Origin: an uncultured Gammaproteobacteria bacterium
Lineage (GTDB): Bacteria > Patescibacteriota > Patescibacteriia > UBA9570
Reading direction: 5' to 3'
Length of the DNA stretch: 64,000 bases
NCBI GenBank assembly: GCA_964385285.1
Contig: CAYLOJ010000002.1
Location: forward strand, 559 to 64,558
Shown: positions 1 to 64,000 of the stretch, one piece after another
Layout: the number at the start of each line of letters is the position of its first letter
Numbering within the stretch: the stretch's first letter is position 1
Notes under the pieces: model-generated
The model's input: the letters and a program-made list of their open reading frames with translations, nothing else
What the model was told of the DNA's origin: nothing
The model's database searches: none
Made by a program: the position numbers and the translations under genes

Positions 1-133
1 GATCGACATAATCATCAAGGCGGTGTAATACACAAATTCAACATTGCCACGTACTAGGGCATTGAGCGAAAAGATAAACGTGTAGATTGACGTAAAGTAA
101 ACAATGAACTTCTCTAGTTGATTGGTAGTCATG
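1..133 (-). CDS. Partial CDS (N-terminal ~44 aa, continues beyond the window start); hydrophobic hypothetical protein
   Basis: Reverse complement of 1-133 reads ATG at 131-133 then MTTNQLEKFIVYFTSIYTFIFSLNALVRGNVEFVYYTALMIMSI... with no stop before the window edge. Not in the ORF track because it is incomplete. Confidence 0.25.
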
Positions 134-911
134 GTTTGACGATTAAAATTACCTTAGCGCCATTGTTAATATTATCTGGATCCCAATCATGATTGGCGGA
201 CATCAGCGTATCATAACTATAGGTGTAATCTGCGCCACGCCGAGTACCGGGGTCATTTGTAATGACATGCTCCGCGGTATATCCCTTAATGACGAGCATA
301 TGATATATCGGGCCGGGGGCAGTAAAGTTCGGATTGCCAAGTTCACGTCCAGCAGCAGGAAAGATGACTGGATACCCTTGTGCCAAAGCAGTTTTTACAT
401 CATCCCAGGTCCAATCGTAAATGACCTCGGTATGGAGATCATAAAAATCTGAGATCAAATGGGCAGTTTCCTCGGCAGTCGTATCGATTGGCTGTTTCAA
501 GGTATCTTTGTTGTATTGCACTAAGGTGACAATTGCTGTATCGGCATCATTTGCATCCGGGATGTCACGTCCCTGTAAAAAGCGCGCAGCCATTAATACA
601 CTGGCTTCTTCACAAGACTCTTCATGCAGGGCATCCCAATTCGTGAGTGGAGCCTGGGAAGTAAAAGGAATATCTAAATTTAATTCTGTAGGGATCTCAA
701 TGGCTACAGGTGTATTGCTATTGGTTTCCTCCGTCGTGTTAGTGGTAGATGCATTGTGAACAACATCCACATAGGAAACAGCGCTCGGTACTTCGGCTTT
801 GGGGTTACGCCATTCATTAATAGATTCTTTAATCCGAACGCGCTGTGTCCAGGCGAATACAACCATGATGATGACCAGGAGAACACTAAGGGTAATCAGA
901 ATTTTTTTCAT
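129..911 (-). CDS. Membrane-anchored/secreted peptidase C39-like (BtrH-like) domain protein
   Basis: N-terminal TM/signal (MKKILITLSVLLVIIMVVFA). C-terminal domain with IPFTSQAPLTNWD...ESCEEASVLMAARF...YPVIFP...HMLVIKGY...ITNDPGTRRG is typical of the Peptidase_C39_2 fold. Paralogous to the C-terminus of CDS 18692-19744. Confidence 0.5.
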   Translation of the reverse strand: MKKILITLSVLLVIIMVVFAWTQRVRIKESINEWRNPKAEVPSAVSYVDVVHNASTTNTTEETNSNTPVAIEIPTELNLDIPFTSQAPLTNWDALHEESCEEASVLMAARFLQGRDIPDANDADTAIVTLVQYNKDTLKQPIDTTAEETAHLISDFYDLHTEVIYDWTWDDVKTALAQGYPVIFPAAGRELGNPNFTAPGPIYHMLVIKGYTAEHVITNDPGTRRGADYTYSYDTLMSANHDWDPDNINNGAKVILIVKP

Positions 912-931
912 ACATTACTATCTTAACTATC

Positions 932-2434
932 TTACCGATGTTTAAGCTGGTTTAGCACTAAACGCACTTCGTTATTGCGTAGGCTAAGGATAATGATAGT
1001 ATAGCTAATCATACCACTTCCAGCCATCAATACTAATTGCACCAAAGTGCCTACCGTGAGTTGCCCGACAAGCCAGACCACTACGCCCATAACGATACTT
1101 GCTAGTCCACATTGCAATATGGTTTTACCCATGGCAGGATCCATCAGTTTCGGTAAGCGCCAGAGCAGCAGGAGATCGATCACTAGGGACATGCTGACAA
1201 AGCCCAGTGCTAAACCGGTGACACCAAACCACCAACTGCCGACTAAACAGACCACCACATTCAAGACTGCTCCGATGATACTGATCAATGCCGGAGTCCG
1301 GGTGTCATGTTTCGCATAATAGATCCGTGCCAAGATATGCTGAAAACTCTCTAAGGGGATTGCGAGGGCAAAGACCATTAGAGTGATCGTTGTGCGTGTA
1401 ATCGCCTCTGCATCAAATTCACCGCCACCTAGAAATACAGTAATTAGTGGTCGACTGACAAAAATCATGCCCACCATCGCTGGAAGTGTAAACAATACAA
1501 TGGTGCGCAGCGCGGTCTTAGCATTCCCTAACATTTGATCATGGCGCTCAGCGGCGACATCCGCTGCTAAGAGTGGAAACAAAACGGTGGCAATGGCGAT
1601 GCCAATAAAACTAACCGGCAGACTTTGAAAGTTTCGCGCGAAATTAAAGACCGCGACACTTCCATGTTCAAGCGTAGAACCTACTGCATTGTAGGTCCAC
1701 AAACTGGCTTGGACAGCTAGTAAGCCAATGACCCGTGGCCCCATCAACGCTAGAGTCTGGCGGACAGCGGGGTCATGGAATGCACCAACCCGAATCGTCG
1801 GTTGATAACCGATGCGCCAACTCGCTAGAATCCGAATGGCTAAGTGTAGACAGGCACCGATAATGACACCAAACACGACACCTTGAATGCCAAAGCGCGG
1901 AGCAAAGACAAGGATACCCAGTACAATCCCAACGTTGTACAGCATGGGGGAGAGTGCATAGGCTAAGAACCGGTGCCGGCCTTGTAAGACAGCACCAAAT
2001 AATGTACTGACACCGAAGAGTAATGGTGAGAGCAACATCCAACGACTAGTACTAGTCAGTGTCGCTAAATCGGCAGTGGAGAATCCTGGAGCAATCCAGG
2101 GTGTGATCAGCGGCATACCGGCCAGCGCAAGGAGATCCACGCAAAGTAACGCTACGAGCACAACGGTGAACACACTATTAGCTGCCTGATAAGCAGCCGG
2201 TTCTTGTTTGTGTTTTAAAATTTGTGCAAAGATAGGGATGAAGGCCGTGGTTAATGCCGCCGCAAATAGATTCATAATTAGATCCGGCAATAAAAAAGCC
2301 GAATTAAAAATGTCGACTTCACGACTAGCGCCAAAACTTTGTGCTAACAAACGATCGCGCAATAATCCAAATAGATAACTGCCGGCGGAAGCGCCCGCTA
2401 AAATAATTGCATTACGGCCGAGATGGGAACGCAT
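932..2434 (-). CDS. murJ: Lipid II flippase MurJ/MviN
   Basis: 500 aa polytopic membrane protein. The N-terminus (LAGASAGSYLFGLLRDRLLAQSFGASREVDIFNSAFLLPDLIMNLF) matches the MurJ/MviN family signature. Confidence 0.85.
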   Translation of the reverse strand: MRSHLGRNAIILAGASAGSYLFGLLRDRLLAQSFGASREVDIFNSAFLLPDLIMNLFAAALTTAFIPIFAQILKHKQEPAAYQAANSVFTVVLVALLCVDLLALAGMPLITPWIAPGFSTADLATLTSTSRWMLLSPLLFGVSTLFGAVLQGRHRFLAYALSPMLYNVGIVLGILVFAPRFGIQGVVFGVIIGACLHLAIRILASWRIGYQPTIRVGAFHDPAVRQTLALMGPRVIGLLAVQASLWTYNAVGSTLEHGSVAVFNFARNFQSLPVSFIGIAIATVLFPLLAADVAAERHDQMLGNAKTALRTIVLFTLPAMVGMIFVSRPLITVFLGGGEFDAEAITRTTITLMVFALAIPLESFQHILARIYYAKHDTRTPALISIIGAVLNVVVCLVGSWWFGVTGLALGFVSMSLVIDLLLLWRLPKLMDPAMGKTILQCGLASIVMGVVVWLVGQLTVGTLVQLVLMAGSGMISYTIIILSLRNNEVRLVLNQLKHR

Positions 2435-2850
2435 TAGTTGGGGCTAGTGAATTGGTACACTTGGACAGTGCCATTATCTAAGTAGACTTTGCTACCCGGG
2501 AAGACGATGAGATCACTATAACTTAATCGACCTTTGGGATCTTCCGGGAAGGGCAAGGGTAAGCTATTGCCACAGTGGGTGCAGTGGGGGTGGGCATTAA
2601 ACAAAAATAGTCCGCCACATTCGCAAACTGGTGCATGGCTTTGCAGATCATGCTGTTCGCGCAGTGCTGACCGTTGCAACCACAACCCCTTAATTCTGAC
2701 CTTTGCTTTTGGCTCGATATAGGCATTATGACAGCGTGCACAGTAGAGGTGAGGGAAAACGTTAGAAATCACCGCAAAACGTAGTTGTGACTGGCACGAG
2801 GTACAGGCCATCGTCTGTTGTTGTTCTCCTTGAACGGGTATGGATTTCAT
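2434..2850 (-). CDS. Cys-rich zinc-ribbon protein (hypothetical)
   Basis: 138 aa with paired CxxC motifs (CTSCQSQ...CARCHN, CECGG...CTHCGN). Its stop overlaps the murJ start as TAATG. Confidence 0.4.
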   Translation of the reverse strand: MKSIPVQGEQQQTMACTSCQSQLRFAVISNVFPHLYCARCHNAYIEPKAKVRIKGLWLQRSALREQHDLQSHAPVCECGGLFLFNAHPHCTHCGNSLPLPFPEDPKGRLSYSDLIVFPGSKVYLDNGTVQVYQFTSPN

Positions 2851-2857
2851 AGCATGG

Positions 2858-2866
2858 ATTATAACA
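2858..2866 (-). promoter_or_regulatory. Extended -10 (TGnTATAAT) promoter element 7 nt upstream of the ATG of CDS 2434-2850; near-leaderless transcript
   Basis: Minus-strand sequence reads aaaaaatgTTATAATccatgctATG. No SD sequence is present. Confidence 0.3.
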
Positions 2867-2924
2867 TTTTTTGATGATTCCCGATACTTGCCCCCCGCAG
2901 TATTTTCCGCTAAGGTAGATCCCC

Positions 2925-4703
2925 ATGGCAGATGCAGTGATCGAACAAATTAAGCAGCGCATTGATATTATTGAGTTATTATCAGAGTCGTTGCGTTTAC
3001 AAAAAGCAGGTGGTAATTGGCGGGCGCTGTGTCCCTTTCATCATGAGAACAGTCCGTCATTTATGGTTAGCCAAGAAAAGCAGATTTGGCATTGCTTCGG
3101 TTGTGACAAGGGCGGTGATATTTTTGCCTTCATCCAAGAGATGGAAGGAATAGAGTTTCCGGAAGCGCTCAAAATTTTAGCCCAGCGGGCCAATGTTACG
3201 CTCACACAATTTAATCCTTCCAAGCAACAACGCAAGCAGCAATTATTGCAGGCTGTCGCTTTGGCACAGCAATTTTATGCGCAGGCGTTTCAACAATCTC
3301 AAGAAGCGTTAGTGGCACGCACTTATATTCAGGAACGTGGTTTGAATGCAGACAGTATTACCGGATTTGGTCTCGGATACAGTTACCAAGATTGGTCGCG
3401 TTTAAAAGATTATTTAAAACAGCAAGGGGTGAGTGAGGCTGATCAAGCTGCAGCTGGTTTGGTGATTCACCAGGACTCTGGCGGATACTATGATCGTTTC
3501 CGCGGCCGCGTCATGATTCCATTGCACGATAGTAATGGGGTAGTGGTTGGGTTTACCGCACGTACGTTGAATCCGGCAGAACCGGCAGGCAAATATATTA
3601 ATTCACCACAGTCTGAGATTTACGATAAATCTAGTTTGGTATTTGGCCTGTTTCGCGCGAAGCAAGCGATCAAAAAATTGAACGCTACTTTAGTGATGGA
3701 AGGAAATATGGATGCCATTACGGCGCCGCAACGCGGCTGTCCTATTGCGGCTGCCTCCTCCGGGGCGGCAGTCACTGAACAACAACTTTTACAATTGAAG
3801 CGCTACTCGCATAATTTGTTGCTGGCCTTCGATTTAGATGCCGCCGGTGAAAAAGCGGCTGAACGTGGTATCGATTTAGCCATGCAGCATGCCATGAACA
3901 TTAAAGTGGTGCGCTGGCCAGAACAGTATAAAGATCCTGACGACTGCATCCGTGCTAATCCCGCTGCCTTTAAAGAAGCAATCCGTCAGGCTATTGGAAT
4001 TGTCGATTACTGGTTCATGCAAGCGATGCGTGATCTACAACTTACCAGAGTTGAACATAAAAAATTATTAGTACAACGCTTGCTACCCAAACTGGCCAAG
4101 CTAAAGGATCCGGTTGAGATTGCTCATTATGTGCAGCAGCTAGCCGATGTGGTACGGGTAGATGCACATTTACTACAAGAACAGGTACGGCGTTTAGCGG
4201 GTGGAAAGGGGAATGCCGTGCGTGTGAAGCAAGCTCCAGTGAAACCACGTGGCCAGGATCGCTCTGCACGGTTGGCGGAACATGCTCTCGGTTTGTTGCT
4301 GTTAATGCCTGAGCAGTTAGGATATGCTCAGACCTATCTTGATATCGGATTCATTGCTGACCCTACCCTAGAGGAGCTTTACAGAAGAATGCTAGATCAG
4401 TATAATAAGGCCGGTCAGTTTTCAGAGGAAACCTATCTAAACGCATACCCGGCGGATGCTCCGCTCTTGGGAAAACTACGTTTACAAGTCACTAAAGATT
4501 TCCCTGAACGGTCGCTCGTAGATCAGCAAGAAGCTCTCATTACGGTCATCCGTGAATTACATAAGCGCTATGTAGAGCAACGCTTGCGTTCTATCGAAGT
4601 AGAACTAAAACAAGCCGATTTACAAGAGCAGCAAGAGCTCTCTAATCAATTGATGGAAGAAGCTCAGCTCCTTACGCAACAATTAACTGCGTTATCTCAA
4701 TAA
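2925..4703 (+). CDS. dnaG: DNA primase DnaG
   Basis: CHC2 zinc finger ([34 protein letters not shown]), a TOPRIM region (VMEGNMDAI...[12 protein letters not shown]) and a C-terminal helicase-interaction region. 592 aa. Confidence 0.9.
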
Positions 4704-4705
4704 TA

Positions 4706-6040
4706 ATGGCAAAGCGTCCGGTTACATCCATGAAAGCCAAATCTAAAACTCCAGCCAAAGGGAAGGTTAAGCCTAAAGCAAAACCAAAAGCACAACCTAA
4801 ACCCAAAGCAAAACCTGTAAAGAAACAACCGGCAAAAAAACCTGTAAAGAAACCGGTTGTTAAAAAGAAAACCGCTGAAAAAAAACCGCTAGCTAAAAAG
4901 TCTTCAGACAAAAAGGTTAAAGCTCCAGCTCTCGTTTTGTCTGCACCCGTTCCATTTCCTGTTGATGGCGCTGAGTTATTGTTGAAAAAGGGCCGCACCC
5001 GCAACTTCCTCACAGAAACTGAGATGCTCTATACCTTCAATAGTTTGGAAGATTACGTTTCTGAATTTGAATTCTGGTTAGGGTTAGTAGAAAAATCGGG
5101 TATTCAGGTGATTGAAACCGATGGTAACGTACTTGGGTTAGATGCAAAACGTGTCGGCTTAGTAGATGCAAATCGTGAAAAGGCTGGTAAAGCGGCGATG
5201 GATCTGTCTGATATTTCTGGTGACTCCATTCAGATGTATTTGCGAGAAATTGGTAAAGTACCGTTATTGTCGACCGAAGAGGAGATTCGTTTAGCCAAAT
5301 TAAAAGAGGCCGGAGACCTGGAAGCAAAGCGCAAGTTGCTAGAAGCAAACTTACGCTTGGTAGTAAGTATTGCTAAAAAATTCACCGGCCGCTCATTATC
5401 CTTATTGGATCTTATCCAAGAGGGCAACATTGGTTTACATCGCGCTGTTGAAAAATTTGATTATCGTAAAGGTTATAAATTTTCTACCTACGCTACCTGG
5501 TGGATTCGCCAAGCCATTACCCGTAGTTTGGCCGATCAATCTCGTACCATTCGTATTCCGGTGCACATGGTGGAAACAATCAATAAATTTCAACAGATTG
5601 AACGTGGCTTAATTCAGATCCTTGGTCGCGAACCCCTACCTGAAGAGATCGCCGCAGAAATGGGTGAAGAGTTGGACAAGGTCCATACCATTATTAAGAT
5701 CTCTCAAGAAACTGTTTCATTAGAAACTTCTGTTGGGGATGATGAATCTGAAGATTCTACACTTGGCGATTTCATCGAAGATCAAAAGACCATGTCTCCA
5801 GATCGTTCGGCTTCACTGCAACTCTTAAAGGATCACGTCTTTGATATTATTAAAGATCTACCACCACGCGAGCAAAAAATTCTTGAAATGCGTTTTGGAT
5901 TGATCGACGGTGTGTCCCATACCTTGGAAGAGGTTGGTCAGGAGTTTGGAGTTACTCGTGAACGTATTCGTCAGATTGAAGCTAAAGCTTTGGATAAAAT
6001 TCAACAGCACGTCGGCATGCGCAAGCTAAGGGATTATTAA
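4706..6040 (+). CDS. rpoD: Primary sigma factor RpoD (sigma-70) with a lysine-rich N-terminal tail
   Basis: Regions 1.2-4 are conserved ([58 protein letters not shown]). The first ~90 aa are KPKAKP/KKPV repeats. It lies immediately downstream of dnaG, the conserved operon order. Confidence 0.9.
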
Positions 6041-6152
6041 AAGATCCTAATCTACCCACGGGGATAAACCCCGGGACTCCAATGGGAGGCGCCGGCTTTA
6101 GGCCGGTTGCTGGTATGTTCAATTTTGTAAGGTGCTTTATTTTTTTCATCAC

Positions 6153-6181
6153 TTGCAATGGTGTGTCAGCTGGGGTATAAA
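6153..6181 (+). promoter_or_regulatory. Sigma70-like promoter (TTGCAA-17-TATAAA) with the predicted TSS at or next to the thyX-like ATG (leaderless)
   Basis: TTGCAA at 6153-6158, a 17-nt spacer, TATAAA at 6176-6181, ATG at 6188. Confidence 0.45.
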
Positions 6182-6187
6182 TAGTAC

Positions 6188-7747
6188 ATGAAACAGAAGT
6201 CTAAAACTCCACAACGACGTAAATTACAACGCAGTATCTATGCCGTGGGAGGCTTAGCGCTACCACCGGAAGCTGGCGCCTACGGTTTAGCCCGTTACAG
6301 TCGGTCTGATAAACCAGCCAGAGAGACCTTTACTGCAATGGCTGAAAAAATTCTCGAAGGGAATGACGCGATGAAGCGTTTTTTTGAGATTTTTTATTTC
6401 CAATATGGTCATGCCTCGATTGCTGACTTAGCCCATGTGGGGATGGCGGTAGAAAATATCTCCATGATCGCTGCGATGGATTTAGTGGACGAACAGCTAT
6501 GGGATGGCCAAGAACGTTCTACACGTTATCAACACTTCAGTGAAGATGCCGTGCATGAACCGAACAGCGTGACGAAGAATGCCAAAGTCGCTAAGCAGTA
6601 TCGCACGGGCATTGCCTACCTGATGGCTGAGTATGAAAAGCTGTATCCAGAATTGTTAGCCGCCGTACAAGAGCAAAATCCATTACCGAAAGATTATCCA
6701 GAGGGTGCCTACAAATCAGCTACCAAAGCGCGCGCTTTTGATATGGCACGCTATCTGTTGCCCTTAGCTACGTTGACCAGCGTTGGTCAGATTACCTCTG
6801 GCCGCACCTTAGAGAAGATGATTTCGCGGTTATACTCAAGTGACTATAGTGAAATTCGAGCGATGGCGGATGATCTGAAAACAGCTTGTAATTCTCCAGC
6901 GTTTAACCCGTTCAGCCAAGAGATTGCGAGCGGATTGAAGAAAATTCCGGATGCTAAATTACGTAAACGGTTAGAAAAAATTCTCGCTCCAGGACACCCA
7001 CTACCAACCTTAGTGAAGTACACGGCACCGATGAAGTATCAGATGGAGACAAAAAAAGATCTTCAACAAGCGGCACGTGAATTGTTGAAAATAAAAACGG
7101 TGGATTCGAGTTTTGATGTCCAGGCATTTCATAAACAAGACCCATTGGTGGAGGCTGTGACTACAGCGCTCTATGGCGTAACCCACTATTCCTACAAACA
7201 AATTTACACACAAGTAAAAGAGTGGAGTGAGAAGCGATTGATTGAGGTCTATGAATTAGCCACACGTAAACGAGGCGCGCATGATGAATTACCGCGCTAC
7301 TTAGATACTCATAGTGTGACGATGGATATCTTAATGGATGTGGGTTCTTACCGTGATATGCACCGACATCGTCGTACTATCCAAGTTCCGCAAGATTATA
7401 CTCCAATCCATGGTTACGATACGCATCCTGAAACCGGAAAATATGGTGGTCTCTATCCATATCAAGTCGCCATGGATAATATTTCAGAAACGTTGAAGAA
7501 ACTAGATGCAGTTAATCATGAAGCGGCCATTTATTTAATGCCGATGGGCTTTAAGCGTCGTTCATTGTTCAAGATGGGCTGGAATGAGATTGATTACATT
7601 GGCAAATTGCGTACCGGACCAGGCCGTCATTTATCGTATTGGACGATTGCACTCAGAATGGTTGAAGAGGCCAAAAAATTATCTCCTGTGCGCACACGAC
7701 ATATTCCCACCAAACCGTTATCGATGGATACGGTCTATGAGCGTTAA
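6188..7747 (+). CDS. thyX: ThyX-like (Thy1 family) flavin-dependent thymidylate synthase homolog, atypically long (519 aa)
   Basis: GHASIADLAHVGMAVENIS, QERSTRYQHF, ARYLLPLATLTSVGQITSGRTLEKMI and GSYRDMHRHRRT resemble ThyX blocks (GHFSVLEHASVSF, SQLSQRYV, ARAVLPNATETR..., GNYRAWRHF), recalled from memory of M. tuberculosis ThyX. The canonical RHR of the RHRx7-8S signature is not at the expected position. Confidence 0.5.
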   Translation: MKQKSKTPQRRKLQRSIYAVGGLALPPEAGAYGLARYSRSDKPARETFTAMAEKILEGNDAMKRFFEIFYFQYGHASIADLAHVGMAVENISMIAAMDLVDEQLWDGQERSTRYQHFSEDAVHEPNSVTKNAKVAKQYRTGIAYLMAEYEKLYPELLAAVQEQNPLPKDYPEGAYKSATKARAFDMARYLLPLATLTSVGQITSGRTLEKMISRLYSSDYSEIRAMADDLKTACNSPAFNPFSQEIASGLKKIPDAKLRKRLEKILAPGHPLPTLVKYTAPMKYQMETKKDLQQAARELLKIKTVDSSFDVQAFHKQDPLVEAVTTALYGVTHYSYKQIYTQVKEWSEKRLIEVYELATRKRGAHDELPRYLDTHSVTMDILMDVGSYRDMHRHRRTIQVPQDYTPIHGYDTHPETGKYGGLYPYQVAMDNISETLKKLDAVNHEAAIYLMPMGFKRRSLFKMGWNEIDYIGKLRTGPGRHLSYWTIALRMVEEAKKLSPVRTRHIPTKPLSMDTVYER

Positions 7748-8489
7748 AACGTGGTTGCAGTTGGTGGGTGGGGCACTGGCCTGCGTTGCCATTGGTCTGA
7801 CTGCGTTAACACTCTGGTTATATTTTGTAATTGCTAGTGGTTTGCCGGCTGAGCGACCAGCCGAGTTTACATTTGAAATTGCCGAAGGCGGTGGCATGCT
7901 AAATCAATCCTCGAGTTATGAATTAACAAATGGCCAACTGACCTATACGGATCACTATGAAGACAGTACGGTCACGACGCAATTTGATCTGAGTGAAGAG
8001 GAGTTGGATTATTTTTGGCAGATTTTGCGAGTGCAGCGGTTTGATCGCATGCGCGCGCATGAAGAGCAAGGCGTCTATGATCGTGGCGGTACTACGATGC
8101 GGCTGAACTACAATGATGTCAATATTTCAGCCACCGATGCCGGCATGACCTTTTTAAATGGTTCGAGCTCAAAGCGTTTTTATGCTATCGAACGAGAGCT
8201 GACCACATTAGTAAAACCATACCTAGATAATCGTATGCGTTCCGTTGCAGTGAAGATTGACCCTGCAGTTGCGCCTGCTGTTCAGTTTGTACAACTCAAT
8301 GCGCAAGTGCTGTACGCACAGACTGGTGATGCCAGTGGACACCTTTCGGTATTACCTGGTGATTATCTTGTCAGTCTGACAACGCAAGATGGCTATGAAA
8401 CCAGCATGGTCACCATTACAGAAGCCTCAAATATTGTGGTGAGTGGTTCACCAGATGCGATTACCGTAACCGTAGAACCAATTCTTTAG
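7737..8489 (+). CDS. Hypothetical membrane-anchored protein
   Basis: In-frame ATG at 7737 overlaps the thyX stop. N-terminal TM (WLQLVGGALACVAIGLTALTLWLYFVIASGL). No recognised domain. Confidence 0.4.
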   Translation: MSVKTWLQLVGGALACVAIGLTALTLWLYFVIASGLPAERPAEFTFEIAEGGGMLNQSSSYELTNGQLTYTDHYEDSTVTTQFDLSEEELDYFWQILRVQRFDRMRAHEEQGVYDRGGTTMRLNYNDVNISATDAGMTFLNGSSSKRFYAIERELTTLVKPYLDNRMRSVAVKIDPAVAPAVQFVQLNAQVLYAQTGDASGHLSVLPGDYLVSLTTQDGYETSMVTITEASNIVVSGSPDAITVTVEPIL

Positions 8490-8617
8490 TTCTTGAACTC
8501 TAGTTTCTACAGCGTAGTATTACGCTCTACAAACTAGGTGTGCTCCGAAATGAATCATTTCAGGAGCACCGGAGCGTTCCACCCATGTGGTCACGTTCCG
8601 TCCTCCTAGTGGGCCGA

Positions 8618-9295
8618 CTACTCGCAGTCCGTGTCGCCGAACGTGTCGGCGGCGCCGTCGCAGTCGTCATCAAGGCCGTTGTTGCAGTTCTCGGGCGCGG
8701 CTGGGTTGATGACGTCGCTGGTGTCGTCGCAGTCGTCGCTGGCTGCGCCGTAGCCATCCCCGTCGTTGTCGTCGGTGATGCAGGTGGCGCCCACCTCCCA
8801 GTCCTCATCGAGCACACCGTCACAGTCCTCGTCCTCCTGATCCCCGCATTGCTCGGTGGCACCGGGGTGGATGGACGGATCCTGATCGTTGCAGTCGACG
8901 TCGTACTCATGGCCGTCGAGGTCACGGTCGAAGTCGTTGTCTCCGGCGCAGTTGGAGTCGAGACCGTCGTACCAGATCTCGGGCGCGGCTGGGTTGACGC
9001 TGGCATCGGCATCGTTGCAGTCTCCGCCCGTCCAGCTGGTGCCCGCGGGGAGCACACAGGTGGTGTTGAGGGCGTCGTAGCCGTAGCCATCGTCGTCCTC
9101 ATCCAGGTAGGCGATCTGTTGTAGGCCCTGGTCGATGAGACCATCACAGTCGTCATCGAGGCCGTTGCAGACCTCTGCGGTGGGAGTGCAGGACGGGCCG
9201 GTGTCGGCAACCGTCGCCGTGTCTTCCCCAAGGATCACCACCTTACCGGCGGTGCAGCCCGAGAGTAGACACAGGCACAGAATCATCAGTTTCAT
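8618..9295 (-). CDS. Secreted lipoprotein with MopE-like Cys/Asp-rich putative metal-binding repeats; GC-rich foreign gene
   Basis: Lipoprotein signal (MKLMILCLCLLSGC) preceded by a GGAGG RBS. Repeated CNGLDDDCDG / EDCDGVLDE / NGLDDDCDGAAD motifs. GC about 65%, with overlapping shadow ORFs in every frame. Confidence 0.6.
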   Translation of the reverse strand: MKLMILCLCLLSGCTAGKVVILGEDTATVADTGPSCTPTAEVCNGLDDDCDGLIDQGLQQIAYLDEDDDGYGYDALNTTCVLPAGTSWTGGDCNDADASVNPAAPEIWYDGLDSNCAGDNDFDRDLDGHEYDVDCNDQDPSIHPGATEQCGDQEDEDCDGVLDEDWEVGATCITDDNDGDGYGAASDDCDDTSDVINPAAPENCNNGLDDDCDGAADTFGDTDCE

Positions 9296-9419
9296 GGAAC
9301 CTCCGTTCCTGTTGAGGGTCGTTGCCTGAAAACGCGGATCATTTTTAGCTGACTTTGATGGAACTGTCAACGCTAACTGATGATCAAAATACCCAATTTT
9401 ACTATTGTAAAACCAAGCG

Positions 9420-9448
9420 TTGACAGTTTTTTAGCTCAGCACTATAAT
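9420..9448 (+). promoter_or_regulatory. Consensus sigma70 promoter (TTGACA-17-TATAAT) for tRNA-Asn
   Basis: TTGACA at 9420-9425, a 17-nt spacer, TATAAT at 9443-9448, about 32 nt upstream of the tRNA 5' end. Confidence 0.6.
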
Positions 9449-9480
9449 CACAGGCGTTCTTTGAGTAAAGAATAAACTAT

Positions 9481-9552
9481 TCAGGAGTAGCTCAGCGGTA
9501 GAGCAATACGCTGTTAACGTATGGGTCCTGGGTTCAAATCCCAGCTCCTGAG
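9481..9552 (+). tRNA. tRNA-Asn (anticodon GTT)
   Basis: Manual cloverleaf: acceptor TCAGGAG/CTCCTGA, D-arm GCTC-AGCGGTA-GAGC, anticodon stem ATACG/CGTAT with loop CTGTTAA, T-arm CTGGG-TTCAAAT-CCCAG, discriminator G. 72 nt with no encoded CCA. Confidence 0.9.
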
Positions 9553-9598
9553 CATAAATAAAATCACGCCCATCTGGGCGTGATTTTATTTGATTGTT
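9536..9598 (+). repeat. Direct repeat copy 1 (tRNA-Asn 3' end plus terminator; attL-like)
   Basis: aaatcccagctcctgagcataaataaaatcacgcccatctgggcgtgattttatttgattgttc is repeated at 10702-10767 with about 90% identity. Confidence 0.75.
9562..9591 (+). terminator. Rho-independent terminator of tRNA-Asn
   Basis: Hairpin AATCACGCCCA-tc-TGGGCGTGATT followed by TTTATTT. Confidence 0.7.
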
Positions 9599-9710
9599 CA
9601 AGTAGCTAAGGATTTGAAGGGTATCCGAAGAAAGTGCCGGTGGCACTTTGTGAGGAACCCAGGCCGTGAAGGAACTCTGAGCCGGCTTGCGGCGAAGAGT
9701 AGGTGAACGG

Positions 9711-9729
9711 AAATCCCAGCTCCTCAGGA
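9711..9729 (+). repeat. Third, degenerate partial copy of the tRNA-Asn 3' end (aaatcccagctcctcagga)
   Basis: Matches 16 of 19 nt of the tRNA acceptor/T-arm 3' segment. It lies between the two full repeats. Confidence 0.5.
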
Positions 9730-9801
9730 TATCACCCTACTGTTCTTTGAAGCATTGAGCATGATACACTGTAAACAATTTGATATTAGAAATGAATTCA
9801 A

Positions 9802-10689
9802 ATGAGCGATAAGTTAACACGTCAGAGTATATATTCTCAGATATCTCAGTCAATGCGATCTAGCTTTGAAGAATCAAGACAGCTGCCCCATCCAGGAGAA
9901 AAAGGTAGAGCTGCGGAGCTGGTTTTGCGTAACTTCTTATCAAAACATCTGCCAAAACGTTTTGAAGTTTGCTCAGGTTTTATTTTAGATAAAGAGGATA
10001 ATGTTTCTGGTCAAACAGATGTAATAATCTACGATTCTTTAAATTGCCCAGTCTATTCTGTTCATGATGACCTGAGAATTATTCCAAGTGATAACGTTGC
10101 TGCCGTAGTAGAAGTGAAGTCAACGCTCAGGAATCAAGATTTTAATGATGCAGCGACTAAGGCATCAGTAATAAAGCATTTAGTTAAAACACCTGAACAA
10201 CCATCTAAAGAGATGGTCTTAACCAATACTTATGTTTCTTTGTTTGCATTTGACAGCGACCTTCCAAAGGAGAAAGTATGCGAACTTCATGCCACTTCAG
10301 TAAATGGTCGTGGATTAACTTGGCATCTTGATTCTGTATGCATTCTAGATAAAGTAATTAGCTATACGTCTGTAGAAATCGAACAACAAACACAAGGTCC
10401 ACAACCCATGGAACTTTCAGCCTTGAATCCTGCTGTTACTCGAGATAGATTGACTAAATTTAGTATCAGCGCTGAAGAAAAGAACCAGGACAGTCTAGAA
10501 ATATGGTTGCGTTTACTGCTAGCACACTTATCATTCTTTCGACACCGCGTTGACCATCCTGGCTTTGATTGGGACCGTAGCACACTCACGTGCGTATCTT
10601 TATTTGATATGCCTAGACGAAACCCAGAACGGAATGATCCTTGCTATTGCCTATCAGGCAATAAGTGGAAGTACTGTCATGGCGCTTAG
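9802..10689 (+). CDS. PD-(D/E)xK nuclease-fold protein with a C-terminal SEC-C zinc-binding motif (cargo of the tRNA-flanked cassette)
   Basis: Nuclease-core motifs QTDVIIYD and AAVVEVKSTL (D...E-V-K). The C-terminus (RNDPCYCLSGNKWKYCHGA) matches the SEC-C CxC-x8-CH motif. Low GC (about 38%) and no SD sequence. Confidence 0.55.
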   Translation: MSDKLTRQSIYSQISQSMRSSFEESRQLPHPGEKGRAAELVLRNFLSKHLPKRFEVCSGFILDKEDNVSGQTDVIIYDSLNCPVYSVHDDLRIIPSDNVAAVVEVKSTLRNQDFNDAATKASVIKHLVKTPEQPSKEMVLTNTYVSLFAFDSDLPKEKVCELHATSVNGRGLTWHLDSVCILDKVISYTSVEIEQQTQGPQPMELSALNPAVTRDRLTKFSISAEEKNQDSLEIWLRLLLAHLSFFRHRVDHPGFDWDRSTLTCVSLFDMPRRNPERNDPCYCLSGNKWKYCHGA

Positions 10690-10701
10690 GCTTAAAACCT
10701 A

Positions 10702-10767
10702 AAATCCCAGCTCCTGAGCATAAATAAAATCGCGCCCAGACGGGCGTGATTTTATTTTATTGTTCCC
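10702..10767 (+). repeat. Direct repeat copy 2 (attR-like), including a second copy of the terminator hairpin
   Basis: aaatcccagctcctgagcataaataaaatcgcgcccagacgggcgtgattttattttattgttc. It begins 12 nt after the stop of CDS 9802-10689. Confidence 0.75.
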
Positions 10768-10848
10768 TTGCTGGGCAATGAACCTATTGCACCGCAAGCA
10801 GTGTTTCGACGTATTCACATAGCCAATGGGATAATGTAAAGGCCACCG

Positions 10849-10881
10849 GAAACATCGTCTCCGGTGGCCTTGCCGTGCCTC
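10849..10881 (-). terminator. Candidate terminator hairpin downstream of the GC-rich M23/MopE gene
   Basis: Perfect 12-bp stem AAGGCCACCGGA / TCCGGTGGCCTT with a 9-nt loop. The following U-tract on the minus strand is weak. Confidence 0.35.
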
Positions 10882-10945
10882 GCTTGGTCGACGCCTCGTC
10901 GCCGAGACGCCGACGCCTGTTGGGCACGGTGCCTACCTTCCCCCG

Positions 10946-13729
10946 CTACAGTCCGTTGCCGTAGCTGAAGCTCCAGCTGGCGCTGTTGCTGCAGGTCGAG
11001 CAGGTCCGCGGGATGCTGGTGTTGTTCAGCACGTAGAAGGTACCGCTACGCCGGACGATGATCTCGTCCTTACCGTCTCCGGTCAGGTCGGCGAAGTAGT
11101 AGTCGTCGCTGTCGCCATACCCGTAGGTGAAGTAGAAGTCGTCCCCGCCTTCGTGGGTCTGATCCACCGTGAAGAGGTTGCCCTCCCGGAAGGTCAGGTC
11201 GATCTCTCCGTCACCATTGAAGTCGGCCAGGTAGTAGTGCTGCGTACTGGTACCCCAACCGAAAGGGTAATACCACTCCTCGCCGCCCGCCGCGTTGTTG
11301 TCCACGACGAAGTAGCGAGTCGACCGCTGGATGGCCAAGGCGCCTCCGTTGCCGAAGTAGTGCCCAACATCACCGCTGACGCCGAAGTTGTAGGTGCGAT
11401 CCGTCTCTCCGTCCGCATCCTCGTCGAGGTAGAAGGTGCCGTAGCCGAACACCACCGCCACACCGTCGCCGGTGGAGAAGTAGGTTGCGCTGACACCATC
11501 ACCATAGGCGAAGACGTAGTCGCTGCTGCCGTCGAGGCCCTCATCGCAGAGGAGCATGTCCAGGCGCCGCAGGCACGGGTCGAGGATGCCGTCGTGGTCG
11601 GAGTCGATGAACAGGTACTGATCTTCCGGACCAGTCCAACTGTCGATCACCCACTCGTTGTTGTCCAAGGTGACACCGATCCCGTCGGAGTCATCATCCG
11701 GTTCGTAGTCGATCGCCTGGAAGCAGACGTTGTCGTTCGTGACCGTAGATTGGAGCTGGACCGATTGAGCCGCCTCGCTGAACCACAGCCCTTGGAAGGT
11801 GTCCGTGGCTGAGTCCAGTGTGAGGTCGTAGCACTCCAGCAGATCGCCCGTTGCGTAGGGGCCGCTGTAGCCACAGGCCGTCATCGGCTGTTCGAGACTG
11901 TACGTCACCAACCCCAGCGTGCTGAAGGTGTGGTCGAACGTCAGGGTCAACTGGGTCTGGTCGTGGCTGTTCGCCATGATGCAGGCATAGTTGCCCCAGG
12001 AGTACTGCATCCAATCTCCCTGGTTGAGGGACAGGATGAAGTGTCCGAAGTCCCAGCCACTGGGGATCAAGGTACCGCTCGCCGCTTCGTCAAAGTGTTC
12101 GCCGTCGAGATGATCCAGACCGGTTTCGGTCAAGAAGTCCTCGAAGTCGAGCTCAACTCCGCTCAGAGCGACCGAGTTGTTGTCGATGACGCCATCACAG
12201 TCGTTGTCGACGCCGTCGTACCACTCCCAGCTGTCCGGGTTGATGTTCGCATCGGTGTCGTCACAGTCACCATCGGCGACGCTGTCCCCATCGTTGTCGA
12301 GGTCATTGTCGTCCGCGGCGGCTGAATCCACATCGAGCGCGTCGTCGGTAATGCTGAACGCAGAGTAGATGCAGGTGAGCTGGGAGTTGTTGGTGATGGT
12401 TGCACTGCCCTCGCTCAGATCGTAGTAGACGACCCGTTGGTAGCCAGCGGCGTTGGTGCCGCTGAAGGTCTGCAGGTAGCGGTCTCCGTTCGCGCAGACA
12501 CCCCCCGTGGGGTAGCCGAAGTGCTTGGAGGCACCGTACTTCTCGTACTTGCGCGCGATGGCATAGGAAACGACGTCGTCCCAACCTCCGCTGGTGAACT
12601 CACCCGGTGCGAAGCCGCTCGGGTAGTCGAGCACGTCCACCGGATTCGCTCCGGTGTTGGTGTCGTCCGGGTGGTAGGTCACACGACAGTCCTGGAAATC
12701 CTGCACCCACTTGTGGCCCTTGCCGTAGACGTTGGTGATGGGATTGCCGCAGTACTGCGGATCATGGGACGTGGAGCCCTGCGGACCGTTGGTCTGCAAC
12801 CAGCCGGACCACTGCTGCGCTTGCACAACGTAGGCGTGGTTTGCACCGCCCCAATCGTCGAAGACGACGGCGCCAGTGCAGGAGCCCGTGTAGTCCTGGG
12901 TGTAGAGCGTGGTGTACTCGTAGTTGCCCGTGCGGCAATCCCGACAGGTTGAGGACTGGCTCGGCGTCTGGCCGCTGCTGTAGCCCCACCAGTGCAAGGT
13001 TCCATTGGCGCTGCTGATGCAGATGCCCGGACTCTCCTTGGTGCCCGTCGCCGAGTTCTTCCGCTTGTTGTGCTTGTTGTAGGTACCGAAGTCGGTAGTG
13101 AGAGCGGTGGAGATGAGAGTGGAGGTGGAGGTAGAACTACCAGGGAGAACCGGAGGACACTGAGTCCACAAGTTGTCATCTCCACACCCAGTATCTTCGT
13201 TGTAGATGTCGGGGTAGATTTCCTGAGTGGAATACAGGTCGTAGGGGTCAAGATTTTCACCGCACCCAGGCTGACCGTAGCTATCCTCACTGACTTCGTA
13301 GTGGAGGTGAAGATAGCCATTCGAAGCATTACCACTCTTGCCGGACATACCGAGATAATCACCCACACTGAAATACCCAGAGCTGAACTCGCAGCTCTCA
13401 AGGTGAGCATAGACAGTGTAGTAGGTGTGGGAGCCAGTAGCATAGCTACCCTTAGCGTACCAACCCCAACTGTCGCTCCAACCACACGTGTAGTTACCAT
13501 CATGGGAAGCGGTCACCTCGAAGGTCAACCACTGGCCAGAGGTCCCCTTGCGGTAATCAATGCCGCAATGGTTCGCGGTAGTATAGTCGTAGATCCAACC
13601 CTGCTGAACATAAACAGCAGCATCATTGGTCGGCAAGTACAGATAGTTCGGCGAATCGGCCTTGGCAGGCACAGTGAACAGGAACAGAGCCAAGATGCTC
13701 AGAACGAGGATGCGCAAAGAGCGTTCCAT
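10946..13729 (-). CDS. Secreted multidomain protein: N-terminal M23 (LytM) peptidase, Ser/Thr linker, MopE-like Cys/Asp repeats, C-terminal FG-GAP/VCBS-like repeats; GC-rich foreign gene
   Basis: Signal peptide MERSLRILVLSILALFLFTVPAKA with a GAGGT RBS. M23 motifs YYTVYAHLES...GMSGKSGNASNGYLHLHYEV. MopE-like DGDCDDTDANINPD and WYDGVDNDCDGVIDN. FG-GAP-like DFNGDGEIDL and DLTGDGKDEIIV. GC3 is very high, with shadow ORFs in all frames. Confidence 0.65.
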   Translation of the reverse strand: MERSLRILVLSILALFLFTVPAKADSPNYLYLPTNDAAVYVQQGWIYDYTTANHCGIDYRKGTSGQWLTFEVTASHDGNYTCGWSDSWGWYAKGSYATGSHTYYTVYAHLESCEFSSGYFSVGDYLGMSGKSGNASNGYLHLHYEVSEDSYGQPGCGENLDPYDLYSTQEIYPDIYNEDTGCGDDNLWTQCPPVLPGSSTSTSTLISTALTTDFGTYNKHNKRKNSATGTKESPGICISSANGTLHWWGYSSGQTPSQSSTCRDCRTGNYEYTTLYTQDYTGSCTGAVVFDDWGGANHAYVVQAQQWSGWLQTNGPQGSTSHDPQYCGNPITNVYGKGHKWVQDFQDCRVTYHPDDTNTGANPVDVLDYPSGFAPGEFTSGGWDDVVSYAIARKYEKYGASKHFGYPTGGVCANGDRYLQTFSGTNAAGYQRVVYYDLSEGSATITNNSQLTCIYSAFSITDDALDVDSAAADDNDLDNDGDSVADGDCDDTDANINPDSWEWYDGVDNDCDGVIDNNSVALSGVELDFEDFLTETGLDHLDGEHFDEAASGTLIPSGWDFGHFILSLNQGDWMQYSWGNYACIMANSHDQTQLTLTFDHTFSTLGLVTYSLEQPMTACGYSGPYATGDLLECYDLTLDSATDTFQGLWFSEAAQSVQLQSTVTNDNVCFQAIDYEPDDDSDGIGVTLDNNEWVIDSWTGPEDQYLFIDSDHDGILDPCLRRLDMLLCDEGLDGSSDYVFAYGDGVSATYFSTGDGVAVVFGYGTFYLDEDADGETDRTYNFGVSGDVGHYFGNGGALAIQRSTRYFVVDNNAAGGEEWYYPFGWGTSTQHYYLADFNGDGEIDLTFREGNLFTVDQTHEGGDDFYFTYGYGDSDDYYFADLTGDGKDEIIVRRSGTFYVLNNTSIPRTCSTCSNSASWSFSYGNGL

Positions 13730-13823
13730 GATGACCTCACAACAGATTGTAAAAGTACGTCCTAGCTAGGAGGATTCCTGAACTAGCCATACCAATCCAA
13801 TGGTTGGATTGGTAGTGGCCAAG

Positions 13824-14612
13824 TCAGGAATTGGTTTGAAATGTGTGCACAATATTTAATAAGTCATTTTGGTCATAATTGCCATTATTTGTTTCCATTG
13901 TAAAAACTACACTTTGGACTGGCTTACCCATGTTCGTTAATTCAGCATCCGGGAGCGGAATGTAAATATAGTGGTAATTTGAGTTGCCTTCCCAGCTTTT
14001 TTTCAGGTAAACATTAGTTGCTACAATATTGTTATCCAGTAGTGTTGTATCGCCAATTGTAAAAGCAAAACCTTGTTCACTAACTAAGTCAGAAACTTCA
14101 AGGTCAGAAACAGCAACTGAAATTAACTTACCTCTTGCAACTGATTCCATTACTCCTACTCCCATCACATCTGTTAGAGATTTGTAGTGATCAATTTCTG
14201 CAGTAATATCTGCGTTGTCAAGCGAAGTAGCAAATACTATATCTGTCGTATTGACCTGATATCGTGGGTTATCATATGATTTTTTATATTCTTCAAAGAT
14301 ATCGTTTGAAATTTGCCAGTCCTTTGGATACTTAAAACTAAATCCATATTTCTCATTTGTATATGTCTGCCAATCGGAAGTATCTAAATCTGAAACTTCA
14401 GTGTTGCTATTCTCGTTCAGATTGGTATTAGCAATGGCCTCGTTCACATTGTCATTCGCAGTGGTAGTATTTGTGACTGTGTTTGTATTGTTCACACTAG
14501 TATTCACCACTGCATTGGCATTGGTATTGGTCTTTGTATCAGTAACGCAGCCTGCGAGTGTGATGGCGCTCAAGGCTAGGGCTGGTAGTAGATAAGGTGG
14601 TTTGTATGTCAT
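13824..14612 (-). CDS. Lipoprotein with an N/T-rich low-complexity linker (hypothetical surface protein)
   Basis: Lipobox LALSAITLAGC. Linker TNTNANAVVNTSVNNTNTVTNTTTANDNVN. Globular C-terminal domain with no recognised family. Confidence 0.5.
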   Translation of the reverse strand: MTYKPPYLLPALALSAITLAGCVTDTKTNTNANAVVNTSVNNTNTVTNTTTANDNVNEAIANTNLNENSNTEVSDLDTSDWQTYTNEKYGFSFKYPKDWQISNDIFEEYKKSYDNPRYQVNTTDIVFATSLDNADITAEIDHYKSLTDVMGVGVMESVARGKLISVAVSDLEVSDLVSEQGFAFTIGDTTLLDNNIVATNVYLKKSWEGNSNYHYIYIPLPDAELTNMGKPVQSVVFTMETNNGNYDQNDLLNIVHTFQTNS

Positions 14613-14758
14613 AAGCTGAATGTGGATAATTATGAATGTGTTAGATCAGGTTAGTTTGGCATAGTGGATACTAATGTAGATTTCTGGTATTCACTGCAAT
14701 ACTAGTGAAAGTGTCATCTTAGTGTACGGGACGCCCAAAATTGATCAATAGTTCTGTC

Positions 14759-14841
14759 GCGACGGCGCTATGCAAAAAACACTACTTTATCTAAGCAGAG
14801 TAGAATAATCTGCGAACAGTTGTGTTATCCCCAGACGGCGC
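14759..14841 (+). repeat. 83-nt paralogous intergenic element, copy A (starts GCGACGGCGC, ends CCCCAGACGGCGC)
   Basis: About 75% identical to 16092-16174, same length and orientation. It lies about 150 nt upstream of minus-strand CDS 13824-14612. Confidence 0.6.
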
Positions 14842-14904
14842 TAAAGTACACATCGGCAAGTATTTGAGTCCACAAAAGATATATGACAGTATCTGATTGC
14901 TCTT

Positions 14905-16047
14905 CTACCTGGATGGGGTTAACAAAGTTCTGTAAATGCGATTATACTCAGTGACAAAATAAAGATAGTTTTCAGTCAATACCATATCATTAATGCTAGC
15001 GTCATGTGTAGACCCAATTTGTTTCCAATTAGTAAAGTCTTTCGTACTTAGCACAACACTTTGTCCAGTATCATTCAGTGCTGACAGATATATTAATTCA
15101 GAGCTGCTATCAAAAAGTATGTGATCTTGAACTTTGAATCCAGTTATTCTCAATTTTTTCCAAGTTGTCCCTGCATCAGCTGAGTAGTATAATATACGAC
15201 GCTCTCCTTGCTCGAAGTATTCAAAAATATAGTTGCCTATTAAACCAACGTCCGTAGGACTAGTTTGAAATTTTTTAATGGATTGCCAGTGCGTGGCGTC
15301 ATCAGATATAAATAACTTTTTATTTGACTGAAGATATATTTTTTGATTAAAAACAAAAGAATGAACTGGCATGATAACTTCATGATCTGGCACATTCTGA
15401 TAATCAAGTACATCTGATTGGTTTGATTTTAGCGTATATGCACCCAAACGTTGGTTGCGGCTTCCAAAAAAATAGTACTTACCATTAAAGCGTACGCCCG
15501 ACATTTCCAATAAGTATGATTCTACCGTTGGCAATAATACAGCCTTTGAATCGCCCACGCCATGATGAAACTTGGTAACGACAAGCTGACTAGAACCACA
15601 AGAAGTATAAAGCCACTCTTTATAAGAGAAGAAATATTGTTGGCTTTGAGTGTAATAACAGTTATTCAAGAAAGTGATGGTGTTATTAGTCGTGATCCTG
15701 TACAAACCATCCCCAAAGTAAACATACAATGCATTGTTGTAGACAACTGCTGGTTTATGCCCAACCTGGTAGCTAGAGTAATCAAACGAACCTTGAAGTA
15801 GATAGCTCCAACCAGCTTGCGTCAGTGTTGCGAATGTGTAGGGATACGATGAACTTATGGGCCCCCCACTATCATAGTGAGTAAAGTAAATAGTATTATT
15901 GAAACTGTATAAGTGCTGGCTTGCATTGGAATAAGGGCTAATAATTTCTGGAGAAACATCTTCCCAGGTTGCATCAACGACATCCATAGCAAAACCCCTA
16001 CAGGGTAACAATAACAGTGCTGCTAAAACGATACATTTATAATCCAT
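14905..16047 (-). CDS. Secreted BNR/Asp-box repeat protein (beta-propeller, sialidase-like fold)
   Basis: Signal peptide MDYKCIVLAALLLLPCRGFA. Asp-box motifs YYSADAGTTWKKL and STKDFTNWKQI. The annotated longer start at 16128 runs into repeat copy B, so the start was moved to the internal Met at 16047. Confidence 0.5.
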   Translation of the reverse strand: MDYKCIVLAALLLLPCRGFAMDVVDATWEDVSPEIISPYSNASQHLYSFNNTIYFTHYDSGGPISSSYPYTFATLTQAGWSYLLQGSFDYSSYQVGHKPAVVYNNALYVYFGDGLYRITTNNTITFLNNCYYTQSQQYFFSYKEWLYTSCGSSQLVVTKFHHGVGDSKAVLLPTVESYLLEMSGVRFNGKYYFFGSRNQRLGAYTLKSNQSDVLDYQNVPDHEVIMPVHSFVFNQKIYLQSNKKLFISDDATHWQSIKKFQTSPTDVGLIGNYIFEYFEQGERRILYYSADAGTTWKKLRITGFKVQDHILFDSSSELIYLSALNDTGQSVVLSTKDFTNWKQIGSTHDASINDMVLTENYLYFVTEYNRIYRTLLTPSR

Positions 16048-16091
16048 ATGTGCAGCATAAAAGTTCACACCAATAAACACAAGGGCGCTGA

Positions 16092-16174
16092 TGCGACGGC
16101 GCAAGGGCAAAAACGCTACTTTCATCAAGCAGAGTAAAATAATTTACGCATGAATGAGTTTTCCCCAGACGGCG
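16092..16174 (+). repeat. 83-nt paralogous intergenic element, copy B
   Basis: gcgacggcgcaagggcaaaaacgctactttcatcaagcagagtaaaataatttacgcatgaatgagttttccccagacggcgc. It lies about 45-125 nt upstream of minus-strand CDS 14905-16047. Confidence 0.6.
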
Positions 16175-16317
16175 CACTCATGGCACGGAACGTTCTCATA
16201 ACTTCTTCCGAGATGGTGTCTACCATGAGGTCAGAATTTGGCCAGTTTTTGTTTTGCGCTATAAAAAAAACACAAACTTTGCTAAGGTATAAATATAATC
16301 AATAACTGAATGCACTT

Positions 16318-16689
16318 ATGGCTAAAGGTACTTACGTCGACGGTTTCGTCATTGCGATTCCAAAGAAGAATACAGCCAAGTATAAGGCGATGGCTAAAGA
16401 AGGACTCACCATTTGGAAAAAATTCGGAGCGCTAGATTACAAAGAATGTATCTTTGATCAAACACCGCCGCAAGTTAGTCTGACCTTTAAGAAATTGATT
16501 AACGCCAAACCGACGGAAACCGTTTGGTTTTCATTTGTGACCTATAAATCGAAAGCCCATCGCGATGCCGTGAATAAAAAAGTGATGGCGTATTTTGCGA
16601 AAAAATATAGTGACGCCGATCTGATGAACATGCCCTTTGATATGAAGCGCATGGCGACTGGTGGGTTTAAAGTAGTAGTAGGGATTTAG
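16318..16689 (+). CDS. DUF1428 family protein
   Basis: 123 aa. MAKGTYVDGFVIAIPKKNTAKYKAMAKEGLTIWKKFGAL... matches the DUF1428 N-terminal signature. Confidence 0.5.
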   Translation: MAKGTYVDGFVIAIPKKNTAKYKAMAKEGLTIWKKFGALDYKECIFDQTPPQVSLTFKKLINAKPTETVWFSFVTYKSKAHRDAVNKKVMAYFAKKYSDADLMNMPFDMKRMATGGFKVVVGI

Positions 16690-16694
16690 AGTCT

Positions 16695-17576
16695 GTGCAA
16701 AAAATCGTTACCCATTTATGGTTCGATACACAAGCTAAAGAAGCTGCGGCTTTTTATGTAGATCTCTTTGGTGGAGATTCTAAAATTAAGCACAGCTCCA
16801 AGCTACAGGGCACGCCGTCTGGTGATGTGGATTTACTAGCGTTCACCTTGCTGGGGCAGGATTTTATGGCCATTAGTGCAGGACCCTATTTCAAATTTAA
16901 TCCATCCATTTCATTTCATGTGAAATGTAAAACGGTAGAACAGGTAAACCAGATCTGGAGTAAATTATCACCCGGTGGAAAAGTATTAATGGAGTTAGGT
17001 AAGTACCCATTTAGTGAACGCTACGGTTGGGTAGAAGATCGTTATGGATTATCTTGGCAAATTATCCATTCCGGAGATCAGCCGATTACGCAAGCGATTG
17101 TGCCGGTGTTGATGTTTACGAATAACGTCTGCGGTAAAGCTAAACCTGCTATGGAGTTTTATACCTCAGTCTTTCACAACGCAAAGATTCACTTTACGGC
17201 TCCGTATGGTGTTGGCGCCGAACCCGATGCACCGGACAGTATTAAGTATGGCCATTTCAGTATGGAAGGCCAAGAGTTTGGTGCTATGGATAGCGCGCGG
17301 CAGCATGACTTCAATTTTAATGAAGCTATATCCTTTCTTGTGCGTTGTGATACCCAAGCCGAAATTGATTACTATTGGGAAAAATTGTCAGCCGTTCCTG
17401 AAGCGGAACAATGTGGTTGGCTAAAGGATCAATTTGGTGTGTCTTGGCAAATTTCACCGACAGTGATGGAAACAATGCTACAAACTACCGATCAGGCCAA
17501 GCTTGACCGGGTGACCAAGGCGTTTTTGCAAATGAAAAAATTTGATCTTGCCGCTTTGGAGCAATCCAGTCAGTAG
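16695..17576 (+). CDS. PhnB-like / 3-demethylubiquinone-9 3-methyltransferase-domain (VOC superfamily) protein, two tandem domains
   Basis: Two tandem ~140 aa PhnB-like (3-dmu-9_3-mt) domains: HLWFDTQAKEAAAFYVDLFGG... and PVLMFTNNVCGKAKPAMEFYTSVF... Confidence 0.5.
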   Translation: MQKIVTHLWFDTQAKEAAAFYVDLFGGDSKIKHSSKLQGTPSGDVDLLAFTLLGQDFMAISAGPYFKFNPSISFHVKCKTVEQVNQIWSKLSPGGKVLMELGKYPFSERYGWVEDRYGLSWQIIHSGDQPITQAIVPVLMFTNNVCGKAKPAMEFYTSVFHNAKIHFTAPYGVGAEPDAPDSIKYGHFSMEGQEFGAMDSARQHDFNFNEAISFLVRCDTQAEIDYYWEKLSAVPEAEQCGWLKDQFGVSWQISPTVMETMLQTTDQAKLDRVTKAFLQMKKFDLAALEQSSQ

Positions 17577-17607
17577 GTGATCGATCAATTTCTGCTATAC
17601 TGCACAG

Positions 17608-18681
17608 ATGCCAAATGCCATTGCCAGAATACTACGTCTGACTGCCTTGACGATCCAAATCATTTCGCCTTTGGTCGGCGTCTTAGTATTCGGTTGGGAT
17701 ATCACCGAAGTAGTATTTATCTTTGGGGTGGAGGCTGCCGTCATGGCTGGTTTTCACGCCTACAAATATAGTCGTACCTATCGGCAATTGCCCGCGGGGG
17801 ACCACAAACGATTTTATGGTGGTACGGCCACCGTACGCGTAGGGATGGAAATAGTGCTGGTCATTGGAGCCTTTACGGTTTTCATTGATTCCGTACTAGG
17901 TTATCGATCCACTGTCTTTGATGATCCACAGGTTTTAGTTCAATATCTCTTCATCACGCTAGTTCCAGTCTTGGCGATTGTTGCCCATTATATTCAAGCG
18001 ATTACGCGCTTCTATCAACAACCCATTACGCGCGTGAGTATTACTCCGATCTGGATCTGGATTTTTCAATTGCCATTACCGGGTTTAGTCTATAGCTATC
18101 TACTGTCGAGTCACTACACCAGTTGGCTATTAGGTTTATTGAGCGTGTTAACTCTCTCTCGTGTCATCGTAGAGTGGTATCAAGCAACACATTCATCACA
18201 GGTTTCCAACACTAATCCCACAGATCCGCTACTACTACAATCTTCTCCCTATTCAACGGCTGGGGTTCTGAGCATGTTATTTAGTTACCTGCTGGTCTTG
18301 ATGGGATTTTTAGCAGTCAATCCATTTACACAAGATCCTAAGTTTACACCCACACAAAATGCTTTGATCTATTTGGGTTGCATCATCGTATTGATTCCTG
18401 TGTTGCATCGTCGTCAGATCTCGGCGCAGATTCATCCCACTACACAAACGATTACCGTTGAGCGTGGCCGCTATTGGAAGCGACAGCGCACGATTGTGTT
18501 CGCGGATATCACCGAGATTGAGATTCAACGTAATCAGCAGCATATGGCGTATCAATGTACGTTTCATCTGCGCGGACAACGACCATGGAAATGTAGTAAT
18601 TCGCCATTCGCCATTACCGATTGGCATGCATGGTTACGGCGACTCAATGTCATTGCCAACTTGAATATGCCTAAATTGTAA
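17608..18681 (+). CDS. Hypothetical polytopic membrane protein
   Basis: Multiple hydrophobic helices. No recognised motif. Start uncertain. Confidence 0.35.
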   Translation: MPNAIARILRLTALTIQIISPLVGVLVFGWDITEVVFIFGVEAAVMAGFHAYKYSRTYRQLPAGDHKRFYGGTATVRVGMEIVLVIGAFTVFIDSVLGYRSTVFDDPQVLVQYLFITLVPVLAIVAHYIQAITRFYQQPITRVSITPIWIWIFQLPLPGLVYSYLLSSHYTSWLLGLLSVLTLSRVIVEWYQATHSSQVSNTNPTDPLLLQSSPYSTAGVLSMLFSYLLVLMGFLAVNPFTQDPKFTPTQNALIYLGCIIVLIPVLHRRQISAQIHPTTQTITVERGRYWKRQRTIVFADITEIEIQRNQQHMAYQCTFHLRGQRPWKCSNSPFAITDWHAWLRRLNVIANLNMPKL

Positions 18682-18691
18682 TGGTAGTCGC

Positions 18692-19744
18692 ATGATGAAC
18701 AGATATTTTACAGCAACAGTGATTGTCTTACTCTCTGTTGTAGCACCTACTATGACTTCAGCTAGTACTGTGGCGGAGCGCACGCAAGGCAAAATTTTAT
18801 TACAAGTGGAACAGCACGGGGAAGCCTGGTATGTGAATCCAGCGAATGAGTTACGTTATTATTTAGGTGCGCCCAGTGATGCCTATCAAGTGATGAAATC
18901 GTTGGGGGTTGGAATTACAAATGCAAATTTGCAATTGATTCCAAAACAAGGCCAACCCTGGGATGGTAATAGCGCGGTCATGAATAGTGTGCGTGGGAAA
19001 ATTGTGCTGCAGGTCGAAAAACACGGCGAGGCTTGGTACGTGAATCCTACTGATGGTAAGCGCTACTTTTTGGGACGGCCAAAAGCTGCCTGGAAATTAA
19101 TGACTAAATTTGGCTTAGGCATTAGTGACGCTGATCTGGATCAAATTGAAATAGCAGGGGAGTACGACAGCGATCATATTCCAAGCTCATATTTATTAGA
19201 TGTGCCATTTACTAGCCAAGCACCCAGTGGAGATTGGTCTTCACCCTACAGCGAAGCTTGTGAAGAAGCGATTTTGGTCATGCTTAGCCATTGGAAAGCA
19301 GGAACAAGTTTTTCGGTCACGCAAGTCGAAGATGAAATCCAAAGTATTGTGCAATGGGAGCTAGCGAACTATGGTCATCACGAAGATACTGCTATGGCTG
19401 AAACAGCTAACACGGCGAGCCAATATGAGGGTTTAAAGGTGAAGGTTTCGCGGACGGTCACTATTAATCGTTTGAAGCAACTGGTCAGCGAAGGTAAACC
19501 AGTGATTGTGCCGGTCTATGGCAAGGCCTTGGGCAACCCTCATTTTCTAAATGGAGGACCAGATTATCATGTTGTACTACTGGTGGGATACGAAGGTACA
19601 GATTTTATAGTGCATGATCCAGGTACGCGTTACGGTGAAAATTACCATTATAATGTAGATATATTTTACAATGCCATTCACGATCTAACGGATCCAGAAT
19701 CAAATATTGCGAACGGTGAGAAAGCTATTGTTGTTGTCCAATAA
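18692..19744 (+). CDS. Secreted C39-like peptidase domain protein with two tandem ~50-aa N-terminal repeats
   Basis: Signal peptide. Repeats GKILLQVEQHGEAWYVNPANELRYYLG... and GKIVLQVEKHGEAWYVNPTDGKRYFLG.... The C-terminus (VPFTSQAPSGDWS...EACEEAIL...KPVIVP...HVVLLVGY...HDPGTRYG) is paralogous to CDS 129-911. Confidence 0.5.
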   Translation: MMNRYFTATVIVLLSVVAPTMTSASTVAERTQGKILLQVEQHGEAWYVNPANELRYYLGAPSDAYQVMKSLGVGITNANLQLIPKQGQPWDGNSAVMNSVRGKIVLQVEKHGEAWYVNPTDGKRYFLGRPKAAWKLMTKFGLGISDADLDQIEIAGEYDSDHIPSSYLLDVPFTSQAPSGDWSSPYSEACEEAILVMLSHWKAGTSFSVTQVEDEIQSIVQWELANYGHHEDTAMAETANTASQYEGLKVKVSRTVTINRLKQLVSEGKPVIVPVYGKALGNPHFLNGGPDYHVVLLVGYEGTDFIVHDPGTRYGENYHYNVDIFYNAIHDLTDPESNIANGEKAIVVVQ

Positions 19745-19764
19745 TCCGCTATAATTAATGGATT

Positions 19765-20556
19765 ATGACTGTTAAAATTTTACTGTGTCTGGTGATTCTT
19801 GGTGGAGTAGTATTTAGTATGCAGGCGTCCGCTGCGGTGTTTCACGACAGCATCATAACGAACGGAAAATTTGATGATGGTGTATTAGCTTGGACACTTG
19901 AAAATGTGGATAGCTCAGATCTCGAAGATCAATACGCCTTGGATGGTCAGTACCTGACACTTGGCCAATTGAATCAGACAGAAGCGATTAGTCAGACCCT
20001 CACGATTCCAGCAGAGACCGGTCAAGCTGCACTCAGTTTTTATTATCGGTTCTATACCGATGACGCAACCAGTAGCGATGATCTAACGGTAGAGTTTGTG
20101 CGCGCTGGTACGAGCACGGTGTTATTTACGAAAACAATTCCCGCCAGTAATGGCGATGTCGTGACTTGGACAAAACGCACAATGGATGTGAGTGCGTTAG
20201 CCGGAGAGACAGTGATTATGCGCATAGCGGTGACCAATAATGCTAGTCAATTTACCTTTGTTGATCTGGATACTATCCGGCTGACCGTCGATTCGTACGG
20301 AGAATTAAAGGCTACAGTAGTAGATGCTAGTGGAGATCCAGTACGGAATGCCGAGATTACTCTACGGAATGCGAAGGACAAAAAAATTTGGACCGGTACG
20401 ACAAATGCGAAGGGTAAATTTACAGCTACGACTTTGCCCGGCAATAATAAAAAATACCGCTTGGTGATTAAAAAGAATGACAGTGTTACCACGAAACACA
20501 CTAAAATTCAGTGGGCAGAACGTACCACTAAAACATTTAGGATTGAGTCACTATAA
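19765..20556 (+). CDS. Secreted protein with a C-terminal carboxypeptidase-regulatory-like (CarboxypepD_reg) beta-sandwich domain
   Basis: Signal peptide. C-terminal segment GELKATVVDASGDPVRNAEITLRNAKDKKIWTGTTNAKGKFTATTLPG. Confidence 0.4.
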   Translation: MTVKILLCLVILGGVVFSMQASAAVFHDSIITNGKFDDGVLAWTLENVDSSDLEDQYALDGQYLTLGQLNQTEAISQTLTIPAETGQAALSFYYRFYTDDATSSDDLTVEFVRAGTSTVLFTKTIPASNGDVVTWTKRTMDVSALAGETVIMRIAVTNNASQFTFVDLDTIRLTVDSYGELKATVVDASGDPVRNAEITLRNAKDKKIWTGTTNAKGKFTATTLPGNNKKYRLVIKKNDSVTTKHTKIQWAERTTKTFRIESL

Positions 20557-20564
20557 AGAATCAT

Positions 20565-22289
20565 ATGCCAAAATTCATCGTGCGTTTATTGCTTACCATC
20601 ACGCTGTTATGTGCAGGATATGCCCTACCAGTCTTGGCGATTGAGGATGATGGCTATTGGGATAATATCGATGATTATGCAGTGCAGTTACAGGTGCGCC
20701 CGAATGGAACACTGCATGTGCATGAAGTGATTACCTATACATTTGGCGATGGCTTGGAACCAGCACATGGCATCGAGCGCTATGTGCCATACAACTATGC
20801 TAACGGTTGGTTCACCGATCAATTAGATATTCGTTTGAATAGCGTTACAGATCAACAAGGTGAAGAGTGGCCAGTAGAAACGTATCAATCAAACGGAAAT
20901 TCGGTTTGGCGCATTGGCAGTGACGCGACCACAGTACGTGGGACACAAGTGTATGCGTTGGACTATGACGTCGACTGGGTGATGACGGATTATCAGGATT
21001 ACGTCGAGTTATATTGGAACGCAATTGGTACAGAATGGAACGTACCGATCAGCAAAGCCAAAATTAGCGTGACTGTCCCACCGGATAGTCAGCTAGAACA
21101 GTATCCAGCCAGTTGTTTTTATGGGGCTAGTGGAGACGATAATACTTGCTCATATTCTGTTGCTGGAAATACTTATACGGCTGAACTGAAGAATTTAGGC
21201 GACTATCAAGGTATGACTGTCCTTTTTGCATTCAAGCCAGGCACAGTAACATTGCACTCCACTAGCGAGCGTATTGTACATTGGGCGTTAGCCAATTGGA
21301 CGCTATTTTTGATTCCAGGCTGGCTGCTCTTGGCGTTATTGCTCTTGGTATTGAGCCGCCGTCGTAAACCCAGTAAAGCATTGATTCCAATTTACGAAAT
21401 TCCGACTGGCATTGAAAACCCAAGTCAGGCCGAATATTTATTGACTGGTAAAATTACGCCGCGTGCATTGGCAGGCGAATTGATTGAATCAGCCCGATTG
21501 GGGGAGATGGAGCTAATCTACGATGAGAAAAAAGGCGAGGTAAAGACGTTACGTGCCACGGGCAAGGTTGTGCGCACAGATCCGACCACAACACTCTTAC
21601 GCAATCAGATCTTTGGTGTGAAGTATGCGGCCGGTAGAGAAGTAGAATTAAAAAAGACCACGTTAATCAGCACTGGATTTATGGTGTCGACCAAAAAACA
21701 GGCTGCAGACCATCTGCAAGCCATGAGCTGGATCGATTCCATGAAGAAAACTATTAAAACGATGGTCGGGCTCTATGGGTTAGGAGGCTTTGTGCTCGGT
21801 GGCTTTGTTGTCTCAAGTTATTCATCCGCCGGCGTGAACCATTACATCATTACCGGAGTGAGTATGATGATCCTCAGTGTGATCACCTTCTTTGTTCAAA
21901 ATAATCGTTTGCCATTGAATGTAGCTGGGGCCGACGCTCGACAACTCGTTGAGGGGTTTAAGTGGTTCTTAGGCGTCACGGAAACTGAGCGATTAAAGTT
22001 TTCACAGGTCCCAAAACTGACACCGAAAATGTTTGAAGAGTATTTACCCTATGCTATCGTCTTCGGGGTAGAGAGGCAGTGGGTGAAACAGTTTGAAGGT
22101 ATTTTGCAAGATCCGCCCACTTGGATGCACGGTGTCAATCAGGCTTTACTGTACAACGCTTTGTTGTCGACCAGTCGTACGCCTAGTCAGTTTAAAGTGC
22201 CTGCCTCTGCACGCTCGGGTGGTTCTGGCTTTAGTGGTGGCGGTTTTTCTGGCGGCGGCTTCGGTGGTGGCGGCGGTGGACGCTGGTAA
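20565..22289 (+). CDS. DUF2207 family membrane protein
   Basis: Signal peptide plus extracellular domain, internal TM segments and a glycine-rich tail (SGGSGFSGGGFSGGGFGGGGGGRW), all characteristic of DUF2207. Confidence 0.5.
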   Translation: MPKFIVRLLLTITLLCAGYALPVLAIEDDGYWDNIDDYAVQLQVRPNGTLHVHEVITYTFGDGLEPAHGIERYVPYNYANGWFTDQLDIRLNSVTDQQGEEWPVETYQSNGNSVWRIGSDATTVRGTQVYALDYDVDWVMTDYQDYVELYWNAIGTEWNVPISKAKISVTVPPDSQLEQYPASCFYGASGDDNTCSYSVAGNTYTAELKNLGDYQGMTVLFAFKPGTVTLHSTSERIVHWALANWTLFLIPGWLLLALLLLVLSRRRKPSKALIPIYEIPTGIENPSQAEYLLTGKITPRALAGELIESARLGEMELIYDEKKGEVKTLRATGKVVRTDPTTTLLRNQIFGVKYAAGREVELKKTTLISTGFMVSTKKQAADHLQAMSWIDSMKKTIKTMVGLYGLGGFVLGGFVVSSYSSAGVNHYIITGVSMMILSVITFFVQNNRLPLNVAGADARQLVEGFKWFLGVTETERLKFSQVPKLTPKMFEEYLPYAIVFGVERQWVKQFEGILQDPPTWMHGVNQALLYNALLSTSRTPSQFKVPASARSGGSGFSGGGFSGGGFGGGGGGRW

Positions 22290-22292
22290 TGT

Positions 22293-23123
22293 ATGCGTTT
22301 TGCACCAGATTTACCACAACGACGGCAACTTGCCGAGGAACGCAAGAACCTGATCCAAAGAGAAGGAGAAGGTTATGGTTTTATGATGGGAGAATATCGA
22401 CAGCCATTATATGTCGATGAACCAGCACAAACTAATCAGCAGCGCGTCGAAAAATTGTATGGCGTGGAAGAGGACTTAGCTCACCTGTTAGCACAATATC
22501 CAGGAGTTCTGGCTGAGCACAACATTGATCGGCCAGCCATTTTGGTTGATTTTGGTGGCATGGTTGGTTTAAGCGCGTTGCGCATCGCTGCTCAACCACT
22601 GATTAGACAAAAGATAGAGCAGGGTAAGATTGCTATTGTAGTCACTAATTTAGACTTTCACCTGTCAGATCAAAGTAGTCCATCCGTCAAAGAATTATTA
22701 CCCTTCTTAGGCATGGAAGAACAGATGTTTATTGAAGTATTTCGTCGCATGGTGCATTATCTCAAAGGAGATGCCTCCACTATTTTGCGCAGCAGCATAA
22801 CCTTGCCGGATGAGCGCACGATTCAGCTCAAAGGGAATGTAGATGTAGTACACGAGCGGCTGGCGTTAGCACATGGTTTCAAAAATGATTTAGATATTCC
22901 ACGTTTAGGGAAGTTATTAAGTCCAGTCGGGCAGTTGTGGTTAGGTACTAAGTCGAATGGTTTAATGCAGGCAGCCGATGTAGGTTTACGCGTGAATAAA
23001 ACTGTACAAAGCTCGCGCGAGCAGGCACATCAGTTGGGCACAACTAACTTAGAGGAGCTTGGTTTACATGCAGTGCAGCCTACGCGACCGATGACTTATC
23101 AAATCTTTAAGCATGATCGCTAG
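22293..23123 (+). CDS. Hypothetical protein
   Basis: 276-aa ORF with no recognised motif. Confidence 0.3.
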   Translation: MRFAPDLPQRRQLAEERKNLIQREGEGYGFMMGEYRQPLYVDEPAQTNQQRVEKLYGVEEDLAHLLAQYPGVLAEHNIDRPAILVDFGGMVGLSALRIAAQPLIRQKIEQGKIAIVVTNLDFHLSDQSSPSVKELLPFLGMEEQMFIEVFRRMVHYLKGDASTILRSSITLPDERTIQLKGNVDVVHERLALAHGFKNDLDIPRLGKLLSPVGQLWLGTKSNGLMQAADVGLRVNKTVQSSREQAHQLGTTNLEELGLHAVQPTRPMTYQIFKHDR

Positions 23124-23167
23124 CTATTGCTGATCAACCTGATTTATACTACACTAGCAGCGCTTTA

Positions 23168-23239
23168 GCCCTCGTCGTTCAATGGATAGGACACAAGTTT
23201 CCGGAACTTGCGATAGAAGTTCGATTCTTCTCGAGGGCA
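23168..23239 (+). tRNA. tRNA-Arg (anticodon CCG)
   Basis: Manual cloverleaf: acceptor GCCCTCG/CGAGGGC, D-stem GTTC/GGAC, anticodon stem CAAGT/ACTTG with loop TTCCGGA, T-arm AGAAG-TTCGATT-CTTCT, discriminator A. 72 nt. Confidence 0.85.
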
Positions 23240-23270
23240 CAAACCAAAGATTTAACAATCATCGAATGCT

Positions 23271-23579
23271 ATGGCTGGAATTGAATTATCTGAAGAAGCA
23301 TATCGAGTCCTGCGTGAAAGTGGGGCAGAAGATTTATTGATAGCAAACCTTGAGGTCTTATTGGATATTTTATTTCAGCGCCAACCCGGTACGGTAGGTG
23401 CTATTTACGATGCCGCGGTTGAAGCCATTAAGGAATTACAGGAGCAGCGTCCAGATTTATTGGAAAATATTCAAGCGTATGCCGACGCTCAACAACCATT
23501 TTTATTTGGTCAGTTATTAATGCTAATGTCTTGTTATTTACGGGATGAAGCATTGAAGCGTGTAGAAATTATCGAATAA
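23271..23579 (+). CDS. Small hypothetical protein (102 aa)
   Basis: ORF with no recognised motif. Confidence 0.3.
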   Translation: MAGIELSEEAYRVLRESGAEDLLIANLEVLLDILFQRQPGTVGAIYDAAVEAIKELQEQRPDLLENIQAYADAQQPFLFGQLLMLMSCYLRDEALKRVEIIE

Positions 23580-23712
23580 GGTGAACTCACCGTGAAGTTT
23601 TTTTGTGTTATCCCATTGTGTGGGTAACCTGTGTATATCTACTACCCTTGATAGTATGAATCACCATAGTATACTAAAATTATAATTCAATCATTAACTT
23701 ATTAGTGATCGT

Positions 23713-24924
23713 ATGTCATTTAAATCTAATGCCTTATCCATCATATTGGGATCCCTTGCTGGTGGTTTTATGACCTTGATCATTGGCGGGGTTCTGGTGT
23801 CTGTCATTTACTTAAAACCCGAATGGGTTCGTGATGGACTCAATTTATCCACCTCAACCATGAGTGATTCGGTCTCCCAAGTAATTCCAACTACCACTGA
23901 TCAAGAAGTACAAATTGTCGATGTGGTCCAGCGGGTAACTCCGGCAGTCATTTCGATTGTGGCTACGCAAGATGTCCCCGTGTATGAACAGTACTATGAG
24001 CAACAGCAGTTCGATCCGTTTGGTTTGAATTTACCGCAATATCGACAAAATGGAACAGAGAAACAAGAGGTGAGTAGTGGGTCAGGATTTTTAGTCTCTG
24101 CAGATGGCTATATTGTAACGAACAAACATGTGGTCTCTGAAGAAGAAGCCGAGTATACCGTTTATGCGAACGATGGCACGACGTATCCGGCCACCATCAT
24201 TGCGCGCGATCCAGCGAACGATATTGCCATCCTCAAAATTGAAGGGACTGATTTTCCCTATTTAGAATTTGCAGATTCGGATACGTTACAAGTTGGCCAA
24301 ACCACCATTGCCATTGGCAATGCACTTGGAGAGTTTAGCAATTCAGTGTCGGTGGGAATTGTTTCCGGTTTGGCGCGCTCGATCGAGGCTGGAAACGGGC
24401 TAGGAAGTTCAGAACAACTACAAGGATTGATTCAGACAGATGCCGCGATTAACTTAGGCAATTCCGGCGGTCCCTTGCTGAATACCTCGGGCCAAGTGAT
24501 TGGGGTAAATGTCGCCATGGCTGCTGCAGAAAATATTGGTTTCGCGTTACCTGGAAATTTAGTGAAGAATACATTCGAAAGTGTTCAGACGACTGGTAAA
24601 ATTAGTCGTCCGTATCTTGGAGTACGCTATGTTGCGATTACGCCGACGTTTAAACAAGAGGCGAACTTGCCGGTAGAATACGGTGCCCTGGTGCGCCGTG
24701 GTGATGCCCCAACTGATTTAGCCGTGATTCCTAGCTCACCAGCGGACAAAGCCGGCCTAGAGGAGAATGATATCCTTTTGGAAATGAATGGCCAGAAATT
24801 GAATGATACCCACGACCTTGGCACGTTAATTGGCCAACATCAGGTAGGGGATGTAGTGGAGTTAAAAGTGTTGCATGATGGAGAAGAAAAAACTGTGGAA
24901 GTCACTTTGGAAGAACGGCAGTAA
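23713..24924 (+). CDS. htrA: HtrA/DegP family serine protease with a PDZ domain
   Basis: N-terminal TM anchor. Catalytic-triad motifs GSGFLVSADGYIVTNKHVV, DIAILKI and GNSGGPLLN. C-terminal PDZ domain. Confidence 0.85.
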   Translation: MSFKSNALSIILGSLAGGFMTLIIGGVLVSVIYLKPEWVRDGLNLSTSTMSDSVSQVIPTTTDQEVQIVDVVQRVTPAVISIVATQDVPVYEQYYEQQQFDPFGLNLPQYRQNGTEKQEVSSGSGFLVSADGYIVTNKHVVSEEEAEYTVYANDGTTYPATIIARDPANDIAILKIEGTDFPYLEFADSDTLQVGQTTIAIGNALGEFSNSVSVGIVSGLARSIEAGNGLGSSEQLQGLIQTDAAINLGNSGGPLLNTSGQVIGVNVAMAAAENIGFALPGNLVKNTFESVQTTGKISRPYLGVRYVAITPTFKQEANLPVEYGALVRRGDAPTDLAVIPSSPADKAGLEENDILLEMNGQKLNDTHDLGTLIGQHQVGDVVELKVLHDGEEKTVEVTLEERQ

Positions 24925-24926
24925 TC

Positions 24927-24955
24927 TTGACAAAAACTATTTTTTAGGTTATATT
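24927..24955 (+). promoter_or_regulatory. Sigma70-like promoter (TTGACA-17-TATATT) for CDS 24964
   Basis: TTGACA at 24927-24932, a 17-nt spacer, TATATT at 24950-24955, ATG at 24964. Confidence 0.45.
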
Positions 24956-24963
24956 ATTAACCT

Positions 24964-26640
24964 ATGCCTCAGCGTTATGAACGCCCACCTCGTCGTGAAG
25001 CTCCGACAGAACAAAACAATCCAAACTTGGATCTAATTGTCGCGCATTGGTTTGAACATGCCCCGAAGGAAGAGGTAGATTTATCGACTAGTGACGGCGT
25101 ACTGCACTCGGCTCAGACAGCGAATCCGGCGGAGCGTGAGCGACAACGCAGCTGGTTCGAACGACAAGCACATAGTCGGTTCGCCAATCTTGTACCTGCT
25201 CTGGTAGCAATGATGGCTGCCTCTTGTGAAATGGATTTAGAGCAAGCTAGCAAAGGAGTGGATCTGAATACGATCGTACCGCTCGAGTTAACGGAAGAGC
25301 AAGGGGATGTAGTGATTACGTTAAATGCCGATACCGCAATTCGTATTTCCGATTACGCTGGTCGAGCCCATTGGGATGCCCCCTTACTTGGGGTTGATAA
25401 TCATGAAGTTGAGCACAATGTAACCTTTCAGATGCACGAACGCGTGATGCGAGATCAATATGAACGTTCGATTCGACAAGAGGATCATCTCTATCAGGCA
25501 GATCAGCATGGCCCACTTGGAACGACTGTTAAATACACCAGTGAGCCAAGTCGTATGTATCCGGGAGAGTATCCTAGCTATGGTGATGTGTACGGTAATA
25601 TGGCTTTAGGAGCCACGGAGGATGATGTGCTCTATGCAAAAAATTATCTTGAAACGAGTTGGTTACAAGCTGCGAATGCCCATTTTGGTGAACACTACAA
25701 AACAGTGCAGGATTTAGAGGCGTTAACAGCAGCGCAATGGATGGTGGTGTTGCAAGAACCGACTTCAGCACTAACGTACGATCCAACATTGACCTCCTTG
25801 TATCCACAGTATGATGCTGCAAAAACACAGCTACACATCCAAAAAACGATTGCCGAATTGTTAGAAGCATCGAATGGAGTGTGTCGCGATTTTGAGCGTC
25901 TGAATATTTCTAGCTATGTTTTAGCCGATGAGGAGTTTCATTTAGCAGAACGTGGTTTGTTGTACATCCCGCAAGTGAATATGAGTGATGCTGCGCATAC
26001 AGAAGGGATATTTATGTTTGCTAAATCTGCAACGGAAACCATAGTAGTCGGTGTAAATTCTACCGATGCCACTGGTGATCGATTAGATAGTTTTATCGCT
26101 GTGCCGGACACTGCAGCGTGGTATAGTCAACAGTATGGTAAAGAGTTCGTGGATAGCCCAGACCACGCCATTGAAGCCTATCAAGGCACCTTAGATATTC
26201 TGGGTGCTGATATGAACCCTACGGCGCGTGCCATGTTAAAACGTGAAGTTGTCTTGGCTAATTTGCGTGGTGCCGAATTGGCAGATAATCAAGTCGATAA
26301 AAAGAAGTATTTAGAGTCTGCATTTACTGGACTGCAAAATCAACTGATTGAAGAAGCTGCTTTGAACACCCCAACTTTGGATCGTCCATCACGGGTTGTG
26401 CCAATGTATGATTTATTGTTAGCCACAGCTGCCGCGTACGACGAGGTAGACCGCAGTTCGGCTGCCGGACTACATACCGTAGCTGCTCGATCATTATTTG
26501 AATCCTACTTACAGAAACACACTGGGGTTGAATTAGATGCCGCTCGCGAGGCAGTTGAGTTGATTGATCGCGCCGGTACTCAACAAGAGCGTAATCAATA
26601 TTATATTCAATTGATACAACTACTCGAACAGAAGCGCTAG
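24964..26640 (+). CDS. Hypothetical protein (558 aa)
   Basis: Long ORF with a coding-like composition and no recognised motif. Confidence 0.35.
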   Translation: MPQRYERPPRREAPTEQNNPNLDLIVAHWFEHAPKEEVDLSTSDGVLHSAQTANPAERERQRSWFERQAHSRFANLVPALVAMMAASCEMDLEQASKGVDLNTIVPLELTEEQGDVVITLNADTAIRISDYAGRAHWDAPLLGVDNHEVEHNVTFQMHERVMRDQYERSIRQEDHLYQADQHGPLGTTVKYTSEPSRMYPGEYPSYGDVYGNMALGATEDDVLYAKNYLETSWLQAANAHFGEHYKTVQDLEALTAAQWMVVLQEPTSALTYDPTLTSLYPQYDAAKTQLHIQKTIAELLEASNGVCRDFERLNISSYVLADEEFHLAERGLLYIPQVNMSDAAHTEGIFMFAKSATETIVVGVNSTDATGDRLDSFIAVPDTAAWYSQQYGKEFVDSPDHAIEAYQGTLDILGADMNPTARAMLKREVVLANLRGAELADNQVDKKKYLESAFTGLQNQLIEEAALNTPTLDRPSRVVPMYDLLLATAAAYDEVDRSSAAGLHTVAARSLFESYLQKHTGVELDAAREAVELIDRAGTQQERNQYYIQLIQLLEQKR

Positions 26641-26762
26641 TCGTCGTAGAGGTAAGTTAGACCATTTGCTTGATCACGCCGCTTAGTGTGGTCATGACCT
26701 TCTACGTATGTAGGGATCGTGCTATACTACTGCGTAGCGGCATTATTAGTAAATATTTTACT

Positions 26763-27740
26763 ATGCAAAAATTATTCAAACACCAAGGAAAATTGGCAAT
26801 CAGTTTGGCCTTGATGGCGATGCTATCCGTAGCCTTGCAGCCAGCCTTAGCTCGTAGCAATAACCCTACTACAGATAACAGTACCTCCATTGATACGGAT
26901 GGAGATGGCTATTATGACTGTGTTGAAAAGGGCCAATATCGTGATGATAGCGACAATGATGGGGTCGACGACTCTGAAGATGACACTACTGACGATCTGC
27001 AAAGTTCGGCGGACCATGACACTGATGGTATTCCAGACTATATTGAGAAGAGTGAATATCGTAACAATCATGATAATACCGGCAAGCATGACGCCGAAGA
27101 TCTAGATGACGATGATGATGGCATGCGTGATCGTAATGAAGCTGCTGCAGACAAGAAGGATCATGATAATAGCGGTAAGTCCGACAAAAAGGATCTAGAT
27201 GACGATGAAGATGGTACTGAAGATTTGAGTGAGGATTCTTGCGGCCAAGTATTGGATCATGATAATGATGACACGAAAGATCGTGTAGATAGTGATGATG
27301 ATAATGATGGTGTAGAGGATGACGAAGATGAACATTTGAATGATCACGATAACGATGGATCAGACGATAAAGAAGATGGCGATGATGATGCAGATGGAAT
27401 TGAAGACAGTGAGGATACTCATCAGTACGATCATGATAACGATGGAACTGATGACAACCGTGATTCGTCAGATGATTCAGAAGATAATGTGGAAGCCGTC
27501 GAGGTGGAGATCGATAATTCTGAATTTAGCCCAACCGATTTGACAATCCAAGTAGGCGATATGGTTACCTTTACCAATAAGGATAATATGGTGCACACGG
27601 CTAGCGCAGTTGATGGAACCTTTACGACTGGCGATTTATCTGAAGATGAATCCTACACAGTGACCTTTGATGAGGCCGGTACCTATGACTACTACTGCGT
27701 CTATCATCCATCCATGACTGGGACGATCACGGTAGAGTAG
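26763..27740 (+). CDS. Secreted protein with 11 DxDxDG-type Asp-rich Ca-binding-like repeats and a C-terminal type-1 copper (amicyanin/plastocyanin-like) cupredoxin domain
   Basis: Signal peptide MQKLFKHQGKLAISLALMAMLSVALQPALA. Repeats DTDGDGYYD, DHDTDGIPD, DHDNDGSDD, DHDNDGTDD and others. The C-terminus MVHTASAV...YDYYCVYHPSMTGTITVE carries the His...C-x2-H-x2-M ligand set. Confidence 0.55.
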   Translation: MQKLFKHQGKLAISLALMAMLSVALQPALARSNNPTTDNSTSIDTDGDGYYDCVEKGQYRDDSDNDGVDDSEDDTTDDLQSSADHDTDGIPDYIEKSEYRNNHDNTGKHDAEDLDDDDDGMRDRNEAAADKKDHDNSGKSDKKDLDDDEDGTEDLSEDSCGQVLDHDNDDTKDRVDSDDDNDGVEDDEDEHLNDHDNDGSDDKEDGDDDADGIEDSEDTHQYDHDNDGTDDNRDSSDDSEDNVEAVEVEIDNSEFSPTDLTIQVGDMVTFTNKDNMVHTASAVDGTFTTGDLSEDESYTVTFDEAGTYDYYCVYHPSMTGTITVE

Positions 27741-27832
27741 TAGTGACTTTTCCACACCCCTCGTCAAAAACCTTCAAGAAACCCAATAAATAGTGTATAG
27801 TAGAGCAAATTTATTAAACTAACAGAACTGTT

Positions 27833-28117
27833 ATGGCCAAACCAATGACCAAAAGCCAATTCATGGCTGCAATGGCTGACAAAGCCGGTTTAAGTAAGAA
27901 GCAAGTTGCCACCATGTGGGATATGCTCGTGGACCTCGTCTACAAGCAAACCAAAGATGCTGGTGAATGCACTCTTCCAGGCTTAGGCAAAATGCAAAAG
28001 AAACATCGCGCTGCTCGTATGGGCCGCAACCCAGCTACTGGTGCTCAAATTCAGATCCCAGCCAAAACTGTTCTGAAATTCCGCGTTGCCAAGCAAGCTA
28101 AAGACGCAATCTTGTAA
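27833..28117 (+). CDS. hup: HU/IHF family DNA-binding protein
   Basis: 94 aa. FMAAMADKAGLSKKQVATMWDMLVDLV...GLGKM...RAARMGRNPATGAQIQIPAKTVLKFRVAK matches the HU arm-region motif RxGRNPxTG. Confidence 0.8.
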   Translation: MAKPMTKSQFMAAMADKAGLSKKQVATMWDMLVDLVYKQTKDAGECTLPGLGKMQKKHRAARMGRNPATGAQIQIPAKTVLKFRVAKQAKDAIL

Positions 28118-28142
28118 GATCAGCGTTTTATCACAGAAATTC

Positions 28143-28180
28143 GTAGAGACGTTGTTCGCAACGTCTCTACTTTTGTATTT
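28143..28180 (+). terminator. Rho-independent terminator (12-bp perfect stem, T-tract) after hup; member of the TAGAGACG hairpin family
   Basis: GTAGAGACGTTG-ttcg-CAACGTCTCTAC followed by TTTTGTATTT. Confidence 0.75.
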
Positions 28181-28249
28181 AGACCGATTTCAGCTTGTCT
28201 ATTCAACCCAATGTTTGTATACTAGGAACGTTATTCTTAATGCCAATCT

Positions 28250-28747
28250 ATGCAAAGTTTTCGTTATCGTTTAATTGCTAGTTCTGCTGTCATCGTATTG
28301 ATGGCCACGGGATGCGCAACTAATAGTTCTACAGTCACAACCAACGTGAATACTGCTACTGTGAACACGAATACTGTAAATCCTGCAGGGGAAACCACTT
28401 TGAGTGGTAGTGCGGATGCCAATGTGAATGATACTCCAACAGCAACTGCAGATGATGACACCACAGTGAATACCACGAAAACATTTGACGTTGTAGCTAG
28501 TCAATTTTCCTTTAGTCCAAGTACGGTTACTGTGAATCAAGGTGATACCGTAGTCATCAACCTAACTACGGAAGACGTTCCCCATGGCTTTTCCTTGCCA
28601 GATTTCGATATCAACGAGACGATTACTCCAGGCAAAACAACTACGGTAGAGTTTGTGGCTGATCAAACAGGCAGCTTCTCCTTTTCCTGTTCAGTGGCTT
28701 GTGGCGCTGGCCACAGTAGTATGCGGGGTACACTGGTCGTCAATTAA
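28250..28747 (+). CDS. Cupredoxin-fold lipoprotein with a CuA-like binuclear copper motif (CoxII-like domain)
   Basis: Lipobox LMATGC, an N/T-rich linker, then VPHGFSLPDF...FSCSVACGAGHSSMRG, which gives H...C-x3-C-G-x2-H-x2-M as in the cytochrome oxidase subunit II / N2O reductase CuA site. Confidence 0.5.
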   Translation: MQSFRYRLIASSAVIVLMATGCATNSSTVTTNVNTATVNTNTVNPAGETTLSGSADANVNDTPTATADDDTTVNTTKTFDVVASQFSFSPSTVTVNQGDTVVINLTTEDVPHGFSLPDFDINETITPGKTTTVEFVADQTGSFSFSCSVACGAGHSSMRGTLVVN

Positions 28748-28789
28748 TTTTTTTGCTAACTAATTTTTATTACTAACGTTTTTGCATCT

Positions 28790-29362
28790 ATGCGTACAAC
28801 AACCTCGTTAGCTGCTCTGTTGCTCTCCACTGTCGTAGTGGCCGGCTGCATGGGTGGTTCAGACAATGTTAACCGCCCAGCTCGTACCTCTGGTACGAAC
28901 GATACCAACAGTGTGGCCGTTAAGGACTATGCCGTTGGGGAAGAAGCTCCAGCCGGTGATATCGTCCACAAAGTAGTCTCCGTTGAACAGATGGATGTAA
29001 TTCCATCTTCAGCGACCTTACCAGAATGGGAGATCATTGCTGAAGAAACTCCAGCGGATGAAGGCTTTACATGGCTCCATATTAAAGGTGAAGTGACCAA
29101 CAACAGTAAAGAAACTCAGACCGTTAGTACTAACGGAGTCTATGTGATGGATGCTGATGAAAACCAATTTGAGGTTTCCACAGACACCACGATTTATGTA
29201 GATAGTGATTCCTCACCTGTCTACATCAGTTTGCAGCCCACTCAAACCGTTGACTGGGAAGGTTATTTTGAAGTGCCTAAGGCAGCGACTGGCTTAGTTC
29301 TCGTAGGGAACGATCTTTCGTTCTTACCAGAAAGCGAAGTCCATATCGACTTAGGATTGTAA
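28790..29362 (+). CDS. Hypothetical lipoprotein
   Basis: Lipobox VVVAGC. 190 aa. No recognised domain. Confidence 0.4.
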   Translation: MRTTTSLAALLLSTVVVAGCMGGSDNVNRPARTSGTNDTNSVAVKDYAVGEEAPAGDIVHKVVSVEQMDVIPSSATLPEWEIIAEETPADEGFTWLHIKGEVTNNSKETQTVSTNGVYVMDADENQFEVSTDTTIYVDSDSSPVYISLQPTQTVDWEGYFEVPKAATGLVLVGNDLSFLPESEVHIDLGL

Positions 29363-29378
29363 GATTTCTCCAGAGCAT

Positions 29379-29441
29379 AACACCCGGTGTCATACCGGGT
29401 GTTATAAAAAATAACCCCACACGTGATGTGTGGGGTTATTT
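29379..29441. terminator. Bidirectional terminator region between convergent genes (two hairpins; the second is flanked by an A-tract and a T-tract)
   Basis: Hairpin 1: AACACCCGGT-gtcat-ACCGGGTGTT (29379-29403). Hairpin 2: ataaaaaataa-CCCCACAC-gtgat-GTGTGGGG-ttattt (29404-29441). Confidence 0.6.
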
Positions 29442-29453
29442 AGTTATTGCGGT

Positions 29454-30233
29454 TTATTGTGCAGTGTTGGTATTGCTATTATCGTTGGTAGCATCAGCGT
29501 TAGGATCTTGTCCTTCTGGATACCCAACGACTACTTTCCCATCGGCGGTCGCTTTGACATCAAACATGACATTAGCTGTTTGGATCAATTGTGCATCGAC
29601 CGTTGCTTTGTCGCAATCATTCAAGGCATCATAAGCTTCGTTGACATACACGATTGAACCTTCACTAGTATATTCCACCCAACGTAAACGAATGCCGCTA
29701 GCAGCATTGTCATAACCAGTTTCCTCGGAAGTAGGGCCAGCGAGATCAGCCAAGATAATTTGGCCGTAGAAATCATCGCTAGGCGTGACAGCTCGTTTCA
29801 CCGGAGAAACTTCACCGCAACTCGCACCGTCTTTAGGGAAGTAAAGGGTAATAACCTCTTCACCTTCACCGGCTACAACCTCATCGGCAGTTTCATCCGC
29901 GCTGTTGGTATTGCTGTTACTGTTAGTGTTGGTATTACTATTCTCGGGTTCTACTAAACCAGCATTCGTGTTGCTGTTATTTGTATTCGCATTACTATTG
30001 CTATTACCATTGCTATTTGCGTTCTTGTTCGCATTCGCATTTTTATTCTTGTTTGCGTTGCTATTGGCAGTAGCATTTACTGTATTGGTACTTGTGTCGG
30101 TATCGTCGCTTGGGGCAATTAATAAATAAGCGAAGTAGCCGATTAGGGCCAATAAAACGGCGATAACTACGCCGAAAATTAGATAGAGTGATTTGGATTG
30201 TTTGTTCTTCATCATGGCTTCACTATACACCAT
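29454..30233 (-). CDS. Membrane-anchored protein with an Asn-rich low-complexity linker (possible GerMN-like domain)
   Basis: N-terminal TM (LYLIFGVVIAVLLALIGYFAYLLI). Linker ANSNANKNKNANANKNANSNGNSNSNANTNN, encoded by imperfect tandem DNA repeats at about 29950-30070. Globular C-terminal domain. Confidence 0.4.
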   Translation of the reverse strand: MVYSEAMMKNKQSKSLYLIFGVVIAVLLALIGYFAYLLIAPSDDTDTSTNTVNATANSNANKNKNANANKNANSNGNSNSNANTNNSNTNAGLVEPENSNTNTNSNSNTNSADETADEVVAGEGEEVITLYFPKDGASCGEVSPVKRAVTPSDDFYGQIILADLAGPTSEETGYDNAASGIRLRWVEYTSEGSIVYVNEAYDALNDCDKATVDAQLIQTANVMFDVKATADGKVVVGYPEGQDPNADATNDNSNTNTAQ

Positions 30234-30249
30234 GTGCTATCATATTGTC

Positions 30250-30975
30250 ATGTTCAAATCAACGTATTTGTTGGCTGTTTGCCTAGGGTTGAGTGTAATG
30301 GTATTAGCTGGTTGCACCCTGCCGGTATTGCAAAAGTCTAGCTCTACCACTGTGATTGCTGATCCGATAAAACAGTTTCAACAGCAGGCGGAGGATTTGG
30401 GTAATACCATAGAGTTAGAATCACAGATGCAGAATTTGTTCGCCAGCCAGGCGAAATCTGAAGATGTAAATTTTACCTACCCCATTGAAGCATACACCAC
30501 TGCACGTACTCAAAAAACGTTTGGTCAGTATATTGAACCTGACAGTGGGGATCGTTTCAGTGGTTATCACACTGGTGACGATGTTGAAGTGTCCGACCGT
30601 TCAGTAGAAGTCCCTGTCTATGTGTTAGCAGATGCCATGGTCATACAGAAGCAGGTAGTATCTGGTTATGGTGGAGTAGTCATTCTTGAATTTACTGCGG
30701 ATGCCGTCACTTACCATGCCTTATACGGTCACTTAGATTTAGCATCTGTTACTGCCGAGGTTGGTGATCAGCTTAAACAAGGTGATCAGTTAGGTGTATT
30801 AGGCGAAGATCAATCTACCGAAACGGATGGTGAACGTAAACACTTGCATTTTGGTCTTTATCCTTACACAGGCACAGAGTTATATGCTGGGTATGTACAA
30901 AATAATGCAGATTTAGTCCATTGGATTAATCCCGCTGATTTTTTACGCGAGCATCAGGCCATTGCCGCAAAATAA
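30250..30975 (+). CDS. M23 family metallopeptidase lipoprotein
   Basis: Lipobox MVLAGC. HxxxD motif (GYHTGDD) and HxH motif (KHLHFGLYP) of LytM/M23. Confidence 0.65.
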   Translation: MFKSTYLLAVCLGLSVMVLAGCTLPVLQKSSSTTVIADPIKQFQQQAEDLGNTIELESQMQNLFASQAKSEDVNFTYPIEAYTTARTQKTFGQYIEPDSGDRFSGYHTGDDVEVSDRSVEVPVYVLADAMVIQKQVVSGYGGVVILEFTADAVTYHALYGHLDLASVTAEVGDQLKQGDQLGVLGEDQSTETDGERKHLHFGLYPYTGTELYAGYVQNNADLVHWINPADFLREHQAIAAK

Positions 30976-31039
30976 TGTGATATTCAAGAGGCAATTCCGG
31001 TAAGGGCAACCCTAGGGTTGTCCCTACTTGACCATTTTG

Positions 31040-31232
31040 AGACCCTGGTTTATCCTAAGCCATACCTTTACAACTTTTAGGGGAATCCGGTTAGAATCCG
31101 GAGCTGTGCCGCAACCGTATGTCTGAATGTTAGACGAGCCGGGATACCTCTTATCGTGTATGTTCTCGAGCAAGGACAGACGATCGATGTATCCTCATCT
31201 GTTGTCGTCCTGCTCTCAGCAGGATTTTTTTA
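31040..31232 (+). ncRNA. Cobalamin (B12) riboswitch with a terminator expression platform
   Basis: Core AGGGGAATCCGGTTAGAATCCGGAGCTGTGCCGCAACCGTATG is close to the E. coli btuB leader core (AGGGAATCCAGTGCGAATCTGGAGCTGACGCGCAGCGGTAAGG, as recalled). It is followed by terminator TCCTGCT-ctc-AGCAGGA + TTTTTTT at 31208-31231, 22 nt before the start of CDS 31253. Confidence 0.7.
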
Positions 31233-31252
31233 TTCTCTATCCAAAAGCCGAC

Positions 31253-31879
31253 ATGCTAAAACGCCTCATCACAATTTATCTCCCTATGCTGGTTGTGATT
31301 AGCGTTGCGTTCATCGCTGGCCGCCAATTGTATTACGATAATGATGTCACGTTGGATGATGTAGCATTCGTGGAATCATCGAATACTCTAAATAGCAATG
31401 CAAATGTAGTGCAGCCTGCTGATGAATCATTAAATACAGAGCAGATACCGGAAGATGCAGTACTTGTAAACACTGAAACTGTAGTTGCACCGGTAGATGC
31501 TGTAGAGACTGAGCCAGTCAAGGAGATTGTGGAGCCAGTAGCGGTGACTGAGCCAGAAGCAGAGGTGGTGACACAGAATGTGGTTGTCACGATCAGTGGA
31601 CCGGGGATCACTAAACGTTGTGTGGTGACATACACAGATGATTTATCTGTACATCAGTTGATGCAGCAAGCGAGTCAACAGTGCAATTTTGCTTACCGCG
31701 TTAAAGATTATACCTCTCTCGGTGCGTTTGTGGATGAGCTGGGTGGTGTGACTTCGAGTCGCAAAGAGGGGAGATACTGGATTTACTACGTGAATGGCAA
31801 AAAAGCAAACGTCGGTGTGTCGTCCTATACAGTGGCGCCGGACGATCTGGTGGCCTGGGTGTATGAGCAAGAATATTAA
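31253..31879 (+). CDS. DUF4430 (transcobalamin-like) domain protein, membrane-anchored; putative B12-binding surface protein
   Basis: N-terminal TM (MLKRLITIYLPMLVVISVAFIAG). C-terminus GAFVDELGGVTSSRKEGRYWIYYVNGKKANVGVSSYTVAPDDLVAWVY matches the DUF4430 signature (YW-Y-VNG ... GD-V-W-Y). Lies directly downstream of the B12 riboswitch. Confidence 0.6.
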   Translation: MLKRLITIYLPMLVVISVAFIAGRQLYYDNDVTLDDVAFVESSNTLNSNANVVQPADESLNTEQIPEDAVLVNTETVVAPVDAVETEPVKEIVEPVAVTEPEAEVVTQNVVVTISGPGITKRCVVTYTDDLSVHQLMQQASQQCNFAYRVKDYTSLGAFVDELGGVTSSRKEGRYWIYYVNGKKANVGVSSYTVAPDDLVAWVYEQEY

Positions 31880-31897
31880 TTAGTTAATTGATTAGTA

Positions 31898-33433
31898 GTG
31901 TATTTTATGAAACGTTATTTACTCAGCCTGCTCATGTTCGTAGTCGCTAGTCCGGCTGCGGCTAGTAGTTATATTCAAACTAATCTGCGCGTTGAGACTG
32001 CCGACGAGACAGTGTATGCCGGTGATGTCTACATCAGTTCCGATGGTTGCGCAGTACGCGACACAGATGGCGTGAAACATCAGATTGATGGTGCTGCAGC
32101 CGTCTGTGCGTTAAAAGCGGCTGCAACGCTAGGTGGCTTTGAGTATGCATTGCAAGATTCCAGTTACGGTTTATACCTAACGAGTGTGGATGGTCATGCT
32201 GCCACGAGTGCCGACTATTGGTCCTTCTTTGTGAACTATACCGTCGCTTCAACCGGCTTAACCGATTACACTTTGAGTAATGGTGACAATGTGATTTTGT
32301 CATTAGGCGGGTATCCCAATAATGCTTTAGAATTAAAAGTGCCTAGTAAACAAGTATTGGTCAATGAAAAATTGGTAGTGCGGGTGAAATCTAATGGTGA
32401 ACCGGTCAGTGGGGCAACGGTCCATTTTGGAGATGTGACGACGCAGACTGATAGTTTAGGAAAGGCTCGCTATACACCAACCGATACCACAAATGGTTTG
32501 GAGGTGTATGCTACTGCAGACGGAGCTACGCGTACTCCGACTGCAAGTATTCGTGTGATGCGCCGCTATACAGAGAATACTAGAGTGAACGTTGCTAATC
32601 AGCAGACGATGTTAACAGCAGCCGCAGATTTTTTACTGGCTCGTGTCGATGCCGATGGCATGATCTCGGGTAGTCAGAGTGTGACCGATTGGACAGCAAT
32701 TGCGTTTGCCAATGCAGGCATTACGGTTCCCGCAGCTATGCAAACTGCGGTCTTAGCTTACGATCCAACCATTGAGGTTGCCTATGCGACCAATGAAATC
32801 GCGCGTCATATTTTGGCTGTTGAAGCATTGGGCTATGATGCGACCGATCAAAACGGCGTCAATTATGTAGCCCGCTTGCTCAATACAAAGGCGCACGGTC
32901 AATTTGGTGATACTGCCTACGTCAATGATGATCTCTACGCTGGCTTAGCGCTATTGGCCGCTGGTGTTGCCAGTGATGATGCGGATGTATTGCGTGCTGT
33001 CACTGCTGCCAAAGACAGTCTGAATAGTGACGGTGGATTATCCTATGCTGTGGCGTTAGACGAAAGTGATAATGATACCACTGCCATTTTTGTACAGTTG
33101 CTTAGTAACATCGGTGATAATTCTAAGGCGTATCGCCAGGCAGTGCAGTATCTGCTCGATCAGCAAAACTATGATGGGGGTTGGGGCTACGATAATCATG
33201 GATTATCTAACTCCTCAAGCACAGCGGTAGTCTTACAGGCCTTGCATGCAGCTGGGTATACGCCTAATAAAGTACGCAGTAATCACCGCACAGGTTACAA
33301 CTTCTTAGCCTCGATCCAAAATAGTAATGGAGCTTTTGATTATGACGTGCTCGGCTCGTATAGTTACAAGACCTTAAATTCTGAAGCCGCCATTTTGGCC
33401 CTGGCCCACGCTTGGCTAGGTATGGTAGACTAA
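31898..33433 (+). CDS. Secreted protein: N-terminal DUF4430-like domain, CarboxypepD_reg-like domain, C-terminal prenyltransferase/squalene-oxidase-like alpha-alpha toroid repeats
   Basis: Signal peptide. The N-terminal block ending SADYWSFFVNYTVASTGLTDYTLSNGDNVILSLGGY is DUF4430-like. QW-type repeats (QQNYDGGWGYDNHGLSNSSSTAVVLQALHAAGY) are typical of the prenyltransferase-like toroid. Confidence 0.5.
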   Translation: MYFMKRYLLSLLMFVVASPAAASSYIQTNLRVETADETVYAGDVYISSDGCAVRDTDGVKHQIDGAAAVCALKAAATLGGFEYALQDSSYGLYLTSVDGHAATSADYWSFFVNYTVASTGLTDYTLSNGDNVILSLGGYPNNALELKVPSKQVLVNEKLVVRVKSNGEPVSGATVHFGDVTTQTDSLGKARYTPTDTTNGLEVYATADGATRTPTASIRVMRRYTENTRVNVANQQTMLTAAADFLLARVDADGMISGSQSVTDWTAIAFANAGITVPAAMQTAVLAYDPTIEVAYATNEIARHILAVEALGYDATDQNGVNYVARLLNTKAHGQFGDTAYVNDDLYAGLALLAAGVASDDADVLRAVTAAKDSLNSDGGLSYAVALDESDNDTTAIFVQLLSNIGDNSKAYRQAVQYLLDQQNYDGGWGYDNHGLSNSSSTAVVLQALHAAGYTPNKVRSNHRTGYNFLASIQNSNGAFDYDVLGSYSYKTLNSEAAILALAHAWLGMVD

Positions 33434-33437
33434 ACCT

Positions 33438-34025
33438 ATGATTCACACTCCAAAAGATTTCAAACACTTAGTTGGCCAACTTCCTGGCATGACTGATCGT
33501 CAAGTGGAAACCCATTTAGGCTTATATGCGGGTTATGTTAAGAAGCTCAATGAAATTCAGGACAAGCTCAAGACGGTTGATCCAGCCGATAGTAACTATA
33601 GCTTTGGTGCGTTTTCCGAATTAAAACGTCGTGAAACGGTTGCTTTCAATGGTTCTTATCTCCACCAAGCATATTTCGAAAACATGACGCCGGCTAAAAC
33701 CGAAGTATTATCAAGCTTTCATGCTGCAATTGAGCAGAGTTGGGGTACTTGGGATAAGTTCGTGGCTGATATCAAGGGTTCAGCAGCTTCAACTCCAGGC
33801 TGGGTGATTTTGACGAAGAATCAAGTAGATGGATTGCTGCACACCTATATCATGTATGAGCATCATGTAGGCTTTCCAGTCCACAATAACGTTATCATGG
33901 CGTTAGATTGTTGGGAACATGCCTTTGCCATCGATTATGGTACTGATAAAGCCAAATACGTGGAAAATTTCTTGAGTGTGGTCGATTGGAATATTGTCGC
34001 TGAACGGTTTGCTGCACTGAAGTAG
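33438..34025 (+). CDS. sod: Fe/Mn superoxide dismutase
   Basis: VAFNGSYLHQAYFENM and DCWEHAFAIDYG are the classic Fe/Mn-SOD metal-ligand motifs. 195 aa. Confidence 0.85.
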   Translation: MIHTPKDFKHLVGQLPGMTDRQVETHLGLYAGYVKKLNEIQDKLKTVDPADSNYSFGAFSELKRRETVAFNGSYLHQAYFENMTPAKTEVLSSFHAAIEQSWGTWDKFVADIKGSAASTPGWVILTKNQVDGLLHTYIMYEHHVGFPVHNNVIMALDCWEHAFAIDYGTDKAKYVENFLSVVDWNIVAERFAALK

Positions 34026-34040
34026 TCAGCAGACAGATCA

Positions 34041-34075
34041 ATAGAGACGTAGCTAGCTACGTCTCTATTTTTTTA
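34041..34075 (+). terminator. Rho-independent terminator after sod; TAGAGACG hairpin family
   Basis: ATAGAGACGTAGC-ta-GCTACGTCTCTAT followed by TTTTTTT. Confidence 0.75.
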
Positions 34076-34127
34076 GCGAGGTTTCTATTTAGGCTTTTTT
34101 TCAATTCGTGTTATACTAAAGCCCGTT

Positions 34128-35189
34128 ATGCTCACTGATCAGCCGGTTTGGCAAGCTTTATTTAATCACGTGCGCGAAGCCGTAGTTGTGATCGATAAAA
34201 ACGAGAAGATCGCAGATTGCAATGGAAGTTTTGTAGACTTGGCGCAGCAAGATCAAGCTGCAATGATTGGCAAAAGCTTGGACGAGATTTTACCATTACT
34301 GCAACCGAGCAGTAATCTCTCGGCTGCTTGGCAATATACACCTACGCATCAGTGGGTGACTACGCAAAAATTCAAACGGCCGAATAAGCTGGAGCAGGTG
34401 TCTATTGGTTTTCAAGTGGTGAAAACCGAAACAGACGATGAAGTCACAACCTTAGTGTTAATTCGTGATTTGACCCGCGAGCAAGAGCTCATGGAGCTGC
34501 GTTCTGAGTTTGTTTCCATTGTTTCGCATCAATTACGCACTCCGGCTTCTGCAGTGAAATGGTACTTAGAAACTTTAATCGACAATCGTCGCGGCAACGA
34601 ACTCAATGAATGGCAAGTAGATAAGCTACACCAAGCCTATCAAAGTAATGAACGCATGATCTCACTGATCAATGATCTACTGAATGTATCACGTTTAGAT
34701 TCTGGAAAATTCCTATTAAAACCGACCGAGGTATCGCTTTATAAATTATTCGAAGAGGTGAAGGACGAACTCTATCATTTTGCGCATGCACATAATGTTG
34801 ATATCGTGAATAAAGCTCCAGCCGATTTACCTGTGGTCTCGGCAGATAGGGATAAAGTCCGTGAGGTGATCTTAAATTTAGTGAATAACGCCATTAAGTA
34901 TAGTCCTCCTGGTCATCGTGAAGTGGTGATTAGTACACGCATCCAAGACGGTTTTGTGGAGAGCAGCGTACAAGATCAAGGCATTGGGGTTCCAGCTAAA
35001 GATCAGGCCCATTTATTTGAAAAATTTTACCGCGCTGATAATGCCATTGAATCACAAACCGAAGGCTCTGGCTTAGGCCTATATATTGCTCGTGAAATCG
35101 TCCGCCTCCACGGCGGTGATATTTGGCTTACTTCTAAAGAGGGAGTAGGAACCACAGTCTATTTTTCATTACCCATTTATGCCCATTGA
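34128..35189 (+). CDS. Cytoplasmic PAS-domain sensor histidine kinase
   Basis: No TM segment. H-box SHQLRTPASAVKWYLETL. N-box and G-box LNLVNNAIKYS, GSGLGLYIAREIVRLHGGDIW. Confidence 0.8.
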   Translation: MLTDQPVWQALFNHVREAVVVIDKNEKIADCNGSFVDLAQQDQAAMIGKSLDEILPLLQPSSNLSAAWQYTPTHQWVTTQKFKRPNKLEQVSIGFQVVKTETDDEVTTLVLIRDLTREQELMELRSEFVSIVSHQLRTPASAVKWYLETLIDNRRGNELNEWQVDKLHQAYQSNERMISLINDLLNVSRLDSGKFLLKPTEVSLYKLFEEVKDELYHFAHAHNVDIVNKAPADLPVVSADRDKVREVILNLVNNAIKYSPPGHREVVISTRIQDGFVESSVQDQGIGVPAKDQAHLFEKFYRADNAIESQTEGSGLGLYIAREIVRLHGGDIWLTSKEGVGTTVYFSLPIYAH

Positions 35190-35583
35190 TTTCAAATCCT
35201 ACACTATATTAATCGTCGAAGATGAATCCTTCTTATCCAAAGTGTTAGCGGAACGGATGGAAGATGAAGGATTTGGTCGCATTACTGTGGCTGGAAATGG
35301 CGAAGAAGCATTAGAACAGGTGAAGGCGCATATCCCCAACATCATTTTATTAGATATGATTTTGCCACGCATGAATGGTTTTGAGGTCTTAGAGCACTTG
35401 CAGGCTGATCCTAAATTCAAAAAAATTCCCGTATTAGTACTGTCGAATCTTGGTCAAGATCAAGATATTGAACAGGCTAAAACACTTGGTGCTACCGACT
35501 ACATCGTCAAAAGTAATTTCTCGTTACAGAAAGTTGTAGAAAAAATTGTCACTATTTTGTCAGCGACCACTCCTAAAGCTTAA
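35179..35583 (+). CDS. Receiver-only (CheY-like) response regulator
   Basis: ILIVEDE...LLDMILPRMNGFEVL...VLSNLG...TDYIVKS. 134 aa with no output domain. Overlaps the kinase stop. Confidence 0.75.
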   Translation: MPIDFKSYTILIVEDESFLSKVLAERMEDEGFGRITVAGNGEEALEQVKAHIPNIILLDMILPRMNGFEVLEHLQADPKFKKIPVLVLSNLGQDQDIEQAKTLGATDYIVKSNFSLQKVVEKIVTILSATTPKA

Positions 35584-35588
35584 CGTGT

Positions 35589-37259
35589 TTGACTATGCTC
35601 AGTGACGCCAAATTACAACAGATCATCAGTGAAACAAAGGTTGTGCCTGAGGCCGACTTAGCTGAAGCGCTTAGTTTTGCCCAGAAGGAGCAACGTCCAC
35701 TCGCAGATATTTTAGTCGAGCGCGATCTGTTATCCGATGAACAACTTGGTCAGTTGATTGCTGAACACGCCGGTTATGCATTTGTTAATTTGCGGAAGGT
35801 AAGTATTCCTGACGATGTTTTGCGTATTGTTCCAGAAAGCATGGCACGAGCGATGCGTGTCATCGCCTTTGGGCAAACTAGCCAATCCATTCAGTTGGCA
35901 ATGGCTAATCCGTTAGACGTTGCCACAGTTCACTTGATTGAGAAAAAAATAGGCAAGTTAGCAGAGGTAGCATTCGCAACCGATCGCGATGTACGTGACG
36001 CCCTGGGTTACTATAAACGGGGATTACAATTTGAATTTGCAAAGTTAGTGGAAGATAAATTAGGCGGTAACGATGCCACTCCGCCCGTCGTAGAGTTGTT
36101 AGAAATCATGGTGCAGTATGCCTATTTGCAAAAAGCCTCCGATATTCATATTGAGCCCACAGATGACAATGTAGTGGTGCGGTTCCGTGTTGATGGTGTG
36201 CTGCATGACATGGTTAAGTTGCCCAAACATCTCTTGGAAACCTTGATTACACGTATTAAAATTTTAGCTAAACTCCGTACCGATGAACATCGCTCTGCAC
36301 AGGATGGGAAAATGGTACAAAAATTAGAACAAGAAGATCTAGATATTCGTGTTTCCATTCTGCCTGTGTCCGAAGGGGAAAAGGCAGTTTTGCGTTTGTT
36401 ATCTAGTCGATCACGTCAGTATGCATTAGAAGATATTGGCTTTGGATCAAGCGATGTTGAACGCGTACGTAAATATTTGAAACGTCCTCAAGGCATGATT
36501 TTAGTGACTGGACCTACCGGTTCGGGTAAGACGACAACATTGTATGCGTTTTTGAAAATTCTAAATCGCCGTGAGGTGAATATTTCTACGATTGAGGATC
36601 CTGTGGAATATGCGATCGCTGGGATTAATCAAATTCAGGTCAACGCTGCTACTAATCTAACTTTTGCAACTGGCTTGCGCTCCATTGTCCGGCAAGATCC
36701 TGACATTATCATGATTGGAGAAATCCGTGATCAAGAAACAGCTAGTATTGCCGTGAATTCGGCAATGACTGGCCACTTGGTGTTATCCACGTTGCACACG
36801 AATGACGCAGCAACAACGTTGCCACGGTTACTGGATATGCAAGTAGAGCCCTACTTGGTTGCATCTACAGTGAACATCGCCGTGGGGCAACGGTTAGTAC
36901 GAAAAATTTGTACTCAATGTGTGATGAGTGAGGTAGTGACCGGGGATCAGATGAAAGAGTTGATGCAGCAATTCCACTTGGAGAAATATATCAAAAAGGA
37001 TGCGAAGCAGTTACGCTTCTATAAAGGCCGTGGTTGCAACAGTTGTAATCATTCCGGTTACGTAGGTCGAGTAGGTGTATTTGAAGTGCTAGAGATGTCT
37101 ACGGCAATTCGCCAGTTGATTTTAAATCATGCTGATTCCGATCAGATTAAGCAGCAAGCCATTAAGGAGGGGATGACCACTATGTTTGAAGATGGTTTTC
37201 ATAAAGCTTTGTTGGGGGTAACAACCTTAGAAGAGGTTTTACGCGTCGTGGCTGAATAA
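35589..37259 (+). CDS. pilB: Type IV pilus assembly ATPase PilB (GspE family)
   Basis: GSPII_E N-terminal domain, Walker A GPTGSGKTTTLYA, and a tetracysteine motif CTQC...CNSCNHSG. Confidence 0.85.
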   Translation: MTMLSDAKLQQIISETKVVPEADLAEALSFAQKEQRPLADILVERDLLSDEQLGQLIAEHAGYAFVNLRKVSIPDDVLRIVPESMARAMRVIAFGQTSQSIQLAMANPLDVATVHLIEKKIGKLAEVAFATDRDVRDALGYYKRGLQFEFAKLVEDKLGGNDATPPVVELLEIMVQYAYLQKASDIHIEPTDDNVVVRFRVDGVLHDMVKLPKHLLETLITRIKILAKLRTDEHRSAQDGKMVQKLEQEDLDIRVSILPVSEGEKAVLRLLSSRSRQYALEDIGFGSSDVERVRKYLKRPQGMILVTGPTGSGKTTTLYAFLKILNRREVNISTIEDPVEYAIAGINQIQVNAATNLTFATGLRSIVRQDPDIIMIGEIRDQETASIAVNSAMTGHLVLSTLHTNDAATTLPRLLDMQVEPYLVASTVNIAVGQRLVRKICTQCVMSEVVTGDQMKELMQQFHLEKYIKKDAKQLRFYKGRGCNSCNHSGYVGRVGVFEVLEMSTAIRQLILNHADSDQIKQQAIKEGMTTMFEDGFHKALLGVTTLEEVLRVVAE

Positions 37260-37262
37260 CCT

Positions 37263-38327
37263 ATGCGGAATATCGAGCTATCATTTTGGGTGAATCGCAA
37301 GGATGTAGCTTTTTTTACCAAGAATTTTTCCGTGATGCTGGGTGCTGGTTTGACGGTTGTGGAATCGCTGGCCGTTTCAGAAGAACAGACACACGGTAAG
37401 CTACGACGTATTATTCGCAACATGCGTTTATATGTGGAGCAGGGCAATCAATTAGCTGACGCGTTCGCAAAATATCGCCGGCAGTTCTCTCCAGTATTTG
37501 TGGACGTCATTCGTACTGGTGAGTTTTCTGGCAACTTAACGCGTAACGTGCAGCAGTTGGCCAATCGTTTGACGGATGATTTAGAGTTACGGCGCAAGAT
37601 TCGTGGCGCGATGATCTATCCGATGGTCATACTTGCTGGCATTATCGCCCTAGGCACAGTATTATCATTGTTTGTCATGCCCAGATTCATTCGTTTGTTT
37701 AGTTCCCTGGAGGTGGAGTTACCATATTTAACACAGATCACGCTGAAAGTTGCTGGTTGGATGCAAACGTATTGGTGGTGGTTCCTGTTTGCTTGTGTCA
37801 TCGCTGGCATCATCGGCAAGCTATTACTCCGTATTGCTACTCTTGAGCGATTCTGGCATGCCGTGTTGGTGCGACTTCCCATTATCGGTCCGATGATTCG
37901 ATCGATTAATTTAGCTCGGTTCACTGGCACATTAGGTTCACTGTTGAGTAGTGGAGTGCCGATTAGCGAAGCTTTACATTCGGTGGTTCATTCTTGTACC
38001 AATTTATCGTATCAGTATAGTATCCGACGTGCGCTACAGGCTGTAGAAGATGGTGGTAGTTTATCCTCGGTGATTGCGCGAGAGGCATTATTATATCCGC
38101 CGTTAGTAATTCGCATGGTAGCGGTGGGTGAGCGCACGGGGCAACTAGCTGAGTTGCTGAGTTATTTGGGACATTATTATGAAGGAGAAGTAGACAGTAC
38201 GACTAAGCAGTTGGGTGTGTTAATTGAGCCTGTCTTACTATTTGTGATCGGCGCAGTGGTGCTGATTATTGGCTTGGCAGTGATTACCCCGATTTATCAA
38301 TTCACTGCCTCTGTTGGGGCTTTATAA
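37263..38327 (+). CDS. pilC: Type IV pilus platform protein PilC (GspF family)
   Basis: Two GspF-like repeats with 3 TM helices. Lies immediately downstream of pilB. Confidence 0.8.
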   Translation: MRNIELSFWVNRKDVAFFTKNFSVMLGAGLTVVESLAVSEEQTHGKLRRIIRNMRLYVEQGNQLADAFAKYRRQFSPVFVDVIRTGEFSGNLTRNVQQLANRLTDDLELRRKIRGAMIYPMVILAGIIALGTVLSLFVMPRFIRLFSSLEVELPYLTQITLKVAGWMQTYWWWFLFACVIAGIIGKLLLRIATLERFWHAVLVRLPIIGPMIRSINLARFTGTLGSLLSSGVPISEALHSVVHSCTNLSYQYSIRRALQAVEDGGSLSSVIAREALLYPPLVIRMVAVGERTGQLAELLSYLGHYYEGEVDSTTKQLGVLIEPVLLFVIGAVVLIIGLAVITPIYQFTASVGAL

Positions 38328-38329
38328 TT

Positions 38330-38776
38330 ATGGGCGTGGCCCGGGGTTTTTCTTACATTCAACTCCTACTCGTCATCACCATGTTGGCGGTATTGGCTGC
38401 AGTGGCTTCGCCGTATTATTTATCGTGGCAAACTCGTCAGCAAGTGCGTAGTACTAGTGCGATGTTATGGTCAGATCTTCACTATGCGCAAAGTCGAGCC
38501 ATGCAACTTGAACAATCGGACGCATGGGGCGTGCATATAAATCAGAGCCAACATGAATATGTGATTTTTCATGGTTCTACTTATGACAGTAGCGATCTCT
38601 ATAACGAAACAATTACCTATTCAGACGGCGTGACGATTACACCAGATACAGACATTGCATTTGCAGGTTTAACAGGCGCAGTTGCTAGTGACCTTACCTT
38701 AACCATTACGGCTAATGCCTTACCGAGTGAAAGCCGAACCATTACGATCAATGAAGAAGGTCTCATTTCACAATAA
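38330..38776 (+). CDS. Prepilin-type N-terminal domain protein (minor pilin/pseudopilin; Gln rather than Glu at +5)
   Basis: MGVARG^FSYIQLLLVITMLAVLAAVASPYY. Confidence 0.45.
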   Translation: MGVARGFSYIQLLLVITMLAVLAAVASPYYLSWQTRQQVRSTSAMLWSDLHYAQSRAMQLEQSDAWGVHINQSQHEYVIFHGSTYDSSDLYNETITYSDGVTITPDTDIAFAGLTGAVASDLTLTITANALPSESRTITINEEGLISQ

Positions 38777-41700
38777 TTCATCCGGGATATTAATCGTTGA
38801 GGCGGTCATTAGTATTGCTTTATTTGTGATATTTGCAGCCGGAGCGATCTACCTTTTAACTGCTTCTATTTTAACTAGTCGCACCGCACAACGTCATGCC
38901 ACAGCAGCAGCTTATGCGACCGAAGCAATTGAAGCAGTACAAACCATTGACCGGTTAGCTTGGAATGCATTAGCGGATAGTCCAGATAGTACATACGGCT
39001 TGGCTCTATCTGGTGATGATTGGACGCTCACTGCTGAGCCAGATCATCCTGATCTTGCTGGAGACTACACGCGCACCATTCAAATCAGTGATGTCTATCG
39101 TGATAGCAGTAATCTGATCACGGATACGGAGACGGGAAATACATTCGATCCTCATACACGCAAGGTCAATGTTACGATCGATTGGTCAAATGATACTGGT
39201 ACAGCACAGAGTCTAACCACTGCTACCTATTTAACCGATTGGGATGACTCGGCGTTGCAAGAGGATCTGGTGACCGATTGGACAGCGGGAACAGTTGATC
39301 ATTTGCGGGTCAGTAATCTAGATGATGGCGAACTGCAAATAGTACAACCCACTTTAGAGATCGGCACCGTCACCGCCACCAATAGTTGGCAGACCATTAC
39401 GTTATCCAATGAGTATGACGAGGCGGTTGTCGTAGCAAGTGTGTTAGATGGTAATAACCCAAATTCACCGGTGAGTGTACGGGTGCGCAACGTTACGGCC
39501 ACCACCTTTGATCTGCGCTTACAATTTCCAACTGATAACTTTGCACCTAGCACCACGAATAGTGAGCAGGTCAATTATATGGTCATTGAAGCTGGTGTCT
39601 GGACACTGGGAGATGGTAGTACAAAAATTGAAGCGGGGATTGTTCCGTCTGTTTCGCGCGTGAATTGTTCTACCTGTGGTAGCTGGAATCAGGGCACAGA
39701 TGTCTATTTTCAGAGTGGCTTTAGCACGGGTCCTGTAGTGTTACATCAAGTGATGACTGAGAATGATGCTTCGTGGATTACCACGTTTGCGTCGGATGAT
39801 ACCAATGCAGCACTGCCACCTGGCACAGATGGATTTCAAGTGGCATTAAATGGTGCTGAGGTGACTGCTGCGCATAGTGCCGAAGATATCGGCTATATCG
39901 CTTTTCAAAGTGAAACGACAGATCGTTTTGAAGGAGTTAAATTTGAAACCGATCTGACTGGCAATACGGTACGTGGTGCAACGGATGTGCATCGGGTTGA
40001 AAATTTTGATCAAACTTATACTGCCGCACCCATTGTGTTGACTAGCATGTTAACCGCACGTACTACGGAAGGTAACTGGGCTATGTTAGATAGTGTCACA
40101 GCCACGCGTGTCACGCTTTATGCAGATGAAGATCAAACCCTAGATGCAGAACGCACGCATGCTGTTGATTACGCTGGCTATGTGACCTTTGCGACAACCG
40201 GTACGTATTATTTAAACGCGGCCATTACTGCGTATGATGAACCACCCATGGAAGTGGGAGTGATCCGCGGCAGTGCGTCGGGACATATGGAGGTGGGCAC
40301 GACCACGGCGTCGAGTAGTTGGTCAACCATTACATTAACGAATACATACACTAAGCCAGTGGTGATTGTGAGTTTATTGGATGGCAATAATCCGAATAGT
40401 CCAGTTTCCACGCGCGTCAAGAATGCCAGTGGCAATAGTTTTGAGGTGCGTTTAGATTTTCCTAACGATCGCTTTGCGCCGGTCACTACGAATAGTGAGA
40501 CGGTCTATTACATGGTTGTGGAGGCTGGTGTTTGGTTAATGGGTGATGGTAAAACAAAGGTGGAAGCCAATATTGCTGAAGATGTTTCTCGGGTGAACTG
40601 TTTTACCTGTGGTTCATGGAATAATGGTACGCAGATTGTACACACCAGTGGTTACAGTGCCAATCCCGTATTTTTGCATCAAGTGATGAGTGAGAATAGT
40701 TCAGCTTGGATCAGCTCCTTTGCTTCCAATAGTACGGATTATCGTAGCCCACCAGGCACGAATGGTTTTCGCATTGCACTGAACGGTGCTAGTGTCACCT
40801 CCACCCATGCCGCAGAAGACATCGGTTATGTGGTAATGGAGACAGAAAAAGTGGACACTGCTAATAGTATTCAGTATGAGACAGATACCACAGGGATTAG
40901 TGTACGTGGCTTCGACGATGCGCGTTACAGTGAAAGTTTTGATCAAGCCTATACTACAGCTCCATTAGTATTGGTTTCACAGTTAGGCATGCGTGGCACC
41001 GAGGGAAGTTGGGCGATGATAGATAGTATTACTACTACCACCCTCACTATGTATGAAGATGAGGATCAAGCAACCGATCGTGAACGGTCGCACCAAGCGG
41101 AATATTACGCGTATTCGGCATTTGCATCCGCGGGTAGCTTCACTCTAACGGATCAGACGTTTTTGCAAAATCCAGTGAGTATTTCTTTGAATAATACCTA
41201 CACGAATCCCGTGGTCATCACGACTCCATTTTTTACGAATGATCAAAATTCGCCAGCGTCAGTACGGGTGTATGATGTGACTAGTAATAGTTTTACAGCA
41301 AAACTAGATTTTCCAACTGATCGTTTTACACCTACCAATACCAGCTATTCTAACGATGTGTATTATATGGTGATTGAAGCGGGGACCTGGCAAATTGGTG
41401 ATCTGAAGATTGAAGCTCATGTGGACAATATTTCTACTGTGAATTCATTAACGAATGGATGGACCGGCACAACCACAACTTTTGATCATGCCTTTACGGC
41501 TGCACCCATTGTATTGCAACAAGTGATGAGTAATAGTGATACGGCCTGGATTACCACCTGGCTCGCGCGCACGGCTGATCGCACTAATCCTCCTTCCTAC
41601 ACCTCAATGCAGATCGGTTTGAATGCAGCTGAGGTGGCCACAAGTAATGCGCATGGTCCGGAAGATGTGGGTTGGGTCGCCTTTTCGAACATTGGGTCTG

Positions 41701-42338
41701 GCACTGTAGATGCATATGATTTTAGAACTTTCTTTCAGTTAGATTTGCCGTTTGGGCATCAAAATGGTTGCTATACATTTACACCTGGTGATACCTATGC
41801 TGATCCGATTCCACTCATTTCACAAATGAGCATGGATGGAGCGGAGGGTTCGTGGCCTTCGATCTGTTCATTATCTACTACGACGGTTGGTGTGCACGTG
41901 GAAGAAGATGATTATTTAGATAGCGAGCGCTCGCATACAGATGAGGCCATTGGCGCTATTGTCTTTGATGGTGCATTTGCCTATGCAGGCAGCACTAACC
42001 CAGATAACCATACCAGTGGTACCTATGAATCTCCGGTATTAGGTGATAGCGCACTCTGGCGCAACTTCAATATTGTGCAATGGGTAGAAGATATCGATTG
42101 TGCCAATTGTGCAATCGAAATCCAGGTGCGGACAGGCGATTCTGTTGGGGCAGTCGGCAGCGCTACCTACATTGGTCCGGATGGTACTGCTGATACCTAT
42201 TATGATAGCTCTGCTGGGGCACTACTTAGCTTAGAACATCTGAGCCAGCCCTATATTCAGTATCAGGTCACCATGCGTGGTTCTACGGTGCGTTCGCCAA
42301 TATTTTACGATGCTACCATTTGGGGCTATGCACAATAA
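38751..42338 (+). CDS. Giant pilin-like protein (1196 aa) with a prepilin N-terminus and three tandem ~280-aa internal repeats (putative tip adhesin)
   Basis: MKKVSFHNNSSG^ILIVEAVISIALFVIF has Glu at +5. Repeats at about 39365-40205, 40297-41125 and 41166-41960 share W-TI-L-N-Y-PVV...GNNPNSPVS-RV, YMV-EAGVW-GDG-TK-EA, SRVNC-TCGSWN and FDQ-YT-AP-VL...TEG-WAM-DS. Confidence 0.5.
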   Translation: MKKVSFHNNSSGILIVEAVISIALFVIFAAGAIYLLTASILTSRTAQRHATAAAYATEAIEAVQTIDRLAWNALADSPDSTYGLALSGDDWTLTAEPDHPDLAGDYTRTIQISDVYRDSSNLITDTETGNTFDPHTRKVNVTIDWSNDTGTAQSLTTATYLTDWDDSALQEDLVTDWTAGTVDHLRVSNLDDGELQIVQPTLEIGTVTATNSWQTITLSNEYDEAVVVASVLDGNNPNSPVSVRVRNVTATTFDLRLQFPTDNFAPSTTNSEQVNYMVIEAGVWTLGDGSTKIEAGIVPSVSRVNCSTCGSWNQGTDVYFQSGFSTGPVVLHQVMTENDASWITTFASDDTNAALPPGTDGFQVALNGAEVTAAHSAEDIGYIAFQSETTDRFEGVKFETDLTGNTVRGATDVHRVENFDQTYTAAPIVLTSMLTARTTEGNWAMLDSVTATRVTLYADEDQTLDAERTHAVDYAGYVTFATTGTYYLNAAITAYDEPPMEVGVIRGSASGHMEVGTTTASSSWSTITLTNTYTKPVVIVSLLDGNNPNSPVSTRVKNASGNSFEVRLDFPNDRFAPVTTNSETVYYMVVEAGVWLMGDGKTKVEANIAEDVSRVNCFTCGSWNNGTQIVHTSGYSANPVFLHQVMSENSSAWISSFASNSTDYRSPPGTNGFRIALNGASVTSTHAAEDIGYVVMETEKVDTANSIQYETDTTGISVRGFDDARYSESFDQAYTTAPLVLVSQLGMRGTEGSWAMIDSITTTTLTMYEDEDQATDRERSHQAEYYAYSAFASAGSFTLTDQTFLQNPVSISLNNTYTNPVVITTPFFTNDQNSPASVRVYDVTSNSFTAKLDFPTDRFTPTNTSYSNDVYYMVIEAGTWQIGDLKIEAHVDNISTVNSLTNGWTGTTTTFDHAFTAAPIVLQQVMSNSDTAWITTWLARTADRTNPPSYTSMQIGLNAAEVATSNAHGPEDVGWVAFSNIGSGTVDAYDFRTFFQLDLPFGHQNGCYTFTPGDTYADPIPLISQMSMDGAEGSWPSICSLSTTTVGVHVEEDDYLDSERSHTDEAIGAIVFDGAFAYAGSTNPDNHTSGTYESPVLGDSALWRNFNIVQWVEDIDCANCAIEIQVRTGDSVGAVGSATYIGPDGTADTYYDSSAGALLSLEHLSQPYIQYQVTMRGSTVRSPIFYDATIWGYAQ

Positions 42339-42342
42339 CTGG

Positions 42343-42840
42343 ATGATTAAATTACGTCATGGTTTTTCACTCTTTGAGGTGATTGTGTATATTGCGATCA
42401 TTAGCGTGGTGATGACCGCAGTCTTAAGTATCGTTGCACGCAGTGTGTTAAATCGTGTGAAAGCGGAGGCGCTGTTTAGTGTCACTAGTAGTACTCGCTT
42501 TGCGATGGAACGCATGGTGCAAGATATCCGGGCCGCTGCGGATATTGATGAGACAGATTTAGCCAGTAACGTACTGACGGTCGAATCAGCTCAAGGGGTG
42601 ATTCGGCAGTACGCGGTGATTAATGATCAATTAACTGTCTCTACCAACGGCGCTACTCCCATTGCCCTCACCCCAGACAACCTGATGGTGACCGAGTTTA
42701 GCCTGGCTGATCGCACTACAGTGGGGACTGCTACAACCGCGGTGGAAGTGACCTTAACACTGGAAACGGTCAGTACTAATCCTAGCCCTGAATACCATGC
42801 CGATTTTAGTTTAGAAACTACTGCTACGAGTCGTTTATGA
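42343..42840 (+). CDS. Prepilin-type pseudopilin
   Basis: MIKLRHG^FSLFEVIVYIAIISVVMTAVLSIVA has Glu at +5. Confidence 0.55.
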   Translation: MIKLRHGFSLFEVIVYIAIISVVMTAVLSIVARSVLNRVKAEALFSVTSSTRFAMERMVQDIRAAADIDETDLASNVLTVESAQGVIRQYAVINDQLTVSTNGATPIALTPDNLMVTEFSLADRTTVGTATTAVEVTLTLETVSTNPSPEYHADFSLETTATSRL

Positions 42841-43235
42841 AAATCACGCGAATTTTACCACCAGGCTATGCCGCCTTAATCACTGTAGTGATGGTCATGT
42901 TAACCGTTACAGCCATTGGCTTCACTCTCACGGTGCTTAGTGCTGATAATCTATTAAGTACTCTGCGGTATGATGCCGGCATCCAAACACAAGCTGTGGC
43001 AGACAGTTGCGCATATGAGGCCGCTTTACAGATGCGTGATCTCGGGTTGGCCTATGTGGGTACACATACACTGACTATTGGTGAAGATCAATGCACGATG
43101 ATCGTGACTAATACGAGTGGAACAATCTTGGAGGTAGCGATTGATGCACAGCATGACCAATATCATCGTTTAGTAGAACAGACCATGGACGTCAGTGATG
43201 ATCGTATCTTGCTCTGGCAGGAAGTAGGCGATTAA
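42837..43235 (+). CDS. Hypothetical minor pilus component (membrane-anchored)
   Basis: N-terminal hydrophobic segment (LPPGYAALITVVMVMLTVTAIGF), non-canonical for prepilin. Sits in the pilus operon. Confidence 0.3.
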   Translation: MKITRILPPGYAALITVVMVMLTVTAIGFTLTVLSADNLLSTLRYDAGIQTQAVADSCAYEAALQMRDLGLAYVGTHTLTIGEDQCTMIVTNTSGTILEVAIDAQHDQYHRLVEQTMDVSDDRILLWQEVGD

Positions 43236-43250
43236 GCTACAATTATTTTC

Positions 43251-44279
43251 ATGCGCATCTTAGGACTCAATTTATCTGATGCTTCCGCCGAACTTGTCGA
43301 ATTGAGTGGTGGTTTATTGCAACGTCCAGGTTGGACCACACATCTTCGAGTTGAGCTATCGGAAGGGATCGTAACGAACGGCATTATTCATGATGTCAGT
43401 CTATTGGCGAGCAAGTTAAAAGGGCAGTTTCGCCCGGGCAATTTAGCGATGTCCATTCCTGAATCTCAAGTGTATTCCCGTTGGTTGCGTTTTCCTGCCA
43501 AGACAAAACTCAGTGAAATTCGCGCGACGATCGCTCAACATGCGGCTGAATATTTTCCGTTTGAGGCTCATGAGATTGTGTTTGATTGCGTTTCCGCTGG
43601 CCAACACGGAGAATCGCAAGATGTCTTTACAGCAGCTGTACCACATTTGGTTTTGAATAGCTACCGTGAATTTGCTAAGGCTTTGGATTGTACATTAGTT
43701 AGGTTAGAACTAGAGTCACTTAGTTCTGCCCGCGCGACTCTACCTAGTTTGCCTAAGGTCGGCGCTACGCTATTATTAGATATTGGAGCACGGACTACAA
43801 TCGCCAGTTGGTTTACTGATCAGGGTTTGCGTTTCACGTTCAATGTGCCGTTGGCAGGGCAATATTTTACCGAACGGATTCAGCAAGGCTTAAAATTGAC
43901 TGCACTAGAAGCCGAGCGTCTGAAGCAAACACAGGGACTCAGCGGAAAAGTGGAATCAGTGTTAGTTGCGGCTTTAGAACCATTGGTGAAGTCGCTGAAT
44001 GAGGGGATTAGTTATGTGCAATCAGAGTGGCAGATTGATACCAAAGCAATCGTATTGATTGGCGGGTCTTCCCAGTTGCCAAAATTAGCGGATTATCTAG
44101 CCACTCAATTTCAGGTTACTACCAACTTACCACCAGCGTTGCCCTGGCAAACCACATATGGTATGGTATCTGCGTCAGATCAGGAGGGGAATTATATGCT
44201 TAATGCCGTAGGGTTAGCCCTAGGTGAGCTAAAGGCCTATCGTGACTGGCCAACCGTTAACTTTTTAAATACAAAATAA
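43251..44279 (+). CDS. pilM: Type IV pilus assembly protein PilM (actin-like ATPase)
   Basis: N-terminus MRILGLNLSDASAELVEL. C-terminal LIGGSSQLPKLADYLATQF. Actin/Hsp70-like fold within the pilus operon. Confidence 0.7.
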   Translation: MRILGLNLSDASAELVELSGGLLQRPGWTTHLRVELSEGIVTNGIIHDVSLLASKLKGQFRPGNLAMSIPESQVYSRWLRFPAKTKLSEIRATIAQHAAEYFPFEAHEIVFDCVSAGQHGESQDVFTAAVPHLVLNSYREFAKALDCTLVRLELESLSSARATLPSLPKVGATLLLDIGARTTIASWFTDQGLRFTFNVPLAGQYFTERIQQGLKLTALEAERLKQTQGLSGKVESVLVAALEPLVKSLNEGISYVQSEWQIDTKAIVLIGGSSQLPKLADYLATQFQVTTNLPPALPWQTTYGMVSASDQEGNYMLNAVGLALGELKAYRDWPTVNFLNTK

Positions 44280-44282
44280 GTT

Positions 44283-44765
44283 ATGAAAGTTCTCCGTAAG
44301 TTCCGTCGTGGTTTTACACTCGTTGAATTGCTCATCGTGATTGCAGTGATCTCTATTTTGGCAGCGGTTGCCTTTGTGGCTATTGATCCAGCTACGCGTA
44401 TTAATCAAGCTCAAGATTCAGAGCGTTGGAGTGCAGTGAATGCGTTAATGGATGCATTTTTAGATTCCACAGTTGATAATGATGGCAACTATCCAGCCGG
44501 TGTCTCGGCCAATGGTACAGTACATATGATTTCTAGCAGCGGTACTTGCACAGACGCAATTTCTGGTTGCCCAACAGCCGTCAGTACCTGCACAGATTTT
44601 GATTCCTTAGTCACCGATGGTTATATTGCAAGTTTGCCGGCAGACCCTGATGGTGTCACCACATATGGTGGCGGCTATGGATATACGCTATCGGTTGCTT
44701 CGAATGGCATCGTTTCCGTTGCCTCCTGTGGTGCGGAAGAAGACACGATTGAAGTGTCCCGCTAA
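44283..44765 (+). CDS. pilA: Type IV major pilin
   Basis: MKVLRKFRRG^FTLVELLIVIAVISILAAVAFVAI is the canonical class III signal with Glu at +5. Cys pair in the C-terminal domain. Confidence 0.8.
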   Translation: MKVLRKFRRGFTLVELLIVIAVISILAAVAFVAIDPATRINQAQDSERWSAVNALMDAFLDSTVDNDGNYPAGVSANGTVHMISSSGTCTDAISGCPTAVSTCTDFDSLVTDGYIASLPADPDGVTTYGGGYGYTLSVASNGIVSVASCGAEEDTIEVSR

Positions 44766-44790
44766 ATAGTCCAATCATCATCATAAAGAA

Positions 44791-44821
44791 ATAGAGACGT
44801 AGTATTACGTCTCTATTTTTG
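44791..44821 (+). terminator. Rho-independent terminator after pilA; TAGAGACG hairpin family
   Basis: ATAGAGACGTA-gtat-TACGTCTCTAT followed by TTTTT. Confidence 0.75.
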
Positions 44822-44836
44822 CTTGCTGTTCGAATG

Positions 44837-44920
44837 TGCCGCGAGAGAGAATCGAACTCTCATGAGTGTGAACCCGTACGATTTTGAGTCGTATGCGTCT
44901 ACCAATTCCGCCATCGCGGC
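44837..44920 (-). tRNA. tRNA-Leu (anticodon CAA), class II with a long variable arm
   Basis: The reverse complement reads GCCGCGA-tg-GCGG-AATTGGTAGA-CGC-A-TACGA-CTCAAAA-TCGTA-long variable arm-GAGAG-TTCGATT-CTCTC-TCGCGGC-A. 84 nt. Confidence 0.8.
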
Positions 44921-45000
44921 TTACTGCTGTGACGCGCTTGATCATATACAGTTTTGAATTCAGTGTCAACTTCAAGAAAGCATGGTGATCGTGTATACTA

Positions 45001-45768
45001 TTGAGCATGGCTAGAATCATTGCATTTGCTAATCAAAAGGGTGGAGTGGGTAAAACAACGACGGCTGTTAATGTGGCTAGTTTTTTGGCCTTATCTGGTA
45101 AAAAAGTCCTCCTAATTGATGCTGATCCACAGGCCAATGCCACGAGCAATTTAGGAATCAATGCTAAGCAGCTACAGCGTGGCGTCTATGATGTTCTGAT
45201 TGGACAACATTCGCTACGGGATGTGTTATTTCAGACCGCCGTGGATAATTTGCATATCGCCCCAGCCACATCAGCATTAGCTGGTGCTACCGTCGAATTA
45301 GTGCCGCTCGAGCGACGAGAGTTTCGTCTACACGAGGCTGTGCAGAGCGTCGCGTATTACTATGATTATATCATTATCGATTGCCCACCTTCACTCGATG
45401 TATTGACGTTAAATGCCTTGGTGGCGGCGACAGAGGTGATTGTTCCGGTGCAGTGTGAATACTTTGCCTTAGAGGGCTTAGGACAATTGCTGCATACGAT
45501 TACGTTAGTGCAGCAACACCTACAACCAACGTTGAAAGTCACTGGTGCGGTGATTACGATGTTTGATAAACGTAACTCACTCTCGAAAGAGGTAATGGGT
45601 GAATTAGAGAAATTTTTTCCAGATCGCTTGTTTAAAGCGGTGATTCCACGCAATGTGACCTTGGCCGAGGCTCCATCCTTTGGTCAGCCGATTGCCATTT
45701 ATGATAAGAAATCGAAGGGTGGAAAAGCCTATGCTGATCTTACAGAAGAAATTATGCTATACTCTTAA
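45001..45768 (+). CDS. parA: Chromosome partitioning ATPase ParA/Soj
   Basis: Deviant Walker A IIAFANQKGGVGKTTTAVNVA. 255 aa. Adjacent to parB. Confidence 0.85.
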   Translation: MSMARIIAFANQKGGVGKTTTAVNVASFLALSGKKVLLIDADPQANATSNLGINAKQLQRGVYDVLIGQHSLRDVLFQTAVDNLHIAPATSALAGATVELVPLERREFRLHEAVQSVAYYYDYIIIDCPPSLDVLTLNALVAATEVIVPVQCEYFALEGLGQLLHTITLVQQHLQPTLKVTGAVITMFDKRNSLSKEVMGELEKFFPDRLFKAVIPRNVTLAEAPSFGQPIAIYDKKSKGGKAYADLTEEIMLYS

Positions 45769-45773
45769 GTGAT

Positions 45774-46619
45774 ATGGCTTTAGGTCGTGGTTTAAGTTCA
45801 CTCATCCCATCAAAACAGTCTCCAGGCCCGGAGTCTGATTTAACGTCCGTGTCCCAGGCTACCATTCTAGATGTGCCGGTAGATCAGATTGTTCCGAATC
45901 CGCACCAACCACGCTTACAGTTCGCCCATCATCAGTTAGAAGAGTTGATTGCATCCATTAAAGAGCATGGTGTACTGCAGCCATTATTAGTGACCAAAGC
46001 GGAACATGGCTACGAACTGATTGCTGGAGAGCGCCGATTACGGGCTTCAAAATTAGCTGGACGCGCCACTGTGCCGGTCATTGTGCGTGATGCCAAAGAA
46101 TTGCAAAAAGTAGAAATTGCACTTATTGAAAATATTCAGCGTGCGGATTTAAATCCGATGGAAAAAGCGGAAGGCTATCGAAAATTATTGCAGGAATTCG
46201 GCTTAACCCATGATGAAGCTGCCCGCAAGTTGGGTTTATCACGCTCAACGTTTTCGAACACATTGCGACTATTGGATCTACCTGGTGATATGCAGAAGGC
46301 GTTGGGGGACGGGAAAATTACTGAGGGCCACGCTAAGTTGTTGCTAGGCCTAGAAACTGAACGAGAACAACGCAAATATTTTGAATTAATTCAGACTGAT
46401 CATCTCTCTGTACAACGTCTCTCGAAAGCGGTGGCGGGAAAAACGAAGCAGCCACGCGCCACGGGGTCTGGCAACGTTCAACTCAACGCCTATCAAGAAG
46501 AGTTAGCACTAACCTTAGGCACGAAAGTAACCATTACACCCAGACAAATTTTGATCGATTATTACTCGCCAGAGGAGTTGGCGACTTTAATCCGCAAGCT
46601 GACGCGCAGTCGTCCGTAA
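45774..46619 (+). CDS. parB: Chromosome partitioning protein ParB/Spo0J
   Basis: ParB N-terminal motif GERRLRAS and the HTH region GLTHDEAARKLGLSRSTFSNTLRLL. Confidence 0.85.
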   Translation: MALGRGLSSLIPSKQSPGPESDLTSVSQATILDVPVDQIVPNPHQPRLQFAHHQLEELIASIKEHGVLQPLLVTKAEHGYELIAGERRLRASKLAGRATVPVIVRDAKELQKVEIALIENIQRADLNPMEKAEGYRKLLQEFGLTHDEAARKLGLSRSTFSNTLRLLDLPGDMQKALGDGKITEGHAKLLLGLETEREQRKYFELIQTDHLSVQRLSKAVAGKTKQPRATGSGNVQLNAYQEELALTLGTKVTITPRQILIDYYSPEELATLIRKLTRSRP

Positions 46620-46621
46620 CG

Positions 46622-48052
46622 CTAACTGGTACGGTTTAGTTTCTGTAAGATATGGCGTTTAGCCGAGTGTGTTTTTACCATTTCGATCCAGTCCGCATTT
46701 GGAGCTTTGCGGTTTTTGTCGACTAAAATTTCGATGACATCACCCGATTTTAATTTAACATCCAAGGCGACCATCTGATCATTCACTTTGGCGCCAACAC
46801 ACTTGTGTCCGATATCAGTGTGAATGTGATATGCAAAATCTATCGGAGTGGCGTCTTCTGGCAAATCAATGACATCACCACGTGGGGTAAAGACAAAGAT
46901 CCGCGTTTGGAAGAGGTCAATTTTGAGCGACTCTAAATATTGACCTTCATCTCGAATTTCGTTTTGCAATTTTGAGAGCTGTTCCACCCAACCTAATTTT
47001 TCTTTTGGTATTTGTTGATGACCGGTTTCCTTGTAATGCCAGTGGGCAGCAATTCCATACTCAGCTTCTTCATGCATTTCAGCAGTACGGATTTGAATTT
47101 CAGCGATGTCACCATCCGGTGTAAATACAGTTGTGTGTAACGAACGATAACCATTAGGTTTCGGTTGAGCAATGTAGTCCTTGATTCTCCCTTTTAATGG
47201 AGCGCAAAGCTTATGGACGATGCCTAAAGTTTCATAACAACGTGAGACATCCGGTACGATAATCCGTAAGGCCACGAGATCATATATTTTAGCCATGTCC
47301 CGGTTGTGTCGTAACAATTTTTTGTAGAGCGAATAGATATGCTTAGCTCGACCATGTACCGAGATGTAGGGGATATGGTGTTCGTCTAGAGTTTTTTCTA
47401 CGGCCAATTGCAAGCGATTCACAATTTTTGCCTTTTGATGCTTTTCAACCTCAATCTTTTTGACTAACCAGGCATGCTCTTCCGGGTAGACATACGGAAA
47501 CGATAGATCTTCTAATTGACCACGTACATCACACATGCCCAATCGATTAGCAATAGGTACGTAAATTTCCAAAGATTCTAAAGCGATGCGCCGCTGTTTT
47601 TCAGGGGGGAGTGCAGATAGGGTTTCCAGATTATGCATCCGATCGGCAAATTTTATCACAATCACCCGAATGTCCTGAGCCATAGCCACAAACATGCGTC
47701 TTAGGTTTTCTACGTAGCGTTGCATGCCACGATATTTCAGTTTGCCTAACTTGGTTACCCCTTCCACTAAGAAGGCGATCTCTGACCCGAATTCTTTTTT
47801 GACATCCTTTATGGTGCGTTCAGTATCTTCTGGTACATCATGTAGTAAACCAGCGGCAATTGTGCGATCATCCATACGCAAGCTGGCCAACTTATAGGCC
47901 GTGGCTTTGGGGTGATCAAAGTAAGGCGCACCCGATTTTCGCATTTGACCGGCATGGGCAGTCTCGGCAAAGGTATAAGCCCGTTCGAGTAACTCAAAAT
48001 CGGCATCTGGTACCTGTTCGCGAATATATTGCATTAACTCTTCTTTCTTCAT
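46622..48052 (-). CDS. rel: Short bifunctional RelA/SpoT homolog (HD hydrolase + (p)ppGpp synthetase + TGS; no ACT domain)
   Basis: HD motif LLHDVPEDT, synthetase motif DYIAQPKPNGYRSLHTTV, TGS domain VFTPRGDVIDLPEDATPIDFAYHIHTDIGH. 476 aa. Confidence 0.75.
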   Translation of the reverse strand: MKKEELMQYIREQVPDADFELLERAYTFAETAHAGQMRKSGAPYFDHPKATAYKLASLRMDDRTIAAGLLHDVPEDTERTIKDVKKEFGSEIAFLVEGVTKLGKLKYRGMQRYVENLRRMFVAMAQDIRVIVIKFADRMHNLETLSALPPEKQRRIALESLEIYVPIANRLGMCDVRGQLEDLSFPYVYPEEHAWLVKKIEVEKHQKAKIVNRLQLAVEKTLDEHHIPYISVHGRAKHIYSLYKKLLRHNRDMAKIYDLVALRIIVPDVSRCYETLGIVHKLCAPLKGRIKDYIAQPKPNGYRSLHTTVFTPDGDIAEIQIRTAEMHEEAEYGIAAHWHYKETGHQQIPKEKLGWVEQLSKLQNEIRDEGQYLESLKIDLFQTRIFVFTPRGDVIDLPEDATPIDFAYHIHTDIGHKCVGAKVNDQMVALDVKLKSGDVIEILVDKNRKAPNADWIEMVKTHSAKRHILQKLNRTS

Positions 48053-48134
48053 AGCGAATAACCAATCGAAAGAATTTTAAGATGCTTACAGCCTACTGAA
48101 AAAAACAGTTTTGTTCAAGTGCTAGCAAGATGAA

Positions 48135-50750
48135 CTACTTGCTGCGTTTTTGATCAACGACGGTAATGGCTTGTTCTAGCGTGATGCTTTCAGGTGGAAT
48201 TTCCTTGGGAATGGTCGCATTCACTTTGCCACATTTTAGGTAAGGACCATATTTACCGTTACACACTTGAATCGCTGCTTTCAGTTGTGGATGCTCACCC
48301 AAGATTTTTAACACCGTGGTGCGACGACCTTTGATTTTGGGAGTATCCAACATGGCAATGGCTCGCTCGGCAGTTAAGGTCAGTAAATTATCTTCCGGAC
48401 TCAAGCTCCGTGTCTCGATGCCACAACGGATATACGGACCAAACCGACCATTGTCTGCAATCATTGCTTCTCCAGTTTTGGGGTAAGGTCCTAAATTTTT
48501 TGGGAACGCCAATAACTGCAAAGCAATTTCTAAAGTGACATCCGTTGGCAACATTCCTTTTAACAAACCTTTCATTTTTGGTTTGATCAGTTTGGCTTTT
48601 TTTACTTTCTTTGGCTTCTTAGTCTTTGTATCAGTGACTTCGATGTTCGCAGGGTCTACAACAACTTCTGGTGCAGAGGTTTGTTTGTCACCTAATTGGA
48701 CATAAGGACCAAATCGACCATCTAGCAAATAGACCGGCTTACCAGAGTTAGGATCTGTGCCCAGTGGGGTTGGTCCCGCTGCGCGTTTTGTAATGAAATC
48801 TAAAGCTTGTTCGACGGTTAACTCATCGGGAGCAATAGTATCAGGAATACTAGCCGTTTTTTCACCTTCAGATAACACCTGTTCCACAAATGGACCAAAC
48901 CGACCAACGCGCACATTGATGGCATGACCGTCCTGGTCATGGCCAATCGGAATAGTGCAGGTGGCACGGGGGTCAATTTCTACATTCAACATGTCATGTA
49001 GCCCAGTGTGCTCTGGAGAACCAAAGTAAAATTGCTTTAAATAGGGGATCGATTCGATTTCACCAGCCGCAATGCGATCTAAATCTTCTTCCATGGCCGC
49101 CGTATAGTGCGTGTTTACCAAGTTAGAAAAATTATTACCCAGCAAGGCATCCACTGCAAAGGCCACGAACCGTGGTACTAGCGCACTACCTTGTTTATAC
49201 ACATAACCACGATTTTGAATTGTATCAATAATGGTTGCATAGGTACTAGGACGTCCAATGCCGTCACTTTCTAATTGTTTGATTAGCGAGGCTTCGGTAT
49301 AACGGGCCGGAGGCTTGGTGTTGTGTTCATCTGCCTGGGCAGTAGTGGATTGAACGGAGTTGCCAGCACTGACCGCTGGTAATACCATTTCAGCTTCATC
49401 TGCCTCATCTGTGCTTTCTGCATAGGCCTGCATATAACCTGCAAACTGAACGGTGCGGCCACTGGCCTGAGCAACAACATCATCCCATGTTAACTGAATT
49501 GAGGTTTGTTGCAGTTTTGCATCAGCCATTTGGGAGGCGACAGTACGTTTCCAAATCAGATCATACAAACTGGCTTCTTCACCGCCCAATGCGTCGCCGA
49601 TATCTTCTAAACTGCGCATCTCTTTACCAGCGGGACGAATCGCTTCATGTGCCTCTTGTGCAGATTTGTTCTTATTTTTGTATTGACGAGGTTCGGGGGT
49701 TAGAAAACGATCACCATACAGCTTAGAAATTTTTTGCCGGGCTGCTTGAATGGCTTCGGCCGATAACGTCACGGAATCAGTACGCATGTAGGTAATAAAT
49801 CCATGTTCATAGAGCCGTTGAGCAGTACGCATCGTTTTGCCGGCGGGCCAACCCAATTTTCGTCCGGCATCTTGCTGTAGGGTACTAGTAATAAATGGAG
49901 GTTTGGGAGTCAGGGTTAATGGTTTTTGTTGGACATCTGCTACCTGCCAAGTTTGTGGTGCAACACGTTGGGCTAAGTTCTGACTCGCCTGATGATCTAG
50001 TACTATGACTTCATCCGCGACTTTGGCTAACACAGCGCCACTGGTGCTATCAAAATCTTTTGTGCCTGCGATGCGTTTACCAGCAACCGTATGGATTTTA
50101 CCCGTAAATGTTGTGGCATCATGCTGATAACTGACGGTGACATCATGATAGACTGAGCTATGGAATGCCATCCGACTTTTCTCACGTTCAACAATCACGT
50201 GTAACGCCGCGCTCTGTACACGACCAGCTGACAACTTTGGAGCAACTTTTCGCCACAGCACTGGAGAGATCTCGTAACCATATAAGCGATCCAAAATACG
50301 GCGGGTTTCCTGTGCAGAGACAAGATGCATATCCACTGTGCGGGGATGCTCAAGGGCTGCCAAGATCGCTTCCTTAGTGATTTCATGAAACACCATGCGT
50401 TTAATGGGCACTTTGGGCTGCAACACTTCTAGCAGGTGCCAACTAATGGCCTCTCCTTCGCGGTCTTCGTCAGTTGCCAGATAAACCTCTTCAGCTTCTT
50501 TGACTAATTTTTTCAATTCAGCAATGTGCTTTTTTTTGGCGCTCGGAACAATATAAAGTGGTTGAAAATCATGATCTACATCAATACCCAAGCGTGCCCA
50601 TTTTTCCTTTTTGTATTGGGCGGGGATCTCTGTAGCAGATTGTGGTAGATCTCGAATATGACCTAAGCTAGACTCCACGACGTAACCAGCCGGTAGGAAT
50701 TTTTTAATCGTCTTAGCTTTGGTTGGACTTTCCACAATGACCAGCTTCAT
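48135..50750 (-). CDS. topA: DNA topoisomerase I
   Basis: TOPRIM MKLVIVESPTKAKTIKKFL, a topoisomerase IA core, and C-terminal zinc-ribbon/Topo_C repeats (GRFGPYV... x3). Start placed at Met13 of the annotated ORF. Confidence 0.85.
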   Translation of the reverse strand: MKLVIVESPTKAKTIKKFLPAGYVVESSLGHIRDLPQSATEIPAQYKKEKWARLGIDVDHDFQPLYIVPSAKKKHIAELKKLVKEAEEVYLATDEDREGEAISWHLLEVLQPKVPIKRMVFHEITKEAILAALEHPRTVDMHLVSAQETRRILDRLYGYEISPVLWRKVAPKLSAGRVQSAALHVIVEREKSRMAFHSSVYHDVTVSYQHDATTFTGKIHTVAGKRIAGTKDFDSTSGAVLAKVADEVIVLDHQASQNLAQRVAPQTWQVADVQQKPLTLTPKPPFITSTLQQDAGRKLGWPAGKTMRTAQRLYEHGFITYMRTDSVTLSAEAIQAARQKISKLYGDRFLTPEPRQYKNKNKSAQEAHEAIRPAGKEMRSLEDIGDALGGEEASLYDLIWKRTVASQMADAKLQQTSIQLTWDDVVAQASGRTVQFAGYMQAYAESTDEADEAEMVLPAVSAGNSVQSTTAQADEHNTKPPARYTEASLIKQLESDGIGRPSTYATIIDTIQNRGYVYKQGSALVPRFVAFAVDALLGNNFSNLVNTHYTAAMEEDLDRIAAGEIESIPYLKQFYFGSPEHTGLHDMLNVEIDPRATCTIPIGHDQDGHAINVRVGRFGPFVEQVLSEGEKTASIPDTIAPDELTVEQALDFITKRAAGPTPLGTDPNSGKPVYLLDGRFGPYVQLGDKQTSAPEVVVDPANIEVTDTKTKKPKKVKKAKLIKPKMKGLLKGMLPTDVTLEIALQLLAFPKNLGPYPKTGEAMIADNGRFGPYIRCGIETRSLSPEDNLLTLTAERAIAMLDTPKIKGRRTTVLKILGEHPQLKAAIQVCNGKYGPYLKCGKVNATIPKEIPPESITLEQAITVVDQKRSK

Positions 50751-50758
50751 AAAAAAAG

Positions 50759-51634
50759 TTATGGATTTATTTCGTACCGCATCCAAATATTCTTCCGTAC
50801 TATTCCTTGTATTTCTAATTCTGTCAAGCCAACTTGGAGCGATTCACTTGAACAACCCAATGTTTGTGCTAGTTCTTCAGCGTCACTCGATTGCCGTTGC
50901 AAGGCTTCGATGATACTGCGCTGTAGGGAAGAGCAGTGTGTTGTAGAGAGCGTCTTGGGTGATAATGGAGGGATAGATAAATCACTAAACAGATCCTCGA
51001 TGGAGTGCAATACTTGGGCCCCTTCTTTTAGTAAGCGGTGCGTGCCAGCAGAACGGGTGCTGAAGATTGATCCCGGAACAGCAAATACTGAGCGATTCGC
51101 CTCCAATGCGTGATGGGCAGTATTAATTGCGCCGGATTGATAGGCGGCTTCGATGACGATAGTGGCCAGGCTTAACCCAGCAAGAATGCGATTGCGTTCT
51201 AAAAAATGATGACGTCGTGCCTGGGTCGTGGCTGGATATTCAGACAACAATGCTCCACCATGTTGCAGGATGTTTTGAGCGAGTCGTCGGTTACCGGCCG
51301 GAAAAATCACCTCAGTGCTTAAACCAGAACCAAGCACTGCTAAAGTCGTGCCGCCTAATTCTAAGGTGGCTTGGTGTGCAATGGCATCAATGCCTGTTGC
51401 CAAGCCGCTGACAATCGCCAGCCCGGCCCGGACACAGGCCGACACCACATAGCGACAAACATGTTCGCCGTAGGGGGTCATGGCCCGACTTCCTACAATG
51501 GCAATGCTAGGTAAGTAGAGAGCCGAGGAGTTGCCGGCAATATATAATAGGTGTGGCGGAGAGGGGATTTCTGCAAGCAAGGGAGGTAAACCGGCAGTCG
51601 TTAAAATGGTCGTATCCATACAAAAAACCCACAC
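50759..51634 (-). CDS. dprA: DNA processing protein DprA (Smf)
   Basis: Rossmann-like DprA core LLYIAGNSSALYLPSIAIVGSRAMTPYGEHVCRYVV...SGLATGIDAIAHQATLE. It lies 8 nt upstream of topA, the conserved dprA-topA pair. Confidence 0.8.
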   Translation of the reverse strand: MWVFCMDTTILTTAGLPPLLAEIPSPPHLLYIAGNSSALYLPSIAIVGSRAMTPYGEHVCRYVVSACVRAGLAIVSGLATGIDAIAHQATLELGGTTLAVLGSGLSTEVIFPAGNRRLAQNILQHGGALLSEYPATTQARRHHFLERNRILAGLSLATIVIEAAYQSGAINTAHHALEANRSVFAVPGSIFSTRSAGTHRLLKEGAQVLHSIEDLFSDLSIPPLSPKTLSTTHCSSLQRSIIEALQRQSSDAEELAQTLGCSSESLQVGLTELEIQGIVRKNIWMRYEINP

Positions 51635-51701
51635 TTCGGTGGGCTCTTATTTCTAACCTATCATGCTTTACGGTGCTTGGCAACTTTGTTATAGTCACTG
51701 C

Positions 51702-52466
51702 ATGAAACCTAAGTACTTAATCGTAGTCAGTGTTGCGATCATCGGGCTATTACTCGCAGCAGTAGTTGGGTTTGTCTGGTGGCAAAATGGCTTTGAAGAA
51801 TATCCGCCTATTAGTGGCAATCAAGTGTCTGTTGGTTTAGTGCCCGCAGAGGGAACTTATCTTGCTGCTCGTTATTATGCTGCTCCCGGTAAAGTTTCGA
51901 ATCGTGGTGTGATTTTGCTGCATCAATACAATAGTAACCAAAATGCCTGGAATGAATTTGCAGCTGAATTGCAAGATCGCGGATTTGCCGTCATGACGTT
52001 GGATTTTCCAGGTCACGGTACATCGTCAGGTGATCTCGCAACCATGACGGAAGACGACTATCAAAAATTTGCTACGGATGCAGCCGATGCAGTGGAATAT
52101 TTGCGTGATATTAACGCTGATATGAAGATTGCAGTCATTGGGGCAGGCTTAGGAGCGAATGTAGGCTTGCAGTTAGCGGCCAATGATGAATCAATTGCCG
52201 CTGCCGTACTGGTGTCTCCACAATATAATTATCGTGGAGTAAAAATTACTACAATTAATAAAAATTTTACCCGACCTATATATTATCTTGTGAGCCGAAC
52301 TGATACGATTAGTTTGGAGGCGACTCAAGGTTTATATGACCACACAGCCGCATCAACAAAGGAATTACGCATTGCGGAAGAAGCCAAGGGTCGCGGTACA
52401 AATTTGTTACGCCACGCTCCAAAGCTAAGAGATGCAATGGTGGATTGGCTCGAGTTATCGCTATGA
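51702..52466 (+). CDS. Alpha/beta hydrolase family protein (membrane-anchored)
   Basis: N-terminal TM. GVILLHQYNSNQNAWNEFAAELQDRGFAVMTLDFPGHGTSSGD and a nucleophile-elbow-like VIGAGLGANV. Confidence 0.5.
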   Translation: MKPKYLIVVSVAIIGLLLAAVVGFVWWQNGFEEYPPISGNQVSVGLVPAEGTYLAARYYAAPGKVSNRGVILLHQYNSNQNAWNEFAAELQDRGFAVMTLDFPGHGTSSGDLATMTEDDYQKFATDAADAVEYLRDINADMKIAVIGAGLGANVGLQLAANDESIAAAVLVSPQYNYRGVKITTINKNFTRPIYYLVSRTDTISLEATQGLYDHTAASTKELRIAEEAKGRGTNLLRHAPKLRDAMVDWLELSL

Positions 52467-53026
52467 CCACTGTATTCATGGATTGGTTTCAAGGTAATGT
52501 GTGGAAAATTATTTTGATTTTAGTGTTATGGGTAGCGACTTCCTACACCGCTACTAAATTTGGACGCCAATTGGTTTCTTTAATTTTGACTAAGGAAAAA
52601 GCCGGTTTACGGCAGCGTCATCGTACGCTAACGGCAGGCGAACAGCACTATATTGAAACACTCAGTGCATTCATCTCACGCTTTTTGAAGCTTTGTATTG
52701 TCCTCATTTTTGTCACAATGTTACTGACGCAGTTTGGAATCTCCGTAACACCACTCTTCGCGAGTGCTGGAATCATTGGTGTGGCGCTTGGCTTTGGGGC
52801 GCAATCGCTCATTAAAGATATGTTAGCCGGACTCTTCGTATTGATTGAGAATCAATATGCTAAGGGCGATCGGGTGCGGTTAGGCGCCGTGACGGGCATG
52901 GTGGAAGATCTCTCCTTGCGCGCTACCATTCTGCGGGACGACCAAGGTGTGGTTCATTATATTCCTAACGGCTCTATTACGGTCATCTCAAATTTTTCTA
53001 AACAGGACCAGCAACAGCATTTATAA
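52463..53026 (+). CDS. mscS: Small-conductance mechanosensitive channel (MscS family)
   Basis: TM helices plus the conserved MscS block LIENQYAKGDRVRLGAVTGMVEDLSLRATILRDDQGVVHYIPNGSI. Overlaps the previous stop as ATGA. Confidence 0.65.
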   Translation: MTTVFMDWFQGNVWKIILILVLWVATSYTATKFGRQLVSLILTKEKAGLRQRHRTLTAGEQHYIETLSAFISRFLKLCIVLIFVTMLLTQFGISVTPLFASAGIIGVALGFGAQSLIKDMLAGLFVLIENQYAKGDRVRLGAVTGMVEDLSLRATILRDDQGVVHYIPNGSITVISNFSKQDQQQHL

Positions 53027-53039
53027 TCGATCAATACTT

Positions 53040-53768
53040 ATGGGAATTAGTTTGTGGCGTCAAATTGCGTTAGCGGTACTGGTCGGGGTGATGCCGCTGA
53101 TGCCAACAGCGCAACCCGCTGTTGCTCAGCATGCGGTAGTCACTAATGTGCAGATGACACAAGTGATCTCCACACAGCGGATTAAGTTTACGTGGGATAA
53201 AATCGCTACTGCCAAAAAATATCGGATTCGGATTATGCATGGTAGCGATAAGATTGCAAAAAAAAATGTGGATAAGCCGCATGCTAAATTTAAAGAATCC
53301 AAATTTTCTGATTACGAAACCTACACAGTCTATATCCGTGCCAAAGGTAACGCTAACTACACAGTCAATGCGTGGACAGAGTATACATTTATCTATTTTG
53401 ATGCAGATCATGACAATGATTTGATTTCCGATGAGGATGATTATGACGACGATAATGATGGAATTCCTGATACGATTGATGATGATCCCTACAGTGTGAG
53501 CGGGACAGTGTATCCAATCATTATTGAAAATAATGCATTGCAAAGTGGTACGATCAGCATTCTACAGAATGATAGCGTGACCTGGATTAATAAAGATGAG
53601 GGTGGCCATGCTGTAGCAGCGAGTAACGGCAGTTGGTATAGTCCGCCCTTACAACGCAACGAATCCTACACACATGTATTTGGTAGTACGGGTATATTTA
53701 CTTACTATGATCCCACCTATCCCGGTGTCGCCAATATGATGGGAACGATCACAGTTTCAACAGAGTGA
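53040..53768 (+). CDS. Secreted protein: FN3-like domain, Asp-rich linker, C-terminal cupredoxin-like domain that lacks the copper ligands (paralog of the C-terminus of CDS 26763)
   Basis: Signal peptide MGISLWRQIALAVLVGVMPLMPTAQPAVAQ. DADHDNDLISDEDDYDDDNDGIPDTIDDDPY. The C-terminus YTHVFGSTGIFTYYDPTYPGVANMMGTITVS aligns with ...YDYYCVYHPSMTGTITVE but has no Cys and no His. Confidence 0.45.
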   Translation: MGISLWRQIALAVLVGVMPLMPTAQPAVAQHAVVTNVQMTQVISTQRIKFTWDKIATAKKYRIRIMHGSDKIAKKNVDKPHAKFKESKFSDYETYTVYIRAKGNANYTVNAWTEYTFIYFDADHDNDLISDEDDYDDDNDGIPDTIDDDPYSVSGTVYPIIIENNALQSGTISILQNDSVTWINKDEGGHAVAASNGSWYSPPLQRNESYTHVFGSTGIFTYYDPTYPGVANMMGTITVSTE

Positions 53769-54463
53769 AGATGAAACACTATCTGTGGTTAGTAGCATTA
53801 CTAGGGTTAGCGGGTTGTGGCACAACTAGTGATGCGCCGTTATTACAATCCCAGGTAGTAACGTGGGGTGATATTCAAATTACAGCAGAGCAGACACCGG
53901 CCGAATGGGATTGGTCGGGTGTTGATGACGCATTAGCGACGCAGAAGACGGATCTCATTGTGCCGATTTATCCATACGCTCTGTGGGATCAAGCAAATTG
54001 TCATGCGGATTGGCCAAGTGTCGTGACTATTTTTGGTCCCAGCTTTCAAGCACCCTACCCACCGTGTGATCAAGCTGCCTACACGCGTTGGTTAACAGCT
54101 CTAGTTGAGCGCTATGGTGATCGTGTAGCTGCTTGGCAGATCTTGGCGAGTCCTACAGATCAAGCACCACCCACTGCCCAATTTATTGGCGGGGAGCAGA
54201 GCTATGCAGAGTTGCTCACCCTATCGGCCAGTGCCATTCGCGCAGCGGATGATCAGGCAGTGGTGTATGTTGGTAATCTGCATGATCTTTCCCCCGAAAC
54301 CATTACATTCTATACAGAGTTATTAGCACGATCCGAGGTGCAATCCGCAGCTAATGGATTCACCGTGAATGCCAATGTGACAGATGATCGGTCTGTGATT
54401 GAATCGTTGGTCGAGCGTGCACAATGGGACCAACTAACACAGAAGGTGTATACTGTTCAATAG
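53765..54463 (+). CDS. Hypothetical lipoprotein
   Basis: Lipobox LLGLAGC. 232 aa. No recognised domain. Confidence 0.35.
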   Translation: MKMKHYLWLVALLGLAGCGTTSDAPLLQSQVVTWGDIQITAEQTPAEWDWSGVDDALATQKTDLIVPIYPYALWDQANCHADWPSVVTIFGPSFQAPYPPCDQAAYTRWLTALVERYGDRVAAWQILASPTDQAPPTAQFIGGEQSYAELLTLSASAIRAADDQAVVYVGNLHDLSPETITFYTELLARSEVQSAANGFTVNANVTDDRSVIESLVERAQWDQLTQKVYTVQ

Positions 54464-54465
54464 TT

Positions 54466-54855
54466 ATGGAATTGCTTTTAAAACAAGGTGACGTGCTCAC
54501 CGCGCAAACTCAAGCGATCGTTTATCCGGGTGATGCGGCAGGCTATGTGGGAGAGGCGAGCGTGGTGGAGGGTCGCATTGTTGCTCCAACCATGAAACAT
54601 CCCAATGAACCCATTCCACCCAAGCAAGTAGAATTGGCCACAGTGGCAGCGTTACGCTGTGCAGATGAACAGGGTTATACTTCTGTCGCATTTCCACCAT
54701 TGGGTACGGGCGTTGGAGCGGTAGATTTAGACACCGCCGCGCGGATCATGATGGAAACTATTCAAATGTTTCGCTGTGATCACGGTTTACAGCGCGTCGA
54801 GATTTGGCTGCCTACAGCTGAAGCCGTCACTATCTTTCAGCGTTATGGCTTATAA
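54466..54855 (+). CDS. Macro domain protein (ADP-ribose binding / deacetylase-like)
   Basis: About 130 aa. GDVLTAQTQAIVYPGDAAG...SVAFPPLGTGVGAVDL matches the macro-domain FPxIGTGxxG motif. Start placed at the internal Met. Confidence 0.5.
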   Translation: MELLLKQGDVLTAQTQAIVYPGDAAGYVGEASVVEGRIVAPTMKHPNEPIPPKQVELATVAALRCADEQGYTSVAFPPLGTGVGAVDLDTAARIMMETIQMFRCDHGLQRVEIWLPTAEAVTIFQRYGL

Positions 54856-55927
54856 CAAAACTGCCGTTGCTGGTGGCATGGTCGTCGGTATGATTATTGT
54901 GGCTGGTATTCTCCAAGTAAAGTTTTACTTTAATCCTCCGAAGGATAATTTTGACAATGAGATTGATTTTTTGTTAGATCGGCAAATGGCTTTATTGGCA
55001 GACAGCATCGATGATGCTCCGTTTGCTGATTCTGTGGATGCTCTGAGTGTCACACCAACGGAGTCTTCGCAACCGATCTATGGAGATTTTCAAACGATCA
55101 CACTTAGCACTGGAATCCCATTGGCTAGTCTAACGGAGACCGCTGGGGTGAGTAGTGTGGTGCTGCGTGGTAATCAATTATTACTAATGCAGTACGATCA
55201 ACAGTGGCAAGTTCGTCCGGATGGCGAACATGTCTTAATGACAGAGATTAGTCTGGTGAACGGCAAGGCTCCATTGGCTAGCCTGACATCGACGCCCAAT
55301 GGTTATCAACTGTTAATCACACAACCAACCGCTGTCGGTACGATTGTGAAAGTCATATCCATTGATGAGCAATTTGCGGTCACTACCACTAATAGTTTAG
55401 CAGTTGATCCAGTAGTGATGGCTGCTACAGGTAATACGCTGTGGAGTTATACTGTGGATGCTAAGTTACAGATTTATAGTATCGCGGAAGGAACGTTAGT
55501 GGCCGAACAAACCAATACACTTGTTCCGTGTAATTTGATTACGGATGGCGATAGTGTCATCGTTTTATCAGCACAAAGTGATCAGTTATTGTTTTCAAAG
55601 ATTTCAGCGGTGGGAGAGACTCGGTCCAAGATTATCGTGTCTGCAGCCGGCATTACCAGCTGCGTTGTCAGCGGGCGACTAAACCAGCACCTAGCGGTAG
55701 TACTGCCAAATACAATTCAATTATTTAATGATAATCTAACCGTCAGTTATCCAGCAGTCGATCTTCCGACCAATGCATTATTCCCTCTGATCGGATTCAG
55801 CGGAGAGCAACTGTGGGTCATGTACAGTACCTCAGAAACGTTAGGAGAGTATCAATTCCATGTCGCTATGTATGATCCGCTTGCAGTTGTAACACAGCCT
55901 GATGCAGCAAACGTGTATACAAATTGA
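54845..55927 (+). CDS. Hypothetical membrane-anchored protein
   Basis: N-terminal TM (AGGMVVGMIIVAGILQV). No recognised domain. Its 3' end overlaps the convergent mfd. Confidence 0.3.
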   Translation: MAYNKTAVAGGMVVGMIIVAGILQVKFYFNPPKDNFDNEIDFLLDRQMALLADSIDDAPFADSVDALSVTPTESSQPIYGDFQTITLSTGIPLASLTETAGVSSVVLRGNQLLLMQYDQQWQVRPDGEHVLMTEISLVNGKAPLASLTSTPNGYQLLITQPTAVGTIVKVISIDEQFAVTTTNSLAVDPVVMAATGNTLWSYTVDAKLQIYSIAEGTLVAEQTNTLVPCNLITDGDSVIVLSAQSDQLLFSKISAVGETRSKIIVSAAGITSCVVSGRLNQHLAVVLPNTIQLFNDNLTVSYPAVDLPTNALFPLIGFSGEQLWVMYSTSETLGEYQFHVAMYDPLAVVTQPDAANVYTN

Positions 55928-58187
55928 GACCGATTTGTTGCATGTGTCCATGTTGATTTTTCCCAAGAATATCGCCGACACCGCGAATCTCTAAATCTTT
56001 CATAGCCAATTCAAACCCTCCACCCAACTCTTTGATTGAATGCAAAGCACGCAGGCGTTCTTGGCCTTGTTTGGTTAAGTGTTGCTTAGAGTAGAGTAGA
56101 TACGCATAACCTTGAGTATGGCTTCGTCCGATTCTGCCGCGCAGTTGGTAAAGTTGAGCGAGCCCAAAATCTTCTGCATGTTCCACAATCAACGTATTGG
56201 CATTAGCGATATCTAAGCCATTTTCAATGATCGTAGAGGCAATCAGTACATCAATGTTGCCGCTATAGAATTCTTCCATGATATGAATCAGCCGATCTGC
56301 AGATAATTGGCCATGTGCAACTGCTACGGTATGCTTTGGGAAATGTTGATGTACAAAACTCTCTCGGACATGAATAGTGCTGAGATCATTGTGGACGAGA
56401 TAAACTTGGCCATCGCGTTCTAGTTCTTCATGGATGGCTTGCAGCTCAAGTTCGGGAGCAAATTCATTAATGATTGTTTTAACACCGAGGCGTTGTGGTG
56501 GGGCAGTGTTCAACACAGAGATATCGCGTAAGCCAGACATAGCTAAATTTAATGTCCGCGGAATGGGTGTGGCGGTCATCGTTAAGACATGCGCAGCGGC
56601 CCGCAAGGCTTTTAACCGTTCTTTATGCAACACACCAAAGCGTTGCTCTTCATCAATAATGACGCACTGTAACTTTGGAAATTGAATGTCACTCGATAAT
56701 AAACGATGCGTTCCGATCACAATATCTACTTGTCCAGCGCGAATTGCCCGCACTGTTTCTTTGGTTTGTTTAGGAGTTTGTAATCTAGACAAACAGCCTA
56801 CCTTTACGCCATAGCGTTCTAAGCGGCGATGAAATGTATGCCAATGCTGATCGGCCAAAACGGTAGTGGGGGCCAAAATGGCAACCTGTCCACCGCCTTG
56901 GAGTACAACATGGAGGGCGGCACGGAGTGCGACCTCTGTCTTCCCAAAACCGACATCACCACATAATAGGCGATCCATGGGCTTCTCTAAACTAAGATCA
57001 TTAAGAATGTCGACGATGGCTTCTTCTTGATCCGGTGTGAGCGTAAATTCAACATCTTGAGCACATGCAAGCTCTTCAGCGGCTTGGAGGTTAGGAATTG
57101 CACTTGCCTGGGCAGCATCGCGTTGGGCGTGTAGTTCCAATAGCTCTTTGGCAGTATGACGAACATCATCTTGTACGCGGTGCACAATGGTTTCCCACTG
57201 GGTGCCAGATAAACGTGTTAAACGGGGTTGGGCCTGACCAATATATTTTTCTACGCGATTAGCGGCCGATAGTGGAACGAATAGCTTGTCATTCCCCAAA
57301 TATTTTAATTTGAGATACTCTTCACCATCAATGGTTTGACGACCCTCAAATAAACCGATGCCGTGGTCGATATGAACAACATAGTCACCTAATTCCAAGT
57401 CACTGACATCAAGTACATTGGCGAAAGTGGCAATCGACTCTTCTTCGCCAAAAATATGTTCATCGGTTAAAAATAGGAAATGTTCAGCAGGAAACACAAA
57501 GCCATCTAGTAACTTTAATGGTGTGCTTATGGTGATCTCTGGTAAAAGCGTAACAATCTGTTCCGGATTGCGCGTGGCTACTTGAATGCGTAAATATTTC
57601 TCGGCATCCTGCTTCAGCAAGTTAAATCGCTTGTGATAAAATTTTGGAGTGACAAATTCGTATTGTAATTGCTCTTCCTCCCATAACGGCAGGTGAGCGG
57701 CATAGGCATGGGGATAAAACGTGATGTGATAAAGTTTGGGCCCCGATTGTTGGCTAGAGATATTGAAGCTATTCAGTTGTTCGATGGTATTGCCATCAAA
57801 TTCTAGGCGGACTGCAATATGATCCACGATATCAACGATATTGCCACGTACGGCAAAGGTACGAGGGGAGACTGCCCTGGGAAAGCGTTCAAATCCCATA
57901 GTCGTTAACTGTTGTGTTAACGTGGTGATGGATAGGTTTAATTTTGCTTCCAATTCTAAGGTTTGATGGTGGTACTCTTTGGTTGTAATGGTGTGTTCAT
58001 CCAGAAACAGTTGAGAGATAATGGTTTCTTCTGGAAAGGTGTCGTTGAAATAACGGGCTAGGGTACGTAGTTGGATGGCCTCCTTCTCAGATTGCGCTAA
58101 AAAAAAGACTGGCCCCGTATGTAGGAGAGGGGGTAAACGACGCGATAGCTCGAAGGCGATTTCTGTAAGAGTCCGGAAGTGCGGCAC
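55866..58187 (-). CDS. mfd: Transcription-repair coupling factor Mfd, short form (773 aa)
   Basis: CarD/TRCF RNAP-interacting domain DYVVHIDHGIGLFEG...EYLKLKYLGNDKLFVPL. SF2 helicase motifs GDVGFGKTEVALRA, VIIDEEQRFG, QLRGRIGRS. About 220 aa shorter at the N-terminus and about 80 aa shorter at the C-terminus than canonical Mfd. Confidence 0.75.
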   Translation of the reverse strand: MPHFRTLTEIAFELSRRLPPLLHTGPVFFLAQSEKEAIQLRTLARYFNDTFPEETIISQLFLDEHTITTKEYHHQTLELEAKLNLSITTLTQQLTTMGFERFPRAVSPRTFAVRGNIVDIVDHIAVRLEFDGNTIEQLNSFNISSQQSGPKLYHITFYPHAYAAHLPLWEEEQLQYEFVTPKFYHKRFNLLKQDAEKYLRIQVATRNPEQIVTLLPEITISTPLKLLDGFVFPAEHFLFLTDEHIFGEEESIATFANVLDVSDLELGDYVVHIDHGIGLFEGRQTIDGEEYLKLKYLGNDKLFVPLSAANRVEKYIGQAQPRLTRLSGTQWETIVHRVQDDVRHTAKELLELHAQRDAAQASAIPNLQAAEELACAQDVEFTLTPDQEEAIVDILNDLSLEKPMDRLLCGDVGFGKTEVALRAALHVVLQGGGQVAILAPTTVLADQHWHTFHRRLERYGVKVGCLSRLQTPKQTKETVRAIRAGQVDIVIGTHRLLSSDIQFPKLQCVIIDEEQRFGVLHKERLKALRAAAHVLTMTATPIPRTLNLAMSGLRDISVLNTAPPQRLGVKTIINEFAPELELQAIHEELERDGQVYLVHNDLSTIHVRESFVHQHFPKHTVAVAHGQLSADRLIHIMEEFYSGNIDVLIASTIIENGLDIANANTLIVEHAEDFGLAQLYQLRGRIGRSHTQGYAYLLYSKQHLTKQGQERLRALHSIKELGGGFELAMKDLEIRGVGDILGKNQHGHMQQIGLNLYTRLLHQAVLQLQADHT

Positions 58188-58225
58188 CTCTGTATTCTAA
58201 CAAAGATCCTCGTGGGATGGTAGGG

Positions 58226-58253
58226 CTTGACAACTCTCTGTTACCTGCTATAC
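58226..58253 (+). promoter_or_regulatory. Candidate promoter (TTGACA-16-TATACT) with no downstream CDS for about 220 nt
   Basis: TTGACA at 58226-58231, TATACT at 58248-58253. The downstream 200 nt ends in a T-rich run. Confidence 0.3.
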
Positions 58254-58432
58254 TGGCGCCGCTTTTGCACTTTCTATCGCGTTGCAGTGCTACTAGAACT
58301 AGCGCTCAGCCATCCAGATGTATGGGTTGGTCGGATATGCTCACTCCTCCTAAAGCATGCCGATCACTCAAGTAGGCTTTTGTCTCACCTATACATTTGG
58401 ATGATTGAGCGTTTTTTTGTTTTTTACTCCTC

Positions 58433-58461
58433 TTGAAATTAATTGAAAATTCTGTTATAAT
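58433..58461 (+). promoter_or_regulatory. Sigma70-like promoter (TTGAAA-17-TATAAT) for CDS 58474 (12 nt from -10 to ATG; leaderless or near-leaderless)
   Basis: TTGAAA at 58433-58438, a 17-nt spacer, TATAAT at 58456-58461. Confidence 0.55.
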
Positions 58462-58473
58462 ATTTATCACCAA

Positions 58474-58818
58474 TTGTTTATGGATCCACGCCTACATACA
58501 TATTTAAAGCATCTGCTTAATACAGCTCACCATTTACAGGGTGATCGCACGATGCCCGCACCGTTAGCTGAAAAAATGCTTGCGGATCTTCATATTCAGC
58601 TGGAACAGCGCTTAACTGCAACCTTAGTAGATCAATTGCCAGAAGAGGATCAAGAGGCGTTTGCAGCCCTAACTGCCACTACACCTGATCAAAAAGCGGT
58701 GTTTGATTTTTTGAATGCCAAAGTCCCGAATGCGGAAGCAGTCATACAGGTTGTTTTAGTAAAATTTGAAGAGGACTATATTAGTATTGTGAATCGCGGT
58801 AAAGCCAATGCCAATTAG
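58474..58818 (+). CDS. Small hypothetical protein (114 aa), translationally coupled to the giant ORF
   Basis: ORF overlapping the next gene's start by 11 nt. No recognised motif. Confidence 0.35.
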   Translation: MFMDPRLHTYLKHLLNTAHHLQGDRTMPAPLAEKMLADLHIQLEQRLTATLVDQLPEEDQEAFAALTATTPDQKAVFDFLNAKVPNAEAVIQVVLVKFEEDYISIVNRGKANAN

Positions 58819-61800
58819 TAACGAACATTATCAGAAGGTGTTAGAAACACGTACACCTGCAGCTGCGTTCAGTGTTGATCAGTTTCGTAGTGCACTAAAG
58901 CATAAAGAATTGGCTGGAGTTTTGACTGATGAAACAAACCCAGAGGCAGTTTCAGTTTTAACGACCTTAGCTGAACAAGCCAAACTACATGGCTTGGAGA
59001 TCTCTGATTTAGATCACACGCTTCAAGAAATTTCTGAGCAGTTGGATATTGAAGCCAATAGTGTAGCTCGTCATGAGCACGAGGCGGATCGTAAAGGAAC
59101 AAGTCTGTTGAATATTCCACATATAGTGGCGGTGCGTTGGAACAGTATGTTGGAGACATTCGGTAAAGGTGTTATTGCAAAGCGCGCCGATGAACAACGT
59201 AAACAACGCCTGTCAGATAAAGATTATATTGCTCAGGTGACGGCAGCAGCGATTGAACGCGCATCGTTACGCAAGCGTTTCCAAGAATATATTGCCATTG
59301 GAGGCTCCGACTTTAGCCAGCGATTGCAAGAGTATATGCATGGCTCCGTTACGCGTGAGTCGGTAGAAAAATCCAAACAGTTTGGAGATGGTGTCGATGC
59401 CATTGTGCAGCAGATTGACTTGCCTAAACCGTTTGAAATCGACGGAGTTGAAATTGAGGCGACGCCGGAAAATTTGGCGATGATTCGTAATCATCTGAGG
59501 TTTGTTATTTCTGATGAAGTCATTCAGTTAGCACAATTGAGTCAGATGCGCGTCATGGAAACCGATGTTTACCATGTGACGGCGAAACGCGATGGCGGCA
59601 AAATGGGGACGCTGCTTTCTAAAGTCCTTGGTTCCGGTACTCTGTGGGGAATGACAATTCGCGGCGGTAGTCGCGCCATCGGAATCGGAGGCTCCATTGT
59701 GGGCGCTAGCTTTGCGGCGAGCCCAGTTGGTTGGAGTGTGTTAGCAGCGGCTGTTGGCACAGGTGCTGTAGCTGGCTATGTTTCCCAGTGGGCGCAATAC
59801 AAATTTGTGCGTCGTCAACAGAAGAAAATGGATTTAGCCACTGGGGCATTGCGAGAGACAGTTGCCATTACTGATCACGATGAAACCGGGGAAAAAATCG
59901 GTGAACGACAAGTTGAGGTCGTGAAAAGCGCCGAGCAAATTAATCATCAATTAAAGGCGGAGGTAGATAAAATTTCCAATTTAGTAACCGCGTTGCAAGA
60001 TGGCGGATTGACCGATTACACACCATTAGAGGAAGCCATTACTGCGGCCTATCGGATTATGATGGATGCTGAGTGTCGCTTATTGCAATCCAAACCCACT
60101 GAAGACAATGCTGAGAAGCAGGATCTGATTTCGTTCGGGATGACAAATCGTTTGCAAGCAGGATTAGATCTAGTCAAGAATTTGAAACAAGCTGCCCTGG
60201 TAGTGCGTGATGCGAAACAGATCGTCAAGCGGAAACGGTATGGTGATTTCTCCAGCAGTGCACAATTGGAGGAACAGTTGCGCAACATCGCAGTGGCCAG
60301 TCGTCAGGAAATTTCCGCTGTAAAAGAAAATTTAGAACGAGCTCTATTAAAAGGAGAAGGAAAGCGTCGGATCATGAGTGCTGTCGTAGGCGGAAGTTTT
60401 GCCGGACTATCGTCCGTAGCCATGGATTATTTCCATCATTGGTTTGGCGAGCACGACGTATCGCCCGCGCAGGCGCCGAGCTTTGAGCATCAGCAGACAG
60501 TCACGGTACATCAAGCTGGTGCCGAATATACAGTGAGTGCTGTTGATCAGCATCAGCTAATGGTACAGGCCGCGGATGGTCAGCAAGAGTTGATTACTCT
60601 ACCCGATGGTGTAGAAACAAATCACATTGTAATCGATGATCAGTTCCAGCTCTATCAAGCAGCTACGGGCGAGCCAGTAGCAGCAATTCACCTGGAATTT
60701 GCAACGGCGGAGACACTGAAGGTGCCTGAGTTAGCCGTATCGTTAGATGTAGATCATTATGCGCCCATTGATATCCAAGGCCATCAATTTGGGATGGTGG
60801 TGAATCAAGATGGCAACCTGGCCTTATATCAGATGAAATTGGATGGCACTGTAGATTTGTCACAGCCGGTTGGCCATACCCCAATGCAGATTTTTTCTGA
60901 GCCGTTACATCAGAAATTTTCCGCCTTGGCACAGACAGATCCTACTCAGGCGACAGAACTCATCAAAGCAGCTAGTAAATTGAATGTCGAAACTCAACCC
61001 GACGGTACAGTCTTGGTAAAATCCGTGTACGATCAATCCATCGTGGCTCAATTTAAAATTGAAACGAGCGGAGTGGTAACCGTGCCTGAGCCGACCACAA
61101 CCCCAGTTTCTGGAGATGTTATTAGCAAATTATTTGCGGATCCGAATAGCGAGGTTGCGCAGGCATTGAATAAAATGGGCGTACAAGCCGGTGAAGTGAG
61201 TGTAGACGCGCAAGGTCATCTGCAGATCCCTGATGCAGCGGTGCGTGGAGAATATTTAGGTCAAACAGCCGGTTGGCGTCAGATGCGTCTAACGTTGCTG
61301 TTAGAAGCGTATCAATCCGGTAAAATATCTGGTACAGAACCGGCAGATGTGGTGGTTGCACGTTTAGAGCGTGCCACTCGTCATCTGCTGATGGAGTCGG
61401 GAAAATATCACGATCCTCAATCTGCCTTAAATGAGGCCTTTGGTAAACCAGCTGACTTTATTGCTAAAAATGAGTTGCCCTTTGTGAATGGGGCCAAGAG
61501 CAATATTGGTGGTCAGTGGGGCGAGTTAGTGGATACCATGCGTCGTGTATCGGTTGATCATCCTGCGGTTGAACAGGCAGCTGCGGTAGGTGATCCTGCC
61601 ACTGCCATTGCAGAAGCCAACCTCATGCCAGATGCTTTGGTCAATGTACATCCTATTACACCGGAACAGTTATTTGAGCACGCAGCTGATTTACAAGCCA
61701 GCACTGCAGCCACAGAAGCTGTGCACCAAGCGTGGAGTCAAGTGGCTGAGCAGAGTGCGAACCTAGTGCTAGGTATAGTTGGTGGTGCTTTAGATTCTTC

Positions 61801-63247
61801 ACTATCTGCCTCGCATTTAATCGGCCGACGGCAGTCAGATCAAATTGAACACGGCACACAACTGCCACCGTTTGTGTTTTCTCCAGAATTTTCTGGCGGT
61901 GACGATGAGGAAGACCTGAGCGTTCCCGCCAAGGCTGAACCCACCAAAGTGGAGGTCGCACACGATGCGAGTGTAGATTATGATGCGGTAGTAGCGGTGT
62001 TACGTCCAGAAGTTACGCAGTCGGAATATATGTATAGATGGCTGAAAAGGGATTATTGGGACAATGACAAAATGAGCACGACCGATGAAGTTAAATTAAT
62101 CACACAGTGCAATGAGATTCTCAAGTTAGTGCAGATTAATATTGGTAATACGGATCAAGCAATCTTGGAGGCTAAAGTGATAGGCAGGGATCCTGATCAG
62201 TTAATAAAATATCTTAATGAGGCCAGTATTGAGGCTATTCGGAAAAAAAATGAGATTGATCAGCATGCAGCACAGCGCGCTAACAAAAAAATGGACGCGG
62301 CTCAGGCGCAATTAAATGGCCTAAACGGACTGGGGCATGTAATTGACGTAGGGGTATTACAAGTACGTATAAATAGCATGCAAGCGATCGATCGTGAATT
62401 GCAAGACGTAGCCAATAATGTCTCAGTTGTCATGGCGTTTCCTGGAACGGTCGAAGCTAGGTTGCGGAGTGTCCGTGGGGAACTAGCAAGCGCTCAAGCT
62501 CGCATCGGTGAACGTATTCGCGCAATCGAACAAGAACAACGGAATCTGGAGCAATTTGAACGTATGCTCACGGAGACATTTAAATCAGCTGAGTTCAGCA
62601 AAGCGCTGCTCGCGGAATTTCGAACGCTGGGCTTGGGCTTACCTGAACAAGGGGCGGGTGTGGTGATGTTAAACAATAACTTTAAGCGTCTGGTGCGGCA
62701 GCAACCTTATCTTAACGATCTACTCATTGCTGGTAAACCTGTGTTGTCCGCGATTAGCGTGGATCTTGCTGATCCAGCAACAGTGCGGACATTAGCAACC
62801 CATATACAAGCCGCTGTCGGCCGGGCTGAAGCAAATCCGAACATTATTCAGTTAGCTAATATTCCGGAACGCCTGCAATGGCAAATCAATGATAAGCTAG
62901 ATACGATTGTACGTGGATTTGGGCTTGGCAAGAAGTTTGGTACTCAACTGGCCGCACATCTCAATGCGAAGTTATCAGCACAGGACGCACAGGTAGCTGC
63001 ACTGGCCTGGTTTAATGAGCAGTGGAATCGTGTGCTCCAAAAAGACGCTGCCCTGAATACAGCTTCGACCGAGCAAAAATTAAAACGATTGAATTGTTTT
63101 GATGCTGCCGATCGGTGGGATGATGCCAAAGTGGCTCAATTATTTGATCGTATTATGGCTAAAGATCAAACGCTATTCGCAGATAGTCCCGCTCCAGATT
63201 CCATTGCAACACGTCTGAATAAACGTTTAGGTGATCCTGATTTCTAA
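58808..63247 (+). CDS. Giant hypothetical protein (1479 aa) with a glycine-zipper hydrophobic segment and coiled-coil-rich regions
   Basis: Uninterrupted 4.4 kb ORF. Gly-zipper AIGIGGSIVGASFAASPVGWSVLAAAVGTGAVAGYV followed by KFVRRQQKK. Extended heptad-like regions near the C-terminus. No recognised catalytic motif. Confidence 0.45.
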   Translation: MPISNEHYQKVLETRTPAAAFSVDQFRSALKHKELAGVLTDETNPEAVSVLTTLAEQAKLHGLEISDLDHTLQEISEQLDIEANSVARHEHEADRKGTSLLNIPHIVAVRWNSMLETFGKGVIAKRADEQRKQRLSDKDYIAQVTAAAIERASLRKRFQEYIAIGGSDFSQRLQEYMHGSVTRESVEKSKQFGDGVDAIVQQIDLPKPFEIDGVEIEATPENLAMIRNHLRFVISDEVIQLAQLSQMRVMETDVYHVTAKRDGGKMGTLLSKVLGSGTLWGMTIRGGSRAIGIGGSIVGASFAASPVGWSVLAAAVGTGAVAGYVSQWAQYKFVRRQQKKMDLATGALRETVAITDHDETGEKIGERQVEVVKSAEQINHQLKAEVDKISNLVTALQDGGLTDYTPLEEAITAAYRIMMDAECRLLQSKPTEDNAEKQDLISFGMTNRLQAGLDLVKNLKQAALVVRDAKQIVKRKRYGDFSSSAQLEEQLRNIAVASRQEISAVKENLERALLKGEGKRRIMSAVVGGSFAGLSSVAMDYFHHWFGEHDVSPAQAPSFEHQQTVTVHQAGAEYTVSAVDQHQLMVQAADGQQELITLPDGVETNHIVIDDQFQLYQAATGEPVAAIHLEFATAETLKVPELAVSLDVDHYAPIDIQGHQFGMVVNQDGNLALYQMKLDGTVDLSQPVGHTPMQIFSEPLHQKFSALAQTDPTQATELIKAASKLNVETQPDGTVLVKSVYDQSIVAQFKIETSGVVTVPEPTTTPVSGDVISKLFADPNSEVAQALNKMGVQAGEVSVDAQGHLQIPDAAVRGEYLGQTAGWRQMRLTLLLEAYQSGKISGTEPADVVVARLERATRHLLMESGKYHDPQSALNEAFGKPADFIAKNELPFVNGAKSNIGGQWGELVDTMRRVSVDHPAVEQAAAVGDPATAIAEANLMPDALVNVHPITPEQLFEHAADLQASTAATEAVHQAWSQVAEQSANLVLGIVGGALDSSLSASHLIGRRQSDQIEHGTQLPPFVFSPEFSGGDDEEDLSVPAKAEPTKVEVAHDASVDYDAVVAVLRPEVTQSEYMYRWLKRDYWDNDKMSTTDEVKLITQCNEILKLVQINIGNTDQAILEAKVIGRDPDQLIKYLNEASIEAIRKKNEIDQHAAQRANKKMDAAQAQLNGLNGLGHVIDVGVLQVRINSMQAIDRELQDVANNVSVVMAFPGTVEARLRSVRGELASAQARIGERIRAIEQEQRNLEQFERMLTETFKSAEFSKALLAEFRTLGLGLPEQGAGVVMLNNNFKRLVRQQPYLNDLLIAGKPVLSAISVDLADPATVRTLATHIQAAVGRAEANPNIIQLANIPERLQWQINDKLDTIVRGFGLGKKFGTQLAAHLNAKLSAQDAQVAALAWFNEQWNRVLQKDAALNTASTEQKLKRLNCFDAADRWDDAKVAQLFDRIMAKDQTLFADSPAPDSIATRLNKRLGDPDF

Positions 63248-63250
63248 GCT

Positions 63251-64000
63251 ATGGAACCCGGATCACGTGGTGAGCCACGTCCAGAGGTATTAGAAAAGTT
63301 TTCTGTCCAATGGTATATCAAGGAGCTACAAGATCTTTTTGTGATTGCTGATGAAGCTCGCACATCCGGCGCTCCGGAGTTTGGATATATCACTAGATTA
63401 TTAGAACGTCTATCCGTAGAGTTTGTGCAGGCGGACCAAATTCAAACTCACCATGATCAAGATTTGATTCAAACGTATCGTACCCGGGCAGCCACGTTAT
63501 CGCGTGGTACAGAGGAATTTTTTTCTACAGTTGAACTGGGTCGCTGGTTGCGTGTTTGCCAAGATGCCATCGCTAAAGGTCAAACTCCTGAGCAGATTAG
63601 TGCATGGATTACCCCCGTGCTGGAGCAAAAATTAGGGGACTATGGTCTTCGCTCCACTGAAGCTTCATCTGCACCAATTGCTCCTGTGTTACCACCAGAA
63701 CCAATTCAACCACTGCCAACTAAGCCAGTCGGTCCCAAAAAAAACGTGCGTCCTCAGCAATCACCGGTAGGTAAATTAGGGCTCGCCGCTACTATGGCTG
63801 CCGGCGCATTGGCTGGAGGATATTTACTAGCTGAGTATCTGAAGTCGGAGACAGCCGAGCCAACCGCCTGGCATGAACAGTATAGAGATATTCCACCTCA
63901 ACTATTAGAGCATGTTGTCGGCATTCCACATACTGAGCAACCTGTAGAATTTAAGCCCCAGGCTGATTGGAGAGAGTTAAATCCAGGTGTCTACCAATGG
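63251..64000 (+). CDS. Partial CDS (N-terminal 250 aa, continues beyond the window end); hypothetical, with a glycine-zipper segment
   Basis: ATG at 63251. MEPGSRGEPRPEVLEKF... LGLAATMAAGALAGGYLLA. No stop before the window edge. Confidence 0.3.
   Translation, partial: MEPGSRGEPRPEVLEKFSVQWYIKELQDLFVIADEARTSGAPEFGYITRLLERLSVEFVQADQIQTHHDQDLIQTYRTRAATLSRGTEEFFSTVELGRWLRVCQDAIAKGQTPEQISAWITPVLEQKLGDYGLRSTEASSAPIAPVLPPEPIQPLPTKPVGPKKNVRPQQSPVGKLGLAATMAAGALAGGYLLAEYLKSETAEPTAWHEQYRDIPPQLLEHVVGIPHTEQPVEFKPQADWRELNPGVYQW

What the first reader, a model, noticed from the sequence alone, without database searches (positions are those of the whole stretch)
26763..28747. Two adjacent secreted copper-site cupredoxins: an amicyanin-like type-1 Cu domain fused to 11 DxDxDG Ca-binding-like repeats, and a lipoprotein with a CuA-type binuclear motif
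CDS 26763 ends in ...YDYYCVYHPSMTGTITV, which gives the His/Cys/His/Met type-1 ligand spacing. It is preceded by 11 repeats of the DxDxDGxxD type, as in thrombospondin type-3 or EF-hand-like loops.

CDS 28250 carries H...C-x3-C-G-x2-H-x2-M (FSCSVACGAGHSSMRG), the spacing of the CuA centre of cytochrome oxidase subunit II and N2O reductase. It is a stand-alone lipoprotein with no oxidase subunit I in the window.

Redox-active copper proteins are unexpected in a reduced, presumably fermentative genome. They may act in extracellular electron transfer, copper handling or oxidative-stress defence. A Fe/Mn SOD is encoded 5 kb downstream.
Basis: partly seen in the sequence, partly recalled or inferred. 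Interest (0 to 1): 0.6.

Follow-up and report, generated by a model that had tools for sequence, protein, structure and literature searches.

The report
Orphan surface copper proteins, tiny bacterium
An ultra-small groundwater-type bacterium (Candidate Phyla Radiation) that has no respiratory oxidase nearby encodes two exported copper electron-carrier proteins, one of the "blue copper" type on a calcium-binding acidic stalk and one a stand-alone lipid-anchored version of the two-copper CuA centre; both identifications hold up, but their redox partners and their job remain unknown.

Summary
Both observations are confirmed. P1 (26763-27740, 325 aa) has a signal peptide, a 34%-Asp region with 9 strict plus 2 relaxed DxDxDG loops, and an amicyanin-like type-1 cupredoxin (H278/C312/H315/M318). 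P2 (28250-28747, 165 aa) is a lipoprotein with a 53-residue Thr/Asn linker and a canonical CuA domain (H112/C147/C151/H155/M158). Those five P2 residues are invariant in 42 homologues. The P2 model overlays the Thermus ba3 CuA domain at about 1 Å.

The two genes are not an operon. An HU gene, a strong terminator hairpin and a promoter-like site separate them. Even so, the order T1 cupredoxin, HU, CuA recurs in every Kerfeldbacteria-like relative examined.

P2 is neither a subunit II nor a NosZ. It belongs to a large family of short stand-alone CuA lipoproteins (about 1,030 clusters at E ≤ 1e-30) found in CPR bacteria and DPANN archaea. That family was reported in DPANN as "nosZ-like", function unknown. 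No oxidase subunit I lies near any of about 110 family loci. Recurrent neighbours are DsbA-like thioredoxins, DoxX, VIT1, YHS/P-type ATPases, Fe/Mn SOD and occasional membrane electron conduits.

Most likely these are extracytoplasmic one-electron carriers serving envelope redox or metal-stress chemistry rather than respiration.

The parts
26763..27740 (+). P1: secreted type-1 (blue) copper protein, 325 aa
   Evidence: ORF and translation. Pfam Cupredoxin_1 and Copper-bind. Orthologues share the same architecture.
26763..26855 (+). P1 signal peptide (about residues 1-31, ...LQPALA|RS)
   Evidence: Hydrophobic N-terminus is modelled as a helix at residues 7-21. LQPxxA is conserved in orthologues. 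The cleavage site is inferred.
26856..27488 (+). P1 acidic region, 34% Asp: 9 strict plus 2 relaxed DxDxDG loops and two conserved Cys (C53, C160)
   Evidence: Motif list. Shuffle test: 9 observed against 0.57 expected, 0 of 20,000 shuffles reach 9. No DNA tandem repeat. Orthologues carry 7-13 motifs and exactly 3 Cys. No Pfam family at E ≤ 10. pLDDT below 50.
27489..27737 (+). P1 amicyanin-like cupredoxin domain; ligands H278, C312, H315, M318
   Evidence: pLDDT 97-98. Foldseek top hits are amicyanins at rmsd 1.3-1.5 Å. NCBIfam amicyanin 4e-14, below the equivalog cut-off.
27833..28117 (+). Intervening HU-family DNA-binding protein gene; not part of the copper system
   Evidence: Pfam Bac_DNA_binding 2.9e-26. 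It sits at the same place in relatives.
28143..28170 (+). Terminator-like hairpin (12-bp stem plus T-run) after HU
28195..28223 (+). Promoter-like site (TTGTCT-17-TATACT) ahead of P2
   Evidence: This is a consensus match only.
28250..28747 (+). P2: stand-alone CuA-type cupredoxin lipoprotein, 165 aa
28250..28315 (+). P2 Sec-type signal peptide with lipobox-like LMATGC22
   Evidence: Sequence. GAGC/AGC is conserved at this position in homologues. 117 of 144 family representatives have a lipobox-like N-terminus.
28316..28474 (+). P2 Thr/Asn-rich 53-residue linker, predicted disordered
   Evidence: Composition. pLDDT 54-62. Length and sequence vary among homologues.
28475..28744 (+). P2 CuA domain; ligands H112, C147, C151, H155, M158, with the V149 backbone position
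   Evidence: Ungapped alignment to Thermus ba3 subunit II. pLDDT 93-98. rmsd 0.9-1.0 Å to 2cua and 6pty. Invariant columns.
28790..29362 (+). DUF4352 lipoprotein, 43 bp downstream of P2; possibly co-transcribed
   Evidence: Pfam DUF4352. Same position in Kerfeldbacteria-like loci.
33438..34025 (+). Fe/Mn superoxide dismutase; conserved synteny partner about 5 kb downstream
   Evidence: Pfam Sod_Fe_C. Same position in relatives. SOD lies within 6 kb of CuA-family genes in 9 lineages.

Best explanation
P1 and P2 are two exported, copper-loaded one-electron carriers that work outside the cytoplasmic membrane of a Kerfeldbacteria-like CPR bacterium.

P2 is Sec-exported and lipid-anchored through Cys22. 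A flexible 53-residue Thr/Asn linker holds it away from the membrane. It ends in a canonical binuclear CuA cupredoxin domain.

P1 is secreted. It carries an amicyanin-like type-1 copper domain on a roughly 200-residue acidic stalk made of EF-hand/TSP3-like DxDxDG loops. The stalk probably binds Ca2+, is stapled by one disulfide, and keeps the protein at the cell envelope.

Neither protein is a subunit of a haem-copper oxidase or of N2O reductase. P2 belongs to a large family of stand-alone CuA lipoproteins found in CPR bacteria, DPANN archaea and some other lineages.

The most likely role is to shuttle single electrons between an envelope or membrane donor and an extracytoplasmic acceptor. That would serve redox maintenance of the cell surface: thiol/disulfide chemistry, reactive-oxygen handling and metal redox handling. 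It would not be energy-conserving respiration.

Shown: fold, ligand sets, export signals, family size, conserved synteny and neighbourhood statistics. Inferred: copper occupancy, Ca2+ binding, P1-P2 electron exchange, and the identity of donor and acceptor.
For: Identity
- Pfam hits for both proteins.
- Ungapped alignment of P2 to Thermus CuA with all ligands in register.
- Models with domain pLDDT above 93.
- Foldseek: P2 against 2cua/6pty at rmsd 0.9-1.0 Å; P1 against amicyanin at 1.3-1.5 Å.
- Ligands invariant in 42 of 42 P2 homologues. The type-1 ligand motif is present in all 8 locus-encoded Kerfeldbacteria-like P1 orthologues.
- The aromatic residue aligned with Thermus Phe88 is F, W or Y in all 42 family members. 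Phe88 as the cytochrome c electron-entry site is my own knowledge.

Not a subunit II or a NosZ
- No oxidase subunit I was found in the 64-kb window. None was found among the large membrane proteins tested next to family genes.
- Scores are far below the CoxB and NosZ cut-offs.
- Subunit I is nearly absent from Patescibacteria and absent from DPANN (PMC7507113).

Family size and form
- 1,030 representatives at E ≤ 1e-30.
- Of 144 new top representatives, 142 have the full CuA motif and 117 have a lipobox-like N-terminus. Median length is 178 aa.

Electron-transfer context in richer genomes
- NapH-like FeS membrane protein, cytochrome b, multihaem protein and a T1 cupredoxin (L027).
- NapH-like Fer4_5 domain fused to CuA (L033).
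- RnfD-like, with or without FMN_bind (L039, L078).
- Ferric_reduct-Rieske (L041).
- These are the transmembrane conduits catalogued for extracytosolic electron transfer (PMC8238504).

Envelope-redox and stress context, over 107 loci in 87 lineages
- DsbA-like: 11 loci, 10 lineages.
- DoxX immediately downstream: 8 loci, 6 lineages.
- SOD: 9 lineages within 6 kb.
- VIT1: 11 loci.

T1-CuA pairing
- Found in all Kerfeldbacteria-like loci that cover the region.
- Found once in an unrelated archaeal MAG (L027).
Against: - No donor or acceptor is identifiable in this window. There is no DsbA, DoxX, NapH-like, Rnf-like, quinone or cytochrome gene.
- P1, HU and P2 look like separate transcription units. 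The whole 20-kb region is syntenic among relatives. The conserved proximity of P1 and P2 may therefore be plain synteny.
- Neighbourhood associations each cover only about 5-10% of family loci. Many contigs are short: only 68 of 107 have at least 2.5 kb on one side.
- Copper-export genes also recur nearby, which fits a copper-handling role equally well.
- Two distant P1 relatives, P0065 and P0066, keep the architecture but lack the Cys ligand.
- Copper binding, Ca2+ binding and redox activity are untested.
- A DPANN homologue did not complement a P. aeruginosa nosZ mutant (PMC10936187). This only excludes one function.
Confidence: 0.5

Rival explanations
1. Copper buffering or resistance. P1 and P2 sequester Cu(I)/Cu(II) in the cell envelope, or hand it to exporters, as CopI- or CusF-type periplasmic proteins do. 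Their redox capacity would be incidental.
For: Family members sit next to copper-handling genes:
- cusC/cusB-like genes (OEP; HlyD with a heavy-metal-binding domain) and a 1,230-aa putative pump in an Omnitrophota MAG (L032).
- HMA (CopZ-like) plus a P-type ATPase (L047).
- YHS-domain proteins in 8 loci (6 lineages) and P-type ATPases in 7 lineages within 6 kb.

P2 gives a weak NCBIfam hit to CopI, 1.2e-5.
Against: - P2 keeps the complete, exactly spaced CuA ligand set and a backbone about 1 Å from a true electron-transfer CuA domain. That degree of conservation is more than simple chelation would seem to need.
- The CopI hit covers only residues 65-118 and scores 25 bits against a cut-off of 280.
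- No copper exporter, CopZ or CsoR/CueR was found in this window.
- Copper-gene neighbours occur in a minority of loci.
Confidence: 0.22
2. Cryptic respiratory subunit. P2 is the electron-entry subunit, and P1 its donor, for a terminal oxidase, NO reductase or N2O reductase whose catalytic subunit lies elsewhere in the genome or is too divergent to recognise.
For: - The best sequence and structure matches are ba3 oxidase subunit II and the NosZ CuA domains.
- Cupredoxins are natural donors to such enzymes.
- Some Patescibacteria carry NirK with a single-domain 'plastocyanin' (PMC12931201), and some carry cytochrome o oxidase (PMC12577380).
- Only 64 kb of the source genome could be inspected, out of a contig of 132,960 bp.
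Against: - P2 has a lipid anchor and a 53-residue flexible linker, not the transmembrane helices that dock subunit II onto subunit I.
- Subunits I and II are normally adjacent (my own knowledge). No PF00115 protein was found in the window or among the large membrane proteins tested next to family genes.
- Subunit I occurs in only 3 of 492 Patescibacteria single-cell genomes and in no DPANN genome.
- The DPANN 'nosZ-like' gene did not complement a ΔnosZ mutant and lacks CuZ.
- Scores are far below the CoxB and NosZ equivalog cut-offs.
Confidence: 0.1
3. Surface attachment or structural proteins. The Ca2+-binding acidic stalk (P1) and the long linker (P2) display cupredoxin (Ig-like) domains that mainly mediate adhesion to a host cell or a mineral. 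The copper sites would be secondary.
For: - The acidic DxDxDG module is shared with other secreted Patescibacteria proteins carrying DUF5666.
- Distant relatives P0065 and P0066 keep fn3, acidic repeats and a cupredoxin fold but have lost the Cys, His and Met ligands.
- The surrounding genes encode surface proteins and type IV pili.
Against: - Copper ligands are invariant in P2 homologues and present in all eight Kerfeldbacteria-like P1 orthologues.
- The family's neighbours are redox and metal genes, not adhesins.
Confidence: 0.06

Closest known systems
'nosZ-like' CuA-only proteins of DPANN archaea (Zhang et al., mBio 2024, PMC10936187)
   Same: - Short, exported, single CuA cupredoxin with C-x3-C-x3-H.
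- No CuZ domain and no other respiratory genes.
- Best profile hit is the CuA end of Sec-type NosZ.
- The P2 domain is 49-60% identical to Woesearchaeota and Micrarchaeota homologues, against 36-38% to Thermus CuA.
   Different: - P2 is bacterial (CPR, Kerfeldbacteria-like) and lipid-anchored.
- In its lineage it is always found near a type-1 cupredoxin with an acidic stalk.
- The published work reported the proteins only from oxygen-deficient-zone DPANN and proposed N2O reduction. The family found here is much wider, and its neighbourhoods point to thiol, metal and oxidative-stress genes.
[quoted passage not shown]
   Same: - Same fold at rmsd 0.9-1.0 Å.
- Ungapped alignment over 89-90 residues.
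- Identical ligand set and DVxHGF motif.
   Different: - No transmembrane helix and no partner subunit I.
- A lipobox and a long linker instead.
- 57 bits against the CoxB cut-off of 147.7.
Amicyanin (Paracoccus; 1AAJ, 1ID2)
   Same: - Ligand loop C-x2-H-x2-M.
- ...EAGTYDYxC..HP.M.G...VE is nearly identical (the amicyanin sequence is quoted from my own knowledge).
- rmsd 1.3-1.5 Å and 34-37% identity.
   Different: - 52.7 bits against the equivalog cut-off of 110.
- No methylamine dehydrogenase genes in the window.
- Fused to a roughly 200-residue acidic DxDxDG region that amicyanin lacks.
PmoD/AmoD of methane and ammonia oxidisers (PMC6189053)
   Same: A cupredoxin outside oxidase and N2O reductase that can form a CuA-type centre, with unknown physiological role.
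   Different: - PmoD builds its site across a homodimer interface from an unusual ligand set and has a C-terminal membrane helix.
- P2 has the full canonical intradomain ligand set and an N-terminal lipid anchor.
EF-hand and thrombospondin type-3 DxDxDG calcium loops
   Same: Ten loops fit D-x-[DN]-x-[DNST]-G-x-x-[DE]-x-x-[DE], the positions that coordinate Ca2+ in such loops (the coordination rule is my own knowledge). Two conserved Cys are present, as in disulfide-stapled TSP3 repeats.
   Different: - No Pfam family matches at E ≤ 10.
- PDB sequence hits to EF-hand proteins are not significant, E 0.07-0.5.
- AlphaFold gives no confident structure for the region.

Membership tests
Cupredoxin fold (Pfam PF13473 / PF00127) | Profile score above the gathering threshold and a Greek-key beta-sandwich | tested here: met
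   P1 scores 42.7 and 35.7 bits (cut-offs 27 and 21.2). P2 scores 51.2 bits (cut-off 27). Both domains are all-beta models with pLDDT above 93.
Type-1 (blue) copper site | His ... Cys-x(n)-His-x(n)-Met ligand set, conserved in orthologues | tested here: met
   H278, C312, H315, M318. The ligand motif is present in all 8 locus-encoded Kerfeldbacteria-like orthologues. It is lost only in P0061 (His to Tyr) and in the distant relatives P0065/P0066.
Amicyanin (NCBIfam TIGR02657 equivalog) | Score above the equivalog cut-off | tested here: not met
   52.7 bits against a cut-off of 110.2.
Amicyanin (functional definition) | Encoded with methylamine dehydrogenase (mau) genes | tested here: not met
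   No mau or MADH genes among the Pfam-scanned ORFs of the window.
CuA centre (COX2 periplasmic domain, PF00116) | H ... C-x3-C-x3-H-x2-M ligand set in a cupredoxin, with profile score above gathering | tested here: met
   39.2 bits against a cut-off of 22. Ligands are in register with Thermus H114/C149/C153/H157/M160 (the numbering is my own knowledge). They are invariant in 42 sequences. rmsd 0.9-1.0 Å.
CuA centre | Actually binds two Cu as a mixed-valence pair | not testable with these tools
   Requires UV-vis and EPR on the reconstituted protein.
Cytochrome c oxidase subunit II (CoxB, TIGR02866) | Equivalog score, N-terminal transmembrane helix or helices, and a gene next to subunit I | tested here: not met
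   57.2 bits against 147.7. The N-terminus is a lipoprotein signal followed by a disordered linker. No PF00115 in the window or next to relatives.
Nitrous-oxide reductase NosZ (TIGR04246 / TIGR04244) | Seven-bladed propeller with CuZ histidines plus a C-terminal CuA domain | tested here: not met
   Only profile positions 473-576 of 578 match, at 67 bits against a cut-off of 625. The protein is 165 aa.
Stand-alone CuA lipoproteins ('DPANN nosZ-like' family) | Short exported single-domain protein with a complete CuA motif, no CuZ and no oxidase genes nearby | tested here: met
   The description of the family is in PMC10936187.
Bacterial lipoprotein | Signal peptide ending in a lipobox with an invariant Cys | tested here: met
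   LMATG-C22 fits the PROSITE-style rule. GAGC/AGC is conserved in homologues. This is a pattern match only. Lipidation itself is not testable here.
Thrombospondin type-3 / EF-hand repeat families | Match to the family profile | tested here: not met
   No Pfam hit at E ≤ 10. PDB hits to EF-hand proteins have E 0.07-0.5. Only the loop motif is shared.
PmoD/AmoD | CuA-like site formed at a homodimer interface, a C-terminal membrane helix, and pmo/amo context | tested here: not met
   P2 has the full intradomain ligand set, ends at the cupredoxin domain, and has no pmo/amo genes nearby.

The most novel reading that the evidence does not exclude
The stand-alone CuA lipoprotein, paired in Kerfeldbacteria with a Ca2+-tethered blue copper protein, is the core of a copper-only extracytoplasmic electron sink in organisms that lack quinones, cytochromes and respiratory oxidases. 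One version: it takes the place of DsbB/VKOR plus quinone and re-oxidises DsbA-like and DoxX/MauE-like thiol oxidoreductases. Another version: it passes fermentative or stress-derived electrons to O2, superoxide, Fe/Cu ions or the host cell surface. Either way it would be the first natural single-domain canonical CuA protein with a function outside oxidase and N2O reductase.
Probability: 0.15. Interest if true: 0.8.

Novelty: new member of a known kind. Interest (0 to 1): 0.5.

Why it matters
CuA centres are textbook components of only a few respiratory enzymes. Here a canonical CuA domain exists as an autonomous lipoprotein in a bacterium from a group that almost never has such enzymes.

The family is large, about a thousand 50%-identity clusters. 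It is shared between CPR bacteria and DPANN archaea, the two radiations of ultra-small, presumed fermentative symbionts.

The published DPANN work left the function open after an N2O-reductase test failed. Two results from this analysis turn that open question into concrete experiments:
- The Kerfeldbacteria arrangement supplies a candidate redox partner, the type-1 cupredoxin.
- The neighbourhood survey supplies candidate pathways: DsbA-like/DoxX thiol oxidation, SOD, VIT1/YHS/P-type ATPase metal handling, and NapH-, Rnf- and MsrQ-like conduits.

If these proteins prove to be an envelope redox system, the picture of CPR and DPANN as organisms without extracytoplasmic electron transfer would need qualifying. 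It would also help explain their tolerance of oxic groundwater.

Tried and rejected
- **Reaching the rest of the source contig.** Exact-protein look-ups of MurJ, the 1,479-aa protein and P2 all returned 'not on record'. The genome-wide absence of oxidase subunit I, Sco, NirK or DsbA therefore could not be tested.
- **Genome scan with the full 42-sequence alignment.** A trimmed alignment worked.
- **AFDB50 fold search.** The library was unavailable.
- **TSP_3 / EF-hand membership of the acidic region.** No Pfam hit at E ≤ 10. Only non-significant EF-hand hits in the PDB. No DNA-level tandem repeat. AlphaFold gave no confident model.
- **P1-HU-P2 as an operon.** Rejected because of the terminator-like hairpin and promoter-like site between HU and P2.
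- **P2 as oxidase subunit II or NosZ.** Rejected on profile cut-offs, architecture and context.
- **Large membrane proteins near family genes as hidden subunit I.** They turned out to be transporters, an acyltransferase, or RnfD/NapH-like proteins.
- **The Pfam '3-demethylubiquinone methyltransferase' hit at 16695-17576.** The protein also hits the Glyoxalase superfamily. From my own knowledge this family is a glyoxalase/PhnB-type fold, so I did not take it as evidence for quinone synthesis.
- **Literature.** Searches for a prior description of CuA-type proteins in CPR found none. They found only 'plastocyanin' with NirK in some Patescibacteria and the DPANN report.


Full report
**1. What is in the sequence**

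The stretch 26763-28747 holds three plus-strand genes, not two.

P1 (26763-27740, 325 aa) starts with a hydrophobic signal sequence (...LQPALA|RS). The next roughly 210 residues are 34% Asp, and the protein ends in ...TYDYYCVYHPSMTGTITVE. An HU-family gene follows at 27833-28117 (Pfam 2.9e-26).

P2 (28250-28747, 165 aa) begins MQSFRYRLIASSAVIVLMATGC. It continues with a 53-residue Thr/Asn-rich segment and ends ...DVPHGF...FSCSVACGAGHSSMRGTLVVN.

A 12-bp-stem hairpin with a T-run (28143-28170) and a promoter-like site (28195-28223) lie between HU and P2. P1, HU and P2 are therefore probably separate transcripts. A DUF4352 lipoprotein gene follows P2 after 43 bp.

**2.

Shuffling the same residues gives 0.57 strict motifs on average. 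None of 20,000 shuffles reached 9.

Ten loops fit the full 12-residue pattern D-x-[DN]-x-[DNST]-G-x-x-[DE]-x-x-[DE]. These are the positions that coordinate Ca2+ in EF-hand-type loops (my own knowledge).

There is no DNA-level tandem repeat. The repeats are therefore old and maintained at protein level. Eight orthologues carry 7-13 such motifs and exactly three Cys, two in the acidic region plus the copper ligand.

No Pfam repeat family matches even at E ≤ 10. PDB sequence hits to EF-hand proteins are not significant. 'Ca-binding-like' is thus a motif-level statement only.

**3. Identity of the two copper domains**

| | P1 | P2 |
|---|---|---|
| Pfam | Cupredoxin_1 6e-11, Copper-bind 1.2e-8 | Cupredoxin_1 1.3e-13, COX2 7.5e-10 |
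| Model confidence | pLDDT 97-98 over residues 243-325 | pLDDT 93-98 over residues 75-165 |
| Best structural match | amicyanins, rmsd 1.3-1.5 Å, 34-37% identity | Thermus CuA domains 2cua/6pty, rmsd 0.9-1.0 Å over 90 columns, 36-38% identity; then NosZ CuA domains |
| Ligands | H278, C312, H315, M318 | H112, C147, C151, H155, M158 |

For P1, the best NCBIfam model is amicyanin, but at 52.7 bits against an equivalog cut-off of 110. The ligand motif is present in all eight locus-encoded Kerfeldbacteria-like orthologues. Among the database homologues, P0061 has Tyr in place of the second His, and the distant relatives P0065/P0066 have lost the Cys, the second His and the Met.

For P2, phmmer against the PDB gives the Thermus ba3 subunit II / CuA domain at 1e-15 to 1e-16. 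The alignment is ungapped over 89 residues and pairs every ligand. H112, C147, C151, H155 and M158, together with D109 and G113, are invariant in 42 homologues.

**4. What P2 is not**

NCBIfam scores are far below the cut-offs for CoxB (57 against 148) and for NosZ (67 against 625, matching only the last 100 profile positions).

P2 has a lipoprotein signal and a disordered linker where subunit II has transmembrane helices.

Pfam scans of essentially every ORF of at least 90 aa in the 64-kb window found no subunit I, Sco, CopZ/HMA or cytochrome. Motif scans found no CxxCH-rich or FeS protein.

**5. Organism and synteny**

Named homologues are from Candidatus Kerfeldbacteria, within Patescibacteria/CPR.

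The order HtrA, hypothetical, T1 cupredoxin, (Spo0M), HU, CuA, DUF4352..., M23, DUF4430, toroid protein, SOD, histidine kinase, response regulator, type IV pilus genes is conserved in relatives.

Every Kerfeldbacteria-like locus that covers the region has both an acidic-stalk T1 cupredoxin and the CuA protein. These loci are L001, L002, L004/L008, L009, L010, L011, L042 and L043. Because the whole region is syntenic, this alone does not prove a functional link.

One unrelated archaeal MAG (L027) also places a T1 cupredoxin beside two CuA paralogues. They lie within a cluster that also encodes a NapH-like polyferredoxin, a cytochrome b-like protein and a multihaem protein.

**6. The family**

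A genome scan found 31 loci:
- Kerfeldbacteria, 70-72% identity;
- Microgenomates;
- many DPANN archaea (Woesearchaeota, Micrarchaeota), 49-60% identity;
- scattered others.

An exhaustive profile search of 1.84 billion representatives gave 24,871 hits at E ≤ 1e-3 and 1,030 at E ≤ 1e-30. Of the 144 new top representatives, 142 have H...C-x3-C-x3-H-x2-M and 117 have a lipobox-like N-terminus. Their median length is 178 aa.

This protein type has been described. Zhang et al. (PMC10936187) found a 'nosZ-like' CuA-only protein in 21 of 33 DPANN MAGs from oxygen-deficient zones. It had no CuZ and no other respiratory genes, was predicted to be extracellular, and did not complement a P. aeruginosa ΔnosZ mutant.

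Beam et al. (PMC7507113) found subunit I in 3 of 492 Patescibacteria single-cell genomes and in no DPANN genome. I found no paper describing the CuA type in CPR. Single-domain 'plastocyanins' in Patescibacteria have been proposed as donors to NirK (PMC12931201).

**7. Gene neighbourhoods across the family**

I combined genome and metagenome loci. This gave 107 loci with a CuA ORF, falling into 87 lineages at 70% identity. Only 68 of them have at least 2.5 kb on one side. I clustered the neighbours and annotated cluster representatives with Pfam.

Recurrent neighbours:

| Neighbour | Loci | Lineages | Note |
|---|---|---|---|
| DsbA-like thioredoxin | 11 | 10 | |
| DoxX/MauE-like membrane protein | 8 | 6 | immediately downstream, often overlapping |
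| VIT1 Fe/Mn transporter | 11 | 6 | |
| YHS-domain protein | 8 | 6 | within 6 kb |
| Fe/Mn SOD | 9 | 9 | within 6 kb; directly adjacent in four |
| P-type ATPase | 7 | 7 | within 6 kb; once with an HMA CopZ-like gene |

A cassette DsbA-like, unknown-170, CuA, DoxX, unknown-147 recurs.

Single lineages add membrane electron conduits:
- RnfD-like, with or without FMN_bind;
- Ferric_reduct-Rieske;
- NapH-like Fer4_5 fused to CuA.

These are the conduit types catalogued for extracytosolic electron transfer, some of them with VIT1 and some in CPR (PMC8238504). One Omnitrophota member sits in a cusCBA-like cluster.

None of the large membrane proteins tested is a subunit I.

**8. Interpretation**

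The secure part is this. P1 is a secreted amicyanin-like type-1 cupredoxin on a DxDxDG acidic stalk. P2 is a lipid-anchored stand-alone canonical CuA cupredoxin. Both belong to conserved families, and there is no associated oxidase or reductase.

The inferred part is that they act as one-electron carriers in the cell envelope.

In favour of electron transfer over mere chelation:
- the strict conservation of the complete CuA site;
- the aromatic residue aligned with the Thermus electron-entry Phe88, which is F, W or Y throughout the family (the role of Phe88 is my own knowledge);
- the electron-transfer clusters found in richer genomes.

The DsbA/DoxX/SOD/VIT1 associations point to envelope redox and stress chemistry rather than energy conservation.

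The copper-export associations keep a copper-handling role alive as the main rival.

In this particular window no donor or acceptor is visible, so the mechanism remains a hypothesis.

**9. Verdict**

The finding is real and correctly read. It is a new, bacterial member of a recently noticed but functionally unexplained protein kind, with a lineage-specific partner (P1) and an unusual fusion architecture. Interest is moderate. It is not categorically new, but it gives concrete handles on an open question.

Noticed in passing
window 31081-31148 (+), with genes 31127-31879 and 31898-33433: A cobalamin riboswitch (Rfam RF00174, 38 bits, above gathering) lies just upstream of a DUF4430 protein. Next comes a DUF4430 plus alpha/alpha-toroid (prenyltransferase/SQHop-cyclase-like) protein. 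This may be a riboswitch-controlled surface B12-capture pair. The two genes are conserved at the same place in relatives.
   Followed up: partly
window about 8000-14000, tRNA at 9481-9552: A GC-rich island (0.51-0.55, against about 0.45 elsewhere) lies around a tRNA gene. It encodes a 249-aa protein (8618-9370, minus strand) with four Cu-binding_MopE 'putative metal-binding' motifs (2.1e-28), a 926-aa M23-peptidase protein with one such motif, and a DUF6602/SEC-C protein. It is probably acquired DNA. Whether the MopE-type motifs bind copper is unknown.
   Followed up: partly
L027 3387-8040 (Nitrososphaerales MAG ETNP2_MAG_84): A compact cluster of two CuA-type cupredoxins with membrane helices, a 469-aa Cys-rich NapH/NosH-like polytopic protein, a T1 cupredoxin, a cytochrome b-like membrane protein and a multihaem c-type protein. 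It resembles a nos-accessory electron-transfer module without a NosZ catalytic domain.
   Followed up: partly
L033 3372-5108; L035 6643-8583; L034: In Desulfobacteraceae and Syntrophobacterales MAGs, a small CuA protein sits next to a 580-650-aa protein with 11-12 membrane helices, a Fer4_5 (NapH-like) domain and its own C-terminal CuA motif (CTQTCGNLHPFM). A CxxCH-containing protein lies nearby. This is a membrane FeS-CuA fusion.
   Followed up: partly
P0091, P0092, P0093 (representative library): Multi-domain relatives with 3, 9 and 5 tandem cupredoxin stretches in 382, 1,166 and 669 aa. P0092 and P0093 lack the CuA motif altogether.
   Followed up: no
L046, L047, L049, L056, L105 and others: A recurrent cassette: DsbA-like, unknown 170-aa, CuA, DoxX, unknown 147-aa protein. 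In L047 it is preceded by HMA (CopZ-like), a P-type ATPase and a MarR-type regulator. The two unknown proteins have no Pfam family.
   Followed up: partly
window 6188-7747 (+): The ThyX (Thy1) homologue is 519 aa with two matched stretches, about twice the usual length (the usual length is my own knowledge). It may be a tandem-duplicated flavin-dependent thymidylate synthase.
   Followed up: no
L007 10001-10891 and 12763-13800 (Kerfeldbacteria GCA_016207285.1); L018 10529-12043: Two T1-cupredoxin paralogues flank an aldehyde dehydrogenase gene in L007. An aldehyde dehydrogenase also lies about 260 bp from the CuA gene in a Woesearchaeota locus, L018. This may be coincidence.
   Followed up: no
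P0065, P0066: Distant relatives of P1 with fn3, acidic DxDxDG repeats and a cupredoxin fold, but without the Cys, His and Met copper ligands. The architecture survives loss of the metal site.
   Followed up: no

What the first reader, a model, noticed from the sequence alone, without database searches (positions are those of the whole stretch)
28143..44821. Recurrent terminator hairpin family sharing the core TAGAGACGT ... ACGTCTCTA (three perfect copies plus a degenerate one)
The intrinsic terminators after hup (28143), sod (34041) and pilA (44791) all use the same 9-11 bp stem core, (A/G)TAGAGACGT / ACGTCTCTA(T/C), with different loops. A decayed relative (ctacagCGTAGTATTACGctctac) follows CDS 7737-8489 at about 8500-8525.

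Independent terminators do not normally share stem sequence. A reused palindromic word suggests either a REP-like dispersed element that doubles as a terminator, or a sequence-specific signal placed as inverted pairs, as DNA-uptake sequences are in Neisseria and Pasteurellaceae.

The window also encodes competence-type machinery (type IV pilus operon, dprA), which fits the uptake-signal reading.
Basis: seen in the sequence. Interest (0 to 1): 0.55.

Follow-up and report, generated by a model that had tools for sequence, protein, structure and literature searches.

The report
REP-type palindromes serving as terminators
Three gene-end hairpins with the same stem are real, but they are copies of a published repeat family (REP palindromes tied to RAYT transposases), here in a tiny Patescibacteria genome and placed to act as terminators; they are not a DNA-uptake signal.

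Summary
TAGAGACGT/ACGTCTCTA occurs six times in the window, only as three perfect inverted pairs (0.3 word hits expected). Each pair lies 16-26 nt after a stop codon (HU, Fe/Mn-SOD, a pilin-like gene) and is followed by a T-run.

The stem is not private to this genome. The palindrome GTAGAGACGT-N8/9-ACGTCTCTAC, with a variable but self-complementary centre, occurs in Cyanobacteria, Chloroflexi, Acidobacteria, Bacteroidota and a Patescibacteria (Uhrbacteria) genome. It flanks, and is inserted in frame into, RAYT (TnpA_REP) genes in Fischerella and Uhrbacteria, and it flanks one in a Bacteroidales MAG. Quentin et al. 2018 list GTAGAGACGTTGCATGCAACGTCTCTAC as a "double-foot" REP of RAYT subclass 2.4. 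Window copy 1 differs from it only in the 4-nt loop.

The window organism is a Patescibacteria bacterium near Kerfeldbacteria. Relatives keep [G/A]TAG...CTA[C/T]-footed hairpins at the same sites but with different inner stems.

The REP-like reading is supported. The uptake-signal reading is not: there are no single copies, none lies in a gene, the 7-mer core is at chance level, and the palindrome spans many phyla. No RAYT lies in the window, and genome-wide copy number could not be measured.

Verdict: new member of a known kind, modest interest.

The parts
28143..28170 (+). REP-type palindrome GTAGAGACGTTG-ttcg-CAACGTCTCTAC with both GTAG/CTAC feet, 26 nt after the HU gene stop and followed by TTTTGTATTT. 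It is the presumed intrinsic terminator of the HU gene.
   Evidence: The 12-nt arms are identical to the published Cyanothece subclass 2.4 REP.
34040..34069 (+). REP-type palindrome AATAGAGACGTAGC-ta-GCTACGTCTCTATT (ATAG/CTAT feet), 16 nt after the SOD stop and followed by a T-run. It is the presumed terminator between SOD and the His-kinase gene.
   Evidence: A promoter-like TGTGTTATACT lies downstream and is conserved in relatives.
44787..44820 (.). REP-type palindrome AAATAGAGACGTA-gtat-TACGTCTCTATTT with an A-tract before and a T-tract after, between the convergent pilin-like gene and tRNA-Leu. It is a presumed bidirectional terminator.
   Evidence: The sister species L261 has GTAGAGACATGCCATGGCATGTCTCTAC at the orthologous site.
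8499..8537 (+). Possible decayed relative, CTAGTTT-CTACAGCGTA-gtat-TACGCTCTAC-AAACTAG, nested in an outer 7-bp stem, 10 nt after the stop of ORF 7584-8489. It has no T-run.
   Evidence: It shares the 12-mer CGTAGTATTACG with hairpin 3.
27833..28117 (+). HU-type DNA-binding protein gene, upstream of hairpin 1.
   Evidence: PF00216.
33438..34025 (+). Fe/Mn superoxide dismutase gene, upstream of hairpin 2.
44283..44765 (+). Pilin-like gene with an N-terminal methylation motif, the last gene of the type IV pilus operon, upstream of hairpin 3.
   Evidence: PF07963.
44836..44920 (-). tRNA-Leu(CAA), convergent on hairpin 3.

Best explanation
The three hairpins are copies of a REP (repetitive extragenic palindrome) of the GTAG-tagged 'double-foot' type. 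This is the family whose cognate enzyme is the RAYT/TnpA_REP tyrosine (HuH-Y1) transposase of subclass 2.4 (Bertels group 4).

Such palindromes fold as hairpins in single-stranded DNA. They are thought to be recognised through the 5' GTAG foot and multiplied or replaced by the RAYT acting in trans. That is why unrelated sites in one genome carry the same stem.

In this Patescibacteria genome the copies sit just after stop codons and directly before T-runs. In the transcript they therefore form 12-14-bp stem-loops that most likely act as Rho-independent terminators and 3'-end protectors. The copy between the pilin gene and tRNA-Leu would work in both directions.

Shown: the sequence identity with the family; the family's physical link to RAYT genes in other genomes, including another Patescibacteria; and the position and terminator-like anatomy in the window.

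Inferred: that a RAYT (present now or in the recent past, elsewhere in this genome) spread them, and that they actually terminate transcription.
For: 1. Same family.
- Window copy 1 has 12-nt arms identical to the REP GTAGAGACGTTGCATGCAACGTCTCTAC that Quentin 2018 list for a Cyanothece subclass 2.4 tnpA_REP. They differ only in the loop.
- Copy 2 (TAGAGACGT-AGCTAGCT-ACGTCTCTA) differs by 2 nt from the common variant with centre agcatgct.

2. The cross-phylum family is not chance.
- In 129 non-redundant genome hits the centre is 8 or 9 nt in 127, although 2-16 was allowed.
- The centre pairs are complementary in 86-100% of cases.
- The unconstrained flanking bases are G and C in 116 of 129 (raw counts 124 and 119 of 130).

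3. Physical link to RAYT.
- Fischerella: the palindrome lies 30 bp upstream of the gene, in frame inside it, and as a variant just downstream.
- Cand. Uhrbacteria (Patescibacteria): it lies 40 bp upstream and in frame inside the gene.
- Bacteroidales MAG L024: the RAYT is flanked on both sides.
- 77 of the 120 best homologues carry the palindrome-encoded peptide VETL[QH]CNVST.
- The protein family is RAYT: many members are named RayT by JGI, 17 of 21 match Pfam Y1_Tnp, and the only PDB hit of the profile is 4ER8 TnpA_REP.
- Quentin 2018 describe exactly these features (double foot, in-frame insertion, Cyanobacteria plus Bacteroidetes plus scattered phyla) for subclass 2.4.

4. REP-like evolution in relatives. 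Orthologous HU, SOD and pilin sites keep [G/A]TAG..CTA[C/T]-footed hairpins with different, fully compensated inner stems, for example GTAGAG-CCATGC.., ATAGAG-GCTGG.., TAGGGAC-AGAGC.. and GTAGAGAC-ATGC... Only the window genome has the same 9-10-nt arms at three sites.

5. Terminator anatomy.
Against: - No RAYT gene is present in the 64-kb window or in the fetched DNA of relatives (HMM and tblastn). The rest of the genome could not be retrieved.
- Only 3 copies were seen, so the 'high copy number' that defines REPs is unproven here.
- Two of the three copies have ATAG/CTAT rather than GTAG/CTAC feet. Under the E. coli model, which requires GTAG, these should be poor RAYT substrates.
- In the one Patescibacteria genome with a RAYT (Uhrbacteria), the gene carries a TGA at the conserved Trp, and 20 kb around it holds no dispersed copies.
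- The T-run is not part of the element elsewhere: only 20 of 121 A/T-footed copies have one. Its presence at all three window copies needs either insertion into old terminators or selection.
- Termination itself is untested.
Confidence: 0.8

Rival explanations
1. DNA-uptake signal. The 9-10-mer would be a species-specific tag recognised by the type IV pilus/competence machinery, and it would accumulate as inverted pairs that also terminate transcription, as DUS does in Neisseria and USS in Pasteurellaceae.
For: - The type IV pilus operon and dprA are present.
- The inverted pairs sit at gene ends.
- Patescibacteria are thought to depend on DNA uptake (background knowledge).
Against: - All 6 word copies are in hairpins, none is in a coding region, and the 7- and 8-mer cores are at chance level.
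- Density is about ten times lower than DUS/USS.
- The canonical word is missing from about 90 kb of syntenic DNA of seven related lineages.
- The identical palindrome occurs in many unrelated phyla, attached to RAYT genes.
- The centre co-varies to keep pairing. That points to a constraint on a hairpin, not on a duplex word.
Confidence: 0.04
2. Domesticated or relic hairpins with no active transposase. The stems descend from REPs but are now kept alike only by selection for terminator function, or by gene conversion among terminators, in a genome that has lost its RAYT.
For: - No RAYT was found in the window or in relatives' loci.
- Two copies have ATAG feet.
- All three copies have T-runs.
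- Orthologous sites in relatives also carry footed hairpins, so the sites are old.
- Quentin 2018 note genomes with REPs but no tnpA_REP.
Against: - Selection for termination does not require identical 9-10-nt arms. Relatives terminate at the same sites with quite different stems.
- Identity to the cross-phylum consensus at three sites suggests recent copying from a canonical source.
Confidence: 0.13
3. Operator for a dimeric DNA-binding protein. Under this reading the palindromes would be regulatory sites shared by the HU, SOD and pilus transcription units.
For: The arms are perfect inverted repeats at three loci.
Against: - The sites lie at 3' ends, not at promoters.
- The spacing between arms varies (8, 8 and 6 nt), and in the wider family the centre is variable but always self-complementary. 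That fits a hairpin rather than a duplex operator.
- The distribution is cross-phylum and linked to RAYT.
Confidence: 0.02

Closest known systems
'Double-foot' GTAG REP sequences of TnpA_REP subclass 2.4 (RAYT group 4), Quentin et al. 2018, BMC Genomics 19:475. Examples: GTAGAGACGTTGCATGCAACGTCTCTAC (Cyanothece) and GTAGAGACGCACGGCCGTGCGTCTCTAC (Chloroflexus aggregans).
   Same: - Same sequence: the arms of copy 1 are identical.
- Same 28-30-nt perfect palindrome with a 5' GTAG and a 3' CTAC.
- Same variable, self-complementary centre.
- Extragenic, at gene 3' ends.
   Different: - The host is a Patescibacteria with a very small genome; no paper in the library searched links REP/RAYT with this group.
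- Two copies have ATAG/CTAT feet.
- All three copies abut T-runs.
- No RAYT was seen in the available 64 kb.
Classical REP/BIME and REPIN elements of Enterobacteria and Pseudomonas (GTAG-tagged REPs; Di Nocera 2013; Bertels & Rainey 2011).
   Same: - Short GTAG-tagged palindromes downstream of genes.
- Alike within a genome but different between related species.
- Proposed roles in termination and mRNA stabilisation.
   Different: - Classical REPs have an unpaired GTAG at one end only and usually occur as inverted doublets (REPINs).
- These are single, fully symmetric hairpins in which GTAG pairs with CTAC.
Neisseria DUS and Pasteurellaceae USS inverted pairs.
   Same: A short word is reused as inverted pairs that form terminators, in an organism with a type IV pilus and DprA.
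   Different: - There are no single copies, no copies in genes, and no word over-representation.
- The word is not clade-specific.
- The family is associated with a transposase, not with an uptake receptor.
Small dispersed repeats (SDR) of Nostoc (Elhai et al. 2008, Genome Res 18:1484).
   Same: Both are very small repeats, often nested in hairpins, in heterocystous cyanobacteria. Many hits come from those genomes.
   Different: This could not be compared: the paper is not held and I do not recall the SDR sequences. It remains a lead only.

Membership tests
GTAG-tagged REP, 'double-foot' class (RAYT subclass 2.4) | A short (20-40 nt) palindrome able to form a stable hairpin. | tested here: met
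   The elements are 28-30 nt with perfect stems of 12-14 bp and fold at -19 to -21 kcal/mol.
GTAG-tagged REP, 'double-foot' class (RAYT subclass 2.4) | [quoted passage not shown] | tested here: inconclusive
   The feature is met by copy 1 (GTAG...CTAC). Copies 2 and 3 have ATAG...CTAT. In the wider family 116 of 129 non-redundant copies have G/C feet, and A/T-footed copies are also common in metagenomes.
GTAG-tagged REP, 'double-foot' class (RAYT subclass 2.4) | Sequence match to REPs documented next to subclass 2.4 tnpA_REP genes. | tested here: met
   The arms GTAGAGACGTTG/CAACGTCTCTAC are identical to the listed Cyanothece REP. The same palindrome lies at or inside RAYT genes in L132, L052/L135 and L024.
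GTAG-tagged REP, 'double-foot' class (RAYT subclass 2.4) | Many dispersed, mostly extragenic copies in the genome. | not testable with these tools
   There are 3 copies in 64 kb, all extragenic. The rest of the genome (an NCBI contig of 132,960 bp and others) could not be fetched.
GTAG-tagged REP, 'double-foot' class (RAYT subclass 2.4) | A cognate RAYT gene in the same genome. | not testable with these tools
   None is present in the window. Absence from the whole genome cannot be judged.
Intrinsic (Rho-independent) terminator | A G+C-containing stem-loop directly followed by a T-run, downstream of a stop codon on the coding strand. | tested here: met
   The hairpins start 16-26 nt after the stops and carry T4-T7 tracts.
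Intrinsic (Rho-independent) terminator | Transcripts end at the T-run. | not testable with these tools
   No transcript data were available.
DNA uptake sequence (DUS/USS type) | The single word is strongly over-represented genome-wide, including inside genes. | tested here: not met
   Within the window the word occurs only in the three hairpins. The 8-mer with one mismatch gives 37 against 33 expected, and the 7-mer occurs twice elsewhere.
DNA uptake sequence (DUS/USS type) | The word is shared by close relatives and restricted to the clade. | tested here: not met
   The canonical palindrome is absent from L122, L125, L128, L259, L260 and L262/L263. It is present in many other phyla.
DNA uptake sequence (DUS/USS type) | A sequence-specific uptake receptor, or a measured uptake bias. 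| not testable with these tools
   The organism is uncultured and no assay is possible.

The most novel reading that the evidence does not exclude
In this Patescibacteria lineage the palindrome would have a second job as a self-recognition tag for DNA taken up through the type IV pilus/ComEC/DprA route. That would make it a REP co-opted as an uptake signal in organisms that live on scavenged DNA. The evidence here does not exclude this, because only 64 kb of the genome was visible and nothing was measured. Every test that could be run went against it.
Probability: 0.03. Interest if true: 0.8.

Novelty: new member of a known kind. Interest (0 to 1): 0.3.

Why it matters
- It explains why three unrelated genes end in the same hairpin: the cause is a mobile or concertedly evolving palindrome family, not a signal designed for those genes.
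- It extends a REP family documented in Cyanobacteria, Bacteroidota and Chloroflexi to Patescibacteria (CPR). These are ultra-small, streamlined genomes where selfish repeats are not expected to be tolerated unless they are useful.
- The copies sit exactly where terminators are needed, and related lineages keep footed hairpins at the same sites. This is a tidy example of REPs being used as, or replacing, terminators.
- About two thirds of the closest RAYT genes carry the palindrome in frame. That offers a simple reason for the near-identical REP sequence in distant phyla: the repeat travels inside its transposase gene. This reason is my inference.
- For annotation: such shared stems should not be read as uptake signals without genome-wide word counts.

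Tried and rejected
- Literal sequence searches of the literature returned only primers and guide RNAs.
- The Elhai 2008 SDR paper is not held. Di Nocera 2013 text and supplements do not contain the sequence.
- A regex for HuH...Y motifs found only a group-1-like Y1 transposase in L036 and missed the real RAYTs, because of the in-frame insertion and a TGA codon. tblastn and an HMM found them.
- Pfam on the single Uhrbacteria and Bacteroidales RAYTs was below threshold, and a single-sequence PDB search was empty. The profile of 21 homologues worked.
- L131 (RAYT P0122) has no such palindrome nearby, so not every member of the protein family uses this REP.
- The metagenome scan with A/T feet gave 120+ loci, but none from relatives of the window organism and none with a RAYT.
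- The viral scan gave only 32 loci, about 20 copies of canonical form, and no RAYT. Phages are not an obvious carrier.
- An exact-protein look-up of the window's HU found nothing. The SOD look-up returned only a 2.1-kb Logan contig identical to the window.
- Rfam has no family at the hairpins.
- A second pair of look-alike hairpins (9556-9591 and 10722-10757) turned out to be a duplicated tRNA-Asn 3' end plus its terminator around a small insert, not a REP.


Full report
**1. The observation**

TAGAGACGT occurs six times in the window, counting both strands. That is 0.30 expected, and no shuffle out of 100 reached six. All six are the arms of three perfect hairpins:
- 28143-28170: GTAGAGACGTTG-ttcg-CAACGTCTCTAC
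- 34040-34069: AATAGAGACGTAGC-ta-GCTACGTCTCTATT
- 44789-44818: AAATAGAGACGTA-gtat-TACGTCTCTATTT

The hairpins start 26, 16 and 26 nt after the stop codons of three genes:
- an HU gene (PF00216);
- an Fe/Mn superoxide dismutase gene (PF02777);
- a pilin-like gene with an N-methylation motif, at the end of a type IV pilus operon.

The third hairpin faces a convergent tRNA-Leu. Each is followed directly by a T-run and is picked up by the terminator scan. As RNA they fold at -19 to -21 kcal/mol, z -4.2 to -6.7. They are three of about nine long-stem hairpins in the window.

The word itself is not enriched. The 8-mer with one mismatch is found 37 times against 33 expected, and the 7-mer core occurs only twice outside the hairpins. 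No further ungapped degenerate copy exists.

It shares a 12-mer, including the loop, with hairpin 3 and looks like the family with one A:T pair deleted. It has two foot mismatches, no T-run and a weak fold. I treat it as a plausible relative only.

**2. The organism**

The SOD's closest named relatives are:
- 'Patescibacteria group bacterium' (84% identity);
- ACD_43C groundwater bins (81%);
- Candidatus Kerfeldbacteria (75%).

ParA gives the same picture. Gene order is conserved with those relatives: HtrA-like protease, HU, cupredoxin, DUF4352, DUF4430 genes, SOD, His-kinase, response regulator, type IV pilus operon, ParAB, RelA/SpoT, TopA, DprA. So the window comes from a CPR/Patescibacteria bacterium near Kerfeldbacteria.

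Only a 2.1-kb Logan contig identical to the window could be retrieved from the same genome.

**3. The stem is not private to this genome**

Most hits were Nostocales and other Cyanobacteria. There were also Chloroflexi/Anaerolineae, Acidobacteria, Bacteroidales, Saprospiraceae, Fibrobacteres, a Desulfuromonas, a gammaproteobacterial MAG and a Candidatus Uhrbacteria (Patescibacteria).

A uniform-composition estimate gives roughly 130 chance hits for the whole collection, so the count alone proves nothing. The anatomy does:
- Of 129 non-redundant copies, 127 have a centre of 8 or 9 nt although 2-16 was allowed.
- The centre pairs are complementary in 86-100% of copies, against 25% by chance.
- The unconstrained flanking bases are G and C in 116 of 129 (raw counts).

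The element is therefore a 28-29-nt perfect palindrome, GTAGAGACGT-NNN(c)atgNNN-ACGTCTCTAC. The commonest centres are tgcatgca, tacatgta, agcatgct and ttcatgaa. Window copies 1 (TGttcgCA) and 2 (AGCtaGCT) fit this layout closely.

A metagenome scan for A/T-footed copies, like window copies 2 and 3, also ran to its limit. The hosts had 27-65% G+C. These copies are often extended by complementary flanks: 29 of 114 have four or more further pairs.

Viral contigs hold only 32 loci in all.

**4. What the family is**

The 5' GTAG foot is the hallmark of REP sequences (Di Nocera et al. 2013, PMC3733652). Quentin et al. 2018 (PMC6006769) describe a class of REPs for TnpA_REP subclass 2.4 (RAYT group 4). 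These are 'double-foot' REPs carrying 5' GT[AG]G and 3' C[TC]AC. [quoted passage not shown] Their supplementary table lists two examples under subclass 2.4:
- GTAGAGACGTTGCATGCAACGTCTCTAC (Cyanothece);
- GTAGAGACGCACGGCCGTGCGTCTCTAC (Chloroflexus aggregans).

The first has the same 12-nt arms as window copy 1.

I checked the association independently in three lineages:
- Uhrbacteria locus L052. [quoted passage not shown] The same arrangement is seen in contigs from other samples.
- Fischerella. The palindrome lies 30 bp upstream, in frame inside the gene, and as a variant just downstream.
- Bacteroidales MAG L024. The homologue is flanked on both sides.

The protein family is RAYT:
- It has 2155 homologues, many named 'REP element-mobilizing transposase RayT'.
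- 17 of 21 sampled members match Pfam Y1_Tnp.
- The profile's only PDB hit is 4ER8, E. coli TnpA_REP.
- 77 of the 120 best homologues contain VETL[QH]CNVST.

That last figure offers a simple reason for the near-identity of the REP in distant phyla: the repeat rides inside the gene. This reason is my inference.

**5. Evolution at the three sites**

Relatives show the following at the orthologous sites:

| Site | Relative (protein identity to window) | Hairpin at the site |
|---|---|---|
| HU | L259 (85% SOD) | GTAGAG-CCATGC-cata-GCATGG-CTCTAC |
| HU | L125 (79% SOD) | ATAGAG-GCTGG-gtaatat-CCAGC-CTCTAT |
| HU | L128 (75% SOD) | AACA-GTAGGTA...TACCTAC-TGTT |
| HU | L122 (84% SOD) | an unrelated hairpin |
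| SOD | L260 (86% SOD) | TAGGGAC-AGAGC-agt-GCTCT-GTCCCTA (a compensated A:T to G:C change against the window) |
| SOD | L125 (79% SOD) | CC-GTAGTGA...TCACTAC-GG |
| SOD | L259, L128, L122 | none of this kind |
| Pilin/tRNA-Leu | L261, sister species (ParA 97% aa; 82% nt over 3.3 kb) | GTAGAGAC-ATGC-catg-GCAT-GTCTCTAC; its contig begins exactly there |
| Pilin/tRNA-Leu | L262 (ParA 91% aa) | a plain AAAAATCCCCT...AGGGGATTTTT terminator |

So footed hairpins at these gene ends are old in the clade. Their inner stems turn over with full compensation. Only the window genome carries the same 9-10-nt arms, the canonical cross-phylum sequence, at three sites. Alike within a genome and different between relatives is how REP families behave (background knowledge from the REP/REPIN literature).

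**6. Mechanism**

Best reading (0.8): these are REP copies of the RAYT subclass 2.4 family. They sit where, together with the adjoining T-runs, they act as intrinsic terminators. The copy between the pilin gene and tRNA-Leu would be bidirectional. The identity with the family and the family's link to RAYT are shown. Mobilisation in this genome and termination are inferred.

Weak points:
- No RAYT is in the window or in relatives' loci.
- Two copies have ATAG feet.
- Only three copies are visible.
- T-runs are not part of the element elsewhere (20 of 121 copies). The three window copies either replaced older terminator hairpins or were selected.

A variant reading is relic or domesticated hairpins in a genome that has lost its RAYT (0.13).

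The uptake-signal reading (0.04) fails each test that could be run: single copies, genic copies, word enrichment, sharing with relatives and clade restriction. A duplex operator (0.02) does not fit the 3' position, the variable spacing or the co-varying centre.

**7. Verdict**

The finding is real and correctly located. The family is already published. What is new is its presence in a Patescibacteria genome, the terminator placement, and the site-by-site comparison with relatives. I rate it a new member of a known kind, interest about 0.3.

Noticed in passing
window 9536-9591 and 10699-10757 (insert 9592-10698): A direct repeat of about 55 nt consists of the 3' end of tRNA-Asn (AATCCCAGCTCCTGAGCA) plus its terminator hairpin AAATAAAATC[A/G]CGCCC..GGGCGTGATTTTATTT. 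It brackets a 1.1-kb insert with a single ORF (9802-10689; DUF6602 plus a SEC-C motif) in a region of raised G+C (52%). This looks like a small island integrated at tRNA-Asn with an att duplication. It explains the window's second pair of look-alike hairpins.
   Followed up: partly
window 31081-31148 (+): Rfam finds a cobalamin riboswitch aptamer (38 bits, gathering score 31.5) just upstream of and overlapping the start of ORF 31127-31879. The orthologous genes in relatives carry DUF4430.
   Followed up: no
L052 130-783 (-); also L135-L138: The Candidatus Uhrbacteria RAYT has a TGA exactly at the conserved Trp of the WQ motif. The same 176-aa truncated product is called on 14 contigs from several samples. 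This is either a fixed pseudogene or a read-through/recoded codon.
   Followed up: partly
alignment A1; proteins P0121-P0240: 77 of the 120 closest RAYT homologues contain the peptide VETL[QH]CNVST, the in-frame translation of the REP palindrome. In the 21-sequence alignment C, V, S and T of this peptide are at least 90% conserved. The REP is effectively part of the protein family.
   Followed up: yes
window 34100-34127; same position in L125, L128, L259, L260: An extended -10-like motif, TGTGTTATA[CA]T, about 10-15 nt upstream of the His-kinase start is conserved across relatives (TGTTATACT in L125). Meanwhile the terminator hairpin just upstream of it changes or is absent.
   Followed up: no
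L261 2-29: The Logan contig of the sister species starts exactly at its copy of the palindrome (GTAGAGACATGCCATGGCATGTCTCTAC). An assembly break there hints that the element is multi-copy in that genome.
   Followed up: no
L103 57-82: In a gammaproteobacterial MAG the palindrome lies inside the open frame leading into a DNA-ligase-like ORF (my identification, by eye only). It may be an in-frame genic REP insertion of the kind Di Nocera 2013 report for replication and repair genes.
   Followed up: no
window 4706-6040, 10946-13729, 24964-26640, 58808-63247: RpoD is short (444 aa). Several large ORFs (927, 558 and 1479 aa) have no hits or only marginal family hits, as is common in Patescibacteria.
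   Followed up: no

Follow-up and report, generated by a model that had tools for sequence, protein, structure and literature searches.

H-type lectins, CofB and the fibre feet of phages and pyocins are homotrimers whose ligands are bound in distal loops or where two protomers meet. The closest precedent for the protein described here is CofB of ETEC, a type IVb minor pilin with a tip-trimerising H-lectin domain; it is both initiator and tip subunit, and its C-terminal H-type lectin trimer has its sites at the protomer interfaces (PMC6048534). Modular type IV pilins are widespread, also in the CPR, with examples such as PilB (vWA) and PilC (ConA-like lectin) of S. sanguinis (Raynaud et al. 2021; PMC8179133). 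In Saccharibacteria TM7x, PilX2 is needed for efficient host binding, with which sugars compete (PMC11623550). H-type lectins, discoidin and the foot domains of pyocins and phages belong to one fold class; the trimeric, discoidin-like lectin that forms the R-pyocin foot is proposed by the authors of that study to be an LPS-core-binding domain, and pyocin and phage feet and H-type lectins act as receptor-binding tips for cell-surface carbohydrates (PMC6363177). Lectin-bearing type IV minor pilins are already known, and the fused 3x3 form reported here varies that theme.

We analysed a 64-kb stretch of DNA (the window) in which a type IV pilus operon contains a giant pilin gene. Its product probably serves a Kerfeldbacteria-like member of the Patescibacteria (CPR) as a modular type IV minor pilin that carries lectin modules as cargo at the pilus tip, adheres to glycans and so tethers the cell. 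The open reading frame given in a preliminary description of this DNA is intact, and its translation has 1195 rather than the 1196 residues stated there; the gene does overlap the pseudopilin gene before it by 26 nt. A longer reading from the ATG at 38715 gives 1207 aa and is the version deposited in NCBI (P0001). Judged by orthologue N-termini, the start at 38751 is preferred, and the predicted cleavage site is identical for both. Conservation along the protein is uniform (53–68%), with no hypervariable module, a pattern more in keeping with a structural role or a conserved ligand than with an adhesin caught in an arms race.

Table 1. Features of the giant pilin gene and its operon, in window coordinates (a slash marks the predicted prepilin cleavage site).
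Feature	Position	Strand	Remarks
Terminator-like hairpin, 13-bp stem	34040..34069	+	Upstream of operon; 12-nt arm AATAGAGACGTA
Sensor histidine kinase-like protein	34128..35189	+	First gene of operon; visible H-box/HATPase motifs; counterpart in L001 (HisKA, HATPase_c)
Response-regulator receiver protein	35179..35583	+	From sequence; L001/L002 counterparts carry PF00072
PilB-type assembly ATPase (T2SSE + MshEN)	35589..37259	+	E=1.9e-127
PilC platform protein (T2SSF)	37263..38327	+	E=5.5e-55
Minor pilin 1, 148 aa	38330..38776	+	G/FSYIQ; weak sub-threshold GspH/ComGD similarity
Giant modular minor pilin, 1195 aa	38751..42338	+	Open ORF
Leader peptide MKKVSFHNNSSG	38751..38786	+	Ends in Gly-1; predicted prepilin peptidase site
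Pilin module	38787..39260	+	Glu+5, long alpha1 helix, small beta head ending near residue 170
Module 1 (aa 196-489)	39336..40217	+	A 39354-39614, B 39615-39926 (CxxC), C 39927-40205
Module 2 (aa 504-800)	40260..41150	+	A 40287-40547, B 40548-40859 (CxxC), C 40860-41138
Module 3 (aa 798-1081)	41142..41993	+	A 41142-41402, B 41403-41705, C 41706-41981
C-terminal beta-sandwich, ~115 aa	41985..42338	+	Invariant C1117/C1120
Minor pilin 3, 165 aa	42343..42840	+	G/FSLFE; N_methyl
Minor pilin 4, 132 aa	42837..43235	+	G/YAALI; without Glu+5
PilM, actin-like assembly protein	43251..44279	+	PilM_2, E=1.1e-17
Major pilin, 160 aa	44283..44765	+	G/FTLVE; domain and NCBIfam scans
Terminator-like hairpin, 15-bp stem	44787..44820	+	Directly after major pilin gene

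The N-terminus of the giant pilin reads MKKVSFHNNSSG/ILIVEAVISIALFVIFAAGAIYLL, with the motif G12/ILIVE17 (that is, MKKVSFHNNSSG/ILIVEA). A short basic leader ending in Gly, a hydrophobic stretch of ~20 residues and Glu+5 together make up a class III prepilin signal. Such a signal had been proposed earlier, and the proposal stands, since the orthologues retain the same glycine and glutamate: no pilin-type homologue whose N-terminus is intact has lost G-1 or E+5 (~30 homologues). A profile of the N-terminal family matches solved type IV pilins at E-values spanning 4e-4 to 0.08, among them Geopilin (E=4e-4), PilA (0.009) and the CFA/III pilin (0.02), and a profile search with the head domain gives no match past alpha1. 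The N_methyl models PF07963 and TIGR02532 leave the giant pilin itself unmatched (Pfam E<=1; NCBIfam E<=0.1); homologues P0022-25, P0027 and P0029 do score with them. In the full-length AlphaFold model, a 50-residue N-terminal helix (residues 15–64) is followed by strands at 84–171, with a local pLDDT of 51–79, giving the lollipop fold of a long alpha1 helix on a beta-sheet head. The pilin module is conserved across about 45 giant Patescibacteria pilins.

Three tandem modules of ~285 aa make up most of the remaining chain. Modules 1 and 2 are 57% identical over 287 aa (E=3e-121), modules 1 and 3 are 37% identical (E=2e-48) and modules 2 and 3 are 38.5% identical (E=1e-54). The divergent tandem repeats of the preliminary description are thus genuine, all three pairs aligning at E<=2e-48, far past chance, and its boundaries lie close to those set here by HMM. 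Its Cys pair in repeats 1 and 2 is likewise present, as a CxxC (VNCSTCGSW and VNCFTCGSW) confined to these two modules. Module 3 has no CxxC and carries the family-typical pair C1007/C1039 in subdomain C; the equivalent pair is the strongest coevolving one of the module family. The module is always found whole (HMM positions 1–289), in 1–6 copies per protein. The comparison for variation in repeat number proposed there showed none: all 24 orthologues have all three modules, which are position-orthologous among clade members and have been divergent since before the clade radiated. A ~115-aa domain that matches no known family always occupies the extreme C-terminus within the giant-pilin family. 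This domain and the N-terminal pilin module are the constant parts of the roughly 45 giant pilins; the middle differs, and in relatives it consists of other carbohydrate-binding-type domains (LamG/ConA-like, GH115_C, pentraxin).

Each module is itself a triplication of ~90-aa paralogous subdomains, A-B-C, giving nine lectin-like domains in all (3x3). By hhalign, A and B are related with a probability of 97.2% (E=4e-11), A and C with 93.3% (E=3e-7) and B and C with 95.8% (E=8e-9), at 15–21% identity. The repeats had earlier been described as matching no recognisable family; they are H-type-lectin-like. The Pfam model PF09458 (H_lectin) gives the whole giant pilin a marginal score of 24.8 bits (cutoff 24), to which no one stretch contributes a significant match by itself, and homologues reach 26–36 bits; taken one at a time, 21 of 42 modules match it at E<0.1, the best at 3e-6. 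The top four PDB matches of the subdomain-A profile are Helix pomatia and Helix aspersa agglutinins (E=0.018–0.033, 66 of 86 positions), an HMM alignment to HPA that is too weak (E~0.02) for the transfer of site residues.

Structure prediction of one repeat followed by a fold search, as the preliminary description had proposed, returned lectin and receptor-binding fibre-tip folds. Foldseek matched the R2 pyocin foot (probability 0.99), phage AP22 gp53 (0.91, TMt 0.50) and the coral lectin SLL-2 (3wmp_A; 0.82, TMt 0.63), together with many phage ‘H-type lectin’ or ‘gp53-like’ tail-fibre tips, among which viral models reach a probability of 0.99. The subdomains have the small antiparallel beta-sandwich common to HPA, discoidin and SLL-2. 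Nothing in the PDB matches the whole module by profile or Foldseek search; one viral protein matches it in its entirety (E=1e-18, TMq 0.80). The module also has the invariant acidic/His motifs EDQxxDxERxH, and its single-module AlphaFold model is that of a rigid unit (pLDDT 94.9, pTM 0.93).

Since H-type lectins, CofB and phage and pyocin feet are homotrimeric, subdomains A, B and C of a module presumably form a pseudo-trimer within one chain, with pseudo-C3 packing. Mean-field DCA of 394 modules recovered the Cys–Cys pair at the top rank, as a positive control, and gave strong A–B, B–C and A–C couplings, including S34–T235 at rank 3 (z=12). Coevolution of all three subdomain pairs suggests a closed pseudo-trimer, although the lone strong A–C coupling could instead reflect contacts between successive modules.

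The module family extends far beyond pilins. It comprises 7,320 clusters at 50% identity, mostly non-pilin secreted proteins, and is not defined as a unit in InterPro/Pfam. Carriers occur in Patescibacteria, Proteobacteria, Acidobacteriota and Planctomycetota, in an archaeon and in at least one virus. We tentatively propose, with somewhat less than even confidence, that this is an undescribed and very large family of fused, single-chain pseudo-trimers of H-type lectins, which on this pilin would solve a stoichiometry problem and whose three diverged copies would form a multi-specific tip. If true, a tip complex with one copy per minor pilin could display a three-chain lectin, and three diverged copies in series would give an episymbiont a programmable, multi-specific tip.

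The operon is ordered HK-RR-PilB-PilC-mp1-GIANT-mp3-mp4-PilM-major pilin, the giant pilin gene being the second of four minor-pilin genes, and from PilB to the major pilin the genes overlap or are separated by gaps of <=15 nt. The hairpin downstream of the major pilin gene marks the operon end; its 12-nt arm is common to the hairpin upstream of the operon. Two distant Patescibacteria loci (L001 and L002) have the same gene order at 37% and 35% identity, and in L001 a kinase and response regulator occupy the same operon position. Four consecutive pilin-like genes, the last without Glu+5, are found in the window, L001 and L002 alike, the core pattern of the reference minor-pilin sets GspH-I-J-K, FimU-PilV-W-X and ComGD-E-F-G, in which the giant pilin would fill the GspI/PilV/ComGE slot. 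Minor pilin 3 has weak, sub-threshold similarity to ComGE/GspI/PRK10557. Neither minor pilin 4 nor its counterpart in L001 or L002 has Glu+5, which makes minor pilin 4 a candidate for a GspK/PilX-like cap. No prepilin peptidase (Peptidase_A24) was found among the ORFs scanned in the window.

In the proposed mechanism, a prepilin peptidase would cut the giant pilin after Gly12, and its pilin module (alpha1 with Glu+5 plus the beta head) would join the three neighbouring minor pilins in a priming complex. This complex would end at the pilus tip, with the giant pilin directly beneath the cap pilin that lacks Glu5 (minor pilin 4), and ~1000 residues of cargo would extend from the N-terminal anchor. 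At the level of sequence and model, the cargo consists of three rigid ~285-aa modules followed by the 115-aa C-terminal beta-sandwich. With each A-B-C unit acting as a pseudo-trimer within one chain, one copy of the tip pilin could present complete lectin sites, and the three diverged modules could provide up to three specificities, or multivalency. The predicted ligands are glycans on the surface of a host or partner cell, or some other substrate, and the pilus would tether the ultrasmall cell to that partner, host or substrate.

The module is carried mostly by proteins other than pilins, which counts against an adhesin reading, as does CofB, which shows that a pilin with an H-lectin fold is not always a sugar binder; the CofB trimer takes the N-terminal peptide of CofJ in its would-be GalNAc pocket, and GalNAc itself is not bound (PMC6048534). 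The modules could likewise have been repurposed to dock a protein or peptide that is secreted, on the model of CofB-CofJ in ETEC and TcpB-TcpF in V. cholerae, making the pilin a carrier rather than an adhesin. Their uniform, fairly high conservation would suit a conserved protein partner; however, the operon has the same content across three distant loci and holds no candidate gene for a secreted partner, and thousands of proteins other than pilins have the module, as do phage fibres, for which glycan receptors are the usual ligands. We consider docking unlikely. A trifle harder to credit is that the modules serve mainly as a rigid stalk or spacer that projects the conserved C-terminal head beyond the S-layer or enlarges the tip complex. 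The specificity of modular pilins and flagellin-like proteins is usually borne by the variable middle, the alternative middles of the relatives are of carbohydrate-binding type, and a spacer would not need a lectin fold with an invariant acidic/His motif; these points weigh more with us than the rigidity of the module, the constancy of both terminal domains around a varying middle and a copy number fixed at three within the clade.

It is improbable that the giant pilin remains unpolymerised, relies on its class III signal for nothing more than export and membrane anchoring, in the style of the sugar-binding proteins of the archaeal ‘bindosome’, and works as a cell-surface lectin. In each of three distant genomes its gene keeps the same place in the set of four minor-pilin genes that lies between pilC and pilM, and the protein retains the Glu+5 required for subunit–subunit contacts in the filament, in the face of its extreme size among pilins (125 kDa), the failure of the N_methyl models to score it and the absence of PilD from the window. 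No Secretin domain turned up among the window ORFs scanned, and CPR cells are not known to have an outer-membrane secretin, which would bar a bulky tip. CPR are also thought to scavenge nucleic acids, and the weak likeness of minor pilin 1 to ComGD/GspH and a dprA gene 6 kb downstream on the opposite strand could point to a competence pilus for DNA uptake, with the giant pilin as receptor for DNA or another substrate. This is very improbable, because all-beta lectin-type domains with conserved acidic residues are not known to bind DNA, and because nothing resembling ComZ, ComP or another DNA-binding pilin came up in the Pfam, PDB-profile and Foldseek searches. Most likely, the giant pilin is a candidate sugar-binding adhesin at the type IV pilus tip. 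A pilus-borne adhesin was already the candidate role in the preliminary description, and it is favoured by the lectin fold of the repeats, the conserved slot in the minor-pilin cluster and the precedents of CofB (PMC6048534) and TM7x PilX1/X2 (PMC11623550).

The giant pilin resembles CofB of ETEC CFA/III and TcpB of the V. cholerae TCP in that a pilin module bears a domain of H-type-lectin fold, presumably at the tip, and CofB is among the Foldseek matches of the full-length model, weakly (4qs4/5ypz, E=0.26). CofB/TcpB have the order pilin, beta-repeat, single homotrimerising H-lectin domain, so that three chains with one lectin domain each are needed, whereas the giant pilin fuses three paralogous domains and repeats the unit three times. 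Its leader is short (12 aa), unlike theirs, its gene belongs to a T4a/Com-like operon that encodes four minor pilins plus PilM, whereas a T4b operon has a single minor pilin, it has an additional conserved C-terminal domain compared with CofB, and profile and sequence searches detect no sequence similarity between the two. On the operon type, the 12-aa leader, the 3x3 fused domains and the lack of sequence similarity, we rejected membership in the CofB/TcpB family. The ~1000-aa cargo is far bigger than that of the modular pilins of Raynaud et al. 2021, and a pilin with a variable middle and a conserved C-terminal domain is an architecture specific to a Patescibacteria family. TM7x is likewise a CPR bacterium with type IV pili, and its largest minor pilin has a lectin-like C-terminal domain (PMC11623550), but PilX1/PilX2 carry single accessory domains, an L-type lectin jelly roll and a PLL-type beta-propeller instead of H-type lectin triplets, and occupy a different locus slot (named PilX). 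The modules are like HPA, discoidin I/II, SLL-2, the R1/R2 pyocins and AP22 gp53 in subdomain fold and sequence profile. Those H-type lectins and fibre feet are homotrimers of separate chains, whereas the copies in the giant pilin are covalently linked and diverged, so that the three interfaces of each A-B-C unit would be non-equivalent.

The gene of the giant pilin is an uninterrupted forward-strand ORF at 38751-42338 (1195 codons), with a G+C content of 46%, the same as its flanks, and an unremarkable composition. An in-frame ATG at 38715 yields a 1207-aa version that is the NCBI deposit (P0001, 100% identity); the N-termini of orthologues favour the shorter leader. The 26-nt overlap with the upstream gene, reported in the preliminary description, is real because the end of that gene, which encodes a pilin-like protein of 148 aa, lies at 38776. 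The prepilin signal described there was likewise borne out: the N-terminus reads MKKVSFHNNSSG^ILIVEAVISIALFVIFAAGAIYLL, with Gly-1, Glu+5 and a hydrophobic stretch of ~25 residues, and every pilin-type homologue whose start is intact keeps G^(I/V/F/M)xxxE. Curated N_methyl models did not score the giant pilin itself; they do score homologues that can be aligned with it end to end. When the first ~195 residues of 15 family members were made into a profile, it matched solved type IV pilins across the leader and alpha1 (Geopilin, E = 4e-4; PilA, 0.009; CFA/III pilin, 0.02; TcpA, 0.08). In the full-length AlphaFold model (23 orthologues; pLDDT 81, pTM 0.50), a 50-residue helix (15-64) and a small beta head (84-171) form a pilin lollipop; behind it come three blocks that are all beta and, at the C-terminus, a beta-sandwich (1088-1194). 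The pilin head of two relatives outside the window (P0156 and P0033) is split (query 12-119 / 127-195) by ~220-270-aa insertions; therefore, cargo insertion is possible inside the pilin module too.

The three tandem divergent repeats noted earlier, R1 to R3, were recovered by pairwise BLASTP with E-values from 3e-121 (R1-R2, 57% identity over 287 aa) to 2e-48 (R1-R3, 37%; R2-R3, 38.5%, E = 1e-54). The Cys pair ascribed to repeats 1 and 2 is a CxxC (VNC-S/F-TCGSW) confined to them, while R3 instead holds the pair typical of most family members (GHxNGC...C). The columns of this R3-type pair are the most strongly coevolving in the module family (z = 20, mean-field DCA), which is consistent with a disulfide. 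Profiles of the three ~90-aa thirds of the repeat, subdomains A, B and C, align with one another in hhalign (probabilities of 97.2, 93.3 and 95.8%; E = 4e-11, 3e-7 and 8e-9) and have the motif pattern "Y..P.V(L)...-W-...-F.v.L-...-E..gY.a.e" in common. These alignments show that each ~285-aa repeat, or module, is an internal triplication, so that the giant pilin has nine related domains in a 3 x 3 arrangement.

The repeat domain had been thought to match no recognised family. This was wrong: similarity to H_lectin was found with Pfam, profiles and Foldseek, and the domain is not an orphan. H_lectin (PF09458) is the sole Pfam match of the giant pilin (24.8 bits vs a gathering score of 24); its homologues score 26-36 bits, 21 of 42 diverse modules match (best 3e-6), and one orthologue, P0014, is already titled 'H-type lectin domain-containing protein' at NCBI. 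The Helix pomatia and Helix aspersa agglutinins are the founding H-type lectins, and they supply the four best PDB matches of the subdomain-A profile (66 of 86 positions), at only E ~0.02. PDB sequence searches with profiles of the whole module, the nine pooled subdomains and the C-terminal domain found nothing meaningful.

A structure model of the module from 42 sequences (pLDDT 94.9, pTM 0.93) had no whole-module neighbour in the PDB by Foldseek; its single-domain matches of high probability were the R2 pyocin fibre (0.99) and the coral H-type lectin SLL-2 (0.82, TMt 0.63). The full-length model matched AP22 gp53 (0.91); the CofB, pyocin and gp53 matches were weak, and the rest were uninformative. 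R2 pyocin, SLL-2 and gp53 have one trimeric 'discoidin-like lectin' fold for receptor binding (Salazar et al., PMC6363177). In a viral model library, Foldseek returned a single match to the whole module (E = 1e-18, TMq 0.80) and, besides it, many tail-fibre tips whose annotation is H-type lectin or gp53-like. None of 50,697 phage genomes matched module 3 in tblastn.

We infer that the A-B-C triplet is a single-chain pseudo-trimer. The pTM of the module model means that the three subdomains are fixed relative to one another, and the module is always found whole. We applied mean-field DCA to 394 non-redundant modules with gap-filtered columns (an unfiltered run was dominated by gap artefacts), and the Cys pair was recovered as a control. 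Strong couplings connect A with B (A3-B6 and A5-B3 among them) and B with C (B5-C4/C5), and an A-C coupling, S34-T235, ranks 3rd of about 29,000 pairs. Couplings across all subdomain pairs are as expected for a closed triangular packing, not a rod. Alternatively, the A-C coupling could arise from contacts of consecutive modules.

The surrounding operon is compact (intergenic gaps of at most 15 nt, or overlaps) and runs histidine kinase, response regulator, PilB, PilC, minor pilin 1, giant pilin, minor pilin 3, minor pilin 4, PilM and major pilin. PilB matches T2SSE (E = 2e-127), PilC matches T2SSF, minor pilin 3 matches N_methyl, and the major pilin has the motif G^FTLVE. The order is conserved at the loci of two homologues, P0022 (37% identity) and P0027 (35% identity), with the giant pilin in the second minor-pilin slot. 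Minor pilin 4 lacks Glu+5 at all three loci (G^YAALI, G^YIALV and G^FVALF), an absence that is the defining mark of the GspK/PilX cap subunit. Minor pilin 1 (38330-38776) has Gln at +5 (G^FSYIQ), so that two of the operon's four minor pilins lack Glu5; its counterparts at the other two loci, L001 and L002, carry Glu there (G^FTLVE). A scan of ORFs in the window turned up no secretin, PilN/O/P, PilT or prepilin peptidase. Two hairpins with the same 12-nt arm, which occurs only in these two copies in the 64-kb window, bracket exactly the histidine kinase-response regulator-type IV pilus operon. They could be related terminators, or else mark the boundaries of a cassette.

Modules of the giant pilin (aa) and other features of the window (nt)
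Feature	Position	Strand	Remarks
Module 1	aa 196-489		HMM boundaries
Module 2	aa 504-800		HMM boundaries
Module 3	aa 798-1081		HMM boundaries
tRNA	9481-9552		inside G+C-rich stretch
DUF6602/SEC-C protein	9802-10689		inside G+C-rich stretch
927-aa ORF	10946-13729	-	inside G+C-rich stretch; Peptidase_M23 and MopE metal-binding motif
259-aa protein	29454-30233	-	Asn/Ser/Thr/Ala low-complexity region NANSNANKNKNANANKN... behind membrane anchor
Cobalamin riboswitch aptamer	31081-31148	+	38 bits vs gathering score 31.5
Two DUF4430 genes	31127-31879, 31898-33433		after cobalamin riboswitch
Terminator-like hairpin, strong	34040-34069	+	12-nt arm AATAGAGACGTA
Terminator-like hairpin, strong	44787-44820	+	identical 12-nt arm AATAGAGACGTA
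Topoisomerase I	48135-50786	-	few kb from pilus operon
DprA (DNA-processing protein A)	50759-51634	-	E = 4.5e-69
1479-aa ORF	58808-63247	+	unmatched in Pfam, even at E <= 0.001

Elsewhere in the window, the two DUF4430 genes with their riboswitch look as if they serve B12 binding or uptake in a reduced genome; an alpha-toroid of prenyltransferase/squalene-cyclase-like type is also present in the second of them. The stretch at ~8000-14000 has a G+C content of 51-55% vs about 45% elsewhere, and may be an acquired island. The gene of the 259-aa protein adjoins an M23 peptidase gene. The 1479-aa ORF has no obvious signal peptide, and the lectin module and both pilin-family domains are absent from it.

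The 24 orthologues comprise sequences of 47-77% identity and a clade at 37%; every one is 1166-1218 aa long with three modules, and the repeat-number variation between strains suggested for comparison is absent among them. Modules at the same position are 63% (m1-m1), 63% (m2-m2) and 60% (m3-m3) identical among orthologues, and 36-55% identical between positions. The modules are position-orthologous; therefore, the triplication is old. Copy-number variation is absent, and nothing points to concerted evolution. Conservation along the protein is even (53-68%), and no hypervariable regions were found among the orthologues. By genome title, these belong to Candidatus Kerfeldbacteria or 'Patescibacteria group'. 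Five loci from metagenome bins (L006, L007, L010, L012 and L014) have clear orthologues and a Patescibacteria-type operon, yet are titled 'uncultured Gammaproteobacteria bacterium', probably through a bulk-submission taxonomy error.

About 45 other giant Patescibacteria pilins have the N-terminal pilin module and a ~115-aa C-terminal domain in common, with middles that vary (one or two modules, LamG, pentraxin, GH115_C or LVIVD). The module itself is very widespread: at E <= 1e-3 it occurs in 7,320 cluster representatives, and at E <= 1e-30 still in 2,925. Most carriers are large proteins with a Sec signal; among the best 179, prepilin-type carriers make up only about a fifth, and the neighbourhoods of non-pilin carriers are unrelated. 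A 475-aa protein of Shimia litoralis (L036, 5998-7425) has one N-terminal triple-lectin module and no signal peptide; its C-terminal stretch (CFTAGT...) resembles, by eye, a Hint (intein-like) domain. Comparable single-module matches come from Ruegeria, Phaeobacter, Roseivivax and Primorskyibacter, among them the cultured Ruegeria halocynthiae (L051) and Primorskyibacter sedentarius (L040). A link to the MSHA-pilus protein MshQ, suspected from DUF6701 in the proteins P0034 and P0035, was rejected: P0034 stands alone without pilus neighbours, NCBIfam names none of these proteins, and a literature search on MshQ brought up nothing relevant.

In the mechanism that we propose, the giant protein acts as a modular minor pilin, whose pilin module would join a four-pilin priming/tip complex, below the Glu5-less cap, and whose cargo, three pseudo-trimeric lectin units and the conserved terminal domain, would project from the pilus tip and bind glycans on the partner-cell surface. 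The lectin fold and the operon support the earlier idea of a pilus-borne adhesin, for which the giant pilin is a candidate. The modules might instead dock a partner, which is unlikely, or serve as a spacer, which we consider rather unlikely, and it is improbable that the protein is a membrane-anchored lectin. The proximity of DprA and topoisomerase I may bear on a possible DNA-uptake role of the pilus; that the giant pilin is a DNA receptor seems highly improbable.

Patescibacteria depend on attachment to other cells, and type IV pili are the best-supported device for it. To our knowledge, only for one Saccharibacteria strain is there much information on the targets of their pilus tips, and we know of no cultured member of Kerfeldbacteria. 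The giant pilin is a concrete, conserved candidate for tip recognition in this group, and giant pilins reveal a probable tip design in which carbohydrate-binding-type cargo is swappable between constant pilin and C-terminal domains. What is new is the nesting of H-lectins in a 3 x 3 pattern, together with how large the unannotated module family is. The triple-lectin module is common yet unannotated, and once it is defined, thousands of giant surface proteins could be better annotated. Because the module is present in cultured Rhodobacteraceae (such as Shimia, Ruegeria and Primorskyibacter), its ligand is accessible to experiment.

The H-lectin domain of CofB, the type IVb minor pilin of ETEC CFA/III, must trimerise at the pilus tip (PMC6048534). 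The giant pilin resembles CofB as a minor pilin with H-lectin-like domains, with a tip site that is proposed here, but differs in that the trimer would sit in one chain, three times over. Given the CofB precedent, the pocket of the giant pilin may bind peptide instead of sugar. Its modular build parallels that of modular pilins generally (PMC8179133), and Saccharibacteria offer a further parallel in their lectin-like PilX pilins, one of which, PilX2, is required for binding to the host (PMC11623550).
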